The position numbers were made by a program, and so were the translations under genes. From positions 32,001-96,000 of the forward strand of contig CAVXAT010000002.1 of the NCBI GenBank assembly GCA_963759805.1: DNA of 64,000 bases. The letters run 5' to 3'. Below the pieces are notes generated by a model, which had not been told where the DNA came from, did not search any database, and was given only the letters and a program-made list of their open reading frames with translations. Position 1 is the stretch's first letter. Each line of letters opens with the position of its first letter. The stretch comes from an uncultured bacterium. Its GTDB lineage: Bacteria; Babelota; Babeliae; Babelales; RVW-14. Of this stretch, positions 1 through 64,000 are shown one piece after another.

Positions 1-24
1 AACGTCGTTGAGCTAACCTGCAGC

Positions 25-1551
25 ATGATTAAAGTAATTTACAACTTGCGCCAAGATCAAGAGTCCCAAGCATACAGTAATGATACCAAAAATAAAATGC
101 TTCAAGATATACTTAATCACGCGCTTAATAATAAACGCACATTGCTCAAGCAAACTGATTTTGATATCAACCAAGCATGGTGCTTTGCCGATTATCTCGA
201 TGGAATTCCAGAATTAGAACAAGCCATTATGGCTGTGTTGGCCAAAAACATTTGTACACCAGAATTTCTTGATACATTCCAAGGCAATGAATTTTTATCA
301 GATGATCCAACCAATGATCTAACCAATCAAAAATTTAGGGAGCAATTAAAAGAAGCTTTAAATAAGTATATAAAAATACATCAGCCTGATGTTTATGCGC
401 GCATAATGCCTTACAGCTGCTCTCAAACATTGAGGTTGCGGAACGACAGCGCCTGTAGCCTATGCGTTACACCAGATGGCAAGATAGTTTCTGGATCTTT
501 TTTTGGATCCATAACCATATGGATCTGTAATCCTGTAAATCATAAATATAGGCTGCTTCAAACACTTAATGCTTCAATTGGCGGTCTCCCCGATCCGTGG
601 GTGCTGAGCGTATGCGTTACACCAGATGGCAAGATAGTTTCTGGGTCTGGTAACAATATCATCAAAATATGGTCATATAATCCTGAAACCCTTCAGTACG
701 CCCTGTCTCAAACACTTGATTCTACGGTTGACGGCCATACCGGTTGTGTCAATTGCGTATACATTACACCGGATGGCAAGATAGTTTCCGGATCGAATGA
801 CAATACCATCAAAATATGGACCTATAATCCTGAAATCCATCAATACACGCTGTCTCAAACACTTAATTTTCCATTTGATGGCCCTGCCGGCCATACCTAT
901 TGTGTCAATTGCGTATGCATTACACCGAATGGCAAATTGGTTTCTGGGCTTTATGACAACTCCATCAAAATATGGGCTTATAATGGAGAAACCCATCAAT
1001 ACACCACCCTCCCTCAAACACTTGATTCTAGAGTTGGCGGCCATACCAATAGTGTCAATAGCGTATGCGTTACGCCAGATGATAAGATACTTTCTGGGTC
1101 TTCTGACAGTACCATCAAAATATGGTCCTACAGTCCTGAAACACATCAGTACGCCCTATCTCAAACACTTGTCGTCGGTCATGTGGGCAGTGTTGAAAAT
1201 GTGTGTGTTACTCAAGATGGCAGGATCGTTTCAGCACTTGAGGTCCCCCCAGGTTGGGGCGACATTATGGACTCAGCCATAAAAATATGGTCCTATAATA
1301 CTGAAACCAATCAGTACGCCCTATCCCAAACACTTGATTCTACAGTTGGCGGTCATACCAGTTTTGTCAGGACGGCATGCATTACATCAGATGGCAAAAT
1401 AGTTTCCGGGGCTAATGACAACACCATCAAAATATGGGCGGCGCCTAATTTAACGATTGAGCAGATTATTGCACGGTTAAAAAAAGAGCTCGTACCAGCA
1501 ACTCAGGTACGACAGAAACACAAACATAGGACGCAGTCTTCGTGGAAATAA
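25..1551 (+). CDS. WD40-repeat beta-propeller protein with helical N-terminal region (may begin before the window)
   Basis: About 7 repeats of GHT..VN.VC.TPDGKIVSGS.DNTIKIW in the translation. Confidence 0.9.
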   Translation: MIKVIYNLRQDQESQAYSNDTKNKMLQDILNHALNNKRTLLKQTDFDINQAWCFADYLDGIPELEQAIMAVLAKNICTPEFLDTFQGNEFLSDDPTNDLTNQKFREQLKEALNKYIKIHQPDVYARIMPYSCSQTLRLRNDSACSLCVTPDGKIVSGSFFGSITIWICNPVNHKYRLLQTLNASIGGLPDPWVLSVCVTPDGKIVSGSGNNIIKIWSYNPETLQYALSQTLDSTVDGHTGCVNCVYITPDGKIVSGSNDNTIKIWTYNPEIHQYTLSQTLNFPFDGPAGHTYCVNCVCITPNGKLVSGLYDNSIKIWAYNGETHQYTTLPQTLDSRVGGHTNSVNSVCVTPDDKILSGSSDSTIKIWSYSPETHQYALSQTLVVGHVGSVENVCVTQDGRIVSALEVPPGWGDIMDSAIKIWSYNTETNQYALSQTLDSTVGGHTSFVRTACITSDGKIVSGANDNTIKIWAAPNLTIEQIIARLKKELVPATQVRQKHKHRTQSSWK

Positions 1552-1599
1552 CTGTTCAGTTATAAAAATAGTTTGTCAGCAACAAATAATTTGGTTTCA

Positions 1600-1636
1600 T
1601 AAGTGGGTCGATTAAAAACCGGCCCACTTAATTTTT
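1600..1636 (+). terminator. Probable intrinsic terminator after the WD40 gene
   Basis: Stem taagtgggtcg / cggcccactta followed by attttt. Confidence 0.6.
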
Positions 1637-1838
1637 GGGCGAATAATTAAATAAAATGAACGAACGTTTATGGCTCAATATACTCGATCTATTCTAAGCT
1701 TAACGTCTTTCATGGTCAAAATAGACGCATACTTTTGGCATTCCATGGTTAAAATAGACGGTTGCTTATGCCAAGGCCCAGCCCAAGCGGACAACGCCAT
1801 CATCTGCCATAGCATAGAGTACAAAAGTATGCTAAACA

Positions 1839-1870
1839 TTGACTTATGGTATTACTGCATGGTACCATAA
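1839..1870 (+). promoter_or_regulatory. Probable sigma70 promoter of hicAB overlapped by an inverted-repeat operator
   Basis: TTGACT (1839-1844), 18 bp, TACCAT (1863-1868); inverted repeat ttatggta (1844-1851) / taccataa (1863-1870). Confidence 0.55.
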
Positions 1871-1909
1871 TAACAATGTTGTAAATTGGGTATAAAAAAT
1901 TGGACCCAA

Positions 1910-2164
1910 ATGAATAAAAAACAAAGCGAAACATTGCAGGCGATTTTTAAAGAGCCAACAAAATCAAATGTAAAATGGACAGACATTGAGTCGCTATTTA
2001 AGCATCTTGGGGCTGAAGTAAGTCAAGGCAACGGATCTCGTATAAGAGTTGCACTTAATGGGGTAAGAGCGGTTTTTCATAGGCCACATCCAAGAAAAGA
2101 GACCGACAAGGGTGCTTTGGTTTCGGTACGTAGATTTTTAGAAAATGCAGGGATAAAGCAATGA
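1910..2164 (+). CDS. hicA: HicA-family toxin
   Basis: W.DIESLF..LGA....G.GSR.R......AVFHRPHP.KE motif; ATG at 1910 preferred to TTG 1886; overlaps the downstream hicB start. Confidence 0.88.
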   Translation: MNKKQSETLQAIFKEPTKSNVKWTDIESLFKHLGAEVSQGNGSRIRVALNGVRAVFHRPHPRKETDKGALVSVRRFLENAGIKQ

Positions 2165-2481
2165 TGAAATATAAAGGCTATTTGGGCGAAGTTTCTTATG
2201 ATGCAAATGCAAAAATCTTTCATGGAGAAGTTCTAGGGCTAAAAGATGTTATTACGTTTCAAGGAACAACGGTCGTTGAACTTGAAAAGGCATTTAGAGA
2301 TTCAGTTGATGATTATGTAGCTTGGTGTAAAGAGCGTGGCGAAGAGCCTGAGAAAGCATTCTCTGGAAACATTCATATAAGAATCTCGCCTAACCTTCAT
2401 GCAAAACTTGCACAAACCGCTATAGTGCAAGGCGTAAGTTTAAATTCTTTGATTATTGATAAATTACAAAAAAATAAATAG
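2161..2481 (+). CDS. hicB: HicB-family antitoxin with C-terminal ribbon-helix-helix
   Basis: MKYKGY.G.V.YD....IFHG.V.GL.DVITFQG..V.EL..AF..SVDDY...C...G.EPEK.FSG...RI.P.LH. Confidence 0.9.
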   Translation: MMKYKGYLGEVSYDANAKIFHGEVLGLKDVITFQGTTVVELEKAFRDSVDDYVAWCKERGEEPEKAFSGNIHIRISPNLHAKLAQTAIVQGVSLNSLIIDKLQKNK

Positions 2482-2519
2482 ACGATATGGCGTAACACTC
2501 TTTATTTAATCGATTTCTA

Positions 2520-3824
2520 CTAACCCATCATATTTTCAATGTCATCAGCAGATTTGGGCAAGGCCCCACTCAGACAAACGACACCGTCATCAGCCATTGC
2601 GTAATCGTCTTCAATTCTAATCCCAATGTTCTCTGCTTGGATATAAATTCCTGGCTCGATGGTGAAGACATCGCCCGGTTGAAGCGGAATTTCGCCATTG
2701 CCAACGTCATGAACATCAAGGCCAAGAAAATGCCCTATGCCATGCACAAAGTATTTTGAATAGCCTAACTTTTCTAAAAATTTAACGGCCTGATGGTGCA
2801 GTGATTTCTCAGGCAAATTTGGATTATTCAGATACATTCCGGGCACGGCCAGAGATTCAATATATTTCTGTGTTTGCAACACAACATCATAAATCTCTTT
2901 CTGTCGCACGGAAAATTTTCCACCAACCGGAAAAGTCCTAGTTAAATCTGATGAGTAGTTCCCATACTCAGCACCGATATCCATAACGACCAAATCGCCG
3001 ACAGCAAGCTTGTCAGTGTTGTTACAAGAGTGTAAAGTTGTTGTATTTTTACCCGTCGCAACAATGCTGGGAAATGCCGGAACTGCGCCGGCAGCCTCTT
3101 GAAAAATATACTCTATAATTGCCTGAATCTGATACTCATACTTACCCGGCTCAATACTTTTTGCAGCAGATTGAATGGCAAGTGACGTAATTTGTGCCGC
3201 TTTATAAATCAAGTTTATTTCATGATCTTCTTTAATGCGCCTGGATTTATGAACAATGCCTGAAACATCAGCAATTGTAATTTTATAATCAGACAGCCAG
3301 GCCTGAAAGCACGAAACTAGCTGCATTTGAGTAAAATATCTTGAGTTTGTGATTGAATCCATCAATGTATAAAGAACCCCGCCAATGCCAATATTTTTCT
3401 TTATATCGGCAATAATCTCGCTGTAACGCTCAGGTGTAAAAAATGGGGCACTCGAGTAACCCTTGATTTGCGCTCCAAGATATTTAATCTGATCGACAGA
3501 CAAATTTGCTTTATCGCTTTTTATGGTCAAACCCGTTTGTACCCACTGTTCACGACTTTGACTATAAAAAGGTAGATACAAAAGATCAGTACCATTAACA
3601 TCAATACCATCAAAATAGCAGCACATAACAACTGCCGGCTCTGTTATTCCGGTTAAATAGTAAAATGATGATTCCTGTTTAAACACATGACGTGCTGATT
3701 CAAAATCTGCTATCAGCAACAACGCTCCAGCCCCACCCTTGGGGTTCAATAATTTGATCTGCTCTATAATTTTTGTTCGTCGATTTTTGAAACGATTTAA
3801 TTTCTTTTCAGGCATATAAAACAT
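2520..3824 (-). CDS. pepP: Xaa-Pro aminopeptidase (M24B)
   Basis: DIGAEY..Y.SD.TRT, HGIGH.LGLDVHD, TIEPGIY, GIRIEDD motifs. Start moved to ATG 3824, which has a GGAG RBS; the extra N-terminus in the ORF track partly derives from the palindromic element. Confidence 0.88.
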   Translation of the reverse strand: MFYMPEKKLNRFKNRRTKIIEQIKLLNPKGGAGALLLIADFESARHVFKQESSFYYLTGITEPAVVMCCYFDGIDVNGTDLLYLPFYSQSREQWVQTGLTIKSDKANLSVDQIKYLGAQIKGYSSAPFFTPERYSEIIADIKKNIGIGGVLYTLMDSITNSRYFTQMQLVSCFQAWLSDYKITIADVSGIVHKSRRIKEDHEINLIYKAAQITSLAIQSAAKSIEPGKYEYQIQAIIEYIFQEAAGAVPAFPSIVATGKNTTTLHSCNNTDKLAVGDLVVMDIGAEYGNYSSDLTRTFPVGGKFSVRQKEIYDVVLQTQKYIESLAVPGMYLNNPNLPEKSLHHQAVKFLEKLGYSKYFVHGIGHFLGLDVHDVGNGEIPLQPGDVFTIEPGIYIQAENIGIRIEDDYAMADDGVVCLSGALPKSADDIENMMG

Positions 3825-3857
3825 CTCTTCTCCCGTTTCGACTAATATCTTCTGAAA

Positions 3858-4016
3858 CTCGCATCCTTCGACAGGCTCCCAGACTTCGCCCTTCCCACTC
3901 CGCTCAGGTAGCTCCGAGGGACAGGTCGTGGCTACGCCGGGCACGGCAGGACGAGCGCCATGAAGTAGGCGCGCTCGTGGTGAGCTCGTCGAACCATCAC
4001 CCTGTGACGCGCCGGG
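3858..4016. mobile_element. Composite nested palindromic element (outer element, 36-bp unit, 33-bp unit) between the LptD-like gene and pepP
   Basis: Outer parts nearly identical to 55519-55540 and 55577-55645; inner 69 bp (3879-3947) is the reverse complement of 14942-15010 with 2 mismatches. Confidence 0.85.
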
Positions 4017-4019
4017 CCT

Positions 4020-6413
4020 CTACTGCTCCCTGCGCATTATAGGCTGACGTCTAAATTTTTTAGCAAATGTACCTAGCGAATCTAACTTTAAAGCAAAAAC
4101 AAATGTATGCTCTGTCGTATTATTACCATACTCACGATATTTTTTAACCTCAATTCCAAAATATAAACCCCAACAGTGTCCGTTTATTTCCATTCTTACT
4201 CTATGAATCAAAGGGTTTAAGCCTTGTAAATCTGCAAAATGGCAACCCTTTTCATCATAAAACTGGCCATCATAACAAAGTACTACCTCTTTGCTAATTG
4301 GAATTGCAATATTCACAAAAATAAAATGCGGAACATTTGATAAAAGCTCACGGATCCGTTGTAATAATGGGTACTGATAAAAATAACCGGCGGAGATGTT
4401 TAGCTTATCTTTAAAAATACCTAACCCTATCTGAGACTGAAGTAAACGAGCCCGACCAAACTCAACTTCTTGAGCTAAAGAAAGTTTTAAAATACTGTAT
4501 CCAATACTAAAATCATAACTAAGCGGTAAAAGATGCCGTTGTCCTACTCCGCGACGCAGGTAAAAAATATCGGATTGACTATAAAAATCATACCCCTGCT
4601 CAATATTCAGATCGATATTCCAGTTTTTCCAATTCAAATTATTGGAAATATTTCCGGACAGTTCGTTTATTGGATATGCTCGATCCCACAAATCCATGTA
4701 ATACCAATTTTTTTGATAAAATTTAGGCAAGAATGTCCACTTAATTGTCGGCTGCATAAAATTAGAGCAACTAAAATCATCACTATAACTGGTGACCTCA
4801 GGCAGAGCCCATTCAGCACCATATTTTGAGTAAATTCTATAAGCTCCATTCCCCAACAGATGATCCTCGATAACATTTTTTTTATGAATATCTTTTGAGA
4901 AAGTGTTACTTCTAAACTGAACTTGCGGTTCAGCAAAAAGCCTAATGTTGCTATTTTTTAAATTAATGCGCGAATGAAGATTCCCCTTATATCCAGCCCT
5001 GAATACATCATGCTTTTTAGGAGGAATCAACAACGATTCATTAATCATTCTTGAATTTACAAAGATACGCCCTATCTTAATTTGGCTACAAGAGATCTCA
5101 TCAAAAAACAGGTCATGCCGATAAAATAATGTATTATATAGGCTCCAGTTGGAAGCATTCCACTCAAAATGAGGTAGCTTTACCGTGTTAAACCTATCTT
5201 CAATCTCTTTTTTTGTAACAAAATCATCATTAAACTCAATAACTTTTTCTTTATGATCATTAGCGAATTTTTTAGCAAAAACAATCTCCTCCCGAGTAAG
5301 ATTTAAAAATTGCTTACGACTTGTACGCTCTTGATCCCATTTTAATTCAACCAAATGCTTACTGGATAACCCCCTAAAAATAACCGAATTAAAGAATGTG
5401 TCATCAACCTCTTCAATGTTATTATAAAAGTAGTATCCAATCTGTTTATCCGTACCAAAATCTGCACGGATAAGACTTCTAAAATCAAAATTTCCAAGAT
5501 GCGTCAGATATGTAAAATCCTTACCCTGAATCCAATACCTATGCTCTGTTTTTGGAACAATATTGTCATTTTCTAAGGCATACGAATCGTTGACTACGGC
5601 GTACTGCCCATAGGCAGTTGTAAATGAATCGGGAGACCGCGCCCATCTAAATTCATCTGAAAATACACAGCCTCTTCGCGTTTTAAAATCTAAGCCAAAC
5701 GTAGTATCACAATGTCGATTGATATATTTGTAATACTCTACTTTCACGCCAAAACCAAGACTATAATCAAATGAAAATTTTGGAATTAAAAAACCTGACT
5801 TTGAACGGCCCTGAATTGGCAAAGCCATCCTTGGCACATAAAAAACCGGAATTCCACCTGTTTTGAAAAGAATATTCGACGCATCTATGAAATAACTTCC
5901 GTGTATAACAGCCTTTGTCGCACTAAAATACCAGTGTAAATCCTCTTGATCACAAGCCGAAAACAGAATATCTTCCATTCGCCAGTTAAAATCATTAAGT
6001 TTTTGTGCCCTCTTCGCAGAAATATACCCTTCATCCATATGAATTTTTATATTCTCGGCATAACCTGTTTTATTTTCAAGATTCAAAAGAATATAATCAG
6101 TTAAAATTACAAAATCATTATTTTCAATTTTTACCGGACCACATTCAGACATCTTTGCAATCAGTGTCTGCTCCTTACGATCTATCTCTACCCTGTCAGC
6201 AGACAAACGAAATTTTTGATCTATGATCGCATCGACGGCGCCTTCAAAAATGATTCTGTTCTCATCAATAACCGTCTGTTTTAAACTGTTTACGCGCAAA
6301 AATTTACCGGACGTTGAGGATTTTATAGCGGCATTTAAATTAAAAGAAAAAAATGTAAGAATAAGCAGCAAACCCGCTTGTCGCAAATAACTTTTAAGCA
6401 TATTCAAAATCAA
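4020..6413 (-). CDS. lptD: LptD/OstA-like outer-membrane LPS assembly protein
   Basis: Signal peptide, OstA-like N-terminus (F.G.V, L.AD.V.I), FSAC......W, GIPVFY.P....P...RSKSGFLIP motif, beta-rich C-terminus. Confidence 0.7.
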   Translation of the reverse strand: MILNMLKSYLRQAGLLLILTFFSFNLNAAIKSSTSGKFLRVNSLKQTVIDENRIIFEGAVDAIIDQKFRLSADRVEIDRKEQTLIAKMSECGPVKIENNDFVILTDYILLNLENKTGYAENIKIHMDEGYISAKRAQKLNDFNWRMEDILFSACDQEDLHWYFSATKAVIHGSYFIDASNILFKTGGIPVFYVPRMALPIQGRSKSGFLIPKFSFDYSLGFGVKVEYYKYINRHCDTTFGLDFKTRRGCVFSDEFRWARSPDSFTTAYGQYAVVNDSYALENDNIVPKTEHRYWIQGKDFTYLTHLGNFDFRSLIRADFGTDKQIGYYFYNNIEEVDDTFFNSVIFRGLSSKHLVELKWDQERTSRKQFLNLTREEIVFAKKFANDHKEKVIEFNDDFVTKKEIEDRFNTVKLPHFEWNASNWSLYNTLFYRHDLFFDEISCSQIKIGRIFVNSRMINESLLIPPKKHDVFRAGYKGNLHSRINLKNSNIRLFAEPQVQFRSNTFSKDIHKKNVIEDHLLGNGAYRIYSKYGAEWALPEVTSYSDDFSCSNFMQPTIKWTFLPKFYQKNWYYMDLWDRAYPINELSGNISNNLNWKNWNIDLNIEQGYDFYSQSDIFYLRRGVGQRHLLPLSYDFSIGYSILKLSLAQEVEFGRARLLQSQIGLGIFKDKLNISAGYFYQYPLLQRIRELLSNVPHFIFVNIAIPISKEVVLCYDGQFYDEKGCHFADLQGLNPLIHRVRMEINGHCWGLYFGIEVKKYREYGNNTTEHTFVFALKLDSLGTFAKKFRRQPIMRREQ

Positions 6414-7024
6414 AATGGTCTTCTGCCTGTTAAAGCCTTGGAAATCGTAACGCGATCCATATATTCAAGATTTGATCCAATCGGCACACCACTTGCCAAC
6501 CGAGAGACAGGAAGCGATAAATCTTTTATCTTTGAAAAAATGTAGCTTGCTGTCGCCTCCCCTTCAGGGGTTGGATTAGTTGCAAAAATCAGCTCGTTAA
6601 CCGTTTTTGTTCTTAATCGCTTAACCAATGAATCAATCGTTAGATTATCCGGCCCAATACCCTCAAGAGGACAAAGCGCCCCACCCAAAACATGATACAC
6701 TCCATTAAATCCACCGCTATTTTCGATAGCGAAGAGATCATGCAGCGTTTCAACAACGCAAACAGTTTGTTTATCGCGCTTTGCTGAAGAGCAAATCGAA
6801 CAAAGCGCATCACTATCTTCTGCCTTTTCTGTCAAATTAAAACAATCTTTGCAAAATTTAACCGAAGCCTTTACGTCAATTAATGTCTGACAAAATTGCT
6901 CAATACTTTTTTTGTCATTCATCAAAAAGTAGACAGCCACCCTGTAAACGTTTTTTGAAGCCAAGAATGGCACTCTTTGTAACTGACGGATAAGCCTTTG
7001 AAATGTCGGTAAATCTGCAAACAT
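6410..7024 (-). CDS. recR: Recombination mediator RecR
   Basis: C4 zinc finger, CVVE, YHVLGG.L.PLEGIGP, ATNPTPEGEATA, SRLASGVP.G..LEY.D. Confidence 0.96.
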   Translation of the reverse strand: MFADLPTFQRLIRQLQRVPFLASKNVYRVAVYFLMNDKKSIEQFCQTLIDVKASVKFCKDCFNLTEKAEDSDALCSICSSAKRDKQTVCVVETLHDLFAIENSGGFNGVYHVLGGALCPLEGIGPDNLTIDSLVKRLRTKTVNELIFATNPTPEGEATASYIFSKIKDLSLPVSRLASGVPIGSNLEYMDRVTISKALTGRRPF

Positions 7025-7052
7025 GCAAAGCCTATTTTAATATCTTGATAAT

Positions 7053-8801
7053 TTAATGGCTCAATACATATTTTCTGAAATAATCTTCCACTAACGTCAG
7101 AATATTATTCATGGTCCAGTATAAAACCAGCCCAACCGGAAAATTTGCAAAAAGAGCTGTCATAACAATAGAAACGAAGTACATCATTATCTTCTGTTTT
7201 TCATCGCTTGATGGAGTCATAGCCTGTTGCCAAATCATTGTAATTCCCATTAACACAGGAATAACGTAATATGGATCCTTGGCTGAAAGGTCCATAATCC
7301 ATCCAAAAAATGGTGCCTGATAAAGATCAAGATAGTTTCCCAAAACACGATACAATGCAAATAAGATAGGCATCTGTATCAATAAAGGTAAGCAGCCAAG
7401 CAGCGGAGTCGCTGTCGATAAATTATGATCTGCATGGAACTTCATCAACTCCTGATTCTGCATCTTCAAATCCTGTTTATACTTTTGACGAATGCGCTGA
7501 ATTGTTGGTTGAAAGCGTTGGTACTCTTCCATCTTTCTTCTACTAAAAATTGAAAGCGGAACAAATGGGAGACGAAGTAAAATGGTCATGACAACAATTG
7601 CCCAACCATAATTTCCAATCAGCCCAAATAACCAATAAAGCAGTTTAAGAAGCAGCTTGCACAACCAAGAAAGCCACCCGAAAGCTAATAAATCAACCAA
7701 GCGACTATCAACAACCGACATGGATTCCAAAACCTTTGGACCAATATAAAAAGATACATTAAAACTCTTTGCCTCTGTCAACTCCGGGCCTTCAAATATC
7801 GTTATAACCTTCTTGGTATCAGTCCGTTTGACATAGGCACGTTGAACAAACTTTGCAGGATCATTGACCATGCCATGAGCAAAATATTTATCTTCAGATC
7901 CAAACATAACTTTTGGGGTAACCCAATGCCATGCCAAATCTTGGGTTGCCTTCAGATCAATCTTCTCAACCGACTCTTTTGATTCATTAAACACAAAAAC
8001 ATTTATTGTATCATTTTCAATTTCACTGACACATGGCGAACTAACTAAAATTCTTGCACGGATGGGGAGCAATTCATCTGTCTTGCGTGGTTCAAAATTA
8101 ACGGTCAAATCAATTTTGTAACTATCTTGATAAAGTGAATAAATCTTGCGAATAGTCCAAAATTCGGTTTCAATTTGATATGCCACTTCCACAACATCGT
8201 GCTGATCAATTTTTTTATCCTGTTTATGCAAAAATTGATATTTAAATGGCGTATTCTCTTCAAGAGCTAATAAGAAACAACCGTTCTCACGATTATCTTT
8301 TCCAGCGGCTGACTTTTCACCAGCGACTTTTTCACCAGAAGCCTTTTCACCAACGGCGCCACCATCTTTACCAACGCTCTTGCCCGCATCTTTACCCTCA
8401 CATTTATTGCCATCTTTATCAGCATCTCTTGAAATAGTTTTTAATGGCGAGCCGTTTTTGCCTTTATGATCGTTCAGTTCAAATTCCGCCAAAACTGCAC
8501 CATAATTTGAAAAAACTGCTTTGTACTTTGGCATCTGCACATCAGTTAAAACTTCTGCCTCTTCATCCCGAGATCCATCTCGTACAGATCCATCTCGTTT
8601 TTCTTCAAACTTAACCTGCATATTCAACGGACGGTAAAGCTCCTGAACTGCCGCGACCTTTATTGGCTGACCTGCGACGGGAGCTTGAACCGTTTCAACA
8701 GATGAAGGTTTTTGAGCAACTTTTCCACTGAAAAAATACTGCAAGCCCAAAACTGTTAATAATGAAAGCGATAATGCTATAAAAAACTTTTTGTCTATCA
8801 T
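7053..8801 (-). CDS. yidC: Membrane protein insertase YidC (with low-complexity periplasmic insertions)
   Basis: GNYGWAI...TI..R, GCLPLLIQMPILFALY, FGWI.DLS..DPYY..P, P.GL.LYW..NN. Confidence 0.95.
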   Translation of the reverse strand: MIDKKFFIALSLSLLTVLGLQYFFSGKVAQKPSSVETVQAPVAGQPIKVAAVQELYRPLNMQVKFEEKRDGSVRDGSRDEEAEVLTDVQMPKYKAVFSNYGAVLAEFELNDHKGKNGSPLKTISRDADKDGNKCEGKDAGKSVGKDGGAVGEKASGEKVAGEKSAAGKDNRENGCFLLALEENTPFKYQFLHKQDKKIDQHDVVEVAYQIETEFWTIRKIYSLYQDSYKIDLTVNFEPRKTDELLPIRARILVSSPCVSEIENDTINVFVFNESKESVEKIDLKATQDLAWHWVTPKVMFGSEDKYFAHGMVNDPAKFVQRAYVKRTDTKKVITIFEGPELTEAKSFNVSFYIGPKVLESMSVVDSRLVDLLAFGWLSWLCKLLLKLLYWLFGLIGNYGWAIVVMTILLRLPFVPLSIFSRRKMEEYQRFQPTIQRIRQKYKQDLKMQNQELMKFHADHNLSTATPLLGCLPLLIQMPILFALYRVLGNYLDLYQAPFFGWIMDLSAKDPYYVIPVLMGITMIWQQAMTPSSDEKQKIMMYFVSIVMTALFANFPVGLVLYWTMNNILTLVEDYFRKYVLSH

Positions 8802-8956
8802 GACTTGTCCTTACCTTAATTTTTAACAAGACCTTAAATTATAAGCACACTAATTTTAACGAGAAAACTAAATTTTAACAGAGAATAGCCCATCAAGCTA
8901 GCCCTGATTTCAAACCATTCGGTTTTCAAGTCTTCGACTTTATACCATTAGACTTT

Positions 8957-9808
8957 TCAAACCAACCCACCCAATCCCCGAACAATAGCCTCCAAAACGA
9001 CGTGCCAGTCATCATCCTGGTTAACTCCAACCTCAATCAAAAGGGCTGGGGCAACAATTCCACACAACGGTTTGAGCGGAATGCCGTAAAAACCCCCAAA
9101 ATCAAATATTTTCTGGTTGTCTGCCCCTGAAAGTGCATTTGACAACTGTTGACCAATATTTTTTGTTCTGAAAATACTAACTTGATGCGCCTGCAAAACC
9201 GATATCATTTTAAGAGATGGGAATGTCCTGTCAACAAAATCGCCAACAGGGTCTGCCACATGCTGGTAAACATAGACCTTTGGCCTAACTGACTCTAATT
9301 TAAAAAGATGGACACTTATGAATAGATCTACGTTTAAACGGTTGGCAAACGAGGCATTCTGAAAATCGACTATCTTTTCCCCGGGTACACGGGTCAAAAC
9401 AACCCTGAAATCATACGCTCGTTCAAAAGCACTTTGAAGCTCTTGGGCAAACCTAAACGTCGCGGCACGCTCAAAACCACTCAAGCTACGCCCCGGATCC
9501 CCCGCATGTCCGGCGGGATTGATCATAATGACCTTCTTTGCACCCTTGAGAGAAGGATCAAGAAAGGGGGCATTAGCGTAAGCCATAAAATTAGTTGCGA
9601 AAGTAGACAACCCCGCCATCAAAGTTAATGTGATTAAAAATAGTCTTCTTGCACAACTTGGAATTTTAAAAAGGCGCGCTCGTGGTGAGCTTGTCGAACC
9701 ATCGCCCGGCTTGTCCGTCGTAGCTCGAAGAGCGAAGTCGGAAGGGCGACGGGCCTGGTCATGCAAGAGATCTATTAGTCTGATTAAAGCTGATTTAAAT
9801 ATCTTCAT
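8957..9808 (-). CDS. N-acetylmuramoyl-L-alanine amidase (Amidase_3 family), with a palindromic element in the N-terminal region
   Basis: INPAGH.G, V.LTR, A.FAN....DLFISVH, PALLIEVG; hydrophobic segment after the inserted peptide; start codon uncertain. Confidence 0.78.
   Translation of the reverse strand: MKIFKSALIRLIDLLHDQARRPSDFALRATTDKPGDGSTSSPRARLFKIPSCARRLFLITLTLMAGLSTFATNFMAYANAPFLDPSLKGAKKVIMINPAGHAGDPGRSLSGFERAATFRFAQELQSAFERAYDFRVVLTRVPGEKIVDFQNASFANRLNVDLFISVHLFKLESVRPKVYVYQHVADPVGDFVDRTFPSLKMISVLQAHQVSIFRTKNIGQQLSNALSGADNQKIFDFGGFYGIPLKPLCGIVAPALLIEVGVNQDDDWHVVLEAIVRGLGGLV
9672..9754. mobile_element. Palindromic element carrying a nested 33-bp unit (9710-9742)
   Basis: Shares gctcgtggtgagcttgtcgaaccatcgccc...gggcgacgggc with 21790-21837, where the loop is only tat. 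Confidence 0.85.
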
Positions 9809-9855
9809 GCTGTCATTCTAGCCTAAAACAAGTATCTTTACAAATTTGGCAAAAG

Positions 9856-9885
9856 AAAAACCCCCGGTTTTTCAACTAGGGGCTT
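9856..9885 (-). terminator. Probable intrinsic terminator
   Basis: Imperfect ccccc/ggggg stem next to an A-run (T-run on the minus strand), just after the stop at 9897. Confidence 0.45.
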
Positions 9886-9896
9886 AAATTCTGTTC

Positions 9897-10580
9897 TTAT
9901 TTTGGACAACAATTCGGATGTGTTCCACGTGGACCGCATACTCGATCTTTAAAATCATATTTATTACGATCATAACCAAAGCCGAGACAACCGTCTGTCT
10001 GTCCAGGTTTTGCAAGTGGAGAATGATGCATAACGTCAGGTACCCAACTTAATATATACTTCACTAATACAAAAGGCGCATATAAAATGTCAGTCCGTCC
10101 GTAAAACCATAATACTACCAAGCTAACTCCTCCTACCATAATAGCCGTACTTACAAGAGCAACTGGTCCGTGAGCAAGATATTTTATCGCTTTCCAAAAA
10201 TTATTGGGACCTTCTTTTAAATCACCTATTAAAGAATTTTCTTCTTTCTTTTCTGGCTTTTCTGTTAATTTTTTTAATAACTCAATTTGAGCTTTACCAA
10301 GCTCAATTTCATTTTTGAGTCTAACAACTTTTGCAATATCATCTGCAGACAAATTAGGATTCGAAGAAGCAGAGCGGAAAAACTCAGTTGCTTCCATTAT
10401 TTTTTTATTTTCACCATCACTTAAAACCACGACCGGAATAGGGTCATTGATAGATGCTTGAACCTCATCTTTTTTAACCATCGCAAAAAGATATATGGAA
10501 TCTGTTAATGCATAACTCATTGCAAGACAAGCAAAACTCAAAATTAAAACTTTACCCTTAAAAGTATATATGTTAATCAT
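9897..10580 (-). CDS. Hypothetical exported/membrane protein, paralog of 12139-12975
   Basis: ATG 10580 follows a GGGGGGA RBS; signal-like N-terminus ending FAM; PVVVLSDGENKK matches PVVMMSDGKESK of the paralog; C-terminal TM and Cys-rich tail. Confidence 0.65.
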   Translation of the reverse strand: MINIYTFKGKVLILSFACLAMSYALTDSIYLFAMVKKDEVQASINDPIPVVVLSDGENKKIMEATEFFRSASSNPNLSADDIAKVVRLKNEIELGKAQIELLKKLTEKPEKKEENSLIGDLKEGPNNFWKAIKYLAHGPVALVSTAIMVGGVSLVVLWFYGRTDILYAPFVLVKYILSWVPDVMHHSPLAKPGQTDGCLGFGYDRNKYDFKDRVCGPRGTHPNCCPK

Positions 10581-10829
10581 AAAAATCCCCCCGAAAATTA
10601 ACCCTAAATCTCTCAAATATGCGATATCTAAAGCTACCTTACTCACCCACTTGTACTCTATTTTCATCTTACAAGAAAGGCGTAATTTTGCAACAGGCAC
10701 GCAAAACCAAACAATAATCAAAACAAGCAAAATCCCATTATTAATTTCAAATATAAAAAACCAAAATTGATTCTAGGCCTAGAGGCCACGACTTGGACGT
10801 CATCAGCCCCCAGCGCTAGAATCAATTTT

Positions 10830-11951
10830 TTATTTTTCTAATAGCCTTGTTACAAATTTGTGAATTAAAACATAGCACAAAGGAATAAAAAATGGTGTCA
10901 TTTCAAAACTTCCATATCTGGCTATGTGCTGATCAAACGCACAAATCCTATCTAACGTATAATTATTATATCGAGCAACGCTACAGTTTGCTTCTGTGTC
11001 CTTTCCATACTCCGTATGAATCAAAAGAAACATCGTCAAAGATGCCATAAAAAAAGCCCCCAAAATAGCAAATGGCGCTTCTATAGTAAATCTAGACACA
11101 TTTAATGCAATGCCACCTAATGAAGTCGTTGATCCACTAACGACTTCTAATCTTCTTAAATACTCAGGGCTTATTGCATTTAGCGCAGACAATATTGTGG
11201 TTGCCATTTTTTGATCAACTGACGATAATACACGTTCTAGTTGTGCAGCTGCAGCTTCTGGTTTTATCTGTAATCTTGCTACTGCTGCCGCTGATCGACT
11301 TTGCATAGGTATAGCTTGTCCTTCTTGCAACGGTATTTCAGATTCTTTGTCTGAGATTATTCCGAACACATCTACTGTTTTCGGTAATGCTTTTAGAGAT
11401 TCGCAAAAGGACCCATACCATGTCTCACCCAATGCACGCCTTGCTACTTTTCTTGCCGCTTTTGCTCGTAACATTGCTGCTGCGTGCGCTGCTGGGTCTT
11501 GTGTTTGTGTTGCTTTATATTCTGCTATGGCTGACGCAATAATTGCTGCTAGAGCATTGGCTACTTGTGCTGGGGTTACTTGTACCAGCGCGTCAGACAA
11601 ATCACCTTCTAAAATAGCTGCTATTACTTCTGCGTTTTTTGTATGCGGTGAGATCAAACGTATTAAACTAGATTGACCTGCCACTTCTCGTACTACTGGT
11701 ACTACTGGGGCTGTTGTTGTTGATGTTGATGCTACTGGTTGTGGGGCTGGGGCTGTTGTTGATGTTGATGCTACTGGTGGTATTGTTAATGAACTCAAGC
11801 TCGAAGATCTCGAAACTCTTGTTGATGTTCCTGGCTTACGCTGTTGCTGCCCTTTTCCGGAACCACCCTTACCAGGGTTGCCAGTCATGGCAGATAGACT
11901 TGTAGAAATCAATAATCCCATCGAAACGATAAAAGCTAAATGCTTTTTCAT
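10830..11951 (-). CDS. Hypothetical exported protein with PVASTST repeats and C-terminal hydrophobic helices
   Basis: GGAGG RBS, signal peptide ending SAM, two PVASTSTT repeats. Confidence 0.7.
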   Translation of the reverse strand: MKKHLAFIVSMGLLISTSLSAMTGNPGKGGSGKGQQQRKPGTSTRVSRSSSLSSLTIPPVASTSTTAPAPQPVASTSTTTAPVVPVVREVAGQSSLIRLISPHTKNAEVIAAILEGDLSDALVQVTPAQVANALAAIIASAIAEYKATQTQDPAAHAAAMLRAKAARKVARRALGETWYGSFCESLKALPKTVDVFGIISDKESEIPLQEGQAIPMQSRSAAAVARLQIKPEAAAAQLERVLSSVDQKMATTILSALNAISPEYLRRLEVVSGSTTSLGGIALNVSRFTIEAPFAILGAFFMASLTMFLLIHTEYGKDTEANCSVARYNNYTLDRICAFDQHIARYGSFEMTPFFIPLCYVLIHKFVTRLLEK

Positions 11952-12138
11952 GATATAACCTCCTAAAAAAATAAATAATATAACCTCACATTTTTAAAGA
12001 CTACTATTCTTTGTAATCTCTTCTATTTTCTCAAATAATTGCATAACAGTCAAACGCATGCAATGTATCAAAAAACTGTAAAAATCAACAAAAAATGACT
12101 TTGAATGTTTCTATGTGAAAAGATACAGAAGTTGCCGT

Positions 12139-12975
12139 TTAGCAGCCACGTAGGTTTTTATCAATCGCGCACAATGATGGATCGCACAGGGTACCATCAA
12201 TCTCGCAATAGCCGGCAAAGCTCCCATCCGGCAAAACAACGGCCGGAACGCTGTTTGAAATCAGTTTCGCTGCCTGCTTTAATTGGGCTTCTTGGGCCGA
12301 AATTTTGTTTAACTGAGCATTACAAATCCCATTCTTCCCTGAACCCCAACGCTCTGAAATTCCAGGTATCCAATCTGCAATCAAAGGCCCCGGCCCATTG
12401 CAGTAGGCAGGAATAATCAAAAGTTGCCACACAATTGCTCCACCTATCAATAAAACAACCCCCATTGTTGCACCAACTGCAACACCTTTGATAACAGATT
12501 TCGAAAGCGATTTTAACGACTGCCCTACCCCTTGCAAAGATTCTTTTAAAGTATCAACAACAAAAGAGTCTTTAAAGGCAGACCTAATCCAGTTCCCTAC
12601 TGAGCCTGTTGATGGTAAACCATTGGCACTACGTTGGTCGCTTAACTCTGCTAATCCATCTGGTCTGGATGGTAAAACTCCTCGATCCAAACTTCGCTTA
12701 AGATTAAGTACGTTTTGAAATTCCTCTTTATTTTTCATTTTTCCGGCATCTTCTAAGGCAACTTTCAAAAATTCCTCCATCGGAACAACTTTGGATTCTT
12801 TGCCGTCACTCATCATAACAACTGGATGCAAAGCAGCATCTTGTGCCGGAGTTGGCATAGCGGAGAATAATTCAGTTACGTAACTAGTCACACAAATAAA
12901 TGAAATCAGAGTAGCAAAAAGAACTTTGCTACCCCAAAATTTACACACAGTCTTAAATTCATCAAATTTAAACAT
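12139..12975 (-). CDS. Hypothetical exported/membrane protein, paralog of 9897-10580
   Basis: Signal-like N-terminus ending SAM, PVVMMSDGK motif, TM helix, Cys-rich tail. Confidence 0.68.
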   Translation of the reverse strand: MFKFDEFKTVCKFWGSKVLFATLISFICVTSYVTELFSAMPTPAQDAALHPVVMMSDGKESKVVPMEEFLKVALEDAGKMKNKEEFQNVLNLKRSLDRGVLPSRPDGLAELSDQRSANGLPSTGSVGNWIRSAFKDSFVVDTLKESLQGVGQSLKSLSKSVIKGVAVGATMGVVLLIGGAIVWQLLIIPAYCNGPGPLIADWIPGISERWGSGKNGICNAQLNKISAQEAQLKQAAKLISNSVPAVVLPDGSFAGYCEIDGTLCDPSLCAIDKNLRGC

Positions 12976-13071
12976 TTTTTATCTTTCTAAAATTATACGC
13001 TTAAATGAAAGCCTACAAAAGCTTACAGATAAAAATACTTTTATCAAGTAAGATTATTTAATAGAAAAACC

Positions 13072-13107
13072 AAAAAAGACGGTAGATTTTTAAAATTCTA
13101 CCGTCTT
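13072..13107 (-). terminator. Probable intrinsic terminator
   Basis: Perfect 11-bp stem aagacggtaga / tctaccgtctt with an adjoining A-run. Confidence 0.65.
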
Positions 13108-13161
13108 AAAACTTCTTACTTACAAACTTCTTAATCTTTTCAGATTAAAGATCAATTCGGA

Positions 13162-14007
13162 TTAGTCGTCAAGGCCAAATGGATGGTATCCCCATCTTCT
13201 TAGTTCTGGGCGTCCAAAGAAAAAACTTACAGGCAGCTTAATAAATAAATCATAAGCACAACGCAATCCAATTATAACCCCAAAAAGCCATCCACCAAAA
13301 CGTAAGCCACTCAATCCAAGAAATGTTCCCAGATACTGTAATCCCGAAATTGCAGTCCATAATCTTGAGACCGTATAGTGAAAGGAGATTCGAGAAAATA
13401 CATCCTCCAATGCAAAACCGGCCAATCTCAATCTCTTATTCGCGGCATCTCCAAGAGCATCGCTTGATGTGAGATATAACATTATTCCGCATAATAAACC
13501 CTCTAAAACACATCTAATTAAAACTTTTGTTGTTGGCTCAGCATTAGCTGTAGAATTAGTAATCCAAGAGGTTATTGATGACCCTAACTCCCAAGGAGCA
13601 GCAAGTAATTTCTTAAGAGCACTGACTGCTGCCTGGCGATTAGCAGGCACTGCTGCTGCAGAGGTACTCGCACCAGGAGTAAGAACATTGCCTAATGCCC
13701 TGCGATTAGCAGGTACTTCCGCTGTAGGTGTACTCGCAACAAGAGTAAAAGCTTTGCCTCCTGCCCTACGATTAGCAGGTACTTCCGCTGTAGACGTACT
13801 CGCAACAGGAAGCCTTTTGACTTCCTCAACAGAAGAAGTTTGCGTTGCATACGTAACAGCGCTGCTGTGATAATCCTTCTGTTTCTTCTGGGAAGAATCC
13901 TTCTGGGAAGCATTCTCATCTTTTTTCATGGCATTTAAGTCAGAACTCAAAAGGCCCATACTCAACCCTGCACCCACCAATAAAAACACAAATATATTCT
14001 TTTTCAC
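13162..14007 (-). CDS. Hypothetical exported protein with three 22-aa repeats (ASTSTAEVPANRR) and hydrophobic C-terminus
   Basis: GGAGGTTATC-GTG start at 14007; signal peptide ending NAM; 66-bp repeats with matching positions at 13638, 13704, 13770. Confidence 0.68.
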   Translation of the reverse strand: MKKNIFVFLLVGAGLSMGLLSSDLNAMKKDENASQKDSSQKKQKDYHSSAVTYATQTSSVEEVKRLPVASTSTAEVPANRRAGGKAFTLVASTPTAEVPANRRALGNVLTPGASTSAAAVPANRQAAVSALKKLLAAPWELGSSITSWITNSTANAEPTTKVLIRCVLEGLLCGIMLYLTSSDALGDAANKRLRLAGFALEDVFSRISFHYTVSRLWTAISGLQYLGTFLGLSGLRFGGWLFGVIIGLRCAYDLFIKLPVSFFFGRPELRRWGYHPFGLDD

Positions 14008-14200
14008 GATAACCTCCATATTTAATAAAACTAAAAAAACCACCATCTTTTTAAACTAAAATTTATCACTTGTAATATTATACTAGCAGACAAAAATACT
14101 AAAATCAAAGGCCCCCACCCCATTGCAAACTTGAAAAACAAAAAATATACTCTATCATCACATAAGATTTTAAATAAATTATTAAATAAACTATCCAATT

Positions 14201-14240
14201 GTGTGTTAGGAATTAGATGTGTGTGTTAGGAATTAGATGT
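14201..14240 (+). repeat. Perfect 20-bp tandem duplication spanning the acs RBS/start
   Basis: gtgtgttaggaattagatgt x2. Confidence 0.9.
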
Positions 14241-16309
14241 CTGAATCATTGACAGAAAGTAGCTTGAAGTTTTGGGAAAAGCAGGCTCAAAAATTACCTT
14301 GGTTTAAAAAATGGAATCATGTTCTAGCATGGAATGAACCATTTGCACACTGGTTTGTTGGCGGTCAAATAAATGCCTCATACGCATGTCTAGATATTCA
14401 CATTAAAAACGGATTGCAGGACAAAACAGCAATCATCTGGGAAAGTGAGAATGGTAGCTCACAAACTCTCACATACGGCCAACTTTATGATCAAGTAAAT
14501 AAATTTGCCAGTTTTTTACAAACACAGGGTGTTAAAAAGGGCGACATCATCGTCATTTATCTTCCAATGATTCCTGAAGCAATTGTGGCCATGCTGGCAG
14601 TGGCACGGCTTGGGGCAACGCATTCAGTAGTGTTCTCAGGCTTTAATACAACGGCATTAAAAGATAGAATTGTCGACACTCAAGCCAAATTCGTAATTAC
14701 AACTGATGCGGCATTTTATAGAAACAAAAATATTGTCCCGAAATATGTTGTATCAGACGCAATCAGACAGATTAGCCAGACTGCGCATGACAATGCAGCG
14801 CAAGCAAATTTTGTTAAAAAAGTTATTGTAATTAAGCGAACAGAAAATTCAATAACTATAAATCCCGATCTTGATGTTATTTACGACCCAAACACCTCAA
14901 CGGGTCCGATGGAACCTAGCCATGCGGAATTTGTTCCCGCCGCCGTGCCCGGCGTAGCCACGACCTGTCCCTCGGAGCTACCTGAGCGGAGTGGGAAGGA
15001 CGAAGCCTGGATGCCTGTCGAATCCAATCACCCTCTTTTTATTTTATATACATCCGGAACTACAGGAAAACCCAAGGGCATCGTCCACTCAACCGGCGGA
15101 TATTTAACTTATGTTTATTCAACAATTAAATGGGCTTTTAATATCAGCAAAGATTCAATTTACTGGTGCACGGCAGACATTGGGTGGATTACGGGGCATT
15201 CGTACGTAGTCTACGGCCCCCTCATGCACGGGGCAACAATTTACATCCGCGAGGGCGCACCTGACTGGCCAACTCAGGATGTCTGGTGGAAGGCAATTGA
15301 AAAGCATAAAATTTCAATTTTTTACACATCCCCAACGGCATTACGTATGTTCATGAAAATGGGTAACGAGAATATTTTAAAACACGATTTATCCAGTTTA
15401 AAAACGCTTGGTTCGGTTGGCGAACCGATAAACCCTGAAGTCTGGCGATGGTTCAATGATGTTATCGGACAAAAAAGGTGTCCGATAATTGATACGTGGT
15501 GGCAGACGGAAACAGGTGGTTTTATGATCTCTCCAACCGCAGGACTTAATCCTACCACAGAGCTTAATCCAATTGCAGAAATAAAACTTAAACCCGGGTC
15601 CGCAACCTTTGCATTACCGGAAATTGATGCTGACATTGTTGATTCAGGCGGACAATCCGTACCACCCGAAACCAAAGGGTTTCTTGTAATCAAAAAGCCT
15701 TGGCCGGGAATGGCAATTGGAATTCATAACAATCCACAAGCATTTCGTGAGATTTATTGGTCAAAGTTCCCAAGCATGTATTATTCAGGCGATTATGCAA
15801 TAAAAGATTCCGAAGGGTATTTCTGGTTACTTGGCCGAGCAGATGAAGTATTAAAAATCTCCGGCCATAGAATTGGAACATCAGAAATTGAAAGCATAAC
15901 ACTTGAACATGAAGCAATTGCTGAAACTGCAGTTATCGGAATTCCTGATGAGATAAGAGGAGAAGCAATAATTATATTCTCGATTCTCAAAACAAGTTTC
16001 ACCGTGAGCATTAGCACTGAACACGAAGTATTAAAACACGACGTATTAAAACACGACGTGTTGGAACACGAAGTGTTCAAGCAAGAAATCTTGCAAAAAA
16101 TCAGAACTCAGATTGGTGCATTTGCAACTCCAAAAGAGATTCACTTTGTTGAAAGTTTACCAAAAACCCGTTCGGGGAAAATAATGCGTAGACTGCTTAA
16201 AGCAGTTGTGCAGGGTCAAGCAATCGGAGACCTGTCCACATTGGAAGATGGAACGTCGATTGAAGAAATTCAAGCAATTTATAATATGATTAAGAAACAG
16301 TTGGGATAA
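14237..16309 (+). CDS. acs: Acetyl-CoA synthetase with an in-frame 23-aa element-derived insertion
   Basis: [57 protein letters not shown]. Confidence 0.96.
   Translation: [690 protein letters not shown]
14942..15010 (+). mobile_element. 69-bp palindromic module (36-bp unit containing a 33-bp unit at 14964-14996) inserted in frame in acs
   Basis: 67/69 identical to the reverse complement of 3879-3947; encodes [23 protein letters not shown]. Confidence 0.9.
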
Positions 16310-16333
16310 ATTCCACAAAATTAAGAATATAAA

Positions 16334-16918
16334 TTAAGAACGTGCAAATGTAACTAGTTTTGAATAATCTCCTTGATCTGCTAACTTCAATGCATCAATA
16401 TACTGTTTTCGAATTGGTGTAGCCTTATATAAATCCTGATTTATTCCCCAACTAAAACGGGGATGTCCCAATTGCATTATAAGCAAATCAGCCATCAAGC
16501 GCGCATGTCGCCCATTCCCGTTAGGAAAGGCATGAATCCACACTAAACGATGGTGTAATCTTACCGCAATTTCGTCATCAGAAAAAGATTTGTTCTCCAG
16601 TTGATAATTAACATCATCACAAAGTTTTTTCAACTCGACTGGAATAATAGGCCAGTCAACACCTATATTTTTCCCATAATGACGAAAGATCCCTGCCCAC
16701 TTCCATGTTTCATTAAACATCTGTTTATGTAGCTGCTGAATAAAATGAACCGAAATAATATCCTTTTTTTCACGCCCCCATTTTTCGGCAGCAATAATAT
16801 TTTTTTGTTCCCAAGCATTCAGTTGTTCATGAGTGGTAATATGTGTTGGGATTAAATCGGCAATTTCCTCCGGCTCGATGGGCGTAGCGCCCTCCGGATA
16901 ATTAAATTTCATCATCAC
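16334..16918 (-). CDS. Fic-domain protein (mobile mystery protein B type)
   Basis: YP.GATP......LIP.HI.T...LN.WEQ.NI; WKWAG.FR....NIG; Fic motif HAFPNGNGRHAR. Confidence 0.88.
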   Translation of the reverse strand: MMMKFNYPEGATPIEPEEIADLIPTHITTHEQLNAWEQKNIIAAEKWGREKKDIISVHFIQQLHKQMFNETWKWAGIFRHYGKNIGVDWPIIPVELKKLCDDVNYQLENKSFSDDEIAVRLHHRLVWIHAFPNGNGRHARLMADLLIMQLGHPRFSWGINQDLYKATPIRKQYIDALKLADQGDYSKLVTFARS

Positions 16919-17384
16919 TCCAAAGATTTCTTGGACTCCCTTGAAGCAATTCCTCTATCAGATCATCCTCCTGTTGACGCCTCTGCTCAGAAGAAAGCCC
17001 CTGTTGTTCCAATTTCATTGAATGCTCCACAACGCTAAGGCGTTTTCTTGCAACCAATTGCGCTCTTTCTTTTAGTATCTGATCAAAGGGCTTGTTTGGA
17101 ATGAAAAAATATACGCAACGACAATTCATCGCCCTTGCAACCTGATCAAGAGCCTCTAAGGAGATAGTTCGCTCCTTTTCACGACGTTCAAATGCCATCA
17201 CATTCGACTGAGTACACCCCAACCGCTTGGCAAGTTGCTGTCCTGATAACCCCAGAACTTTACGAATAACCTGAATCCATCCATTCTTGGGAACATGTTT
17301 TTGAGCTAAAATGTTAAGGTCAGTTAAGCTCGCCTGTACTTGATCACGCATCATTTTCTGAAAATTTTTTCTCATAATAATCAC
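16902..17384 (-). CDS. XRE-family HTH protein (mobile mystery protein A type)
   Basis: P..GWI..IR..LG.S..QLA.RLG; SM.LE.Q and P..LW tail; adjacent to the Fic gene. Confidence 0.85.
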   Translation of the reverse strand: MIIMRKNFQKMMRDQVQASLTDLNILAQKHVPKNGWIQVIRKVLGLSGQQLAKRLGCTQSNVMAFERREKERTISLEALDQVARAMNCRCVYFFIPNKPFDQILKERAQLVARKRLSVVEHSMKLEQQGLSSEQRRQQEDDLIEELLQGSPRNLWSDDEI

Positions 17385-17498
17385 CTATAAGTATTAATTT
17401 AATTAAAAATTATAATCTATAAGTGATTATATTGGAAAAATTAATATAATTAAAAGGGTTTGCTAATTTTATATATTTCTACTATTTAACAAACGAAT

Positions 17499-18359
17499 TT
17501 AAGCCGTAACTGGAGAGTGTTGTTGCACTGCAGGGATTTCTTTCGCATTATCTCGATTTGCCAAAGACTCTGCCAGCATTAAAGATCTTTCATCAAGATT
17601 ATATGCCCTTACTTTGACATCGGTATGTCCATAGCGAATACCTACAAAATTCATCCCCAACTCTTGGGCGGCAACTTTTACAGATTCCACGTTTTTTAGC
17701 TTATCATCAACAAAAACAATCTTTTTTACTTTCAATTCCGGTTTACCCAACAAAAAGGCCTTAAGCGCCGGCCCTTTGTAATACCCATCACAAAACAAAA
17801 TGCCATTACAATACTTGGACCCTAGAGTGGTAAGTGTTGCATTAATTCCATTTTCAGAAATGGCTCCCTGTTCAACATCAATTCCAACTGATTTTAGCTG
17901 GTTAAAAACGCTCTCTATCAGACAGAGAGACCTAACAGTTAAAATCATCACGCTATGGCCATTGTTTTTCAAGTCTTTGATCAAATCTTTTGTACAAGAT
18001 TCAACAGCCTGAACCGCCGCAGAACGCTGAATTTCTACGTAAACTGGAAGCAGTTTAGACTTCGCATCTGCATTTGATAACCCATTATCTTCAAGTTTGT
18101 TCATCATTGCACAAAACCAAGCATCAAAGCCATAATCCACTTTACCTTCAACAAGTACATTATCGTAATCAAAGATAAATAAAGTTTCAGGCTCAATAAA
18201 TCTTTTGACATCTTCAATAGCATTACTTTCTATGATCTGAACGGATGTATCCGCAGGTACACCAATGGGAAGCTTACGCGAGCCCTGAAATTTATAAAAA
18301 GCAATTGCAACAGCCAACGAACATAATGTTAACACAAATAATTTTGTAATTTTTTTCAT
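17499..18359 (-). CDS. Exported HAD-like protein (DUF2608-like)
   Basis: FDYDNVL, LTVR, GILFC....KG, VFVDDK..N motifs; N-terminal TM. Confidence 0.7.
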   Translation of the reverse strand: MKKITKLFVLTLCSLAVAIAFYKFQGSRKLPIGVPADTSVQIIESNAIEDVKRFIEPETLFIFDYDNVLVEGKVDYGFDAWFCAMMNKLEDNGLSNADAKSKLLPVYVEIQRSAAVQAVESCTKDLIKDLKNNGHSVMILTVRSLCLIESVFNQLKSVGIDVEQGAISENGINATLTTLGSKYCNGILFCDGYYKGPALKAFLLGKPELKVKKIVFVDDKLKNVESVKVAAQELGMNFVGIRYGHTDVKVRAYNLDERSLMLAESLANRDNAKEIPAVQQHSPVTA

Positions 18360-19093
18360 GATACTCTCTTAAATATTGCTAGAAACTCTTTGTTACCAGA
18401 CTTATCGCCTTTGATTGGCGATTCCATTAAATCCATCATTTCAAAACCAAACTCCAGCATCCCATTTTTTATTTTTTCGACAACTTTTTTGTGCACGTCA
18501 TCGTCTTTAACTATTCCGCCACGCCTAACATCTTCTCGCTCTGCCTCGAATTGAGGCTTGATCAATGTAATAATTCTTGCATCGGGCTTTAATAACTTAC
18601 AAACCGCGGGCATAACTTTAAGCAAAGAGATAAAAGACAGATCAAGAGTTGCCAAATCTACCAACTCCGGCAAAGAGTCAAGATAACGTAAATTTGTTTT
18701 TTCGTACAAGATAACTCGAGGATCTTTGCGAAGTTTTTCATGAACAATTCCAAAACCGACATCCACGCCGTAAACACGTTTTGCACCTCGCTGCAGCAAG
18801 CAGTCAGTAAAACCACCTGTTGAAATTCCTGCATCAAGAACCACCAAGCCTGTAACATCAATCTTGAAATTATCCAAAGCACCTTCAAGTTTAAATCCTG
18901 CACGGCTTACAAATTTTGGCGTTTCATTTTCAAGCTCAATTTTTGCATCAGGAATAACCTGTGTGCCGGCCTTATCTACAATCTGGTCATTAACCTTGAC
19001 CTTGCGCTGCAGAATAAAACTTTGTATCTGATTTCTTGATAAATTCGGGAATCGCTCCTGAATAACCAAATCTAACCTCTTTTTCTCAGCCAT
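18356..19093 (-). CDS. tlyA: TlyA-family rRNA methyltransferase (S4 + FtsJ domains)
   Basis: KRLD, FVSRAG.KL..AL, LDAG.STGGFTDCLLQ.GA..V..VDVG, D.SFISL, LIKPQFEA, GNKEFL. Confidence 0.95.
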   Translation of the reverse strand: MAEKKRLDLVIQERFPNLSRNQIQSFILQRKVKVNDQIVDKAGTQVIPDAKIELENETPKFVSRAGFKLEGALDNFKIDVTGLVVLDAGISTGGFTDCLLQRGAKRVYGVDVGFGIVHEKLRKDPRVILYEKTNLRYLDSLPELVDLATLDLSFISLLKVMPAVCKLLKPDARIITLIKPQFEAEREDVRRGGIVKDDDVHKKVVEKIKNGMLEFGFEMMDLMESPIKGDKSGNKEFLAIFKRVS

Positions 19094-19101
19094 AATTTAT
19101 T

Positions 19102-19153
19102 CAAGCATAACTTTTATGCAAGCATAAGTTTTATGCAAGCATAAGTTTTATGC
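19102..19153. repeat. 17-bp tandem repeat x3, intergenic
   Basis: caagcataa(c/g)ttttatg repeated three times. Confidence 0.85.
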
Positions 19154-20764
19154 TAGCCCCTCCAATAATTTAGATTTTTTATAGAAGAAGCGATCTGAAA
19201 GCATCTCTTCATCCTTCAAAAGCTTCTCAATTGAAAGTACCGCACATAATTTATCATCCGTCGTAATAGTTATATAACCACTCTGCTTGCCCTTAAGCAC
19301 AGCAGCTCTAAATTCAGCCAACGTCTTAATCTCTTCCCCATTGATTTCTGTAATTATATCACCCGGACGTAAAATTCTGGTTTTACGCGCCTGAGAATTT
19401 GGCAAAACATGCGAAATAATAACTGCAGGATCGTACTGAATATCAACACGCATGTATTTGACTAAATTCGAAGCGCTGTTAATCAATTTTTGTACGTGAT
19501 TCAATGTCAACTGCATAACAACCATTCCACCTATAACTTCGTAATCAGTCATATCCGGTTCAAATTCAGGATAAACGGCACGAACCTCAGGAATATATTT
19601 GTGTTCAAGCGGAAATGTAAAAACTCTCGCAGCCCCCTTGCGATACATCAGTAATCTTAGATTGTCCCCCACCTTCATTCTATTCAAAAGTTCAAATAAC
19701 GAAACTTTATCTTCACTCCATGGCACATTCATCTCACCATACATATCAACCTTATATCCGTTGATCTCATAAAGCATGTCACCGTCTTTTACGCCAACAC
19801 CACTGAGCAGAGTATTCTCAAAAACTTTAGCAACATACCAGCCACCCTCTTCCGGATTTCCAAGATAATCAACAAGTTCAGGTGTTGAAGCGGTAAACAG
19901 ACATCCAAGCGTTGGACGACGAAGCAATTTAACTTTATATAAATCCTTCAGTGCAGTTTTAACCTCATTAATTGGAACAATATATCCAACATTTTGAGCA
20001 TCTGCAATTATGCAGGTGTTAATACCAATGACTTCACCCTCAACATTAAGAGAAGGCCCACCGGAATTTCCAGGATTGAGCGGAGCGGTTATCTGAATAT
20101 ATCCAAAGTTTCCATGACGCTCACGACCACTAACAATTCCCAACGTACTTTTTAATCTGAATTGAGCCAGAGGATATCCCAGCGCAAGAACCTCTTGTGA
20201 GCGTAAAATTTGATCAGAATCACCAAGAGCCAGATAAGAAATTGTTTTCAATTTTGTCTGTATCTTTTTCTTGGACTCATCTGTTAGCTTTAACAAAGCA
20301 ATATCACGCTCAGGGCTGACACCAACAATTTGAGCATCAAAACGCTCCATTCCAAAAGATGGAATTTGAATTTGAACACTTATGGCCTGAGCAATAACAT
20401 GGTAATTTGTAATCAAATCTCCCTCGGCGTTAATGAAAAAACCACTACCGGCGCCTTCATTCTGGCTGGGAGTTTTGTAGGGCTCCGTCCAGTTAAACTC
20501 AGATGTTTGTGAAAATACCTGTACGACGGTATCCTTCACCTGCTTCTGCACATCAAGCCAAGTTTTTCCCGTCTTTTGCGAAACTACCCTTGAAGGAGTA
20601 ATCTTTGTCTCTTTATTTGCATCTGCTGTTTTTTCTATGTCTACGGCCTGTCGATATTTTCTGAATGCAAGTCTATTCATAAAACTTGTATATAATACAT
20701 AAACCGCAATTACGGCGACAAGTGTCAACAGAATGGACAGCCCACTCTTTTTAAAACTTTGCAT
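19148..20764 (-). CDS. HtrA/DegP-like serine protease with PDZ domains
   Basis: GSGF, TNYHVI, DIALL, NPGNSGGP catalytic motifs; PDZ-like C-terminus; N-terminal TM. Confidence 0.9.
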   Translation of the reverse strand: MQSFKKSGLSILLTLVAVIAVYVLYTSFMNRLAFRKYRQAVDIEKTADANKETKITPSRVVSQKTGKTWLDVQKQVKDTVVQVFSQTSEFNWTEPYKTPSQNEGAGSGFFINAEGDLITNYHVIAQAISVQIQIPSFGMERFDAQIVGVSPERDIALLKLTDESKKKIQTKLKTISYLALGDSDQILRSQEVLALGYPLAQFRLKSTLGIVSGRERHGNFGYIQITAPLNPGNSGGPSLNVEGEVIGINTCIIADAQNVGYIVPINEVKTALKDLYKVKLLRRPTLGCLFTASTPELVDYLGNPEEGGWYVAKVFENTLLSGVGVKDGDMLYEINGYKVDMYGEMNVPWSEDKVSLFELLNRMKVGDNLRLLMYRKGAARVFTFPLEHKYIPEVRAVYPEFEPDMTDYEVIGGMVVMQLTLNHVQKLINSASNLVKYMRVDIQYDPAVIISHVLPNSQARKTRILRPGDIITEINGEEIKTLAEFRAAVLKGKQSGYITITTDDKLCAVLSIEKLLKDEEMLSDRFFYKKSKLLEGLA

Positions 20765-20862
20765 TAAAAAAGCCTTTCAATTCTGGAACTAATTCAGCGA
20801 TATTTAATTTATAATTCTAACAAAATGAAAGAAAAACACCACGCTTTGTGGATAAATTTAAG

Positions 20863-21729
20863 TTACTTGTGAAAAATCGATTCCTGTAGGGCATCATGAA
20901 CTTCACACGAACAAGATTCGTGATCCTGAGCTTCATGTCTCTGAAATCTAAATTTTAGATATAGAAAAATTTGGGATATTTTAATAAAAATAGCTTTGCA
21001 CAATGCAAAGGCAATGTAAGCAGCATAAATAAAGAATAAAACCTTTATACATCCAAACACCATTGCAAACGCTACAAAAATAATTCCGGCCAAGGCATAA
21101 AAGCCTTTTCTAATGTGTTTAAATGTTGGAATTCTTACCGAACATATCATCAATCCGGACAGAACAATCATGGCAAAGGCCAAAGCAAACAAAGAAAAAA
21201 GCGATTTAAACGACACTTGATGCATATTCAGAATAAGTGAGGCGAGAAAACAGGCTGCAAATGGGGTTGGAACTCCGATGAAAGACTTTGACTGCTCGTT
21301 ATGCGTTATATTAAATTTTGCAAGGCGTAACAGGCCGCATGCTAGGAAAAGACCACAAATTCCCATACCGATTACACCAAATTTTTTAAGCTGCCAACAG
21401 TAGACCAAAAATGCCGGAGCAAGGCAAAAAGTTATGGCATCGGACAATGAATCAAGTTGTAGGCCAAACTCGCTTGATGAACGAACCCAACGAGCAACCT
21501 GACCATCAAGCGCGTCCATTAAAGCACCAAGAAAAATACAAAATGCCGCTGCAACCCAGGCCTCACGCGCTGCAAAAATTATAGAACAAAAACCAAAAAA
21601 CGAGTTGCCTAACGTGAAAATGTTTGGGATAACACGCAAACCCCTACGAAATGGAATTGGGCGAAAATTGAACCCTTTTCTACCTCTTCCAAATCGATGG
21701 GTACATTTTGATTTAAAATTTAAAGCCAT
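20863..21729 (-). CDS. pssA: CDP-diacylglycerol--serine O-phosphatidyltransferase
   Basis: IPN.FTLGN, D.LDG.VAR....S.FG..LDSL.D...F..APA, LRLA.FN, F.G.PTP; start at ATG 21729 after a GGGGG RBS. Confidence 0.88.
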   Translation of the reverse strand: MALNFKSKCTHRFGRGRKGFNFRPIPFRRGLRVIPNIFTLGNSFFGFCSIIFAAREAWVAAAFCIFLGALMDALDGQVARWVRSSSEFGLQLDSLSDAITFCLAPAFLVYCWQLKKFGVIGMGICGLFLACGLLRLAKFNITHNEQSKSFIGVPTPFAACFLASLILNMHQVSFKSLFSLFALAFAMIVLSGLMICSVRIPTFKHIRKGFYALAGIIFVAFAMVFGCIKVLFFIYAAYIAFALCKAIFIKISQIFLYLKFRFQRHEAQDHESCSCEVHDALQESIFHK

Positions 21730-21789
21730 AAAACCCCCTTGGTTTTTGTTATCAACTAGAACTCTTCTGTAACTATGCACTTTTTACTA

Positions 21790-21837
21790 GCCCGCTCGTG
21801 GTGAGCTTGTCGAACCATCGCCCTATGGGCGACGGGC
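21790..21837. mobile_element. Minimal 48-bp palindromic element (no nested unit) between grpE and pssA
   Basis: gcccg...cgggc ends; core gctcgtggtgagcttgtcgaaccatc shared with copies at 3973, 9678 and 55602. Confidence 0.85.
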
Positions 21838-21859
21838 AAAGTTAGGAAAAAAGTCTCTT

Positions 21860-22498
21860 TCATTTCGCAACAACCACTTGAGCGTACTTAATAACTTTAT
21901 CTTTGAATCGATAACCCTTACTCATCACCTCAATGATCTGCCCTGATTTATGCCCAACTGAATCAATTTGTGCAACAGCTTCGTGAAGTTCCGGGTTAAA
22001 AACTCCAGAAGCAGAGATCTCTTCAACGCCCAACTCTTGCAAAGCTTTTTTAAAATTCTTCTGCACGACAGATAACCCATCAATCCATTGTACAACAGCA
22101 GGCTGGTCACTCACAATTGATGAACTTAGGGCTCTATCCAAATCTTCAATAACAGGAACTAATTTCAAAATTATAGACTCTTGTGCAACGGCAGTCCACT
22201 CTGCCCTTTGTTTCTCAACCCTTCGCTGGTAATTCTGCAAATCGGCAGAGACACGTAAAAATAGATCTTTGTAATTAGGCTGCTCGGCTTTAGATTCGAC
22301 TTTTGGCTCAGTTTTTTGTTCAGTCTTTTCTTGCAATTCAACTTTTTCTTGTTGCACAGCTTGCTCTAGCTGTTCACCCTTTTCTGGTTGCACAACTTGT
22401 TCATGTTTCGAGGCCGCAACAACTGCTGGCTCTGTGTTCACAGATTCAGTTTTCTCAGAATTTGAGTCATTATGCCCGTTTTTACCGCTGTTATCCAT
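21860..22498 (-). CDS. grpE: Nucleotide exchange factor GrpE
   Basis: LR..AD.QNY.RR, L.PV..D.DRAL, F.PELHEA, KGY....VI..A.V.V. Confidence 0.93.
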   Translation of the reverse strand: MDNSGKNGHNDSNSEKTESVNTEPAVVAASKHEQVVQPEKGEQLEQAVQQEKVELQEKTEQKTEPKVESKAEQPNYKDLFLRVSADLQNYQRRVEKQRAEWTAVAQESIILKLVPVIEDLDRALSSSIVSDQPAVVQWIDGLSVVQKNFKKALQELGVEEISASGVFNPELHEAVAQIDSVGHKSGQIIEVMSKGYRFKDKVIKYAQVVVAK

Positions 22499-22547
22499 TT
22501 TAACCTGCCCTTTTCAACCTGAAAATCGTATTTTATTATTCCGAATT

Positions 22548-22581
22548 GTCATCCTGAACTCGTTTCAGGATCCATGGATCC
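22548..22581. repeat. REP-like palindrome of a second type
   Basis: gtc-atcctgaa-ctcgt-ttcaggat-cc followed by atggatcc; single copy in this window. Confidence 0.5.
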
Positions 22582-22921
22582 TATGTTTTCCACATATTCT
22601 ATCAATATTAACAGCTTTATTATAAATAAAAACCGCTCAAAAATAAAGAAACCCCCACTTTAAACCAAAAATCAGGTGCACAGTATAATTGTTATAATTT
22701 TTTTTATAATTTTTTTAAAATCGTTTTTTGATAGAAAACTGCAGCTTTTCGCATTTTTTGTTTCAACTATTCCTGATGCAACCATAAAAACTTCAAAACT
22801 TATTACAGCGTGAAAACTTTCTCCCACATGGCCTTTGACGAGCACGTTTTAATGCGCTAAATTACAAATAGATGTAAATTGTTTTTTTACAAAAACGGTT
22901 ATTTATTAATAGGAGGTTATC

Positions 22922-25900
22922 ATGAAAAAGATTTTTCATGTTTTTTCGATGTTACTGTTGTTAGGTTCGTTACAAGTTGATCTTTGCGCAATGCAGGAAC
23001 CAGATGATGCAACGACTCCCGTTGAAATACCAGTAGATCATCCAAATTCCGGCCTGATAAACGGCCAGAGCATCTGTTATCTAAACGCTGTAATTCAATG
23101 TCTTTCAAATCTTAAAACTTTCAGAGAAAAATTGTTAGCCCACGAAGACACTTATCAGAACAATCCTCTTGTTTTAAATTTAATCAGATTATTCAAAGAC
23201 TTAAGAACAACCACAGAACCTGCAATACAAAATGACACCTTGATTGGCCATGTAAAAACGTTAATCACAAATCAATCAGGAAATGCACGAGAACACTTTC
23301 AAGATGCGGATGAAATTCTAACTCTGTTGTTAGGACAAATTAACAAACCAAACAAAATTTCTTTAGAGTTACAACTTGATCAGAAAGTTAAATGCCTTGG
23401 AGCTCATGGTGCAGCCGGTTGTCAGCACGAATCCCCAAAACATGAGACGCATGAAACAATTGCATTACCACTTGATGAAATTGCCACTCAAAATACACTT
23501 CAAGCATTGCTTGAAAGCTTTTTTACATCATCATTCGCACATGATTATGTTTGTGATGGTTGTGGTAAAAAAAATACATCTTTTAAAACTTCTAGAATTT
23601 CAAAAAACCAAGATGAATTAATTATCACGTTAAAAAGATTCAATTCAGATGGGACCAAGATAGATACATCTATTTCATTTCCAATGGAACTCGATTTAAA
23701 GCCTTATTCAACAGATGGGCTAAAACAACAAGCCGGCGTAGATCTTTCATATGAATTAGTTGGTTTTGTTTGTCATGGCGGTAACCATTATATTTCATTT
23801 GTAAGAGATTTTGGAAATGGGGAATGGTACATGTATAACGATTCGGCAGTCAGCGATGAAATAAATTTGCAACTTATACAAGGGATTACCACGACAGGTA
23901 GTTTTTCACTAAATTCTCAAATTTTCACACCATACATTTTGTTTTATCAAAAAAATGGAATCGGGGGGCAAACGCTTGCTCATCCAACAGCACAACAATC
24001 TGTAGATCAAGATGAAGGCGAAGATTGGGATTCATCAGATGGCGAGGATGAACTTCAGCCGCCAACAACTAAAGGCTTTTTTAGCTGGTTTCTTGGATGG
24101 GCTACCGGTAACAACCAAAGAGAAGACGAGCGAAGAAAACAAGAAGAGGTTAAATTGCAAGAAGAGGCGATAAAGAAACGTCAAGAGGAGAAACTAAGGA
24201 TGCGAAGGGAAACTAGACTACAAGAAGAAGTGATAGAAAAACGCCAAAACCTAGGACTCATGAAAGTCGAAGCACTCCCATATTTAAATTCAGTCGTACA
24301 GTGTCTTTCGAATCTTAAAAAATTTAAGACTAAACTATTTGCAAGTGAAAATGATTATAAAGATGATTTTTTAATTCTTAGCCTTATTAATCTTATCAAA
24401 AGACTGAAGAATTCTAGCGAATCATTAGGAAATCAAGATTTTGTAGAGCAAGCAAAGATTTTGGTGCAACAAAGTAAAAATAATGAAGTTGCACTTCAGG
24501 TGGCAGATGAATTTTTAAATTTGTTATTTGATCGTCTGCATACCCAAGACATGGAACCTCTTAATCTCCTAATTAATATAATTACCCAGTGCATAAAAAA
24601 CAAAGATATATCAGGTTGCGAATATTCTTTAGATGAAGATGGAGTTGTGCAACCCAAGACAAGCCTATGTTTTAAAGAATTAAAAAGTGTCCAAGAAATT
24701 TTGGCAAAGCAATTTTCACCTTCTTTTGATAAAGGGTACACCTGCAAATGTTGTCATAAAGCTGGAACTTCTGTTATTACACAGAAATTTTTACGCTGCC
24801 CTTCCGAATTAATAATTTCTTTACAACGATTTGATTCATCTGGAAATAAAGATTTATCGCCAGTTATTTTACCATTGATACTTGATTTGACCCCTTATCT
24901 TAGCCATGAATTACTACAACAAATCGATCAGGCTCCGTATGAATTAGTGGGCATTGTTTGTTGCAATCGAAACTCTCAATATTATTCTTACATGAAAAAT
25001 ATTGCATCAGATAAATGGTTCCGGTACAACGATGAGTCCGTTGTAGAGGTCAGCAATCAAGAAATTAAAACGCTGGCAGATTCCGGAATAGATTCGCAAA
25101 ATTTTGTGCCATACATTTTATTTTATGAATTAAAGGAGTCCGAATGCCATACAAGTGCATCTCAAGCGCAACAAAGTTCAACTGCAACGAAAGATCAAAG
25201 ATCAAACGCTAAAAACACACAAGAAATAATGGCTCAAATGACGAAACTTTGGAATATAAAGAAGCAACAAGAACGGGACCTTAAACGTGCTCAGGGCGTT
25301 GCAAAATCGGCTGATAAAAATCTAGTTAATGCGCAGTTGGATGGAGCCGATTTAACCGATTTGGATTTGAATGGGGCAGATTTAACGGGTGCGTCTTTAA
25401 TCGGTGCAACATTGGTTAGAACAAAATTGAATGGCACAATTTTGGCCAATGCAAAGTTAAATAATGCAATTATTTCGGATGTTCAATTATGCAATGCGAC
25501 ACTAAAAAACACAGATTTGAATAATTCAACAATAACGAATATAACCGCTCATAACATAACTATCTCAGATGGTACAAAATTTGAGAATGCAACAATAAGC
25601 TCGCTAAATCTAAAAAATATCAAACTACAAAATGTGTCTTTTGCAAATGCAACATTAAAAAATATCACATTTTCAACCTCATTAATTGATCATGTAAATA
25701 TGGCACACATACAAGCTGAGGAGTTATATTTAAATGAATCTTCGCTGACAAACATAGATTTCAGCAGGGCTTGCATTGTAGGTCTTGATATAAGCAATGC
25801 AAACATCATAGGAGATTGGTTAAATTTCAGATATGCAACGATAAAAACGGGGTGCATTAGGGGAACAACCACATCTAGAAGACCTAGCCCTGGCGAACGC

Positions 25901-26512
25901 TCAGATGGCATCACAGAAAAAGAAAATACAGGACTAATAATGGATACAGTAGGCGTTTCAACACTTGTGACATCTACAGCTTTTGGTACTGTTACTATTC
26001 CTATTCCGATTGTTGGATCTGCCGCTGGATTTTTCTATGGATTGTTTTTGGTTGGAGTTGAGCTTATCATTCACGATGAATACCTCGACTCAAAAAAAGA
26101 TTTTGGCGCTTCAAATATTAACAGCATTTTGCTCAATTCCGATTTTTATGGAGCATCATTACAAGACGTGATTGTGCAACATGTAAAGCTTGGTAATTGT
26201 ATGAATATTGGAAGAATTAGAAAAGCAGTTGGAACCAATTTTGATAACATTGTAAGTAGCAATCCAAAGGATTTGGACGATTTAAGACACAAGGGCGCTT
26301 GTGTAAATGAAATTCCATCAGACGAATTTAAAGTACTATGGCCTACAAAAGGAAACGATCAGAAAGTTTTTTGGGTCAAGCTACTTGCTGGTGCTGCGCA
26401 TGGAACCCTCTCAGGCACCATATCAAAAGTTGAGACAAATTTACGGGACAAACAACAAGAGGCAAAGTATAAGTCTTTTATATCTGAAGAAATACAAAAA
26501 ACAAGAAAATAA
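22922..26512 (+). CDS. Exported protein: USP/peptidase C19 domain, degenerate second USP domain, pentapeptide repeats, hydrophobic tail
   Basis: Cys box GLINGQSICYLNAVIQCL, QDADE, LKRF, His box HYISFV, WY.YNDS.V, PYILFY; second copy GLMKVEALPYLNSVVQCL...LQRF...WFRYNDESV...PYILFY; A(D/N)LxG-type repeats. Confidence 0.88.
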   Translation: MKKIFHVFSMLLLLGSLQVDLCAMQEPDDATTPVEIPVDHPNSGLINGQSICYLNAVIQCLSNLKTFREKLLAHEDTYQNNPLVLNLIRLFKDLRTTTEPAIQNDTLIGHVKTLITNQSGNAREHFQDADEILTLLLGQINKPNKISLELQLDQKVKCLGAHGAAGCQHESPKHETHETIALPLDEIATQNTLQALLESFFTSSFAHDYVCDGCGKKNTSFKTSRISKNQDELIITLKRFNSDGTKIDTSISFPMELDLKPYSTDGLKQQAGVDLSYELVGFVCHGGNHYISFVRDFGNGEWYMYNDSAVSDEINLQLIQGITTTGSFSLNSQIFTPYILFYQKNGIGGQTLAHPTAQQSVDQDEGEDWDSSDGEDELQPPTTKGFFSWFLGWATGNNQREDERRKQEEVKLQEEAIKKRQEEKLRMRRETRLQEEVIEKRQNLGLMKVEALPYLNSVVQCLSNLKKFKTKLFASENDYKDDFLILSLINLIKRLKNSSESLGNQDFVEQAKILVQQSKNNEVALQVADEFLNLLFDRLHTQDMEPLNLLINIITQCIKNKDISGCEYSLDEDGVVQPKTSLCFKELKSVQEILAKQFSPSFDKGYTCKCCHKAGTSVITQKFLRCPSELIISLQRFDSSGNKDLSPVILPLILDLTPYLSHELLQQIDQAPYELVGIVCCNRNSQYYSYMKNIASDKWFRYNDESVVEVSNQEIKTLADSGIDSQNFVPYILFYELKESECHTSASQAQQSSTATKDQRSNAKNTQEIMAQMTKLWNIKKQQERDLKRAQGVAKSADKNLVNAQLDGADLTDLDLNGADLTGASLIGATLVRTKLNGTILANAKLNNAIISDVQLCNATLKNTDLNNSTITNITAHNITISDGTKFENATISSLNLKNIKLQNVSFANATLKNITFSTSLIDHVNMAHIQAEELYLNESSLTNIDFSRACIVGLDISNANIIGDWLNFRYATIKTGCIRGTTTSRRPSPGERSDGITEKENTGLIMDTVGVSTLVTSTAFGTVTIPIPIVGSAAGFFYGLFLVGVELIIHDEYLDSKKDFGASNINSILLNSDFYGASLQDVIVQHVKLGNCMNIGRIRKAVGTNFDNIVSSNPKDLDDLRHKGACVNEIPSDEFKVLWPTKGNDQKVFWVKLLAGAAHGTLSGTISKVETNLRDKQQEAKYKSFISEEIQKTRK

Positions 26513-26537
26513 AGAATAATAAAGTTAGGAGGTTATC

Positions 26538-27524
26538 ATGAAATTCAAAAATGTTTTTTCACTCATTTTAATTTTAAACGCTGCAAACTTATTTGCATAT
26601 GACCAACAAACATATAAAGAACTGCTTGCTGGTGGCAAAAGGTTTGCAAATGCAGACTTGTCAAAAGCAAAAATCGAAAATATGGATTTATCAGATGTTA
26701 CTTTTGTGAATGTAAATTTAACTGATGCATGCTTTCATAATTCGATGCTTACAAATGTCACATTTGATTCATGTAATTTATCGGGTTCTATATTTTATGA
26801 TATGGTATTTAATAATTCCAAAATTTTAAACAAATCTAATTTGGCACATTCTATTTTTGAAAAGGTAATTTTTGATAGCTCAGAAATAAATAATTCATCA
26901 ATGGCTCATGTCAAATTGTCAGAAACTGATCTTGTGGCAGCTAGAATTTACAATGTTGACATGTACAACACCAAGCTTGAGTCTGTAAATTTTTCTGCGT
27001 GTACCCTGGAGCATATAAATTTCAGGGCAGCCAAACTCGAATTGGTAAGAATCTACGAAACAACTCAGATTGGTACTGATCTGATCTTTGATCAAGCAAC
27101 TCTTTCACAGTGCTGTTTCCTAGGCCAAAAGGAACGCAGTTCAGTTATAGGGGGCGACTTTTTTGGCACGACTATTATGCATAGCTACTTTGTAAATCTA
27201 AATTTTGATAACTGTACACGCTTAGATCAAGTTGGCGATGCAACAAAAAGTTTATTCGACAATATTTCCTCTATTAGTCCAAATGACCTAAGAATATTTG
27301 CTGAAAGGCTGAAATTTAAAGAGGCAAAAGTCAATGGCGAATGGACTAAAGACAAAGACTATTGGAGTAAATTTGAATCTCATTATTGCAAGCAATTTTT
27401 TGCGGCATTGTGGCCATCAGTAGCTTATTTAGGTACTTTCGCCTTTGTTGGATTGGTTTGTCCAGCTGCTGCACCTATAGCAGCATCTGCAGTATCTGGA
27501 GGAGTATCTGCAGTAGTTAACTAA
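26538..27524 (+). CDS. Exported pentapeptide-repeat protein
   Basis: Signal peptide; ADLSK/MDLSD/VNLTD/CNLSG repeats; C-terminal region resembles the end of the upstream protein. Confidence 0.85.
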   Translation: MKFKNVFSLILILNAANLFAYDQQTYKELLAGGKRFANADLSKAKIENMDLSDVTFVNVNLTDACFHNSMLTNVTFDSCNLSGSIFYDMVFNNSKILNKSNLAHSIFEKVIFDSSEINNSSMAHVKLSETDLVAARIYNVDMYNTKLESVNFSACTLEHINFRAAKLELVRIYETTQIGTDLIFDQATLSQCCFLGQKERSSVIGGDFFGTTIMHSYFVNLNFDNCTRLDQVGDATKSLFDNISSISPNDLRIFAERLKFKEAKVNGEWTKDKDYWSKFESHYCKQFFAALWPSVAYLGTFAFVGLVCPAAAPIAASAVSGGVSAVVN

Positions 27525-27564
27525 CTATATTAAATTTAGAATACTGAAAAATTTGGAGGTTATC

Positions 27565-30500
27565 ATGAAATTTAAAAATATTTTGATTTATCTTTTTGCT
27601 GTAGGGCAGGTTGGTTTTGCATGGGGAATGGGAAGAACACAATTTGCTAGTTCGTGTACAGAGCTCTGGTTTCAGGGAAGCAGTATACAGGACCAGGCAC
27701 GTCCCACAACCTCTAGTGAATGGGGTATCAGAGTTAATTTACCTTCACGCAGCAGGTACACGAGCGAATCCTCATATTCACGGTCTAGCGGTCCTTTGAG
27801 AAAATGTTTTGCTAATTCACCAACGAAGGCTGTATTTAATTTACCTAATCTTGTGAGTTCTCATCAGTATAAAACTCTTGATAAGGCATTTAGTGCACTA
27901 CTAAATTCAGACGCTACTGTGAAAGCTGTACAAAATGACCCGAATGTTCTTGTACAATTGTATTCCGCATTGGCACAACTTCATGAGCAAATGGCTTTTC
28001 AGGATAAAAAGAACACTTTGGTTACAGATGGTACACACTGGTTTTTACAAAAACCAAATGGAAAACGGCTCGATTTAACATCAAAAGTGTCCAATGCCTC
28101 TTATGCAATAAACCAATTTGTCTATGAAATTAAAGATGAATTAGAAAGCAAAGGAATCCCTTTTGATCTTGTTTTGCGCAGCCATCGCGAATGTGTTGGT
28201 TTTTCTAAAGATGGCAAAAAAGTAATTCATCGATACTCTGGTCTCCCCGGATCCGGGCAGGAATATGTTCTTGATTTGATTGTATCCACGGAAGATGATG
28301 GATCCAAAAAGATTACTCACAAGATTAAGAATAAAAATAAAGTAAATGATAAAAATTTACGAAAACCAAAAGATGTACAACCGCCAGCTCCCACAATTCC
28401 ACATGCTCCAACTCCCACTCCAGATATCCTATACAAGGGCGTAATTTTATCCCAACAGCCTCTCTTGATTGATACAAGTGTTGATGCACGTTGTAAAGGC
28501 ACAATAAAAACTTACATGGACTCTCCTAAATTTGCCGAAAAGGCATATTCTCTTTTTAATTCCAAAGATGCATTTAGGGGAATCCGTTTTACAGAAAATG
28601 ATTTTAATTTAACAGAGAGGAGTCCTGATGGAACACTTGTCTATATTGCAGGAGCTTTAGTGGAACACGAAGATGGCACGAAAGAAGCTGGCGCTATTAG
28701 AATTGTTGTAAAACCTAATCCAGAAATGCCTGAAATAAGAGAGATACATTCTTATGTTGGAGAATTAAATAAAGATGTATCCAATGGGTTGGATGTTAAT
28801 CCGCTCACTCAGGACCGACCCGGCAAAAAGGACGATGGCGTTTCTTCTGATCCTAAAATCTCTCCCACACCTAAACACATCTTTGATATGTCAAAGCTTT
28901 TAGATTCTGATCTTAAGCAGATTGACCTACACCATTATATGTTGAATCAATCGACAAAACAATTTGTCAGATTTAACTCTCACATTGACAGCTTACAACA
29001 GGGTAGAGGAACACAAGCCGCAGATGGTTCTACTACAAAACCCCAGCAAGGTCCTAATACTGGTGCAGCTGGTGATAGAAAAGACAAAATAGCTCCCGAA
29101 AACGAATATACAGAAGCAGGTCAAACGCATAAAAACCTTGCGGGTCAGCATCAACTTGAAACTCAAGATCAAGATGATGAATTGCCCAAACAAGAATCCT
29201 CTCAGGCAGGGGCAGCTAATGTTGACGCCAAAGCTGCCGAAGAGGCAGCTGCAGCTAAAGCCCAAGCTGAAGCCGAAGAAACAGCCGCCAAAGCAGCTAA
29301 AGAAGAAGCCGACGCTATGGCAAAAAAAGCAGTCGATAAAAAAATAGCATCTGAAGCCTCAGCAAAGAAAACCAGAAGATCTAAAGCCATCCTAGCTCAA
29401 CAAAACAAAGATATAACCCAAAAATCTCTACACCAAGCTGAACAAATTGAAGCATTGGTAAATAAGGGGTTCACTAAAGATCTCGCAAAAATGAAAGTAT
29501 GCGCACCCAGAGAATACAGTGCATTTGTTAAATTGAGCGATAAACAGATTTTGCAACGTGAAGAGCTATCCACAGCTAAAACAGATGTAGGGGGCACAGC
29601 TAAGCCATCCCAGCCAGTTGAAATGTCACAACCAATCAGACTCACACTTGCAGATCGTTTTCAACAAGCAACTTCTGTTGATTCAGGAACTCAAGGAAAA
29701 CAACCAGCGCTTAATTTTTCGATAGAAGATCGAAACCGTGGATTCAAAGAGCGCATAGCACGCATGCAACAACACTCAACAAGCAGATTATCAGAACAAC
29801 CAAAAGCACCTGTAATACCAGAAGTACCGGTAAAACCAGTTGAAACGCCAACTCAGGCACCACAACCGCAACAACCAACATTTATAGAAAGAATTAGAGA
29901 GCGTGCTGCTGAAGTTATTGAAATGGCCAAAATACCAGCCCTGGAAACACTCAAAACCGTTGTGACATCTGCCACAGATAATCTTTTAAAATACTTTTTT
30001 ACTTCCCCTCCCACCATGGACGGAAAACATTTCTTTGGTGAAGGCCCAGAAGAGACAAGATATACTCCATATTTGGATAGGCCACTACTAAATTTGCAAA
30101 GTAAATTGCATCCAGACATGGAAATGCAAGACTCATCACAAAATCTAGCAACTGCAGCTGCTTCTTCTGGCGAACAGGAATATCCGATTATGTTCGATCC
30201 CACAGCTCGCCCAGTAAAAATAACGCACACTGGATATTCTTCATCTAATCCTACGGAAGTAGAAAAACCCTTTGTAATGCCTCACGATGTCGGCATTGAA
30301 GGACCAACTGCAACAACACAAACTGGTCACTTAAACCTGGAACAATTTAAACGCCACACAGACTACACGGCAAAGAAAAGTGCAGAATTGGCAGAGATTA
30401 CTCGTGATAACCCAACGCTGCAAAATACCTGCAAATTTGTGGATGCTCTGAATAGATTTGCTAACTTATATGCAGAGGCTGATGATGGGGTTGGAGCAAC

Positions 30501-31563
30501 CGCTTTGGGCAAAGCCGCACAAAACACATTGCGCAATGCACAAAGGGCTGCGACAGCATTGGGTAGAGGTGCAATTCGAGGTGCTGAGAAATTTGATCCC
30601 AAGGTTATGTTTGTTGCCAATGCAAAACTTGCAATGTTTGCAATTGGGGAAATTAGCAGGCAAGAAACTGTCGACCAGGCCTTTTTATCTTTCAATCCTG
30701 AACAAGCTGAGCAGGCGGCTTCGGCACATGCTCAACATTGCACAGAACAGTATCAAGCATTTTCAACGGCTGCCAAACAAACTCTTGAGCGGTTAAGGAG
30801 CATGCCATGGGAAGAAGTGCTTGAAAATGGTTCTGAGCTTGGTGTTGATCTTGTTATGCAAGGTGTGTTTATTAACGGACTGGGCAAACTTGGTGGAACA
30901 GCATTGCAGCGTTTTGCTGCATTAACATCGGATTTAAATGAAATTGTCAAAGCTGAAAAAATAGCCGCTGCCACTGGAAAGGCTTCCGCTCAAATTACAG
31001 AGCTTGGGCAACAGGTTGCTGTTGTAGGTAAACTTACTGAACAAGAGGGATCTGAAGTAGCAGGAAGAGTTGTTGGAATTATTAAAGATAATCCCGAGCT
31101 TATCCAGAGCGAATTTGGTTTTGTACAAACTGTAAGAGCTGTATCAAAAATTGAGCAAAAGCCACATTGGGAATCGCTTGCGCTTGACCCTGCCCATGGA
31201 AATAAAATAAGTATCAAAAGTATTGAGGAAGCTTTGGCTGGAATTGCTGCTGAAGAAAAAGGATTTTTACCAGGACCTATTAGGCGCGATCCGAGCGCAG
31301 CCGCAGAATTTATTGATACATTAGGAAGAGCTTGGGATGTTAAAACTCCACTATCACTTGCTCCCAATGGGCAACATGTTTTCAAAATCGACCAGGTATT
31401 TAGTAGTATCAAACGAGAACTAGGACTTGGCGAAAATGTCATCTTGAGTATGATTAAACTTAATAAAGAGGATGCGTTGTCTTTGATTGCAAAATTAAAA
31501 ACAGAATTGTCAGCAGCTGAGATCGAAAAAATTATTACTGTTTTTAGAGAGGACTTATTTTAA
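27565..31563 (+). CDS. Large exported polymorphic-toxin-like protein with a putative PD-(D/E)xK-type nuclease C-terminus
   Basis: GGAGGTTATC-ATG start at 27565; signal peptide; low-complexity linker; C-terminus LALDPAHG..EEA..G.....G....PIRRDP...AEFID..G..WDVK; small ORF immediately downstream. Confidence 0.72.
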   Translation: MKFKNILIYLFAVGQVGFAWGMGRTQFASSCTELWFQGSSIQDQARPTTSSEWGIRVNLPSRSRYTSESSYSRSSGPLRKCFANSPTKAVFNLPNLVSSHQYKTLDKAFSALLNSDATVKAVQNDPNVLVQLYSALAQLHEQMAFQDKKNTLVTDGTHWFLQKPNGKRLDLTSKVSNASYAINQFVYEIKDELESKGIPFDLVLRSHRECVGFSKDGKKVIHRYSGLPGSGQEYVLDLIVSTEDDGSKKITHKIKNKNKVNDKNLRKPKDVQPPAPTIPHAPTPTPDILYKGVILSQQPLLIDTSVDARCKGTIKTYMDSPKFAEKAYSLFNSKDAFRGIRFTENDFNLTERSPDGTLVYIAGALVEHEDGTKEAGAIRIVVKPNPEMPEIREIHSYVGELNKDVSNGLDVNPLTQDRPGKKDDGVSSDPKISPTPKHIFDMSKLLDSDLKQIDLHHYMLNQSTKQFVRFNSHIDSLQQGRGTQAADGSTTKPQQGPNTGAAGDRKDKIAPENEYTEAGQTHKNLAGQHQLETQDQDDELPKQESSQAGAANVDAKAAEEAAAAKAQAEAEETAAKAAKEEADAMAKKAVDKKIASEASAKKTRRSKAILAQQNKDITQKSLHQAEQIEALVNKGFTKDLAKMKVCAPREYSAFVKLSDKQILQREELSTAKTDVGGTAKPSQPVEMSQPIRLTLADRFQQATSVDSGTQGKQPALNFSIEDRNRGFKERIARMQQHSTSRLSEQPKAPVIPEVPVKPVETPTQAPQPQQPTFIERIRERAAEVIEMAKIPALETLKTVVTSATDNLLKYFFTSPPTMDGKHFFGEGPEETRYTPYLDRPLLNLQSKLHPDMEMQDSSQNLATAAASSGEQEYPIMFDPTARPVKITHTGYSSSNPTEVEKPFVMPHDVGIEGPTATTQTGHLNLEQFKRHTDYTAKKSAELAEITRDNPTLQNTCKFVDALNRFANLYAEADDGVGATALGKAAQNTLRNAQRAATALGRGAIRGAEKFDPKVMFVANAKLAMFAIGEISRQETVDQAFLSFNPEQAEQAASAHAQHCTEQYQAFSTAAKQTLERLRSMPWEEVLENGSELGVDLVMQGVFINGLGKLGGTALQRFAALTSDLNEIVKAEKIAAATGKASAQITELGQQVAVVGKLTEQEGSEVAGRVVGIIKDNPELIQSEFGFVQTVRAVSKIEQKPHWESLALDPAHGNKISIKSIEEALAGIAAEEKGFLPGPIRRDPSAAAEFIDTLGRAWDVKTPLSLAPNGQHVFKIDQVFSSIKRELGLGENVILSMIKLNKEDALSLIAKLKTELSAAEIEKIITVFREDLF
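30289..30520 (+). repeat. 232-bp direct repeat, copy 1 (inside the toxin gene)
   Basis: Aligns ungapped to 31987-32218 with about 13 mismatches by hand count. Confidence 0.92.
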
Positions 31564-31564
31564 T

Positions 31565-31903
31565 ATGGCAAACCTGATACTGAAAAATGACAAAGTTATA
31601 TGGAAGTGTTCCAACTCCATGCTGGCTCTTATTTATGAAACAATTATGGGAATTATGAATGATAAAAAAATGAATAAAGAGTCCGCAGTTTGCAAATTTG
31701 TGGAAAAATTAAATCAGGATATCTATGGAGATGGATGTATTTCTATTGATCTGGATGATTATCTAAAAAACAATGACGATATACTTGTTTTTGCAAAGTT
31801 ATTTAAGGAATCAATAGAACAGCTTAAGAAAAAATTTGAATGGCAAGAAGAACTATATAGCCACACATTAAAATTATATCAACAGCTGACATGCCCTGAT
31901 TAA
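31565..31903 (+). CDS. Putative immunity protein for the upstream toxin
   Basis: 112 aa, starts 1 nt after the toxin stop, followed by a terminator; function inferred from position. Confidence 0.62.
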   Translation: MANLILKNDKVIWKCSNSMLALIYETIMGIMNDKKMNKESAVCKFVEKLNQDIYGDGCISIDLDDYLKNNDDILVFAKLFKESIEQLKKKFEWQEELYSHTLKLYQQLTCPD

Positions 31904-31937
31904 TTATCATAGAGCATAATGTTTTTGTCATTTTCAT

Positions 31938-31971
31938 GCCTCGGCATGTATAAAAGTGCTGGGGCTTTTTT
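31938..31971 (+). terminator. Intrinsic terminator after immunity gene 1
   Basis: gcctcggca / tgctggggc stem then T6. Confidence 0.65.
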
Positions 31972-31986
31972 GCTGCACTCGCTACC

Positions 31987-32218
31987 GTTGGCATGGAAGG
32001 ACCAACTGCAACAACGCAGACTGGTCGCTTAAACCTGGAACAATTTAAACTCCACACAGACTACACGGCAAAGAAAAGTGCAGAATTGGCAGAAATTACT
32101 CGTGATAACCCAACGCTGCAAAATGCCTGCAAATTTGTGGATGCTCTCAACAGATTTGCTAACTTGTACGCAGAGGCTGATGATGGGGTTGGAGCAAACG
32201 CTTTGGGCAAAGCCGCAC
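31987..32218 (+). repeat. 232-bp direct repeat, copy 2 (start of the orphan cassette)
   Basis: See copy 1; an ATT codon of copy 1 corresponds to the ATG at 31993. Confidence 0.92.
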
Positions 32219-33301
32219 GACAAACAGTGCATTATGCCGAAAATATAACAAAAATATTTGGCGGTCACATTCAAGAAGCTCTTCTTGGCGTTTCAGATTC
32301 AGGCCTGGATCACCTTGACTTTGGAACAGAAGCTGCGTCTCATCCACAAGAAACTTTAGTAAATATGGCTAATGGCCTCAAAGAGCTTACAATTTTTACT
32401 GCAAAAATTATGGCAATAGGAGAGATGTCTCTAGATAATTCAGAATTAGCACTTGATGCATTTAATAGAGAAATTAGGCCAACGGTGCAACCATTGTACG
32501 ATAGACTCGAAGCTATGACGGGACCGGAAAGAACCAGATTTATAACACGTACATTCTGTAATCTTTTTTTGGGGAAATATCTATCGATTGGCTTGCAAGC
32601 GGCATCCCTTGGTATATCTGTACCAAACATTCAGCAATTTAGGTTAGCAACTGCGGCAGCAAAAGAGTTTTATGGATCTTTGATTAATGAAGCAGAAATA
32701 GTAAGTAGAATTCCAAATTTTGCGAATTTGCCACAAAATATGCAAACTCTTTTATCTCCTCTTATATCGATGACTGAGAATCCTGGTAAGTTGGTTGAAT
32801 TAGGAATCAACAAAGGCCAAGAATTTGCGAGAAGGATTGCAATAGCACTTGGGCAAAATCCAGAGTTAGTCGTTACAGAAGGCTCATTTGATGGTGCTGT
32901 GGCAAGACTTGTGGGTGATTTCGAAAAAGAAGGTGCGGCGGCAGCTGCAGCCGATGATTTGGCAAGTTTTAGAAAAAGTGAGCGTGGAGCCTCTTCAGGT
33001 ACTGCTGTTCAAGCTGAGCAGAGTTATGCTAAAATGTTTGAGCAGAGAATTAGCAAGATGCCAGTGGGTGAAAGAGTTGCAGCGGTGACAGAAGAGGCTC
33101 AAAGAATAGCTGCGGCTAGAGGATGGGAAAAAATGGGTCAAATATCTAGAAGAAATGGGGAAAGAATTGTTTACAAAGATAAAAATGCATCGAAACTTTA
33201 TTCTGTGGATATATACTGACCCCATAAAACTAGACAGTGCAACTTGAGAAAATAAGTACTTTAAAAATATTAGTTATAACAATGAGCCCGGGGGGCATTA
33301 A

Positions 33302-33577
33302 ATGAGTAACAAAGTAAGCAGAACCCACAGCAACAAATTTAAACTAAAAGTTGCATTGGCAGCTATAAAGGCTGATAGGCCAATAGCTGAATTATGCCAA
33401 GAATTTGCATTAGCGACAAGTCAAATTTATGCATGGAAAAAACGGCTTGAAGATCGAGGCATTGAAGTTTTTTCGAGTGAAAAAATGGCTGCAAAAAAAA
33501 GTTTAGATGTTGAAAAGTTTCATGTGATTATAGGCAAGCTTATTGTAGAACGTGAGTCATTATTGCGGGCGCTTTAA
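33302..33577 (+). CDS. IS3-type OrfA HTH protein, copy 1
   Basis: R.HS..FKLKVAL.AIK....IAELC.EF.....QIY.WKK. Confidence 0.8.
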   Translation: MSNKVSRTHSNKFKLKVALAAIKADRPIAELCQEFALATSQIYAWKKRLEDRGIEVFSSEKMAAKKSLDVEKFHVIIGKLIVERESLLRAL

Positions 33578-33678
33578 TGCAATAAACGCAAATGGATAAA
33601 CTGTGTACAACGACAATAATAATGAATTAGCATGAGAATGTTAAATCTAAAAATTTGCTTTACAAGAAAGGCATTCTC

Positions 33679-33957
33679 ATGAGTGATGACACGAAAAAAA
33701 GTCATGATGACAAGCTTAAACTTAAGGTGGCTTTAGCTATGATAAAGGCCGACAAATCAGTTGATACCATCTGTAGAGAATTTAATATTTCAACATGCCA
33801 AGCATATGCATGGAAGCAACACCTAGAAGAGCATGGCAACGAACTTTTTGCAGACAAAAGAAAAGTTAAAAAAGAAGAAACATATGACAAGATTTTGGCA
33901 GACCTTGAACAAGTAAAGGAAGAGCGCAATTTTTTAGTACAAGTGCTCAGTCGCTAG
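33679..33957 (+). CDS. IS3-type OrfA HTH protein, copy 2 (probably fused to OrfB by -1 frameshift)
   Basis: KLKVAL.MIK....V..IC.EF......Y.WK; ERNFL end with T TTT TTA slippery heptamer at 33930-33936; OrfB is in the -1 frame. Confidence 0.82.
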   Translation: MSDDTKKSHDDKLKLKVALAMIKADKSVDTICREFNISTCQAYAWKQHLEEHGNELFADKRKVKKEETYDKILADLEQVKEERNFLVQVLSR

Positions 33958-33965
33958 ATATCCAA

Positions 33966-34886
33966 GTGCGCAAGCAATGGATTGAGCACAACAACAAATT
34001 GAACTTGTCCAGAAAATGCGATCTGCTCGGTATAAATCGAAGTAGCCTTTATTACAAGCCAAAGAAGGCCAACAACCAAGACGAGGTGATTATGGATGAG
34101 ATACGCAACGAATATGAGAGACATCCATTTTATGGATATCGAAAAATACACGAAGTTCTTATCGAAAAAAGCTTTAACCACAACATTAAAAGAACACAGC
34201 GGCTAATGACGTTGACAGGTCTTTGTGCAGTTGCCCCTTATAAAAAAACTAGCATTCCAAACAAGGAACACAAGGTGTACAAATATCTTTTAAGAGGATT
34301 ACGAGTTTGCCGCCCAAACCAAGTCTGGAAAACAGATATCACATACGTAAAAATAAGAGGTGGGTTTGTTTATTTGGTTTGTCTTATCGATGTTTTTAGT
34401 CGCAAGATTATGGGATGGGCATTGTCACCATATCTCGATACAGACGTTTGTCTTGAAGCATTGGAAATGGCTCTCGTACTCGGTAAGCCTGAGATTTTAA
34501 ATAGTGATCAAGGGTGCCAGTTTACAAGTGAAAGATGGGTTGCTCGTTTAGAAAAAGAAGGTATCAAAATTAGTATGGATGGAATAGGTCGATGGGCAGA
34601 CAACATCATTATTGAACGATTCTGGCGAACTATTAAATATGAAGCACTGTGTTTTTATGTTCTTGAAAACATTGCTGAGACGCGATTAATTATAAAAAAC
34701 TATATCAACTTTTATAATAGAGAACGCTTTCACCAATCACTCGAATATAAAAAACCAGATGAAGTTTACTATGGAGCTATCATTGCAGTAGACCAATCTG
34801 ATTTTACTTTCGAATCATTGGCTTTTGTATGTAATAGCAAAATCATCGTTCAACAAAATAAATCAATGGGGATACAAATGGCCTGA
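33966..34886 (+). CDS. IS3-family DDE transposase OrfB
   Basis: HPFYGYR, PNQVW.TDITY, ID.FSR.I.GW, NSDQG.QFTS, DNIIIERFWRT.KYE, R.HQSL.Y..P. Confidence 0.95.
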   Translation: MRKQWIEHNNKLNLSRKCDLLGINRSSLYYKPKKANNQDEVIMDEIRNEYERHPFYGYRKIHEVLIEKSFNHNIKRTQRLMTLTGLCAVAPYKKTSIPNKEHKVYKYLLRGLRVCRPNQVWKTDITYVKIRGGFVYLVCLIDVFSRKIMGWALSPYLDTDVCLEALEMALVLGKPEILNSDQGCQFTSERWVARLEKEGIKISMDGIGRWADNIIIERFWRTIKYEALCFYVLENIAETRLIIKNYINFYNRERFHQSLEYKKPDEVYYGAIIAVDQSDFTFESLAFVCNSKIIVQQNKSMGIQMA

Positions 34887-35080
34887 TAAAAATTCTGAAA
34901 TATAAGTTAAAAATTTGTCTTGACAATGGGGGTCACTATAATACACAGCATGGACGATTTGAAATATTAAATGAAGAAGGAAAACATTTGGGAGAAGTTG
35001 ATTTTGATTTCAATTTTACAAAAGAACGTGATGCATCAGGTAGCCACGATTTAAATACGCGATAAGAAAGGTTTAAAATA

Positions 35081-35626
35081 ATGGTAGACATTGTTTCTAA
35101 AACAATCGATTATTTTTACAAACAAAAAAATTATAATGCCTTTAAGGAATGTTGTAAAAATCCATTGAATTTGTTTCTGGAGTTACAGCAATATATAGAT
35201 AGAAACGGATTAAATTCGTCTGGAGGACCCGATAATAAGTACTACCCGGCCAGAGATTGGCACATACATTTTAATGATTATAAGAAAGGTGAATTTGAAA
35301 TTTCTTATACAACAGTTCTTAATATTTCAAAACTTGCACCATTATATTATGTTCAACATGAATTTTCAGTTAAAGATAAAGATGATGATAGAATGACTCC
35401 TGTCCTAGATGGTTTTAGTAATCACCCATATACAAAGAAACAGTTTGTTTTGCATGATAAAATTTCATCTGTTTTAAATAAAAAAGGGTATCATGAACTC
35501 GAGTATGTTGACATAAGTGAGGCGGTAGAAGGTTTTAAAATGCCAGAGGGGGTAACTATCTTTGGGCCTAATGTTACAGTTGAAGATTTATTGTTTGCAG
35601 ATTTATTTGATGTACGTAATAAGTAG
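35081..35626 (+). CDS. Putative immunity protein for the orphan RNase cassette
   Basis: Starts 15 nt after the reconstructed toxin stop, with a GAAAGG RBS; followed by a terminator like the one after immunity gene 1. Confidence 0.65.
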   Translation: MVDIVSKTIDYFYKQKNYNAFKECCKNPLNLFLELQQYIDRNGLNSSGGPDNKYYPARDWHIHFNDYKKGEFEISYTTVLNISKLAPLYYVQHEFSVKDKDDDRMTPVLDGFSNHPYTKKQFVLHDKISSVLNKKGYHELEYVDISEAVEGFKMPEGVTIFGPNVTVEDLLFADLFDVRNK

Positions 35627-35661
35627 GCGTTTTCAATAAATAAGCTTTATTAACACTTTAT

Positions 35662-35693
35662 GCCCTGGCCGGTAAAACGGCTGGGCTTTTTTT
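35662..35693 (+). terminator. Intrinsic terminator after immunity gene 2
   Basis: gccctggccg / cggctgggc stem then T7. Confidence 0.65.
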
Positions 35694-35753
35694 GTAGCAT
35701 AGAAACGTTAGTATCCTAAATTTAAAAAACGACGGGATACAAATTTATGAGCC

Positions 35754-37133
35754 TTAGTTTCTAGCGTTTTCTCGAGATAGTCTTAATGCCTCATCTCGTG
35801 CATTCGCAAACTCTGTTCTTGCTTCTGCTAATTTATGAGATATATCAAGCCTATTTGCCTGTAGGATTGTGGCTTGTTCTTTGAATTTGTTCTCCTCCAT
35901 TCTTCTATCAAATTCGCGACTAACAATTTGCTGAATTCTTTGTGCTTCTTTTTCAGCATAAAATTGCCTTCCCAGCCATGAATCTCGTGGAGGGTGCATC
36001 CTTTCATCAAGAGGTATCCATGACTCATTTGCGTGAATGTTTTGCCTAAAAGATACAGCACGTTCTTCCAAGGCTGTGGTTTGTATAGCCGCTTTTATTT
36101 GGACCAATTTTCCGTCTAGAACGGAAATCTCTGATTGTTTTCGATCAGCTTCTTCCCATGCCAACCTGCTGGGATCATTTGCTGGTCTACCTAGTGCTTT
36201 TTCTCGCAACTGTGTTTCTTCTGCACGCCTGTATTCTACCTCTGCCCATTCACAAGCAGCTTCTTCATCTCTAATTTTTTGTAGTCGTGCTTCTTCTGCT
36301 TGCCTGCTGGCTTGCTCTTCTTCTAGAATTTTTCGCTTACGAGCTTCCTCCGCTTCTCTACGAACATGCTCTTCATCTCGGATTTTTTGTAATCGTGCTT
36401 CTTCTACTTGCTTGCGCACTCGTTCTTCTTCTAAGGCCTTTCTTTGAAGAGCTCCCTCAGCCTGCCTATGAGCAGTCTCTTCTTTAAAAAATGCTTCTTT
36501 TATTTTGTTAGTCCCATAAAGATCTTTTATCGACATAATAATGCTTAGCCCCAAAGCAACTCCGTACAATATCTGTTCTGGACTCTTATCTTTACTGATA
36601 ATTATATTATCAAATAACCGAAATGCGGAATTCAATGACTTACACTTTAATCTAAAATCTGCATCTTCAATTGTAGCCCTATCTTTAAGTGAAGCAAATA
36701 ATGCAGTTAGGCCTTCGATAAATGGAATTAATCCCGTGTGAAAAGTTTTAAGAAATCCTTCTAATTTTTTTATATCTTCCGAATTTTGAGTTATATCTTC
36801 AGGTTTGTTAAATAAATCAACTAAATGTGTAACGAAACGTACTCCATCATAGGCTGCCCAAATATAATCGTACTTATGAAATTCCAATTCTCCATTCTTA
36901 TTAATTATAGAAAGTACTTCACTTGACAATCGAAGAACATCTACTGATAAATTCAAAATATGATGGTACTTTTTACTAGATTCGGGGCTTAACTTATTTT
37001 TAATTGCAAGCGTCGGAATTCTTAAAAGTGCAACAATTGATTCAACATTGTTTAGATCTATTTCAGAAAATAAATTGCTTGAATATGTGCTTGTGCTGAA
37101 AAAAAGAATAAGCATAACTATTTTTTTAAGCAT
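35754..37133 (-). CDS. Hypothetical exported protein with charged coiled-coil repeats
   Basis: Signal peptide; repeated EEARLQKIRDEE-like units. Confidence 0.75.
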   Translation of the reverse strand: MLKKIVMLILFFSTSTYSSNLFSEIDLNNVESIVALLRIPTLAIKNKLSPESSKKYHHILNLSVDVLRLSSEVLSIINKNGELEFHKYDYIWAAYDGVRFVTHLVDLFNKPEDITQNSEDIKKLEGFLKTFHTGLIPFIEGLTALFASLKDRATIEDADFRLKCKSLNSAFRLFDNIIISKDKSPEQILYGVALGLSIIMSIKDLYGTNKIKEAFFKEETAHRQAEGALQRKALEEERVRKQVEEARLQKIRDEEHVRREAEEARKRKILEEEQASRQAEEARLQKIRDEEAACEWAEVEYRRAEETQLREKALGRPANDPSRLAWEEADRKQSEISVLDGKLVQIKAAIQTTALEERAVSFRQNIHANESWIPLDERMHPPRDSWLGRQFYAEKEAQRIQQIVSREFDRRMEENKFKEQATILQANRLDISHKLAEARTEFANARDEALRLSRENARN

Positions 37134-37189
37134 AAAAATCCTTTTGAACTAAATAAAATTACCTTGATGGAGGCTTCAGGTTGTTAAAT

Positions 37190-37912
37190 TTACGCCGGCT
37201 TTGCTATTTCATTTGAAGTGGCTTCTTTTACTGTTTTCAAGATAAATTCTTTCAATATATCTTTGAGCGTAGGGTGTGTTTTATTGTTGTAATGCTCTAA
37301 AATTGAAAATAATTTATCTGTGGAAATAGGCGAAATTTTATCTTCCATTTCAAATAACACGTTTAAAGATTTATCATAGAATTTAAACAAGCCATAATTT
37401 CCCAGGGAAATTAGAAAGGATGAAATTTGATCAACATCCTTCCATTCGATACTTTTGCCATTCCAAAATTTAATTTCATGATAATTCATTATGAGAAACG
37501 GAACCTTGCTAAGATCATAATGTAAATTTTTGCATAAAATGACCAGCGCCAGCAAATCGGGTATCATAAAGAGAGAAACCCCAAGCAACCGAAATATTTC
37601 CTCAGTAGAATCTTTACACGGAAAAGAATTTACACAATAAAGGCAAAAACCTGTAAAAAACACCAAGTTAAATGTAGCAACAAGATATGCATATGAGCTT
37701 GAAGCCGCATATAAAGTTAAAGTTTCTCCATCGTAGGCAATTTTGTCACTTTTCATTTTATCCACAAATTCTTTTATGAATGAATCTTCTGTTTTCGATG
37801 TTAATTCTTCTGCTTTTGGTTTGGTAGAATCCTGCATTGCTGGCAAATTGCCCGAAAAAGACATCGCGATAACTGTTGTTAAAAACAAAAATTTAAAATT
37901 ACTTTTAATCAT
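37190..37912 (-). CDS. Hypothetical membrane protein, paralog of 37905-38570
   Basis: Signal peptide ending PAM; FIKEF..K....I.YDG.TLTLY; two TMs. Confidence 0.72.
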   Translation of the reverse strand: MIKSNFKFLFLTTVIAMSFSGNLPAMQDSTKPKAEELTSKTEDSFIKEFVDKMKSDKIAYDGETLTLYAASSSYAYLVATFNLVFFTGFCLYCVNSFPCKDSTEEIFRLLGVSLFMIPDLLALVILCKNLHYDLSKVPFLIMNYHEIKFWNGKSIEWKDVDQISSFLISLGNYGLFKFYDKSLNVLFEMEDKISPISTDKLFSILEHYNNKTHPTLKDILKEFILKTVKEATSNEIAKPA

Positions 37913-38570
37913 GTAAATCCTTATCTTTTGCCCCATATTTTTTAAAATAAAATCCCAAAATTACAATTAATTCCGAAAGTTTAATTGGTAAATTGTTGTT
38001 ATCAATAACAAAAAGGGGTATGCCGTCTTTGTCACATAGCATAATCGAATTATCGCTTAAAAACTTCATTATAGATGCATCAGTCCATTTAATTTTAATG
38101 TTATTACGGGCCTCAATTTGTTCACTATCTATTGATAAAAACGGAGTAAATTTTTTGAAAAATAGATTTGTTAACATATTCACATATATGTAGAATCCCG
38201 ATGCAACACCAAATAATATGCAAATCGCACCAAATGCATCTAAACATTCTCTTAAATTTCTGCGTCCATCGTTACTTTTTATTAAGCATCCAATTCCCAA
38301 GAATAGACATGTCGCCGTGAAAATTAAAGGCCCCTTCATACTTGAGCTTGTATCCATATATAATCTAAGAGTTTTCCCATCATATTTAACTTTGGGATTA
38401 TTGATCTTTTTCGCAAATTCTTTTATGAAAGCATTGTCTGTTGCAGGTGATAATAAAGATGATTCGGCTATTTGTTTGTCCGCAACTTCTTGCATTGAAA
38501 ACAAACTGCTTGCAAAACATACTGCAATCAACGTCATTAAAAGTAGTATTTTAAAATTATTTTTACACAT
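37905..38570 (-). CDS. Hypothetical membrane protein, paralog of 37190-37912
   Basis: Signal peptide ending FSM; FIKEF..K....V.YDGKTLRLY; two TMs. Confidence 0.72.
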   Translation of the reverse strand: MCKNNFKILLLMTLIAVCFASSLFSMQEVADKQIAESSLLSPATDNAFIKEFAKKINNPKVKYDGKTLRLYMDTSSSMKGPLIFTATCLFLGIGCLIKSNDGRRNLRECLDAFGAICILFGVASGFYIYVNMLTNLFFKKFTPFLSIDSEQIEARNNIKIKWTDASIMKFLSDNSIMLCDKDGIPLFVIDNNNLPIKLSELIVILGFYFKKYGAKDKDLHD

Positions 38571-38854
38571 AAAAATCCTTTTGAATTAAATAAAATTACC
38601 TTGATGAAGGATAGCAAGATTTTAAAATAATTAAAGCGTAAAAATGTAATTATTAATGCGTAAAGGCGCTGGAGCTTTTTGAATTGACTTTGACTCATAG
38701 AAAAACTATAAAATAAATGTTAAATTTTCCTGAATTTTTATTTTGGTAGGATTGTATTATGGCTTCAACGTATTCATAAAATTAATGGGAATCCTTTGAT
38801 TGTAAAACTAATGCCAAATTTTTTTAATAAATATAGCATATATATGAGAAAAAC

Positions 38855-39256
38855 TTACAAAAACAATTGATAGTGAGTGTTAAAAAGCTTGGCAAGTTTT
38901 TGTGCCATCTTCTTTCCAATAACTCTCTTCCCGTGTTCCATCTGAGAAACATGGCTTTGACGAATATTGAGTTTTTTAGCTAGTTCAGCTTGTGTCATGC
39001 CATCACGAGATCTAAAGCCACGAATAGTGGTCCCTACTTTTCCATATTTCTGATGCAAATTTCTGAATACTTCATCTGCCGGAATAAGTTCTTCATCATC
39101 ATTTAAAACTTTGAATGGCTTGAGCTGCTCAAACAGTTCTAGTGCTGACTTGCGAGGAAGTAAAAATTTTGTGTTTAATTTATCATGAATCGTAACTTCA
39201 ATAAGATTGTCAGTAAGGGGATTTTTCATGCGTTCCGACATAATACACCTCAACAA
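38855..39256 (-). CDS. XRE-family HTH antitoxin (HigA-like)
   Basis: IRG.R.R.GMTQ.ELA..L.I.Q.HVS.ME.GKR.IGK; start uncertain. Confidence 0.8.
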   Translation of the reverse strand: MLRCIMSERMKNPLTDNLIEVTIHDKLNTKFLLPRKSALELFEQLKPFKVLNDDEELIPADEVFRNLHQKYGKVGTTIRGFRSRDGMTQAELAKKLNIRQSHVSQMEHGKRVIGKKMAQKLAKLFNTHYQLFL

Positions 39257-39494
39257 TTTGAATTTTTTTATTTATCACTTCCCAGCAAATAACATATGTT
39301 GGCTTTCCATTTTTAATATGGCAGTGATAACAATTTTCAGTCCCACCAAGTTTGCTAAAGTTTTTCCAATTATGGCGCAATGGACCTAACTTTCTTATTT
39401 CCTGCACCAAGGTTTGAGCAGCCTCTTGAACGGATATTGGCAAAGCATCAAATTGCTTTCTTGCCTTCTTATTAAAATAGACATTCCAATTCAC
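39210..39494 (-). CDS. RelE/HigB-like toxin
   Basis: W.V.F.KKA.KQ...LP, YHCH....PTYV..W, I.EV.YVGTHE; toxin-first arrangement with an XRE gene. Confidence 0.78.
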   Translation of the reverse strand: MNWNVYFNKKARKQFDALPISVQEAAQTLVQEIRKLGPLRHNWKNFSKLGGTENCYHCHIKNGKPTYVICWEVINKKIQIVEVYYVGTHEKSPY

Positions 39495-39708
39495 AATGCC
39501 TCTTCAAATGGCTAGACCTTCAACGTTTTCACCATGCAACTACTTTAAAAATATATCATTTTTTGGAATAAATCAAACAAAAATCTTTTAGGGTTTTATT
39601 TTAAGAGAGTGTTGTTTATGGGTGTTTTTTTAATACAAGCTTTTTGTTGTGGGTAACATTTTTTTTGGGTTTATTTTAAGGGTTTACTAGCTGTTAAGAG
39701 CTGTATTT

Positions 39709-40049
39709 AACTTCATTTCTTATTTTTCTTACTTCTTCTGCAAACTTAAGCTCTCGCTCTTTTTGGGTTGTACACTTCTCTGAGCTTTCTTAGAAGAGCT
39801 TCATCCGCTTCTCTACGAGCAGTTTCTTCATCTCTTAATTTTTGTAATCTTGCTTCTTCTGCTGCTTGCTGGCGCGCACGTTCTTCTTCTTGAGCTTTAC
39901 TTTAAGAGCAGCTTCCTCCGCTTCTCTACGAGCAGTCTCTTCATCTCTTAATTTTTGTAATCTTGCTTCTTCTGCTGCTTGCTGGCGCGCACGTTCTTCT
40001 TCTTGGGCCATTATTTTAAGACCTTCCTCCACTTCTCTACGAGCAGTTC
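39709..40049 (-). pseudogene. Frameshifted fragment of a coiled-coil repeat gene related to 35754-37133
   Basis: Units at 39805, 39918 and 40029 (periods 113 and 111 bp) encoding EEARLQKLRDEETARREAEE; begins right after the metG stop; no 5' part. Confidence 0.65.
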
Positions 40050-42056
40050 TTAACTAACTCGCGTGCCGTTTTCGACAAAACCGCCAACTGTCAGCATTCT
40101 CATATTCCCAGATTCATCTTTAGCAAACAGCATCATCCCTTGCGACTCTTGACCAAGCATTTTGCGTGGCGCAAGATTGGCCACAAAGATACCCTGCTTG
40201 CCTGCCAAGTCTTCTGATTTGAACCACTGAGCAACGCCTGATAAAATTTGACGTATACCGTGTGGCCCGAGGTCAACTTCAAGTTTTAGCAACTTATCTG
40301 AGCCAGAAATCGGCTGGCAGGTTTTAACTGTACCAACAAGCAGTTGAACTTTGGCAAAATCAGTAATATTTATGATTTCGGTAAGTGACGCTTGAGTAAC
40401 TGCGTTACTTGCAGCAGCTTTGCTTGCAGCGTTTGTTTCAGGTTCTTTTATTCCAACTTTGGATTCTGTCTTTGAATCTTGCAAAACTTGCTCGACATGA
40501 GATTCAGGTCGCACAAAAAGTTGTTCAGATACTGCACGCAGATTAAATGTTTTATTCCACTTACTTTCACGCAGCTCTTGTTCATATTTATTTGCAATAT
40601 TAAAATCATGCCCGAGATGTTTGAGGAGCTCTTCCATTTTTTTAGGCATAACCGGCCAAAGCAAAATAGCAATTTCGTACATACTCTGACAGGCTGTGTA
40701 AATTACCTCTTCAAACAGTTCACGGTTCTGTTTTGCCAAAACCCATGGCTGCATTGTGTGAAAATAGGCATTTACATGTGCAACAAACTTCCACAACTCG
40801 GCAAGTGCAATGTGGGGATGAAGATTGTTCATCTCTTCCCAGTAAACTCTGAACGCCTCTTCGCTTTTTTCTTTAACTGCAGCAGAACGAGGCTCAAGAG
40901 TAGATGGAGCCCTGGATGTGTTCAAATTATTATTTAAAGCCAACGTTAAAGTCCTGCTCAATAAATTACCAACACCATTTGCAAGATCGGCTGTGATGTA
41001 ATTCTCTAGATCTTTCAAATCAAACTGTGAATCTTGGGCAACTGATATATGACGGGCTAAATAGTAACGAACCTGTTCAACGCCATACCAGGTTGCAAGA
41101 TTATCCGGATCAATAACATTGCCACGCGATTTAGACATTTTGTAATCGCCCATGAGAATATACCCATGAACGAGTAATTTTTTAGGTAACGGCAAATTTA
41201 GCGCCATTAAAAATGCAGGCCAGTAAACTGCGTGGAACCTCACGATATCTTTGGCCATTATCTGAATATCTGCAGGAGACCAGAATTTAAAATTCTCTTC
41301 TGCTTTTATACTGTTTTGGCCATAACCAATTGCACTGAGGTAATTAAGTAACGCATCGCCCCAAACGTAAACGGTGTGAGTTGGGTCTCCGGGAAATGGG
41401 ATTCCCCACGTGACATTTTTTCTAGATATACTTAAATCTTTAAGTCCTGATTTTACAAACGAGATAACTTCCTGAAGTCTCTCTTTTGGAGTAATAAAAT
41501 TTGGATTTTCTTCATAAAATTTTAGAAGCTGATCTTGATACGCAGAGAGCCTGAAGAAGTAGCTTTCTTCGGAAACTTCTTTTAACTCGCGCAAACAATT
41601 TGGGCAGACGTTTTTGCCACTTGCGTCCTTTGGAGTTTCAGTATTAATTGTCACAAATGTTTCGCACGGCACGCAGTACATGCCGGTGTAAGATGATTTG
41701 TAAATATCGCCCTGCTCTTGTAATTTTTCGATAAAATATTTTACAGCTTTTTTATGCTCTTCGTCGGTGGTGCGAATAAATTTGTCGTACTCTATCTCAT
41801 AATCTGCCCAGGTTTTTTTGAACTCAGGCACAACAGAATCTACAAACTGCTTTGGTTGTAAGCCGGCTTTATCTGCAGCTTCCTGCAGTTTTTGACCATG
41901 CTCATCTGTTCCTGTTAGAAAGAGAACATTCTTGCCCATAATTTTATTCCACCGGGCAAAAATGTCTGCAAGTAAAGTTGTATAAAGAGTCCCGAGATGC
42001 GGTTTTGAATTTACGTAATAAATTGGCGTTGTGACATAAAATTTATTTCTGTTCAT
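40050..42056 (-). CDS. metG: Methionine--tRNA ligase with C-terminal tRNA-binding domain
   Basis: FYVTTPIYYVN..PHLG, LTGTDEHGQK, KDI.RFH..YWP, KMSKS, NL.PRKM.G..SQGM. Confidence 0.97.
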   Translation of the reverse strand: MNRNKFYVTTPIYYVNSKPHLGTLYTTLLADIFARWNKIMGKNVLFLTGTDEHGQKLQEAADKAGLQPKQFVDSVVPEFKKTWADYEIEYDKFIRTTDEEHKKAVKYFIEKLQEQGDIYKSSYTGMYCVPCETFVTINTETPKDASGKNVCPNCLRELKEVSEESYFFRLSAYQDQLLKFYEENPNFITPKERLQEVISFVKSGLKDLSISRKNVTWGIPFPGDPTHTVYVWGDALLNYLSAIGYGQNSIKAEENFKFWSPADIQIMAKDIVRFHAVYWPAFLMALNLPLPKKLLVHGYILMGDYKMSKSRGNVIDPDNLATWYGVEQVRYYLARHISVAQDSQFDLKDLENYITADLANGVGNLLSRTLTLALNNNLNTSRAPSTLEPRSAAVKEKSEEAFRVYWEEMNNLHPHIALAELWKFVAHVNAYFHTMQPWVLAKQNRELFEEVIYTACQSMYEIAILLWPVMPKKMEELLKHLGHDFNIANKYEQELRESKWNKTFNLRAVSEQLFVRPESHVEQVLQDSKTESKVGIKEPETNAASKAAASNAVTQASLTEIINITDFAKVQLLVGTVKTCQPISGSDKLLKLEVDLGPHGIRQILSGVAQWFKSEDLAGKQGIFVANLAPRKMLGQESQGMMLFAKDESGNMRMLTVGGFVENGTRVS

Positions 42057-43299
42057 TGTTGCTCTCGATAACTATGTTGCTCTCGGTAATCATTCTTCCA
42101 TTATGCTTCCACAATGGTCTGAAAAAACGATCCAAGCGAATTGATTTTGTCCAGAATGTTATTGGATGTTTTATCAACTCAAATAACCAAAAAGCCTCTT
42201 CGCTATCAATAGAATAAATTATAAAACTTGCTCGACCATGGACACGTTCTTTGTCCAAGAAATGCCACCATCTACTATCGCGGCTATTTTTGCGACTATC
42301 TCCCATCATCCAGTACTTCCCTTCAGGAACGGTAAGCGGACCAAACACATCAACGCAGAAAAATGTTCTTGCAGAATAATCAAATCCATATGTTGGGGAG
42401 TATGGCTGTGCGAAAATAGGTTTGCCTGTCTCAGAGTTCATAACAACTTCATCCGGATTTAAACGGTAAAATGGCTGTTCATCAAGGGATTTTGATGTAT
42501 CGAAAGTATACATATAATCATCACGATAAGAAAAACGTAAAAACTCCGGAATAACAAACGGCCCAAATGAATCCAGAGGAATAAGGCCTTTAGGTTTTCG
42601 GCATCTAATCAATGGATATGGATTTACGTACGGCTCATCAAGCTTCTTGCCATTGAGATAAATAACAGGTTTTCCATCCTCAAGTTTACCCTCAATGACA
42701 TCTCCCGGAACGGCTATCACACGCTTGACCCAGTTATCAGGCCCGCCGCTTAAACCTAACAATGGTATGGGAAAACCTATATATCTCTGCCACCAGTATT
42801 TAATAATATTACTTCTATCATATTTAACTTCAGGATTATCAAAAATGACCAGATCTCCACGTTGTGGTTGCGCAAAATAATAAGCCATTTTGTTACCCCA
42901 AATTCTGTCACCAACCAAAATATTTGGCTCAGCAGAACCTGTTGGAACATGATAAAGACCGAATACAAAATTTCTCAAAACAATAGCCAAAACAACGGCA
43001 ATTACAATTGCCTCTACCCACTGTTGCAAAACAGGTTTGGTTATATCATTTAATTTTTTATAAATAGCTTTAAAATCTTTTAATTTGGATTTTAGAATTT
43101 TCTTATCTGCGCCCGGAGTCAAAGCTTCTTGCAATAACGTAGCTGCATAATTTTCGGCTTTTTTGAAAAGCTCCATTGCATTTGCATAATCACTGGTGTA
43201 TTTTTTCTGTCCCCACCTATCTATCACATTTTTGAATTTATCACGCTTTTGCTTATATTTTTCTAGGATGCTCTGAATTTTTATTTTAAGTTTTTCCAT
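42043..43299 (-). CDS. lepB: Signal peptidase I with N-terminal helical extension
   Basis: VPTGSAEP.ILVGD, RGD.VIF, VKRVIA.PGD, MMGD.R.NS.DSR. Confidence 0.9.
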   Translation of the reverse strand: MEKLKIKIQSILEKYKQKRDKFKNVIDRWGQKKYTSDYANAMELFKKAENYAATLLQEALTPGADKKILKSKLKDFKAIYKKLNDITKPVLQQWVEAIVIAVVLAIVLRNFVFGLYHVPTGSAEPNILVGDRIWGNKMAYYFAQPQRGDLVIFDNPEVKYDRSNIIKYWWQRYIGFPIPLLGLSGGPDNWVKRVIAVPGDVIEGKLEDGKPVIYLNGKKLDEPYVNPYPLIRCRKPKGLIPLDSFGPFVIPEFLRFSYRDDYMYTFDTSKSLDEQPFYRLNPDEVVMNSETGKPIFAQPYSPTYGFDYSARTFFCVDVFGPLTVPEGKYWMMGDSRKNSRDSRWWHFLDKERVHGRASFIIYSIDSEEAFWLFELIKHPITFWTKSIRLDRFFRPLWKHNGRMITESNIVIESNNEQK

Positions 43300-43341
43300 A
43301 TTAGTACCTAACTTTTACTAAGTTTTTCAAAATTCCTACCC

Positions 43342-44475
43342 TCAGGAAAACCTCACGCCCAACCAGATAGAGTCTACTCTATCAAGAGAAATTTCATTGT
43401 TTATTAAGTGAAGTTTATCAAACATCTCATCTTTAGGGAAAAAATTAGAATTTTCCGGTTTTTTTTCGTCAATTGCAGATGCATTGCTTGCATTAGTTCC
43501 ATACAAGCTTGCGTGGAATAACTCTATTTTTTTCGAAATCAAAAAATCTATAAATTTATGCACCATATCGGATTTTTGAGTTTTTGCCGGTATAGCAATA
43601 TTTTCAATTACCATTATGCTACCATCTTTTGGAATTTGAAAAACAAATTGATCACTAATTTCCAGCAATTTTCTCATTCTATGGCTTGAAATTAAAGCAA
43701 CCGATGCAAGCCCACCGGTAAGACAGTAAGGTGTACCAACATCAGTGTAACTTTCTACCCAGTTTTTCTGCTTACTTAACAAGTCTTGAATCTCATTCAA
43801 TTCGGTATCTGTCAGATTTTTGGTTCGCCCGTAAAGATATATCGCAGCCAAATAAACCATATCCCGCGGATCTTGAGCCATACAAATACGGTAATGTTTT
43901 TTAACTACGTCGGCAATTACAAGATCCCAAGGATCCTTAAAAAGCATATTCAAACCGGCTTGTTTAAAATTTTCACCCACAAGATCTTTATCATAAGCAA
44001 TTCCATAAACAAGCCAACAGATTGGAACAGAGTATTTATTCTCAGGATCAAAATACTTACCCAACAAGCGCGAATCAAGTTCTTTAAAGTTTGACAATTT
44101 AGAGTGATCAATCTCTTGTAACATTCCGTCTTTTCGCATCAGCTCAACCATGTAATCAGACGGTGTAATTAGATCGTACCCCTCCCCCTTATTTATCTTA
44201 AATTTGGCATAAAGCTCCTCATCAAACTCAAAGTACTGAATTCTGACTTTAATGCCGGTATCATGCTCAAACTCCTTAATCGCTTCAGGGGAGATAAATT
44301 CGGTAAATGAGTATACGTTAATAGATTTTCCATCCGCAAAGTATTCAAAAATCCGAGGCGAATACAGTAAACATGCGATTATCGCAAGATAAATGAAAGC
44401 AATAACAATCTTGCGATGCCAATTATCATAAAAATTGTCACAAAATTTTTTAAAAGAGCTAAAAAAATTATTCAT
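43342..44475 (-). CDS. potD: Spermidine/putrescine ABC transporter substrate-binding protein
   Basis: FE..TGIKV, GYDLI.PSDYMV..M, FDP.NKYSVP; operon context. Confidence 0.85.
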   Translation of the reverse strand: MNNFFSSFKKFCDNFYDNWHRKIVIAFIYLAIIACLLYSPRIFEYFADGKSINVYSFTEFISPEAIKEFEHDTGIKVRIQYFEFDEELYAKFKINKGEGYDLITPSDYMVELMRKDGMLQEIDHSKLSNFKELDSRLLGKYFDPENKYSVPICWLVYGIAYDKDLVGENFKQAGLNMLFKDPWDLVIADVVKKHYRICMAQDPRDMVYLAAIYLYGRTKNLTDTELNEIQDLLSKQKNWVESYTDVGTPYCLTGGLASVALISSHRMRKLLEISDQFVFQIPKDGSIMVIENIAIPAKTQKSDMVHKFIDFLISKKIELFHASLYGTNASNASAIDEKKPENSNFFPKDEMFDKLHLINNEISLDRVDSIWLGVRFS

Positions 44476-45265
44476 TTGAGACTACCAAATCAAGAACTTT
44501 TAAATAAGATAAGATTAGTATTAACAAACTACTTAAGGCCAAAAATATTGCTGAGACGGCGTTAATTGTAGGATCAACTCCCCCCTTGATCATTGAATAA
44601 ACATAAACTGAAAGTGTTTGGATTTTAGGACCCGAGCAGAAAAATGCTATCATAAAATCATCCAGAGATAATGTAAAAACCAGCAGGCTAGATGCTACAA
44701 TTGACGGCATTAAAAGCGGCAGCAGCACCTTTCTAAATGTTTGGCCATAGGTTGCACCAAGATCCAGCGATGCCTCTGTTAATATCGGATCAAGCTCCAC
44801 AAATCTTGCTCTGACAACCGGAATTACAAAGCCAAGTCCAATAATAGTGTGTCCGGTAATAAGACTCAAATATCCAAGCGGAATTTGAAAAAATGTAAAT
44901 ATACTTAAAATACCAATTGCCATCACAATTTCAGGCAGCAAAATATTCCCATAAAAAATCCACGAAATGTAATCTGATTTTTTCCACACACTTGCAACAA
45001 CAAATAACGTCCCTATGATAACACTGAGCAGTGTGGCAAAAAATGCAACAAGCAGAGAAACCGTAAGCGCATCCAAAATTTCAGGAGTTTGGAAAAGCTT
45101 TTGATACCAATGCAACGAAAAACCTTCCCATCGCACAGAAATTCTGCTTTTGTTAAAAGAAAAAAGCACCATAACTATGATAGGTAGATACAAAAAAAGA
45201 TAGATCATGCCGACAAAAACCGGCTGCAATAATTTTGAAAATCTATTCTTACCTTCGTTTATCAT
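44468..45265 (-). CDS. potC: Spermidine/putrescine ABC permease
   Basis: FLYLPI....FSFN, EAS.DLGA, FTLSLDDF, PTINA. Confidence 0.88.
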   Translation of the reverse strand: MINEGKNRFSKLLQPVFVGMIYLFLYLPIIVMVLFSFNKSRISVRWEGFSLHWYQKLFQTPEILDALTVSLLVAFFATLLSVIIGTLFVVASVWKKSDYISWIFYGNILLPEIVMAIGILSIFTFFQIPLGYLSLITGHTIIGLGFVIPVVRARFVELDPILTEASLDLGATYGQTFRKVLLPLLMPSIVASSLLVFTLSLDDFMIAFFCSGPKIQTLSVYVYSMIKGGVDPTINAVSAIFLALSSLLILILSYLKVLDLVVSNE

Positions 45266-45273
45266 TTAACTTC

Positions 45274-46146
45274 CTAGTTTACACGACGCAAACGTTTTAA
45301 AAGTTTTCCAATCACCATGCTACCTAAAATAATCAGGACAGAAAGCATAATTCCGGTAATGGCCAGAGCAGATCCAAACGACCAATCGCGAGCTCTTAAA
45401 AATTTATCAACAATCAAACTACCCCAAACTACATAAGTTGAGCCACCAAGTAGCGATGGAATGGCAAACTCCCCAAAAACTGGGACGAAGACCAATAAAA
45501 ATCCGGTGTAAACTCCCGGTAAAGAGAGCGGGAAGATAATTCGTTTAAATGTTTCAAACTTATTTGCACCCAAATCAGCAGATGCTTCAAGCAGGCGCGG
45601 GTCCATTTTGTCCAAAAGCACATAAATCGGTAAAATCATAAATGGCAAAAAACACGAAACCAATCCAACCATAATTGAAAAATAATTATTAAGAAGATGC
45701 ATTGATTTTGGAACAAGTCCAATCCAGTGTAATGTCCTACTGACAAGTCCATCCTTTTCAAGGAGAAAAAACCAGGCATAAATTTGAACAACCAGACTAG
45801 TCCATGATGGCAAAATTAACGAAAAGAGTAGAAAAGTTCTAAACCGCTTTTTAACCTTTATTGCAAGAAAATAGGCAACAGGATAGGCTATTATAAAACA
45901 TATAAAAGTAGCAGTGAATGCAAGCTTTAACGAATTAAGTATAACTTTAAAATAGAGAGAATTAAAGACCTGCCCATAATAATGCAACGTAAAAAACCAA
46001 ACATTTGTTTGGGCTGAAATTTCAAAAAAACTGTACAAAGCAAGAACAAGTAATGGAAGATACAAAAATATGCACTCCCACAGTAGCGCAGGACAAGAAA
46101 AAATAAAGGCAATCTCTTCAGAAAAAATTTTACGTAATGTCTTCAT
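45274..46146 (-). CDS. potB: Spermidine/putrescine ABC permease
   Basis: AYPVAY, LP.WTS, LPFMILPIY, LLEAS.DLGA, P.LLGG. Confidence 0.88.
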   Translation of the reverse strand: MKTLRKIFSEEIAFIFSCPALLWECIFLYLPLLVLALYSFFEISAQTNVWFFTLHYYGQVFNSLYFKVILNSLKLAFTATFICFIIAYPVAYFLAIKVKKRFRTFLLFSLILPSWTSLVVQIYAWFFLLEKDGLVSRTLHWIGLVPKSMHLLNNYFSIMVGLVSCFLPFMILPIYVLLDKMDPRLLEASADLGANKFETFKRIIFPLSLPGVYTGFLLVFVPVFGEFAIPSLLGGSTYVVWGSLIVDKFLRARDWSFGSALAITGIMLSVLIILGSMVIGKLLKRLRRVN

Positions 46147-47240
46147 TAACTCTCCAATAACACTATGTTCTCTTTTTGGAAATATAAATGGACATTATCA
46201 TCGTAATCAATACTCTCTTGAGGAAAATGTTCTTCATTCTGCTCAAAAACCATCAATCTCAAGCCATTTTTTAATTTAACGTTGTACTGCGTAGTACGAC
46301 CGTAATAAATTATATCAACGACAGTTCCCTGTAAGTGATTTGAAAATTCAGAGCGCTCTTTTTTGCTTATAAAAATTTTTTCAGGACGAATGCTCATGAA
46401 AACGTTGCTCGAGGAGTTAATAAAAGATTTTTCAGGCGTTAAATAAACACTGAAAAGCCCTAGACCGTCAACCTCAACAAACTGTCCAGCCTCGGACTGC
46501 TCAAGCTTGCCTTCAATTATGTTTGTGTTTCCCACAAAATTTGCAACAAAACGTGATGCCGGAAATTCATAAATTTGCTTTGGCGTACCAACCTGCTCAA
46601 TACCCCCATTCATGTTCATAATCGCCATTTTATCCGCAACAGTCAATGCTTCGAACTGATCATGCGTTACGTAAACAAATGTGGTTTTGAGTTTATCTTG
46701 TAAGTCAATTAACTCAAGTAACATCTCTTCTTTAAGTTTTAGATCAAGAGCAGCAAGCGGCTCATCCAAAAGCAGCACTGCAGGACGGTTAACAATTGCT
46801 CGCGCAAGAGCAACACGCTGTTGCTGTCCTCCGGAAAGACTTCGTGGATATTTACCCTCGTGACCAAAAAGTCTAACCATTTTTAAGACTTCATAAGCTC
46901 TCTCTTTAACTTCATCATTTTTTATGCCTTTGACCCGCATACTGTAAGCAACATTTTCAAAGACCGTTAAATGAGGGAAAAGGGCATACTGCTGAAACAC
47001 GGTGTTTATACTGCGCGTGTAAATCGGCTGATATGTTACCTCCTGATCACCAAGAAAAATTTTTCCGGAGTCAACAGTATCTAAACCCGCAAGTATACGT
47101 AATACAGTTGTTTTACCACACCCGCTTGGCCCAAGTAACGCAAAAAACCGTCCCGCAGGAATTTCTAAATTCAAGCGATCTAAAATTAATTCACCGTCAA
47201 ACGATTTTGAAACATTTTCAAATCTAATACTTCTCATCAA
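46146..47240 (-). CDS. potA: Spermidine/putrescine ABC ATPase
   Basis: GPSGCGKTT, LSGGQQQRVALARA, LLLDEPL, YVTHDQ, TOBE-like tail. Confidence 0.92.
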   Translation of the reverse strand: MMRSIRFENVSKSFDGELILDRLNLEIPAGRFFALLGPSGCGKTTVLRILAGLDTVDSGKIFLGDQEVTYQPIYTRSINTVFQQYALFPHLTVFENVAYSMRVKGIKNDEVKERAYEVLKMVRLFGHEGKYPRSLSGGQQQRVALARAIVNRPAVLLLDEPLAALDLKLKEEMLLELIDLQDKLKTTFVYVTHDQFEALTVADKMAIMNMNGGIEQVGTPKQIYEFPASRFVANFVGNTNIIEGKLEQSEAGQFVEVDGLGLFSVYLTPEKSFINSSSNVFMSIRPEKIFISKKERSEFSNHLQGTVVDIIYYGRTTQYNVKLKNGLRLMVFEQNEEHFPQESIDYDDNVHLYFQKENIVLLES

Positions 47241-47968
47241 CCATCCCTTTTGTTCTTCCTGTTACCAAAACGAGCAAAAAATACCGGAACAACAATATCA
47301 GACATGATACATGGAATAAGTACAGCAAAAACTAGATATAAAAATACAAACCCCATTTTTTTCCACCAATCATTAAAACCAAAGCTGATCAGATATAGCA
47401 ATCCGGCCATTGAGCTAACAAAAATATGGGCAAAATGAAATCCAAGCGAATAAAACATCTGTTTACTGTGCGCATGCGCACTCATCACCCAGCCATTAAC
47501 AACGCCTCCGATAAGAAATGGGAAGACCGTATCAATATGCCTTATAAAACACCAATGAAAATGCATATCCAATCCTAATATTTTGCCGCCAATGTAGGGA
47601 AGGAATGCATCAGAAATCGTACAAAAAACAGCAGGAACGGTAAAACCAACTAACACGCTTGCAAGAAAATTATTCGAATACCGCCTGAACATCAAAATTG
47701 TACCGCTAGCAGCAAAAAGTATGTGCAGAAAATGGAAGTTGTGAAAAAGTCGGTAGGCAACTTCCTCAACAACTTCAACTTTTGGATATGAGATAAAACT
47801 CGTGACCACCATCGCCATAGCAACAGAAAAAATTGCATATGGAAAATGACAGAATATCTCATCTTTTAAAGAATGATGATGTACGAAAATTTTCTCATTT
47901 TTATTTGCATCTAAATTGTCATGTAAATGATCATGATTGCAACATGAATCGCCCATCTTTTTACACAT
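47237..47968 (-). CDS. His-rich multi-pass membrane protein of unknown function
   Basis: HHHSLK.E...H.P, FH.FHFLH, CT.SD...PY, PC..SDIVVP; about 6 TMs. Confidence 0.7.
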   Translation of the reverse strand: MCKKMGDSCCNHDHLHDNLDANKNEKIFVHHHSLKDEIFCHFPYAIFSVAMAMVVTSFISYPKVEVVEEVAYRLFHNFHFLHILFAASGTILMFRRYSNNFLASVLVGFTVPAVFCTISDAFLPYIGGKILGLDMHFHWCFIRHIDTVFPFLIGGVVNGWVMSAHAHSKQMFYSLGFHFAHIFVSSMAGLLYLISFGFNDWWKKMGFVFLYLVFAVLIPCIMSDIVVPVFFARFGNRKNKRDG

Positions 47969-48263
47969 CCCTTTTAAATTAAAACATTAATTTTATTAAA
48001 CATCAAACTGTTCGGCTTCCTACACTACACACAACTGTGGTAGAAATTGTCAATATAATTATTTACTGAGTAAAGTAAAGAAAGATTTTAAACCCAAAAA
48101 CTAAGTCCCAAACTAAGTTAAAAATCAAGTCCAAAACCAAGTCTCTGTACAACCCCACTTTAAGTCCCCAAATACAAGCTAATTATAAATTTATTATAAA
48201 GTCGATTAAGTATTTAGCAAACGGTATTTGGACCTGAATTAAACGATTTTTAGCAAGCACCTC

Positions 48264-49415
48264 TTAGATCATCCATGCAGGCAAGAAAAGTATACGATTT
48301 TCTTGATCGAATGAAAGAGGCCCCATGTAGCAAAAAACCCCAATAGGAGCTTCTGGAACAGCTGTCATGAAACCTTTGAGGTTATTGAACTTTTTGATTT
48401 CAATCTGAGAAGCATATGTTATTTTGAACGGAATGACTTGCCTTCCGAGTGTGACAACAAAATCAACTTCAGCCCCACCGGCAGTTCGCCAGAAATAGAT
48501 TTGACGATTTTCAGATTGTGTGTCAAGCCACGCTTGAATCTCATTAAGAAACCAGTTTTCAAATCTATGACCTATCAGGCTGGTGTTTTTTAAAATAGCA
48601 AAGTCATGGATACCGGTCAGATAGCTAATCAAGCCATTATTGATTAAATAACCCTTTGGAGATTTCACCAGTCGTTTAATAGAGCTTTTGATGTAAGGGA
48701 ACAGCTCGGTGTACTGCAGCGTAGCTAGTAAGTAATCTCGATACTTCAAGAGTGTACCTCTTGAACAGTGCAATGCATCTATAATTTTTTTGTCATCTCT
48801 AACTGATCCGGTAACTTCGGCACAAATTTTCATCAGATTCTGATACATGTGCAAATCTCCGATTGAATCAATTGCTCGAATATCCTTTTCCAGATAAGTT
48901 TGAAGATAATCACCCAGATATTTTAAACGAGATACCTCCGAGTCGGCTTCTATGACTTCTGGAAGCCCACCCCAGATAAGATGGTTTTGTAAAGATTCTT
49001 GCAAGATGTTTTGAAAAGGACGAACATTCTCAACAATTTCTTCCAGTACCTGCATATCTTTGGCATTAAAAATTATATCAAAAACGTTCTGAGAAGGCAG
49101 TGAAACGTTCTGATGCAGCAAAAGTGTCATTTCTCTAAGGTTAAATTCTCGCAGGCTCAAAAGCTCTACCCTACCAGCCAAGGACTCTGCTGTCAGTTTA
49201 TGCAAATTGAGATGTGCTGAGCCGGTAAGAATAAATTTGATATGATCTTTCCCCTTATGAGCATCGTATACAATCTTTATTTGATCGAACAACTGAGGAC
49301 ATTTCTGCGCTTCATCAATAAAAACCCACAGTTTTTTTGCCCACCGATCTTTTGCAATGCGGCTTGTTCAATCATAAGCTCAAGTTCTTCGGCTGCAACT
49401 CTGTTTCTAAAGCCC
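48264..49415 (-). pseudogene. Truncated, frameshifted AAA_14/DUF4143-type ATPase
   Basis: Walker B VFIDEAQK lies upstream of the called TTG start; frameshift at the A7 run near 49332-49338; no Walker A found; C-terminal ExK motif degenerate (IPFKIT). Confidence 0.7.
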
Positions 49416-49515
49416 CGTATACCACATTGATTTTTTGTAGCTTTCGAGCTACAATCAAATTATGAATTATATAACGATCGAAACCTATACCACATCTTCC
49501 GGCAGGGATAAGACC

Positions 49516-49824
49516 ATGAAAAAACGACCAACAACAAGTTATCAAGAAGATTTAATCAAAGAATTGCAAAATCCAACCGAAGCAATAGCCTATTTAAATG
49601 CAGCACTCATGGATGAAGATGCACGCATCTTTTTGGTGGCACTCAAAAATGTTCTTGAGGCTCAGGGGCTTGGTGTGGCTGATGTTGCAACAGCTACAAA
49701 TCTCAACCGCGAAAACCTCTATCGCATGCTTTCAAAAAGGGGTAATCCAAAATTAACAAGCATAATTCCCGTACTGCATTCCCTTGGTTTTAATTTGGCA
49801 ATTCAGCCATATCGTCACAAATAA
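49516..49824 (+). CDS. Putative addiction-module antidote HTH protein (HI1420-like)
   Basis: L..P.EA.AYLNAAL......FL.AL..V..A.G....VA..T.LNRE.LYR.LS..GNP.L. Confidence 0.82.
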   Translation: MKKRPTTSYQEDLIKELQNPTEAIAYLNAALMDEDARIFLVALKNVLEAQGLGVADVATATNLNRENLYRMLSKRGNPKLTSIIPVLHSLGFNLAIQPYRHK

Positions 49825-49874
49825 TCCAATATCCACAAACATTGCATTTTCGCAGGCCACCAGCATCTTTTGCT

Positions 49875-50330
49875 CTAATAATTTAGGATTTTTTGAATTA
49901 CGAACCAATTAGGATTTTTTGAGTCTATATATCTTGCCCCTGCCGCTCTGAGTACAGCTAAGGCTTCCGTATGACCACTAGCATTATAAAACGGGCTATG
50001 GCCCTCATTATTAATAGCATTAACATCCGCTCCTGCTGCAATGAGTATTCTTATGCACTCTGCGTAGCCATATCTAGCAACCGCATGCAACACTGTCTCC
50101 CCATTTTCATCAGTCACATTGACAATATCTGGTCGCTGGGCAATTTGATTTCTGACAAAATCTAAATCGCCACGTCTTGCAGCTTCAATAAAGGCTTGAT
50201 GTGGACTAATTAGGCAACGTTTACGAAGTCCAGACGGAGTTGTAATAACTGGATTCTCCATTCCAAATGCCACAGAACCTGTAGCACCTGCTATCAATAT
50301 TGATAATATTGTTTTCTTGAATATTTTCAT
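49875..50330 (-). CDS. Small exported ankyrin-repeat protein
   Basis: Signal peptide ending FGM; D.NGET.LH.AR.G..E.IR.LI.AGADVNA.N..G.SP. Confidence 0.88.
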   Translation of the reverse strand: MKIFKKTILSILIAGATGSVAFGMENPVITTPSGLRKRCLISPHQAFIEAARRGDLDFVRNQIAQRPDIVNVTDENGETVLHAVARYGYAECIRILIAAGADVNAINNEGHSPFYNASGHTEALAVLRAAGARYIDSKNPNWFVIQKILNY

Positions 50331-50436
50331 AAAATAAACCTTTCGTACAACTGTTAATCTAATCTAAAATATAAAAATGTGTTGGATAGTCTAGTTAGAC
50401 AAATTATATTTAGCAACCATATTTTGGTGATATCAT

Positions 50437-50468
50437 AAAAAAGCCCCAGCAATTTTACATGCCGGAGC
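50437..50468 (-). terminator. Intrinsic terminator similar to 31938-31971
   Basis: Minus strand gctccggcatgtaaaattgctggggctttttt. Confidence 0.6.
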
Positions 50469-50505
50469 CTACAATTTCGATTGGTTTGATTAGCCTAGAA
50501 TATTT

Positions 50506-51225
50506 TTATCTTCCCCCTGCCGCCAAAAGCACTTTCGTACACACTGCGCTCACTGCACATCCATCTCTACTTGCATTAAACAATAGGGTGTGGCCATATT
50601 CATCAGTAGCATTGGGGTTCAAACCATTATCCAAAAGAATCGTTGCTATTTTTTGAGGTGTTAAGGAATATTCAAGTTCTATGCATAATTTACACAATCT
50701 TGTAATCGCTTCTTTTAATCCACTGTATTTGTTTAGATCCAATTCTGAAATTGTTCGCCTAAAACTAGACGGCTGGATCTGGATGCTAATTGGTAGGCGC
50801 AAAGATTCAGCCTCACCAGGTGAAGCAGGCGCTACGGCCGGCATATCCACCTGTTGTAAATAATTATGAGCAACAGCTTCTGTATTTTTAATAAATCCAC
50901 TTAAAAAGCTATCCAACATCATTGGATATAGTTCACCCCGCATAAAGCTTTTCACCAAAACTTCTTCTGGGCGAAATCCATGAAGAAATTGCTTATACTG
51001 AGCAATATACGAGCGTCTAAGCTGATTTATATCTGACTTTTTGGCTTCAGATTCAGAATCTGCTTGAATTATTCCTTCGCATGCTGCCTTAAATTCGCTA
51101 CATAAAGCTTTATCTTTGTCAATCATGGCTTTGCCTGTTGCGTCGACCATACCAAAGCTATTGGTAAAAAACAGGCCACTAGCTATTGCAAGCGTAGCTA
51201 ATGATTTGTAAGAAAACATCTTCAT
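50506..51225 (-). CDS. Exported protein with a C-terminal ankyrin repeat
   Basis: Signal peptide ending FGM; ILLDNGLNPNATDEYGHTLLFNA. Confidence 0.75.
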   Translation of the reverse strand: MKMFSYKSLATLAIASGLFFTNSFGMVDATGKAMIDKDKALCSEFKAACEGIIQADSESEAKKSDINQLRRSYIAQYKQFLHGFRPEEVLVKSFMRGELYPMMLDSFLSGFIKNTEAVAHNYLQQVDMPAVAPASPGEAESLRLPISIQIQPSSFRRTISELDLNKYSGLKEAITRLCKLCIELEYSLTPQKIATILLDNGLNPNATDEYGHTLLFNASRDGCAVSAVCTKVLLAAGGR

Positions 51226-51442
51226 AAAATAAACCTTCTGTTAAAAAGTAAAAATATTAATGATAACTACTATCTTTAAACTTATAGACTAATTGAAAAT
51301 AATCAAGCGAATGAAAATTTGCGACAAAACCTTATTTTTCTCTTAAAATTTGCAAAATGGCCTAAAGATGTGGTATGAAATAGCCATAGCTTGGTCAAAA
51401 CTACCCCCATATTTAAACCATTTAATGTCAAAGGATACTCTC

Positions 51443-52789
51443 ATGCGCAGATTAATTGATTATCATCTTGCAGCTTGGAAAACAAATCCATACCGAAAAT
51501 CGCTTCTTTTACATGGTGCGCGTCAAGTAGGGAAAACATACGCCATACGCCAACTAGGAAAATCTTTTGATAATTTCATTGAGGTAAATTTTGAATCCCA
51601 ACCAAAATTGAAAACGCTATTTGAGCACGATCTTGACCCAAAACGAATCTTGCGTGACCTTTGCGCGGCTATCAATGTGCAGCAACCCGTAGCCGGAACA
51701 ACGCTTCTTTTTTTCGACGAAATTCAGTCTGTTCCGCAAGCCATAATCTCATTGCGATATTTTTACGAAGAAATGCCGGAACTGCATGTCGTAGCCGCCG
51801 GATCACTCTTGGATTTTTCTATTCAACAAGTTGGCGTACCCGTAGGGCGCGTTCAATCATTGTATATGCATCCCATGTCGTTTATTGAGTATCTTGCAGC
51901 ACTAGGACATAAAATGGCTGTCGATGCCATTTTTAATCACGATTATGATCAGGAGATGAGTACTGTAATTCACGACAAACTTATTGGTTTGTTCGCGCAG
52001 TACAATGCGCTTGGCGGAATGCCTCAGGTCGTTGATGTATGGCGTAATTCACAGGATCTGCTTCAATGCGCTGCGATCCATCAGTCCTTACTCAGTAGCT
52101 ATCGTCAAGACTTTTATAAATATGCAAAACAAAAGCAGGTCCAACATTTAAGTGCCATTTTTGATAATATTCCTCTTCAGTTAGGCAGAAAATTTAAGTA
52201 TAGCGAAATTGAAGGCGGCTACCGCTCACGCGAGTTATCTCCAGGTCTTGATCTGCTTTGTACAGCCGATATTGCACAAAAAGTCTGGTACACTGCTGGA
52301 CAAGGAATTCCTCTTGGAGCACAAAAACGTCTTGATGATTTTAAGGTCATTTTGCTGGACGTGGGATTGAGCCAGGCAATCTTAGGATTACAACTTGGTG
52401 ATTGGTTGCTGCAACCTACTACAAATTTTGTTAATAAAGGCGAACATGTTGAAGCCCTTATTGGTCAAGAATTGCTGGCATATAACGATTCAATATATGA
52501 TACCGAACTTTATTATTGGCATCGGCACAAAGTCGGAGGTGAGGCAGAAATTGATTACCTTATACAAGAAAATGAATTTATAATACCAATCGAGGTCAAA
52601 AGTGGCAAGGGTACAACGCTAAAAAGCATGCATGTATTTCTTGAAAATCACCCACAATCTCCATACGGTCTTAGATTCTCAACTCAAAATTATTCGGTTT
52701 ACCAGAATATCCGGTCTTTGCCACTTTATGCTGTTGCAAGCGCTTTTTTGTCCAAGCAACGAGCTGCGTTTGAGTCTTTACAATCTTGA
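51443..52789 (+). CDS. AAA_14 + DUF4143-type ATPase with C-terminal PD-(D/E)xK-like domain
   Basis: GARQVGKT, FFDEIQ, AAGSLL, GGMP, YYW.R.....EIDYL.......PIEVKSG; ATG 51443 after an AAGGA RBS. Confidence 0.88.
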   Translation: MRRLIDYHLAAWKTNPYRKSLLLHGARQVGKTYAIRQLGKSFDNFIEVNFESQPKLKTLFEHDLDPKRILRDLCAAINVQQPVAGTTLLFFDEIQSVPQAIISLRYFYEEMPELHVVAAGSLLDFSIQQVGVPVGRVQSLYMHPMSFIEYLAALGHKMAVDAIFNHDYDQEMSTVIHDKLIGLFAQYNALGGMPQVVDVWRNSQDLLQCAAIHQSLLSSYRQDFYKYAKQKQVQHLSAIFDNIPLQLGRKFKYSEIEGGYRSRELSPGLDLLCTADIAQKVWYTAGQGIPLGAQKRLDDFKVILLDVGLSQAILGLQLGDWLLQPTTNFVNKGEHVEALIGQELLAYNDSIYDTELYYWHRHKVGGEAEIDYLIQENEFIIPIEVKSGKGTTLKSMHVFLENHPQSPYGLRFSTQNYSVYQNIRSLPLYAVASAFLSKQRAAFESLQS

Positions 52790-52816
52790 ACCGTTGATAG
52801 TGCGCTCGTCGTAGGC

Positions 52817-53518
52817 CTAATCACTAACTTGTAATTGAATCTGAAGGGGCTGTTCTAGCGAAACGATTGATCCGGAAATTGGTCGCTGGTCAATTACGTG
52901 GCAGTTGCCACAATTATGCTCTTCAGAGACACTGTGTGAATGTACAATTTCGGGCGCTACGTCATTTGAGCGTAAAAAATCTTTTACCTGTTCAACCAAA
53001 AAACCCTTAAAATTTGGAATAATAAAAAGAGGATAGCCTCCCATTGAAATGCATGTAACCATGCGCTTGCGAATAAGCTGCGCGCCTGGGCATGGATATT
53101 GAGCAACGCAGGTATTTCGCGGAGATGAGCAAAAAATATCTACATTAGAAACATCTATCTCGCTTCTACCTGAGCGGGTTTGAATATCTTTGGTGTTGCA
53201 CCCAAGAAAATCGGGCGCCTCGAGTAATGAAGGTTTTTTTGACACAGTTACGAAAACATTCTGATTTTGTCTAATTTTATTACCTGATTTGGGAATCTGG
53301 TCAAGAACTATCCCCTCCGGCATCGATACATCCTCCTGCTCGCGCATTAAGCGTATCCCTAGCCGCTGTTTGGACAGAATTGCAACACTTTCCTGCAACG
53401 ACCGACCAATAACATTGGGGGTTATGGTGGTCTCTTTTTGCATAAAAAGATAGGTACCCATGTACCCTAAAACAAATCCTATGAACGGTAATATCCAAAT
53501 TATTTTAATTTTTTTCAT
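52817..53518 (-). CDS. PASTA-domain membrane protein
   Basis: N-terminal TM; three PASTA-like units (PNVIG, PDFLG, PNFKG; V..Q.P..G). Confidence 0.82.
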   Translation of the reverse strand: MKKIKIIWILPFIGFVLGYMGTYLFMQKETTITPNVIGRSLQESVAILSKQRLGIRLMREQEDVSMPEGIVLDQIPKSGNKIRQNQNVFVTVSKKPSLLEAPDFLGCNTKDIQTRSGRSEIDVSNVDIFCSSPRNTCVAQYPCPGAQLIRKRMVTCISMGGYPLFIIPNFKGFLVEQVKDFLRSNDVAPEIVHSHSVSEEHNCGNCHVIDQRPISGSIVSLEQPLQIQLQVSD

Positions 53519-53544
53519 GTTTGTTGAAAACTCTGGGGCAATCC

Positions 53545-53958
53545 TTTTGGGCGACTTGTAAGCTGGATTCTGTAATTGAATATTACTTCAATCGACAACC
53601 ATTTATCTATGCGACATACCCGCGAGTATAAGGAACAGGTGACCAACTCGCTTACTTTGTCTTGCTCCGGATGGGGTTTTCCCACCAACCGCATTACTGC
53701 AGCTGTGCGTGCGCTCTTACCACACGGTTTCACCCTTACCCAGGATATGATACCCCGGGCGGTATATTTTCTGTGGCACTTTCCATGGGCTTACGCCCCC
53801 CTTATTTGTATAACCCCCGATTTTACTCAGTTGTCATCTTATAAGGCATCCAACCTGCTAGGAGTCCAGACTTTCCTCTCTTTACTGATTTAAACGGGCC
53901 CGATTCAAACGGAATCGTTTAAATACCGGTAAAAAGCGATTGCCCCGTACACCCAAAA
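53545..53958 (-). ncRNA. rnpB: RNase P RNA
   Basis: Minus strand GAGGAAAGTCTGGAC, GGAAAGTGCCACAGAAA, GGGTGAAACCGTGTGGTAAGAGCGCAC, AAACCCC..CCGGAGCAAG, ACAGAATCCAGCTTA; terminal pairing cttttgggtg / cgcccaaaag; exact ends approximate. Confidence 0.93.
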
Positions 53959-54409
53959 GAATTACTTTTGTTATTATTATATTAATAAAAATTTCAAAAA
54001 GAAAGTCAGCATTAAAAAATGGCTTATTAAGCAGCATTTTTCCAATCAAAAGATGATCAAAAAAGAGAATTCCTACGATTAATAGATAACAGACATACTC
54101 CTGCTTAGCATCAATTACCTCCCGTAGGTATGACATCAAAACTATGACAGGAATCAAAAAAAGAAGAATTAAACCGAATCTACCATTCAGAAAACAGTCC
54201 TGTAAAAGCAGCAAAATTATGGGAAAATAACAAAATTTAAACGATGCTTCAAAGCGATCCTGCTTTAGAGAATGAACAATAAAATAGATAAGTAAACTGT
54301 TCAGATACCACCCATTCCAAAAGGAGAATGCCACAAAATCCAGAAAAAAGAATACTAGTGCTATCATTTTTACCCAAAGATCATTTCTGCCCAAACTGTA
54401 CTGATTCAC
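53882..54409 (-). CDS. Multi-pass membrane protein, possibly MreD-like; 3' end overlaps rnpB
   Basis: About 5 TMs, LLLQD.FLNGRFGL motif; MreD assignment tentative. Confidence 0.6.
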   Translation of the reverse strand: MNQYSLGRNDLWVKMIALVFFFLDFVAFSFWNGWYLNSLLIYFIVHSLKQDRFEASFKFCYFPIILLLLQDCFLNGRFGLILLFLIPVIVLMSYLREVIDAKQEYVCYLLIVGILFFDHLLIGKMLLNKPFFNADFLFEIFINIIITKVILLGVRGNRFLPVFKRFRLNRARLNQ

Positions 54410-55358
54410 CGACTTTTAACAAATTTAAACTCTTACCGTCAAGCCTATCCGCACACTTTTCCCACGATCTCAACAACCCCTGCGCAGGAGCCGAGAAACT
54501 CTCGTATGCCGATTTAAAAGTTCCCCAGTGCATGGGAATAAAACATTTCGCATTCAGGTCTAAAAAACCCTTTATGGCTTCCATCGGACAAGTGTGCGCC
54601 TCGCTAATTAATTTACGAGGTTGAATTGGACCAATCGGCATCAATGCTATATCTATCCCCTGAAAAATTTTGCCTATTTTTTCAAAATGGTCAGCATATG
54701 CCGTGTCCCCAGCAAAATAAACTTTAAACCCTGAACACTCAATCATCCAACTACCCCACATAGTCCTATTAATATCATGAATACCCCGGCTGGTCCAGTG
54801 TACAGCCGGCAGGAATGTAAATTTTAAATTATCCCCAAAAACCTGCTCCTCCCACCATCTTTTTTCAATCACATTCTTAACGCCGCGTTGTTCAAGCCAT
54901 TTTTTGTTTCCATGAGGAACTAAAATTGTTGGTTGAAATTTAGCATTAAGAGCTTTAACACTTCTTAAATCCATATGATCAAGATGATTATGCGAGATTA
55001 TAACAAAATCAATTTTAGGAAGTTGATCAATCGTAAGTCCAGGCTTTAAAACCCGCGGTGCAAAAAACGAAAGATTAAAAAACACAGGATCAGTAATAAT
55101 ATTAATTCCGCCAACTTGAATCAAAAACGTAGAATGCCCAATCCATGTAACCATCGGATTATGACTTCGCTCCAGCACGTTTGCAACTTTAATCCAATTT
55201 TCAGGAGTAATTTGAACATCGCAAGCATATTTTTTTCTCACAGCCTTGCGAGCAATTTTCCCTGCAAAGCATCTTGCAGCCCTGAAAAGCCGTAAACCTA
55301 TCGAATCCCTATTGTGATTATAAAAACGTCCAATCCAGATATACGGCTTATTTTTCAT
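54381..55358 (-). CDS. MBL-fold metallo-hydrolase (NAPE-PLD/RomA-like)
   Basis: TWIGHSTFLI, TDPVF, SHNHLDHMD, PA.HW..RG, YFAGDT, PMHWGTF. Confidence 0.9.
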   Translation of the reverse strand: MKNKPYIWIGRFYNHNRDSIGLRLFRAARCFAGKIARKAVRKKYACDVQITPENWIKVANVLERSHNPMVTWIGHSTFLIQVGGINIITDPVFFNLSFFAPRVLKPGLTIDQLPKIDFVIISHNHLDHMDLRSVKALNAKFQPTILVPHGNKKWLEQRGVKNVIEKRWWEEQVFGDNLKFTFLPAVHWTSRGIHDINRTMWGSWMIECSGFKVYFAGDTAYADHFEKIGKIFQGIDIALMPIGPIQPRKLISEAHTCPMEAIKGFLDLNAKCFIPMHWGTFKSAYESFSAPAQGLLRSWEKCADRLDGKSLNLLKVGESVQFGQK

Positions 55359-55384
55359 AGTTAATCCCGATTAATCCCGCCGAT

Positions 55385-56647
55385 TTAAGAACAGATCACT
55401 GCGCAACCCAAGCAGATATCACCATCATAAAAGACGGCAAACTGCCCCGGCGCAATGCCCTGATCATTGCCCTCGATTTTTACGACGCCAGTAGTTGGGC
55501 CATTATCTCTCTTCTGGCACTCGCATCCTTCGACAGGCTCCAGCCGTCGCTCTTGGAGAGCTATGGCCGGCACGGCAGGACGAGCGCCATTAAGTAGGCG
55601 CGCTCGTGGTGAGCTTGTCGAACCATCACCCTGTGACGCGCCGGGTTTCATATTATCTGGGCCCAAAAGATCAAGCGTAGCTTTATACAAGCTTTCACCA
55701 TGCCTGATCTTAACTTGCAGATCGCGTTTTTCAGGCGCATGCTGCGCAATCCAGTTAAAATCACATACAGTAAACGTGTCTCTTGATTTATCTTCTGAGT
55801 AATAATTTTTTGAAATATAAACGATATTTTTAACCGTATCTTTTTTAACAACATACCACGGGCCGCCTGAAAGGCCTATCCCCTTGCGTTGGCCAACTGT
55901 GTAATACCAGAAACCCTCATGTTTTCCAACCACCTTGCCCGTCTCAAACTCAATCAAGTCCCCCTCACGCTCCTTCAGGTGATGTTTTATAAAATCACTG
56001 AATTTAATTTTGCCAAGAAAGCATATTCCTTGGCTGTCTTTGCGATATTTGGTCGGAAGATCAAATTTTTCAGCCAATGCTCTTACTTCGGATTTTAAAA
56101 GATGACCAATTGGGAAAAGGGCTCGGGACAACTGTTTTTGACTCAAACGTGCTAGAAAGTATGTCTGATCTTTAACCGGATCTTTGGCTTTTTTTAAAAC
56201 AAACAGGTCTTCGACCGGACCAGCTTCGCCTTGCCCATTGGCTTTAATCTTCTCGACTTGGGCATAATGCCCTGATGCAACTTTTTCAAATACCCCTGGC
56301 CTTAAACTGTCGATTTTGTCGTAGAAACATCCGAATTTAATGAACTGATTGCATAAAACGTCCGGGCTTGGCGTCCGTCCTGCCTGAATCTCTTTGATTG
56401 TGTATGCAACAATTTTATCATGATACTCCTGCTGCATGGGTATGATCTCAAGCGGAACTTGCAGTTTTTCACAAACTTTTTGAGCATAGTCCAAATCTTC
56501 CTGCCAAGGACAATTTCCAAGGTAAGAGAGCTCATCTTCAAGCCAAATCTTTAAGTAAAAGGCGGTCAGATCATGCCCCTGCTCTTTGAGCAACTGTAGG
56601 GCAACCGAACTATCAACCCCTCCGGAAAGTAAAACAGCTATTTTCAT
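55385..56647 (-). CDS. mnmA: tRNA-specific 2-thiouridylase MnmA with an in-frame ~42-aa element-derived insertion
   Basis: SGGVDSSVA, GRTP.PDV.CN..IKF, SGHYA, KDQTYFL, KDSQGICF, TVGQRKG, PGQFAVFY. Confidence 0.96.
   Translation of the reverse strand: MKIAVLLSGGVDSSVALQLLKEQGHDLTAFYLKIWLEDELSYLGNCPWQEDLDYAQKVCEKLQVPLEIIPMQQEYHDKIVAYTIKEIQAGRTPSPDVLCNQFIKFGCFYDKIDSLRPGVFEKVASGHYAQVEKIKANGQGEAGPVEDLFVLKKAKDPVKDQTYFLARLSQKQLSRALFPIGHLLKSEVRALAEKFDLPTKYRKDSQGICFLGKIKFSDFIKHHLKEREGDLIEFETGKVVGKHEGFWYYTVGQRKGIGLSGGPWYVVKKDTVKNIVYISKNYYSEDKSRDTFTVCDFNWIAQHAPEKRDLQVKIRHGESLYKATLDLLGPDNMKPGASQGDGSTSSPRARLLNGARPAVPAIALQERRLEPVEGCECQKRDNGPTTGVVKIEGNDQGIAPGQFAVFYDGDICLGCAVICS
55519..55645. mobile_element. 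Composite palindromic element (outer element plus 36-bp unit at 55541-55576) in frame inside mnmA
   Basis: Outer parts match 3858-3878 and 3948-4016 almost exactly; a different insert occupies the same gctc^agg position. Confidence 0.9.
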
Positions 56648-56765
56648 TTTGATATCAAAAAACACTAAAATTAACCGAATAAACCAATATTTTGCATATC
56701 TAAAATTATTGAATTAAATTGATTTTGTAAAGGCCAAAGCCTAAATTAAACAAATGGGGGAATAC

Positions 56766-58001
56766 ATGAATCTTAAAAACTACTATTCGATACTTATATT
56801 TTTGATTTTTGCGGGATGCGGCAATTCAAGTAACCACTTGACCGGCAATCAGATGACCGGACTTCGTACGCAAGCACAAATCTTTACACAAGCACAAAAC
56901 AACACTAAACAAGTACAAAACAAAACTCAAAGCGACAAATACACTTTGATAGTTTTTGTGCATGGCACAATTCTTCCACTTCCATCACCCAGCTGCTTGT
57001 TCTCTTCATTAAACGATCGTTTCGAAAAAAGGCAACCTGAAGAGCCAAGAGGAAAAAAGTCATGGTCTGATTACTATTATAACGAGTTAAGATATAAAAC
57101 TTTCGTTAAATGCCAACCAATTGCAAATTTAGGACTTGAGGACATAAACAAGTTATCCGTTAAAGATACCAAAAAATACCCATACACAAAGTTATCAGCA
57201 GACTTATATAACAACAGTTATAGCTTTGCAAATCAAAACAAACACTCAAATCTACATTTTTATACATTCGGGTGGGATGGCAGATTGAGGCAGAAAAGTC
57301 GAATTCATAGCGCAAAACTTTTATATAAGAGTCTCCTGACCGAAATAAATAGCCTAAAAAACAGATTTAAATTATCTGATCAAGATCTGGAACTAATTTT
57401 GGTTGGGCATAGCCACGGCGGTAACGTGTTGCTAAATCTTGCCCAAGCAGAAGCAGAATTCAAAAATAACCTAATAATCAACAAATTGATTTTGCTCGGG
57501 ACACCTGTTCAAAGTGAGACAGCAGAATTTATTAATCACATGATGTTTAAAAAAATTTACAGCTTCTACTCAACCAATGATATAGTCCAAATTATGGACA
57601 TCTTATCAACCCAAGATGATATCTCAAAAAGACGTTATAAAAACACTGATAAAAAATCAAAACTCGTACAGGTTGAGCTTGAAATTGGCAACAAAAGACC
57701 TTTGCACAACGAACTTTGGATGTTTGGCGACAAATCCAACATTCTTTACAGAAGCAAACTAGCAATTAATCCGTTACCTGCCTTTGTTTTCTTACCAATT
57801 ATAATAAACGAAATCGAAAATAAGCATCCTGGAGCCAACGAGCTACTGGCACATATTGATAAAGATAAAAATAAACAGTGCTTTACCGTAAAACTAAAAA
57901 ATAAAGTAAATAATCAAGACCAAACGATAACATCAATGCCTGCCAAAATTATGGCATTTAATAACCTTAATCCAGATAAGAAAAAAAAAAAACAGCTTTA
58001 A
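56766..58001 (+). CDS. Putative lipoprotein with alpha/beta-hydrolase motifs
   Basis: Lipobox FAGC; VFVHGT, F.WDG, GHSHGG nucleophile elbow, LGTP. Confidence 0.75.
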   Translation: MNLKNYYSILIFLIFAGCGNSSNHLTGNQMTGLRTQAQIFTQAQNNTKQVQNKTQSDKYTLIVFVHGTILPLPSPSCLFSSLNDRFEKRQPEEPRGKKSWSDYYYNELRYKTFVKCQPIANLGLEDINKLSVKDTKKYPYTKLSADLYNNSYSFANQNKHSNLHFYTFGWDGRLRQKSRIHSAKLLYKSLLTEINSLKNRFKLSDQDLELILVGHSHGGNVLLNLAQAEAEFKNNLIINKLILLGTPVQSETAEFINHMMFKKIYSFYSTNDIVQIMDILSTQDDISKRRYKNTDKKSKLVQVELEIGNKRPLHNELWMFGDKSNILYRSKLAINPLPAFVFLPIIINEIENKHPGANELLAHIDKDKNKQCFTVKLKNKVNNQDQTITSMPAKIMAFNNLNPDKKKKKQL

Positions 58002-58123
58002 AACTCCAAACACCGCAACTTTGTTAAACTATTTGGGTTGAGAAAATATTTATGTTAAATTAAACCATCTATTTTCAAAAGTATCTATATTTTGTATTGA
58101 AAATTAAAAAATTGGGATAATTA

Positions 58124-60661
58124 ATGATTGCACAAATTCTTGCCAAAGTTTTTGGCACACAAAACGAACGTGAATTAAAAAAAATACGCCCGGTTGTTGA
58201 GCGTATCAACGCGCTTGAACCCGAAATTTCACAACTGACGGATGAACAGTTAACATTAAAAACAAATGAGTTCAGACAGAGAATTTCGCAGGGCGAAACT
58301 CTTGATTCAATTCTGCCTGAAGCATTTGCAACCGTAAGAGAAACAAGCAAGCGATTACGAGGGGAACGTCATTTTGATGTTCAGATGATTGGTGGCATTG
58401 TTTTGCACCAGGGTAAAATTGCAGAAATGAAGACGGGTGAAGGAAAAACGCTTGTTGCCACTCTCCCCCTCTACCTCAACGCTCTTGAAGGTAAAGGCGC
58501 CCATCTTGTTACCGTTAACGATTATCTGGCAAAATATCACTCCGAAATAATGGGCGTAATTTACAAACACCTGGGACTTGAGGTTGGCGTTATTCAAAAC
58601 TACATGAACGATGAAGAGAGACAGAAGGCTTACGGTGCCGATATAACATACGGAACAAACAACGAGTTTGGTTTTGACTATCTTCGTGACAACATGAAAT
58701 TCGATTTAAGCGAACTTGTACAACGAAAGCTAAATTTTGCAATCGTTGACGAGGTTGACTCGATATTAATCGACGAAGCGCGAACTCCACTCATAATATC
58801 CGGACCTGCAGAAAAGGGCAGCAATCTATACAAAGAAGCCGATAATGCTATTTTGAAATTACGTCGAGAGGATTATGATATCGATGAAAAAGAACGCTCG
58901 GTACATTTGGGAGAAAGCGGCGTTGATAAGATCGAAGAGATATTTCATATAAAAAATTTATATGCCCCCGAAAATATTCTCACACTCCATCACGTGACAC
59001 AAGCACTGCGAGCACACACATTATTTAAAATTGACGTAGATTACGTTGTTCGTGAAAGTGAAGTATTAATCGTTGATGAATTCACAGGCCGAATTCTACC
59101 CGGACGTCGTTACAGTGACGGACTTCACCAGGCACTTGAGGCCAAAGAGAATGTCAAAGTCGAACGAGAAAATCAAACCCTTGCAACAATTACATTACAA
59201 AATTACTTTAGGCTTTATGGCAAACTGGCAGGTATGACCGGTACGGCAGAAACCGAGGCCGCAGAGTTCTGGAAAATTTATAAATTGGCAGTTGTTGTAA
59301 TTCCCACAAACAAACCAATGATCCGGTTGGATCAACCCGACATCATTTTTTTAACCAGAAATGATAAATATAATGCTGTAATTGATGATATAAAAAATTG
59401 TTACAAACGAGGGCAACCGGTTCTTATCGGTACAATTTCAATTGAAACCTCCGAACTTTTGAGCTATAAACTTGCCCAAGCTGGCATTCCACACAACGTT
59501 TTAAATGCAAAGCAACACGCACGAGAAGCAGAGATTGTTAAAGAGGCAGGCGAAAAATACAAACTCACAATAGCAACAAACATGGCCGGTCGTGGTACCG
59601 ATATTAAACTTGGAGATGGAGTTCGCGAGCTGGGCGGACTACGAATCATAGGCACTGAACGGCATGAAAGTCGCCGAATTGATAATCAATTACGAGGCCG
59701 ATCCGGACGTCAGGGCGACATGGGATCATCAAAGTTTTATATCTCACTTGAAGATGATTTAATGCGTATTTTCGGCGGTGAACGCTTGAAAAAAACAATG
59801 GAACGCATTGGAATGAAAGAGGGAGAGAGCATTGAGCACCGTATGGTCTCGCGCAGCATAGAAAAGGCTCAAGAGAAAGTTGAAAAACATAACTTTGACA
59901 TTCGTAAACATCTGATTGAGTACGACGATGTGATGAATCAACAACGTAATGTTATTTATCAATATCGCCGAAGCATTCTTGACGGTGGAGATAATTCAAT
60001 TGGCTTGATAAAAGACATGATCGCCGACGTTGTTCATGGACTTTTTGAAATTCATTGCCCAAACAATGTTTACTCGGAAGAAAACAGGCGCGAACTTTTT
60101 GATGCCATTGAGAAGCTTACAGGAATTAAACCGGAGATTTTTGAATCGGTAGAGTTCAAACAAAGAACCAGCGGCACTCTGGAAGAGGGAGTTTGCGAAT
60201 TTTTAATTTATCTGTATGAACAGTTCAGAAAAACCATTCCTGTGGACTTTGTTGATAAAGCAGAGAAGTGGATACTTCTCGAGACTATCGATCATGCATG
60301 GAAACAGCATCTTTTAAATATTGATCATTTAAAAGAAGGCATTGGCCTACGTGGTTATGGTCAAAAGAATCCGCTTATCGAATACAAAAGAGAGTCATTT
60401 ACTGCATTTCAGATGATGATCGGGGAAATCAAGTGGGATATCGCTCAACGCATATTTAGAATGAAGCCTGATGATTCAACAGTTGAGATGATTGAGGAAA
60501 TAGAAGAAGAAAAAGAAAAAGAACTTGACTCGTTGCAGCTGGGAGGAGCTAGTGAGGTCTCCAAACCACAGCCAACTAAACGCGCCACGCCAAAAATTGG
60601 GCGTAATGAACCTTGTCCATGTGGATCCGGTAAGAAATTCAAGCACTGCTGCGGAAAGTAG
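58124..60661 (+). CDS. secA: Preprotein translocase ATPase SecA
   Basis: [59 protein letters not shown] motif [14 protein letters not shown]. Confidence 0.98.
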
Positions 60662-60717
60662 AATACTTAAGAAATTATTTCAAAACCCGTTTACGCAAAT
60701 TAATTGACGAATCTCTC

Positions 60718-61956
60718 TTACTTAATTATCAGCCAATCAAAAAGTGCTTTCTCACCAGGGTACTTTTCAAAAATTATATCTTCTACCGCTTCAAGTTTTT
60801 TAATGTTAAGCTTTGTTTTTGCCATTCCCCTTAACGCCTTTTTAAAGCGCTTGTATGGCGGCCCACCGTCATAAATTTCTTCCATCGACATAAGATCTGT
60901 AACTCCAGTATTAACTTTTTCTGCTTTTATTTTTTTCCAAACTTCTATTATCGCATCTATTTGAGCATCTGTGATTCCCTTAGGATCTTTAATGGCTGCA
61001 TCCCACCATTTATCCGTATTCTTAAAATCACCAACTTGCTCTAATTTTTCTTTTAAATTAACTAATTTTGTTGAAAGCAATTGCAATTTTTCATTTAACT
61101 GAGAAAGTTTTGTCTTTAGCAATTCAAGCTTATCTCTTAGTGGCTTCGATGAATCAGCATGAGAAGGTGGTTTAGGTCGAGAGGGCAGCGGACGATGTGT
61201 GCCAGACTGAGGGAGCAGAGAAGCGGGCAACTTAACTTTTTTCGGCAAAAATTCTTTTATTGTCGATAATTTCACAAATTTGGTCAATCTTTCAACTTGC
61301 AGATTGTAAGATTGCATTTTTTCATCTTTTCGCTCTTTAGACCAACTTAATAAACGTGTCGCCTCTTTTTCTACAAATTTTTCTACTTCTGAATTAATAT
61401 TAACATTCAATCGCCCCGAAAATGCAACTAAAGCTGAAATAGCCTCGCAAGCATCTTCCGTAAAATTTAATTTGCTTATGTATGAAGCAATTGCATCCCA
61501 ATTAATACTCAGATCGGAGCCCGACACACATTTCGACATCGGAACTATTTGATTGTATCTACGTAAAAATTCGAAAAATAATTTTATTTGCTTATTTTTA
61601 TCTGAAATCGATTGAGGACTTGGGGAGGGTTGAAATGTAAACAATTTTGATGCCTCTCTTTTCATAACATCTCCCACTGCTTTGCTACCTTTTGAAGGCA
61701 ATGGATATGATCTATATTTTTCCATTATTTTTAAAATAATCGGACAAGCACCGTTGATAAAATCTAGTTTAACATCTCTCAAATATCGAATAATATCATC
61801 CCAATCGCTTGACGTGTCTAGCGCATTTTCAGTAAACGCCACATCAACCGCATCAATTCGCACTAAGGCATCTGATACTGATTTTATTTTATCAGCCCCA
61901 ACACCAAACTCTATAAAAAAAATACTCATCAGTAATATTATTAATTTTTTATTCAC
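60718..61956 (-). CDS. Hypothetical exported protein with two internal helical repeats and a coiled coil
   Basis: GGAGAGG RBS before GTG 61956; signal peptide; SDWDDIIRYL..V / INWDAIASYI..L repeats. Confidence 0.65.
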   Translation of the reverse strand: MNKKLIILLMSIFFIEFGVGADKIKSVSDALVRIDAVDVAFTENALDTSSDWDDIIRYLRDVKLDFINGACPIILKIMEKYRSYPLPSKGSKAVGDVMKREASKLFTFQPSPSPQSISDKNKQIKLFFEFLRRYNQIVPMSKCVSGSDLSINWDAIASYISKLNFTEDACEAISALVAFSGRLNVNINSEVEKFVEKEATRLLSWSKERKDEKMQSYNLQVERLTKFVKLSTIKEFLPKKVKLPASLLPQSGTHRPLPSRPKPPSHADSSKPLRDKLELLKTKLSQLNEKLQLLSTKLVNLKEKLEQVGDFKNTDKWWDAAIKDPKGITDAQIDAIIEVWKKIKAEKVNTGVTDLMSMEEIYDGGPPYKRFKKALRGMAKTKLNIKKLEAVEDIIFEKYPGEKALFDWLIIK

Positions 61957-62043
61957 GGCCTCTCCTTGCTCCTTCCTCAAATCCATTTTAAAAAGCTGAA
62001 ACTTCATGTACTATGAAACCATATAACAAAAGAAAGGCATTAT

Positions 62044-62673
62044 ATGCAATTAACTCAAATTTTTTCTCCACAAATATTAGTTTGGCTGGCAATGTTGCTG
62101 TACACCCTGTGCTTCTTGCCACAAATTATAGAAAACTATCGAATTAAATCAGGCACGGGATTGAGTGATTACTTTCTGCTGGCATATCTAAACACCTACA
62201 TCACTCTTATTTATTACGTGTTTTGCTTGAACTTACCGATTGCATACAAAATTGCATGCCCGGCCCAGGGCATCGCCACAATAATTTTGATAGCACAGCG
62301 GCTTTATTACAATCATTCAGAAACCCATGGCGCAAAATTTTATGGGTTAATTTATGGAGCAAATCTACTTGGGGCACTGATTTTTATACCACTAGCAATC
62401 ATGCATCCCACTCATGCCGGCCATATTTTTGGCTGGATTTCATTTATTCTGATTCTTTTAAACCAGATGCCTCAAGTCTTCAGGGTAATTGCAACCAAAA
62501 GCGTTGCCGGATTTAGTTACATGTTTATACTGATAATGGCGGGTGCAGCAGGCATAGAACTCTACACTTCATTGGTACTAGGGTTACCAATGCAGACAAT
62601 TTTATCGGCAGCGCGAGGGTTGTTATACTTTGTGATCTTCAGCGCGTTGTTTTTGATGTATCATAGAGAATAA
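62044..62673 (+). CDS. PQ-loop repeat membrane protein (two PQ loops)
   Basis: LPQIIENYR.KSG.GLS and MPQVFR.I.TKSV.GFS; about 7 TMs. Confidence 0.85.
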   Translation: MQLTQIFSPQILVWLAMLLYTLCFLPQIIENYRIKSGTGLSDYFLLAYLNTYITLIYYVFCLNLPIAYKIACPAQGIATIILIAQRLYYNHSETHGAKFYGLIYGANLLGALIFIPLAIMHPTHAGHIFGWISFILILLNQMPQVFRVIATKSVAGFSYMFILIMAGAAGIELYTSLVLGLPMQTILSAARGLLYFVIFSALFLMYHRE

Positions 62674-62675
62674 AC

Positions 62676-63875
62676 TTATAACGCAAGTGATTTCTTCTTT
62701 AGAGATTCAACTAGTCCAGCCGAATCTTGCCAACTTATCAAATGCCCAGATTTATTTTCTTGAGTGTGCTCACCCCCATAAATCACATATCCACCAGATT
62801 TGTCGGAATTAGACATCTCATTCCATCTGTTCAATCCATCAAAATAGTCATTCAAAGCAGATGCTCCAGATTTTATTTCTATCGGAATTAGCTTAATACC
62901 TAAATCAATTAAACAATCCACTTCAATTCTACCATTCAAGTCACGCCAAAAATAAATAGGCGCCGTACTGCCAATATTAAAGTACTGCTTAAATATATCT
63001 GCAATTATGAAGCACTCAAAAAGAGGCCCTTTGAATGAACTTAACGCTAATTCTTCAGAAGATCGAATACTAAGAAGAGAACAGGCGAGTCCTGTGTCAT
63101 AAAAAAAAAGCTTAGATGTCTTTGTAACCCGTTTATTAAAATTTGCATGGTATGGTTTTAACAAAAAAATTATGTAACTTGCCTCCAAAATAGAAATCCA
63201 GCTTTTGGCAGTTTTCTGGTTAATTCCGCAGCTGGTTGCCAAATCCGTAAGATTTAAAAGCTGCCCAACCCTGCCTGCACAAAGCTGCATAAATTTTTGA
63301 AATGTACTCAAATTTTCAACGTTAATAAGTTGGCGAATGTCCCGCTCTGCATATGACTGAATATATGATGGGTAAAAATCCAATGGAGACAAACCTTTTG
63401 CGTAAACCCTTGGATATCCACCATTAAATATTTGCATATGAGCATTGTTATTTAAATGGCCATTCTCTTTAAGTTCATTTATAGATAATGGAAGCAAACT
63501 CAAAATCCCAATTCTTCCAGCCAATGACTGAGTAATCGCCTGATTCATCAAAAAATTTTGTGACCCCGTTAGTACAAAATATCCTGGTCTGTCTTTAGCA
63601 TCAGCATCAAGCTGTATGTATGAAAGAATTTGTGGAACATATTGAAACTCATCCAAAATTACTCCATTCTCATTCTCATACTCTAACAAAAAACCCTTGG
63701 GATTTTCTGCTGCAAATTTACGGATTAACGGATCTTCAAAATTTAAATATTTATGTTTAGAAAAAAAATCCTTAACCAGAGTTGTTTTTCCCGATTGCCG
63801 AGGCCCAAAAACACCAACAACAGGAAACTTAGAGAATCTCGCCAATGCATCTCTTAAATCTCTTCTAAAAATCAT
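62676..63875 (-). CDS. AAA_14 + DUF4143-type ATPase
   Basis: GPRQSGKTT, ILDEFQ, LTGSQ, SLAGR, GGYP, YFWRD....EVD........IPIEIKS. Confidence 0.9.
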   Translation of the reverse strand: MIFRRDLRDALARFSKFPVVGVFGPRQSGKTTLVKDFFSKHKYLNFEDPLIRKFAAENPKGFLLEYENENGVILDEFQYVPQILSYIQLDADAKDRPGYFVLTGSQNFLMNQAITQSLAGRIGILSLLPLSINELKENGHLNNNAHMQIFNGGYPRVYAKGLSPLDFYPSYIQSYAERDIRQLINVENLSTFQKFMQLCAGRVGQLLNLTDLATSCGINQKTAKSWISILEASYIIFLLKPYHANFNKRVTKTSKLFFYDTGLACSLLSIRSSEELALSSFKGPLFECFIIADIFKQYFNIGSTAPIYFWRDLNGRIEVDCLIDLGIKLIPIEIKSGASALNDYFDGLNRWNEMSNSDKSGGYVIYGGEHTQENKSGHLISWQDSAGLVESLKKKSLAL

Positions 63876-64000
63876 CGGTAACTCCTAGCATAAAAAGTTA
63901 ATTTCGTGCAGATGTGCCAATCAACTACCATATTAGCACAAAACCAAGTTTATAGCCAGCCAATCAACATTTTCCAAGCATAAATAAGCAAAAAACAAGT

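Follow-up and report, generated by a model that had tools for sequence, protein, structure and literature searches.

In-frame palindromes such as the Rickettsia palindromic elements (RPEs), MITEs and the Ssn nuclease are all already known. In the Ssn system, SsnA cleaves single-stranded DNA next to its hairpin, copies of which flank the ssnA gene, a layout that the authors of that study liken to the IS200/IS605 and REP systems; SsnA is not known to move its repeat, and the words 'tRNA', 'nested' and 'MITE' are absent from the main text (PMC11893778). For a second class, the REPs that carry GTAG or CGTC tags, the published survey describes CGTC-type members without a dedicated transposase and makes no mention of GIY-YIG (PMC3733652).

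The elements analyzed here come from a 64-kb stretch of DNA (hereinafter the window) of G000, the AT-rich genome of a Babeliales bacterium, and each of these systems resembles them in part. As in Ssn with its NTS/SRM repeats, a stand-alone GIY-YIG gene of about 80–100 aa is flanked by a genome-dispersed hairpin (PMC11893778); unlike in Ssn, the published SRM pattern has two matches genome-wide, none of them at copies of the repeats that we designate A, B and C. As with RPEs, palindromes of 30–200 nt lie in frame in unrelated housekeeping genes of a host-associated bacterium (PMC10969869, PMC3733652), and in-frame insertions into unrelated genes with empty orthologous sites occur three times in the window. 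Compared with RPEs as these sources describe them, the present elements differ in phylum, in their GC-rich interior of multiple families and in their candidate nucleases; the RPE1 peptide (TIGR01045) had no match in G000 (E 1), in G002, G031, G474 or G512 (E 0.01), or on two window inserts. In common with the GTAG/CGTC REPs they include short tailed hairpins, spaced dimers, intragenic copies and some copies inside other palindromes, and repeat C has a layout of the CGTC/TGTC type; unlike those REPs as described in the survey, in A and B no perfect stem is accompanied by a terminal GTAG or CGTC tag, and their motifs were not found in those of its supplements that were searched (PMC3733652). The outermost layer recalls the IS5 family (DDE_Tnp_4) and MITEs, in that its TA-bounded terminal inverted repeats match those of annotated IS5 elements of Fukatsuia and Geminocystis plasmids and a transposase remnant lies inside the shell in G031. 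Unlike in IS5 MITEs, the interior of the shell is full of unrelated hairpins, and no cognate transposase was found in G000.

Layered elements in the window

A first-pass annotation of the window had reported five related GC-rich elements, beginning at 3858, 9672, 14942, 21790 and 55519, and had decomposed them into short modules inserted into one another. Both observations are borne out by the sequence, with the following features:

2520..3824, minus strand: pepP, of the Xaa-Pro aminopeptidase family; its conserved ATG is at 3824, with the element upstream of it
3843..4016, plus strand: intergenic composite upstream of pepP, made up of a left shell end at 3843 (eroded), hairpin A interrupted by B, a further A in inverted orientation and a cap hairpin
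3878..3946, plus strand: B unit of 36 nt in hairpin A, grown to 69 nt by a second B
3893..3925, plus strand: 33-nt B unit nested in the outer B's loop
8957..9808, minus strand: N-acetylmuramoyl-L-alanine amidase gene, host (Pfam Amidase_3, E 6.6e-8; orthologs have the same start)
9641..9774, plus strand: inverted-repeat shell flanked by TA, its ends of the IS5 type, lying in frame within the N-terminal part of the amidase gene
9672..9754, plus strand: hairpin A (GGT/ACC stem form, minus strand) and cap hairpin within the shell
9710..9742, minus strand: 33-nt B unit within the loop of the cap hairpin
14237..16309, plus strand: acs, acetate-CoA ligase, host (TIGR02188 above cut-off)
14942..15010, minus strand: B-in-B unit, 69 nt (23 codons), in acs, inserted cleanly between Ala and Met codons; empty in G003
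14964..14996, minus strand: inner B unit of acs, 33 nt
15011..15022, minus strand: acs coding sequence that resembles hairpin A's 5′ arm at 10 of 12 bases, in the register seen in the composites (inverted repeat I1)
21757..21858, plus strand: eroded shell, 102 nt, around a minimal core of A and cap hairpin (21790–21837), intergenic between grpE and pssA
55385..56647, minus strand: mnmA, tRNA 2-thiouridine synthase, host (TIGR00420 above cut-off)
55504..55645, plus strand: mnmA composite, made up of a shell end (eroded), hairpin A interrupted by B, an A in inverted orientation and a cap hairpin
55540..55575, plus strand: B unit, 36 nt, in mnmA, its A junction identical to that of the 69-nt unit at 3878

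All five elements have a GC content of 0.65–0.70, against 0.38 for the window, and they comprise up to four layers, namely a TA-flanked shell, hairpin A, hairpin B and B nested in B. The inner 33-nt unit at 3893..3925 is found at the identical loop position in all six of its genomic copies. The inserted DNA exceeds the GC-rich core (162 nt in mnmA, ~150 in the amidase gene, ~100 between grpE and pssA and ~178 at pepP), partly because of the outer inverted-repeat shell (9641–9774, 21757–21858). The elements had been described as entering genes, which holds for three of the five (amidase, acs and mnmA); those at 3858 and 21790 are intergenic. The amidase shell, 134 nt long with a net gain of 132 nt (44 codons), is absent in G002 and G003, and the mnmA composite is part of the 162-nt insertion, which adds 54 codons in frame. 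The MnmA insert is modeled as a loop between two C-terminal strands, with pLDDT below 50 at residues 333–379 (mean 81); the single-sequence fold of MnmA was unusable (pLDDT 34). In acs, where the 69-nt unit had been taken to stand on its own, the insertion is clean, but the site is not random: its 5′ flank is the 10-of-12 match to A listed above, and a 10-mer of this flank has 37 genomic copies, of which only four fall outside hairpin A.

Empty sites and insertions into genes

Comparison with sister genomes recovered empty orthologous sites for all five window loci, which supports the earlier view of these elements as modular, non-autonomous and mobile. The site of the pepP composite is empty in G001, G002, G003 and G007, ~100 nt of the grpE–pssA element are missing from G002 and G003, and the mnmA site of G002 holds a different element in the opposite orientation. 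The modules likewise occur independently of one another: each unit is found separately, the uninterrupted outer junction is present at C11:96276 and C21:6775 of G000, the empty 36-mer has nine genomic copies, and a shell of the 9672 type in G002 (L363) has an empty 3-nt loop where the window copy carries its 33-nt B unit. As had been proposed, the insertions generate new peptide in frame: at least 27 extra nt relative to G003 were found in 31 of the 35 testable coding clusters, and ~30 proteins have gained insertions of 9–68 residues since the split from a sister species. No consistent target-site duplication was seen for the coding inserts. The AT-rich flanks were also considered as transduced host DNA and proved mostly to be shell ends instead, with one possible case of transduction remaining.

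An outer shell with IS5-type ends

Shell ends lie beside 26 of the 69 A clusters, as against 2.7% per random window, and most of those in G000 are eroded. In G031, shell-type ends enclose the tail of a transposase whose identity to annotated IS5 transposases reaches 85%, and the terminal inverted repeats of annotated IS5 elements match the shell ends at both ends of IS5 genes. The match of IS5 ends to the G002 shell end is 12–16 of 17 positions, where chance, taken as the best of a scan, reaches 11–12 of 17, so that it is mainly their position at the gene ends that counts. Intact shells start and end with TA, and the net lengths (132 nt in the amidase gene, 100 nt between grpE and pssA) would fit a TA target duplication, G003 being too diverged for the empty TA to be read base by base. 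The ends of RPE-1 probably resemble these shell ends. A DDE_Tnp_4 match is present in 4 of 35 family genomes, and no such transposase (PF13359) was detected in G000 (88.7% complete), G001, G002 or G003. The four PF01609 IS groups of G000 were rejected as the source of the shell, their ends being unlike it; a reverse transcriptase, further IS families and five genes for Y1 transposases are present in that genome as well. When the genome was scanned loosely for shells that are empty, the yield stayed near background (27 pairs vs 16 in the control), and the GC-rich pairs contained A or other hairpins. In viral contigs, the shell end had five single matches and one paired match, with no transposase.

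One alternative is that only transposon shells are mobile, and that A, B and C are passengers or nuclease sites used by the host, spread via MITEs and gene conversion. In its favor, many composites have shell ends at their flanks, there is a second shell that is IS4-like, copies share their flanks in a graded manner, and the A-like acs site, along with some empty sites that resemble element ends, is as conversion would give. However, both shell ends are kept in only 8 of the 69 A clusters, and the exact shell end occurs in a single family only (3 of 201 phylum genomes), whereas A and B are phylum-wide (80 and 82 of 151 genomes, respectively). B also enters tRNA ends precisely and without a shell, with different variants at a single site in two genomes (see below). 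We consider this alternative unlikely.

Two unrelated hairpins

A and B are two unrelated hairpins, with 93 and 109 copies, respectively; four Markov controls gave 0–1 B units. By automatic scoring, at least 70 of the 95 distinct B copies lie inside another hairpin or a tRNA gene, a count that rises to 84 of 95 on manual re-reading, and these hosts cover ~1.0% of the genome. The hosts of B are A (27), tRNA genes (20), B itself (13) and the third repeat, C (10). The earlier suggestion that the elements prefer hairpins of their own kind therefore stands, far above chance, for hairpins in general but not for their own kind. At the tRNA genes, 15 of 42 carry B directly before the CCA, as against 0.08% of random positions. 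The tRNA-Phe gene is empty in G000 and B-filled in G003, the insertion before CCA being precise, and a tRNA site common to both genomes holds different B variants. The base preceding an inserted B is weak and the one following it is almost always a C; no target duplication recurs consistently.

As evidence for structure, the predicted folding energy is weak (z −2.4 to +0.5), and covariation was used instead: without pairing being enforced, the A stems covary (85 of 86 paired, in three forms), and positions 2, 3 and 6 of the B stem exceed all 2000 shuffles. Neither on the elements nor next to the nuclease genes did any Rfam family reach its gathering score, the only matches being sub-threshold (E up to 5), and blastn of the elements against plasmids and phages returned short weak matches only.

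These data bear on the earlier picture of one self-targeting family with built-in multiple-of-3 lengths, existing to make new peptide. Nesting of B in B and of A in A does occur, every unit inserted in the window has a length divisible by 3, and even non-coding B copies are divisible by 3 in 31 of 62 cases, with one third expected. Against this, the rule is not general: coding copies conform in 29 of 33 cases, non-coding ones range from 30 to 49 nt, and multiple-of-3 lengths are explained by selection in genes. Only 13 of the 95 scored B copies lie inside B; A, B and the shell differ in distribution and partner genes; and A and B go with different GIY-YIG clades, while the outermost layer has ends of the IS5 type. 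A single family with built-in frame is largely refuted, and we regard the full version of this view as very improbable.

GIY-YIG genes paired with the repeats

In line with the first-pass annotation, which saw no obvious mobilizing enzyme in the window, the candidate mover genes lie outside it. That annotation had suggested a search for a GIY-YIG or RAYT-type gene flanked by the repeats, and the former was found. L001–L003 encode stand-alone single-domain GIY-YIG proteins of 97–99 aa (PF01541 above cut-off), and a full-length relative of the B clade has 80 aa. A brackets the UPF0213-like genes L001 and L002 and 40 of 100 relatives; C lies on both sides of L003; and B adjoins L004 and L005, sitting beside an SLX1-like GIY-YIG gene at tRNAs. 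Within 400 nt, A is found at 20 of 29 and 48 of 71 A-clade genes (on both sides in 13 and 27; shuffles 0) and at none of 80 B-clade genes. B is near 20 of the 80 B-clade genes and a tRNA near 40, 60 of these loci being without B by the pattern used, and 17 of 100 A-clade loci show B. Across 151 genomes, the A repeat is present in 47 of 50 with an A gene vs 33 of 101 without, and the B repeat in 72 of 91 with a B gene vs 10 of 60 without; the odds ratios are 32 (A) and 19 (B) for a repeat and its own gene and ~3 for cross pairs, the genomes and repeat copies being related, such that p-values overstate. A and B are each tied to a different GIY-YIG clade. Still, 22 of the 101 genomes without an A-gene match hold at least five A repeats. 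G003, with no A gene in the 1.43 Mb covered, has 4 A matches vs 78 in G000 and an empty site for one A-gene cassette. Of the two B-clade genes of G000, one carries a frameshift and the other runs off the end of contig C18. Unlike Ssn, the A gene is closest to UPF0213 structures (E 4.5e-13) and a B-gene relative weakly matches SLX1 (E 0.003); the C gene matches UPF0213 structures at E 0.003 only, and the third pair in G000, L003 with repeat C, looks closer to Ssn. No paper covered by a full-text literature search describes these pairings of A and B with GIY-YIG genes.

The hairpins might instead be moved in trans by an HUH (Y1/RAYT-like) or IS110-type enzyme, with the GIY-YIG genes as cargo. 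IS200/IS605 chemistry typically inserts at a short 5′ motif and leaves no duplication; G000 has its five Y1 genes, and an IS110 gene lies at an A repeat in G017. However, A, B and C bracket none of the five Y1 genes. One of these lies near a B array but also exists as an identical copy elsewhere, without B, and the genes that are bracketed encode GIY-YIG proteins with clade-specific repeats. A trans-acting mover of this type appears quite improbable.

A proposed model for the layered mosaics

We favor, with a probability of roughly 0.6, a reading of these elements as layered mosaics, in which the shell is likely moved by an IS5-family transposase and A and B are each likely nicked by their own GIY-YIG nuclease. 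By analogy with SsnA and its repeat, each nuclease would bind its own hairpin, A or B, and likely cut it on single-stranded DNA, and the nick would start the copying of the hairpin into a new site. The B enzyme may prefer stem-loop DNA, which would account for its nesting in the three repeats and in tRNA genes. Joining DNA is beyond a hydrolytic GIY-YIG nuclease, a point against this reading; host repair or template switching may complete the insertion. Copies in genes that keep the frame would be those that selection has spared, and the peptides they add are likely to be tolerated loops and not functional parts. A bolder form of this reading, possible though doubtful, makes the stand-alone GIY-YIG nucleases themselves the movers of 30–50 nt hairpins, with three orthogonal pairs here and no transposase, the SLX1-like one inserting its hairpin precisely into any single-stranded stem-loop, including tRNA genes. 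If true, it would explain the spread of RAYT-less REP and RPE families, and likewise the building of new protein loops.

Implications

The wider question is how REP-like repeats that have no RAYT, and coding palindromes of the RPE kind, come to multiply; the Ssn study leaves open what Ssn does outside Neisseria (PMC11893778). G000 offers named enzyme–substrate pairs and junctions known exactly in both filled and empty form, with A, B and C as internal controls of specificity, which makes the question testable in vitro and in a laboratory strain. The two further GIY-YIG clades are, moreover, candidate site-specific single-strand nucleases.

Composition of the five elements and their empty sites

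The five GC-rich elements lie where the first-pass annotation had placed them, and its decomposition of them into modules is borne out:

3858-4016, element at pepP
9672-9754, element in an amidase gene
14942-15010, element in acs
21790-21837, element between grpE and pssA
55519-55645, element in mnmA

The window corresponds to C2:32001-96000 of the Babeliales (Dependentiae) assembly studied (G000; 1.50 Mb, 21 contigs, 88.7% complete, GC about 37%). In this assembly, blastn searches with the five elements matched 59 loci. The modules also occur in empty form: the uninterrupted outer junction is present in two exact copies and the 36-mer without its inner unit in nine (≤2 substitutions), while the sister genome G002 has the 9672-type element in two states, one with an empty 3-nt loop and one with a B unit in the loop. 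Empty orthologous sites were found for all five loci, and the DNA absent from the orthologs is longer than the GC-rich core of the elements. Insertion into genes, as originally proposed, applies to three elements; the other two are intergenic, with the pepP ATG common to orthologs lying at 3824. The mnmA insert is absent in six of the nine relatives examined; G002 carries a different 183-nt element at the same position in reverse orientation, and in the remaining two, other elements lie at a distance of about 60 nt. Independent A-type insertions in mnmA occupy a pair of adjacent sites in G016 (L016), G020 (L043) and G002 (L042).

Two hairpins and their hosts

What had been described as the outer element consists of two inverted copies of another hairpin (hairpin A) together with a cap hairpin. 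Hairpin A comprises a 3-bp stem, a 2-nt bulge, two pairs, a variable loop and a tail; a pattern enforcing pairing recovered 93 copies, at least one of them a chance match, and with pairing not enforced the stems pair in 85 of 86, in three alternative forms. In hairpin B, a stem of 5-7 bp is followed by a 3-by-3 internal loop, two G-C pairs and a variable loop, and the 3' end is a short tail left unpaired. Searching with a structural pattern and removing the matches recursively yielded 109 copies of B, as against 1, 1, 0 and 0 in the four Markov control genomes. Across 39 distinct B stems, collected without enforcing pairing, compensatory changes exceeded all 2000 shuffles at stem positions 2, 3 and 6, with p=0.006 at position 5; position 4 was not significant, and position 1 is mostly fixed by the search pattern. 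Taken alone, the predicted folding energies of B are unremarkable.

After removal of 14 tandem or duplicate copies, the hosts of the remaining 95 B copies are A (27), tRNA genes or fragments (20), B itself (13) and a further hairpin, repeat C (10), which together make up about 1.0% of the genome; re-reading by eye the 25 scored as free showed 14 to be nested too and 11 to be free or merely adjacent. With A, tRNA and C among the hosts of B, and A and B being distinct hairpins, the picture of one family inserting into its own kind is not supported, even though A is nested within A in three cases. The copies are not independent events; they share 74 distinct junctions, of which 70 have a weak base ahead of the cut and 58 a cytosine behind it. 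B adjoins 15 of 42 tRNA genes, on the 3' side, versus 0.08% of random positions; there it precedes the CCA, which recurs behind B in most. For instance, the tRNA-Phe site is empty in G000 and filled by B in the sister genome G003, without duplication. There are also arrays in which tandem tRNA fragments are interrupted by B: nine 5' tRNA-Val fragments upstream of the intact gene (G000:C19:8435-9115) and, at the tRNA-Arg gene, three 3' fragments following the intact copy (G000:C14:13125-13646).

The inserted units are not inherently multiples of three: among coding copies of B 29 of 33 have such a length, among the non-coding ones 31 of 62 (Fisher p=3e-4, with an uncertainty of one base in the boundaries), and therefore the reading frame acts as a filter and is not a design.

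An outer shell with IS5-type ends

A TA-bounded inverted repeat, the shell, adjoins 26 of 69 A clusters, on both sides in eight; the rate for random 64-nt stretches is 2.7%. Within the window it is represented by:

9641-9774, shell
21757-21858, eroded shell
3843 and 55504, single worn shell ends

In another genome, G031, shell ends surround a 34-residue transposase tail that has a weak match to Pfam DDE_Tnp_4 (E 0.098) and up to 85% identity to annotated IS5 transposases (tblastn; 119 plasmid records). In Fukatsuia and Geminocystis, annotated IS5 genes are bounded on either side by related repeats, in a comparison where short matches of 11-12 of 17 occur by chance. No cognate IS5-type transposase was found in G000 (88.7% complete). 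The exact shell end occurs in three of 201 genomes of the phylum, all of one family, and in two of 401 genomes of Alphaproteobacteria; in one of these two, the filling is of CGTC-type hairpins instead. The shell is thus a vehicle separate from the hairpins. In the alphaproteobacterial genome G512, loci L379-L387 have the same shell ends (10 matches) with CGTC-type hairpins inside, and one holds a nested B-like unit. A second inverted-repeat shell surrounds A and B modules at G000:C9:54193-54355, C13:6422-6657, C16:5423-5658 and C16:8565-8800. Elsewhere, an IS5-type shell holds a 317-aa IS110-family gene, which either interrupts an A repeat or abuts it (L353/L358, G017:C41:6608-8275).

Effect on host genes

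G000 has 162 repeat clusters, 60 of them within long open frames. For 35 of these 60, a single stretch of G003 matches both flanks (the 25 others do not map so), and 31 of the 35 have at least 27 extra bases relative to G003, the other four not; among the 31, two rows represent one gene, and in one the G003 copy has a frame problem. The G000-G003 junctions at coding inserts displayed no consistent target duplication. An AlphaFold2 model of MnmA built from 26 sequences, with a mean pLDDT of 81, predicts residues 333-379 of the insert as a coil of low confidence, lying between two C-terminal barrel strands.

In acs the insertion is clean, and the sequence flanking it resembles A in register at 10 of 12 bases; the empty site in G002 already resembles A (9 of 12). 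This fits recognition of an A-like target or conversion from a composite copy, as would follow if shells and conversion alone accounted for the spread of the repeats, an explanation that we consider unlikely overall. At G000:C2:96570 a short flank aligns to native coding sequence and is part of the insert at C11:45598 and C2:141692, a possible transduction of host DNA.

Other features of the window

25-1551 (+), gene with repeats of about 150 nt, which we take to encode a WD40-repeat protein
16334-17384 (-), two small genes that overlap, presumably coding for a protein with a Fic domain and for a helix-turn-helix partner
22922-26512 (+), gene for a 1196-aa protein, seemingly eukaryote-like, with what we assume to be two ubiquitin-specific protease-like stretches and pentapeptide-like repeats
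30289-30544 and 31987-32242, 256-nt duplication (91% identity) between neighbouring genes
53544-53955 (-), class A RNase P RNA

Candidate enzymes and their pairing with repeats

G000 encodes five small GIY-YIG proteins, plus one of UvrC size. The first-pass annotation had suggested a search for repeat-flanked GIY-YIG or RAYT-type genes, and the former are present: L001 and L002 (97 aa; closest match, UPF0213 structures), of what we call the A clade, lie between inverted A copies, and L003 (99 aa; G000:C1:132730-133370) between copies of the CGTC-type repeat C (53 copies). The L003/C pair is the closest to Ssn in G000, yet C falls outside the published SRM pattern. L004 and L005, of the SLX1-like B clade, come after a tRNA and B; L005 is frameshifted and L004 extends past the contig end. 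None of the five Y1 (RAYT-type) genes of G000 is bracketed by A, B or C, which argues against an HUH mover; that an HUH or IS110 enzyme moves the repeats is improbable. One reverse transcriptase gene (599-aa frame) lies at G000:C20:3484-4161.

Among the 29 A-clade loci of the phylum, 20 have A within 400 nt (both sides in 13), as do 48 of 71 distinct metagenome A-clade loci (both sides in 27; nine of 80 left out as duplicates or for short flanks) and none of 80 B-clade loci. B is near 20 of the 80 B-clade loci versus 0.9 expected, the taxa being Babeliales, Patescibacteria, PVC groups and Alphaproteobacteria. It is also near 17 of 100 A-clade loci; a tRNA is near 40 of 80 B-clade versus 2 of 100 A-clade loci. 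Among 151 genomes, G000 included, 47 of the 50 in which an A gene was matched have the A pattern, as do 33 of the 101 lacking such a match (odds ratio 32); for the B pattern the figures are 72 of 91 with a B-gene match and 10 of 60 lacking one (odds ratio 19), and the cross pairs have odds ratios of about 3. Kinship among the genomes and the incompleteness of many make these tests overstate the association. Within the 1.43 Mb of G003 that were compared, A is rare (4 matches versus 78 in G000), no A gene was found, and the site of the L002 cassette is empty. A single family is thus a very doubtful account, A and B being different hairpins with different gene clades and the shell a vehicle of its own.

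A proposed model for spread and nesting

MITEs and the Ssn layout are already on record, as are in-frame palindromes, REP dimers and REPs that lie within other palindromes (PMC10969869; PMC3733652; PMC11893778). Full-text literature searches turned up no paper that treats the A or B pairings or the stacking. New here are the separation of the layers, the cross-specificity tests and the putative assignment of the shell to IS5. The layering, the independence of the units, their junctions, the bias in hosts and the repeat-gene pairings are observations, and the mechanism is proposed on top of them. According to PMC11893778, SsnA cleaves single-stranded DNA at a distance of a few bases from its own hairpin. 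By analogy, each GIY-YIG protein would nick at its own hairpin and repair would then copy the hairpin into a new site, with the shell as a separate vehicle, a reading to which we assign a probability of roughly 0.6. The SLX1-like B enzyme would favour stem-loops, and we propose that the nesting may arise from this preference.

Follow-up and report, generated by a model that had tools for sequence, protein, structure and literature searches.

The exchange point of CdiA toxins is marked by the motif VENN. In the MafB/MafI system of Neisseria the gene order has been described as mafA-mafB-mafI-cassettes (PMC4287609), and the classification of Zhang et al. (2012) contains a 'T2SS/Sec-dependent' class, characterised by an N-terminal signal peptide and the lack of any further trafficking domain, with the lineage-specific domains MAFB-N, Microscilla-N and APD1/2 (PMC3482391). 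Three polymorphic toxin systems are reported in the account of Ca. Bodocaedibacter vickermanii (PMC8163844). Babelota genomes have been described before: in B. massiliensis, type II secretion is the sole secretion system detected (PMC4378268), and the word 'toxin' is absent from a paper that compares genomes of the phylum (PMC4776705).

The locus described here comes from a Ca. Babeliales bacterium (phylum Babelota) whose genome is 88.7% complete, and lies in a window (the whole stretch of DNA analysed) of 64,000 nucleotides. With a conserved carrier, variable tips and a downstream gene that co-varies with the tip, it has the make-up of a real polymorphic toxin-immunity system; no description of its family was found in print. 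The modular anatomy, the diversity of tips, their co-variation with the downstream gene, the repeat-bearing orphan arrays and a break made by a transposon were all observed directly. Probably the locus represents a Babelota-wide family in which a helical core carries many tips, each with its own small gene, with likely export by Sec, predicted cutting of tRNA in rival bacteria, a predicted block by the small gene's product and likely exchange of tips. The features of the locus are as follows.

22922..26512, forward strand: secreted-type protein with two ubiquitin C-terminal hydrolase (USP) domains and a stretch of pentapeptide repeats; its gene opens the same-strand cluster
26538..27524, forward strand: secreted-type pentapeptide-repeat protein, candidate partner, directly upstream of the toxin (Pfam Pentapeptide_4, E 6e-18)
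27565..31563, forward strand: full-length polymorphic toxin, 1332 aa, its ORF preceded by GGAGG
27565..27627, forward strand: likely Sec signal peptide of about 21 aa, judged by eye; sole hydrophobic peak of the protein
30289..31128, forward strand: all-helical pre-toxin core of ~290 aa, ending at NPEL; family marker
30289..30520, forward strand: repeat copy 1 (aa 909-986), most of the core's first three-helix bundle
31135..31563, forward strand: tip 1 (aa 1191-1332), predicted nuclease of the PD-(D/E)XK type, folded like the CdiA-CT tRNases of Burkholderia
31565..31903, forward strand: immunity candidate 1, 112 aa; relatives with 26-81% identity come after tip 1 elsewhere too
31938..31965, forward strand: terminator-like hairpin 1, from a hairpin scan
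31987..32218, forward strand: repeat copy 2, with which the orphan cassette begins; lacks an SD-like motif
31993..33211, forward strand: orphan cassette, left piece, a divergent core and the first part of a colicin-E3-like tip; matches a full-length gene of genome G149
33212..34940, forward strand: IS3-type insertion sequence, 1729 bp, with inverted ends and a 3-bp target duplication
33302..33577, 33655..33957 and 33966..34886, forward strand: genes of the IS3-type element, the first two OrfA-like, the third OrfB
34941..35065, forward strand: orphan cassette, right piece, with the last 40 codons (34943-35065) of the colicin-E3-like tip
35081..35626, forward strand: immunity candidate 2, 181 aa; shares 59% identity with the gene that immediately follows the unbroken tip in G149
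35664..35685, forward strand: terminator-like hairpin 2, from the hairpin scan; similar to hairpin 1

An earlier, sequence-only reading of this DNA had named open reading frames of 1332, 112 and 181 aa, and all three were recovered at the positions listed above. The 1332-aa protein consists, in order, of a signal-like N-terminus, a variable region of ~750 aa that is not conserved even among same-genus proteins, the conserved core and the nuclease tip. Its N-terminus is, by eye and by hydropathy, a likely Sec signal peptide, one of the signal-like N-termini seen by these means. No Pfam family was found anywhere in the full protein. The core itself matches no family in Pfam, NCBIfam or the PDB, the NCBIfam matches of its members being scattered, single and weak. 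Confidence in its structural model is no more than moderate (pLDDT 71.7, pTM 0.49), so that a role of the core in entry is speculative, and a Foldseek search with this model gave no match at E 0.001. A wide structure search returned only generic three-helix bundles for core residues 3-95, the best match being to a designed protein (Z 11.4), and so offers no evidence of a new fold. The 77-aa repeat region had been put forward as the marker of the family; it does belong to the core but is only the first three-helix bundle of it, and the marker is the whole core of ~290 aa.

That no recognised delivery domain is present, as first noted from the letters alone, was upheld by Pfam on the protein and by Pfam, NCBIfam and the PDB on the core. 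Within the 1332-aa protein Pfam detected no RHS/YD repeats, PAAR or VgrG, no LXG, WXG100 or Phage_Mu_F at the N-terminus, and neither a TPS domain nor haemagglutinin repeats. PF06255 (DUF1020/MafB) was absent from it at E 1; a genome search for this family was empty, the MafB control also being silent. There is no CdiB/ShlB gene in the locus, and a genome search for one was likewise empty with a silent ShlB control, two Omp85 genes lying elsewhere. The genome encodes three secretins, these two Omp85 proteins and one PilB/GspE-like ATPase. Neither VipB of the T6SS, for which the control did give a signal, nor VirB4 was found in the genome, and since this is 88.7% complete some secretion systems may have escaped detection.

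The nuclease-like tip that had been suspected on the 1332-aa protein is supported by structure comparison of a model. The model of tip 1 (pLDDT 91.6) has its best match in 5J4A (Z 11.3, rmsd 2.0, 102 aligned residues) and its second in 4G6V (Z 9.7), and a profile of the tip matches 5J4A at E 0.021; the Pfam model PF18664 (E479 type) itself is not matched. E1230, D1258 and K1260 are invariant among 22 relatives. Tip 1 is thus predicted to have a CdiA-CT tRNase-type fold, and the fold suggests tRNA as its substrate. Relatives of tip 1 terminate one RHS protein and MuF proteins, and a search of viral contigs with the tip gave no match. The 112-aa protein has no Pfam family. Its predicted complex with tip 1 scored 0.69 against 0.00 for the best of three controls, above a mark that is reached by 116 of 157 solved pairs and 2 of 215 mismatched pairs, although with a tip resembling CdiA-CT such a pass may owe something to complexes already solved. 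At least 88% of contacts agreed between runs, with a partner pLDDT of at least 88, and the 112-aa protein is predicted to bind over the D-x-K motif, covering the active site. The pair also sits on a different carrier in G150, where the DNA is 83.5% identical over window positions 31133-31878, and G132 has it as an orphan.

The repeat was recovered as first noticed: its copies (30289-30520 and 31987-32218) are 232 bp long with 13 mismatches (94.4%) and a spacing of 1698, and both are in frame, with eight synonymous and five non-synonymous codon differences. Two similar terminators had also been proposed and both appear as terminator-like hairpins, in a scan that gave 12 sites against 7.0 +/- 2.8 in shuffles. 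The orphan ATG was confirmed to lack an SD-like motif. NPEL, which had been picked out as a shared landmark, precedes both tips, and a second exchange point lies directly after it, beyond the repeat.

The orphan had been read as a different C-terminus with an RNase-like tip. The tip is indeed colicin-E3-like but is not continuous, being split by the 1729-bp element; the orphan ORF ends at a stop at 33219. Members of the IS3 family have an OrfA (HTH) and an OrfB (rve), terminal inverted repeats and a target duplication of 3-4 bp. The element has OrfA and OrfB genes, inverted ends and a 3-bp duplication; Pfam finds HTH_Tnp_1 twice and then rve/HTH_21, and five identical copies are present in the genome. 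It departs from the usual IS3 pattern in having two OrfA-like genes and in its TA-type ends. In G149, of the same genus, the orphan's tip is intact on a full-length gene and is followed by an orthologue of the 181-aa protein, with identities to the window of 57% for the tip and 59% for the protein. The R, Dxx+H, E motif listed for Tox-ColE3 by Zhang et al. (PMC3482391) is present in both tips, and the Pfam family Cytotoxic is matched at E 0.027 by the orphan right piece and at E 2e-7 by the intact G149 tip. The 181-aa protein matches no colicin immunity family. A promoter-like site at 34915-34942 (10/12) spans the right-hand boundary of this element and could drive the 181-aa gene, in a search that found 27 such sites against 25.3 expected. 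Recombination between the repeats had been expected to delete 1698 bp and swap the warhead; the frame and the spacing agree with this, but as the insertion sequence splits the orphan tip the swap would now yield a tip truncated inside the catalytic motif. Reads of four of 11 runs cover almost solely the insertion sequence, with no recombined junctions among them.

The family proved not to be narrowly lineage-specific, as had been supposed, but phylum-wide: alignment A5 of the core matches 64 of 261 Babelota genomes, and the same anatomy recurs in 13 families. Two early profile matches (L074 and L076) were doubtful and left out of the iteration. A core query of phages, plasmids and viral contigs gave no match, and when the core profile was run against a word index, an insensitive method, only four proteins came back, one named Ca. 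Dependentiae. The variable C-termini followed by small ORFs that were predicted for homologues are present, since 43 cassettes fall into 25 tip clusters, every one of which is paired with a distinct family of downstream genes. Pfam cut-offs are passed by 12 of the 43 tips (EndoU 4, RNAse_A_bac 3, Ntox35 2, Cytotoxic, CdiA_C and DUF6883), the other 31 passing none, and by eight of the 43 downstream genes (CdiI_ImmP 3, Cys_rich_CPCC 2, Imm8, WapI and DUF4926). The downstream family is the same in all 25 same-tip pairs against nine of 878 different-tip pairs. These nine arise from one merge of two groups and are probably a linkage artefact. In a tree of the core, the same tips occur on distant branches and near-identical cores carry different tips. 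Orphan cassettes repeating carrier sequence were found in the window, G156, G132 and G150, with arrays in G132 and in G156, where four orphans have repeats of 420-480 bp (82-90%).

The product of the first gene of the cluster matches Pfam UCH in two stretches (E 2e-60) and Pentapeptide (E 7e-19). G149 has the same upstream genes and G156 has a UCH-pentapeptide fusion. The UCH-pentapeptide gene of G149 is broken into two ORFs. Ten loci have a pentapeptide-repeat gene as the immediate upstream neighbour, and in three of these there are deubiquitinase domains, either fused to it or next to it. In some loci the upstream partner has deubiquitinase or PDZ domains. Such a neighbour was found in eight of the 19 upstream genes examined, and as most short carriers are without one it cannot be essential to the whole family.

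On the reading we prefer, Sec would export the 1332-aa protein, and its subsequent exit via the type II secretion system or outer-membrane vesicles has about an even chance of being correct. Display of the toxin or choice of its target may fall to its variable N-terminal region and to the pentapeptide-repeat proteins encoded upstream, and the helical core may aid the tip in crossing membranes. Inside rivals, which could be related Babelota or other bacteria within the same protist cell, the tip would cut tRNA, the small gene's product blocking it, and tips would be exchanged by recombination. At this locus we lean towards a history in which the cassette of repeat, tip 1 and immunity gene 1 entered through one crossover in the repeat and displaced the resident colicin-E3-like tip to the orphan position, the insertion sequence splitting that tip later while its immunity gene was kept. 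It is conceivable, if rather unlikely, that these intracellular parasites have a new toxin-delivery apparatus, in which secreted pentapeptide beta-helix proteins and helical-core toxins form one Sec/T2SS-exported machine within the protist cell. It would deliver host-directed deubiquitinases together with swappable nucleases, and would be turned against co-infecting bacteria or the mitochondrion of the host.

Less probable still is that the protist host itself is the target, through its cytosolic or mitochondrial tRNA and rRNA, for lysis, take-over or addiction, with immunity serving only to protect the producer before export. Babelota are described as strict intracellular parasites and Chromulinavorax as replicating wrapped in the host mitochondrion (PMC6561590), the same-strand upstream gene has eukaryote-directed deubiquitinase domains, and for the Bodo endosymbiont it is proposed that its polymorphic toxins have an addiction role (PMC8163844). 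Host killing alone, however, would need no 25 tip types each with an antidote, and the fast exchange of tips with matched immunity, the kept orphan immunity genes and tip families common to CdiA, Rhs and MuF fit inter-bacterial competition. Remote membership in one of the known Sec-dependent families, with a MafB-like or PT-TG-like pre-toxin region missed by narrow libraries, would be suggested by the gene order, which resembles the published maf order (PMC4287609), and by an atlas feature search in which the MafB cluster (108 of 256 features) and the PT-TG cluster both scored 0.86, weak leads in a search where scores below 0.9 are leads only and recognition is low (1477). This is improbable: none of 28 core sequences matches PF06255 or PF14449 at E 0.05, the conserved domain precedes the tip instead of following the signal peptide, and the upstream gene encodes a pentapeptide protein. 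Decay of the locus through a chance partial duplication and an insertion sequence after loss of selection, to which the orphan tip split by an active element in five identical copies and the divided G149 gene might point, is scarcely credible given an intact main gene and two intact small genes, catalytic-type residues invariant in 22 relatives of tip 1 and the same anatomy in 13 families.

Inter-bacterial use of these toxins, the preferred reading, bears on the biology of the phylum. Babelota genomes are small. The family occurs in about a quarter of sampled species, which suggests that Babelota are in conflict with other bacteria, probably where they share a protist cell. A carrier domain without a match in Pfam, NCBIfam or the PDB, bearing many tips across dozens of related genomes, makes bacterial warfare likely. 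How a Sec-exported nuclease might enter rivals without a known injection machine is approachable through the complete genomes that carry the family (G121, G123 and G252). For a phylum that is uncultured the family offers a marker of kin discrimination, and the core is a new handle for toxin finding, given the share of tips beyond Pfam cut-offs.

Among known systems, CdiA/CdiI of Burkholderia pseudomallei E479 and 1026b (PDB 5J4A and 4G6V) shares with this locus the predicted fold of tip 1, the invariant E and D-x-K and the order of toxin, immunity gene and orphan, and NPEL marks an exchange point here as VENN does in CdiA. Unlike CdiA, the toxin has no haemagglutinin repeats, TPS domain or CdiB neighbour, and unlike CdiI the 112-aa immunity family has no Pfam match. 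With colicin E3 and the Tox-ColE3 rRNases (PF09000, PDB 1E44) the orphan and G149 tips have only the catalytic domain in common, here split by the insertion sequence. Rhs and MuF toxins share the tip 1 family (P0002, P0006 and P0007), orphan cassettes and C-terminal displacement, but have RHS/YD repeats or a MuF domain that are missing here. The systems reported for Ca. Bodocaedibacter vickermanii are likewise those of a protist endosymbiont, with unrecognised carriers and orphan modules, although in another phylum and in the presence of a T6SS (PMC8163844). As in the published account of MafB/MafI, there is a signal peptide (here a likely one), a lineage-restricted domain, a variable nuclease tip, an immunity gene, downstream cassettes and, in some classes only, an upstream partner gene. 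Unlike MafB, the toxin has no DUF1020, its conserved domain stands directly before the tip behind a variable N-terminus, its upstream gene encodes a pentapeptide-repeat protein and not the MafA lipoprotein, and its host phylum consists of intracellular protist parasites. By analogy, the Babelota family would work like MafB, with a likely Sec signal and a lineage-specific domain, yet it is distinct from MafB, CdiA, Rhs and MuF.

When recomputed from the window sequence, the position of each ORF, of the repeat and of the hairpins proved to be as given by the sequence-only reading. The two copies of the 232 bp repeat differ by 13 mismatches, lie 1698 bp apart and are each in frame. The continuous C-terminus drawn for the orphan cassette (the second repeat copy with its colicin-E3-like tip, downstream of the 112-aa ORF) did not stand, as that map had omitted 1.7 kb occupied by a mobile element:

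33212-34940, IS3-type element: two HTH genes and an integrase-core gene, inverted ends, 3-bp target duplication

This element interrupts the orphan tip within an Asp-x-Gln-His motif, which makes the orphan a broken cassette. Five identical copies are present in the genome (the window copy and four others); both flanks are present for three of these four, with a clean 3-bp duplication in two of the three. The OrfA-like genes of the window copy are two in tandem and its ends start TATA; copies related to it, from soil and lake assemblies, stop at the same base. Recombination between the repeats had been proposed to swap the warhead. Such a deletion would indeed be in frame, but would fuse the main gene, encoding the 1332-aa predicted toxin, to a truncated tip rather than an intact new one. 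Elsewhere in the window, a 459-aa gene has Glu/Arg/Ala-rich coiled-coil repeats in common with a second region (36229-36482 and 39792-40000). Two copies of 96 bp, at 39792 and 39905, show 96% identity, and their 113-bp spacing is not divisible by three. At 38855-39494 an HTH gene comes after a small RelE-like one, and by eye the two resemble a toxin-antitoxin pair.

A search with the repeat region alone matched five of 261 phylum genomes, that of the window among them. In the congeneric genome G149, a full-length gene carries the orphan's tip intact at its end, and behind it comes an orthologue of the orphan's candidate immunity gene, the 181-aa ORF. Identity is 57% over 143 aa for the tip (the break being written as X) and 59% over 181 aa for the ORF. 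The intact tip scores above the Pfam Cytotoxic cut-off (E 1.7e-7); its alignment with colicin E3 is weak (E 0.09). A third tip type was found in G142, where an RNA-ligase-like and GIY-YIG-like gene pair, identified by eye, flanks the toxin region of locus L008 in two copies (3527-4380 and 14910-15958), which points to a mobile island or an assembly repeat. G156 combines a full gene with four orphan cassettes; each cassette has a small gene after it, one of these small genes being CdiI_ImmP (Pfam, E 1e-38); its repeats are 420-480 bp long and 82-90% identical.

Tip 1, the nuclease-like end of the main gene, together with its immunity gene shares 83.5% DNA identity, from just after NPEL, with a cassette that G150 has on another carrier, and 85% with a metagenome contig; the orphan's tip is the resident tip in G149. 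We infer that the tip 1 cassette entered at the repeat and would thereby have displaced the older tip into the orphan place. It is also possible that the history ran in reverse, with G149 the product of a deletion between repeats.

Iterated searching yielded a helical core of ~290 aa, corresponding to aa 909-1188 of the main gene, and this defines a real, phylum-wide polymorphic toxin family. The core profile matches 64 of 261 phylum genomes at E 0.001 (46/189 of good quality) across 13 of 21 families, with E 1e-9 or better in 34 genomes. Profile rows came from 21 of the 64, and 43 matches are thus independent of the profile. Two genomes outside the profile were inspected. G121 (E 7e-10) contains three full-length copies that end differently; G132 (E 1e-4) has a pentapeptide gene, a 1001-aa gene without a core score and five orphan cassettes; some other weak matches may be chance helical ones. 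The G121 copies (L116, 4911-14947) are tandem paralogues 92-95% identical over 1.5 kb whose tips and following genes differ, one tip being Ntox35-like. A G123 locus (L117, 6252-16001) carries a carrier of >1649 aa, a partial duplicate cassette and an adjoining gene with a 99-bp tandem repeat. The core has no consistent Pfam or NCBIfam family and no PDB sequence match. Its predicted structure is all helical (pLDDT 71.7, pTM 0.49), the best-predicted part being a three-helix bundle mostly covered by the 232-bp repeat. Conservation is lacking across the N-terminal ~750 aa: the window and G149 proteins are alike only in the signal region, in one 80-aa patch (31%) and from aa ~780 onward.

Of 43 tips scanned, 12 passed Pfam cut-offs, as did eight of 43 downstream genes. 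Among 43 cassettes with a complete tip and a neighbour gene within 150 bp, there were 25 tip clusters and 24 neighbour clusters. A neighbour family was shared in all 25 same-tip pairs and in 9 of 878 other pairs, an agreement matched in none of 10,000 shuffles (best 7), kin among the cassettes not being independent. In a tree of 28 cores, with several long branches and unsure deep placement, the same tip type recurs on branches far apart, and two G150 cores that are nearly identical carry different tips.

Relatives of tip 1 lie at the ends of an RHS protein (34%), of MuF proteins (45-49%) and of genes in 16 of the 261 Babelota genomes. A protein atlas places it beside CdiA_C_tRNase clusters (0.95; the family is annotated on 23% of members). 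The predicted structure (pLDDT 91.6) matches Burkholderia CdiA-CT 5J4A, an entry named tRNA nuclease (Z 11.3, rmsd 2.0, 102 aligned), and 4G6V (Z 9.7), the next match falling to 6.9. E1222, E1230, R1241, D1258 and K1260 are invariant among 22 sequences. By BLAST, 7 of 31 loci have a homologue of the 112-aa ORF, the candidate immunity gene, after the tip (26-81%; two possibly one sequence), and by profile G108 and G111 have one too. The modelled complex scored 0.69 against 0.00 for the best control. Among solved pairs, 116 of 157 reach the mark used for this score, and among mismatched pairs 2 of 215 do. Contacts agreed by at least 88%, partner pLDDT was at least 88, and immunity residues 55-58 were placed on the D-x-K strand. 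This modelling supports binding of tip 1 by the 112-aa protein.

Babelota have the 112-aa family in the immunity position after tip 1, whereas in metagenome loci that lack the Babelota core an unrelated small pentapeptide-repeat gene fills it (11 of 12 scanned), which makes pentapeptide proteins candidate immunity proteins of a CdiA-type nuclease:

L094-L096, L099, L100, L102, L104-L108, metagenome loci: gene after the tip 1 relative

Carriers of 1000-1450 aa from other Babelota families also bear tip 1 and its immunity gene (L114, 2977-7326; L115, 2880-7178; G260, four matches). Two of these carriers were inspected and had no core-profile or Pfam match; they are possibly a second, unrecognised carrier type.

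No trafficking domain was seen in the toxin. Genes for three secretins and a PilB/GspE-like ATPase are present in the 88.7%-complete genome, as are two Omp85 genes and pilin-like genes; a search of it did not find VipB or VirB4. This gene set agrees with the type II system reported for the phylum (in the available text of PMC4776705 and PMC4378268) and with vesicle release by Chromulinavorax (likewise PMC6561590). A pentapeptide-repeat gene lies directly upstream of 8 of 19 carriers with a listed upstream gene (one 61-aa ORF among the 19 being unscanned), mostly long ones, and in two further loci (L010 and L113). Deubiquitinase domains are fused to or adjoin pentapeptide genes in the window, G149 and G156. 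The window example (22922-26512) is a double-USP protein with a hydrophobic glycine-rich stretch near its C-terminus, and a similar G152 protein contains a PDZ domain; a modular host-effector family is possible.

Members of the Babelota (Dependentiae, TM6) live inside protists as parasites (PMC6561590, PMC4378268, available text). Among the open-access papers listed in literature searches, none joined them with toxin-immunity systems, and the family is apparently undescribed so far. The polymorphic toxin systems of another protist symbiont (Midha et al., PMC8163844, available text) look unrelated. The Babelota family works like MafB (Jamet et al., PMC4287609, available text) but fails MafB's defining tests. 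In the text examined of Zhang et al. (PMC3482391), the words 'TM6' and 'pentapeptide' are absent; that text describes a Sec-dependent toxin class with the lineage-specific domains MAFB-N, Microscilla-N and APD1/2, of which more were expected.
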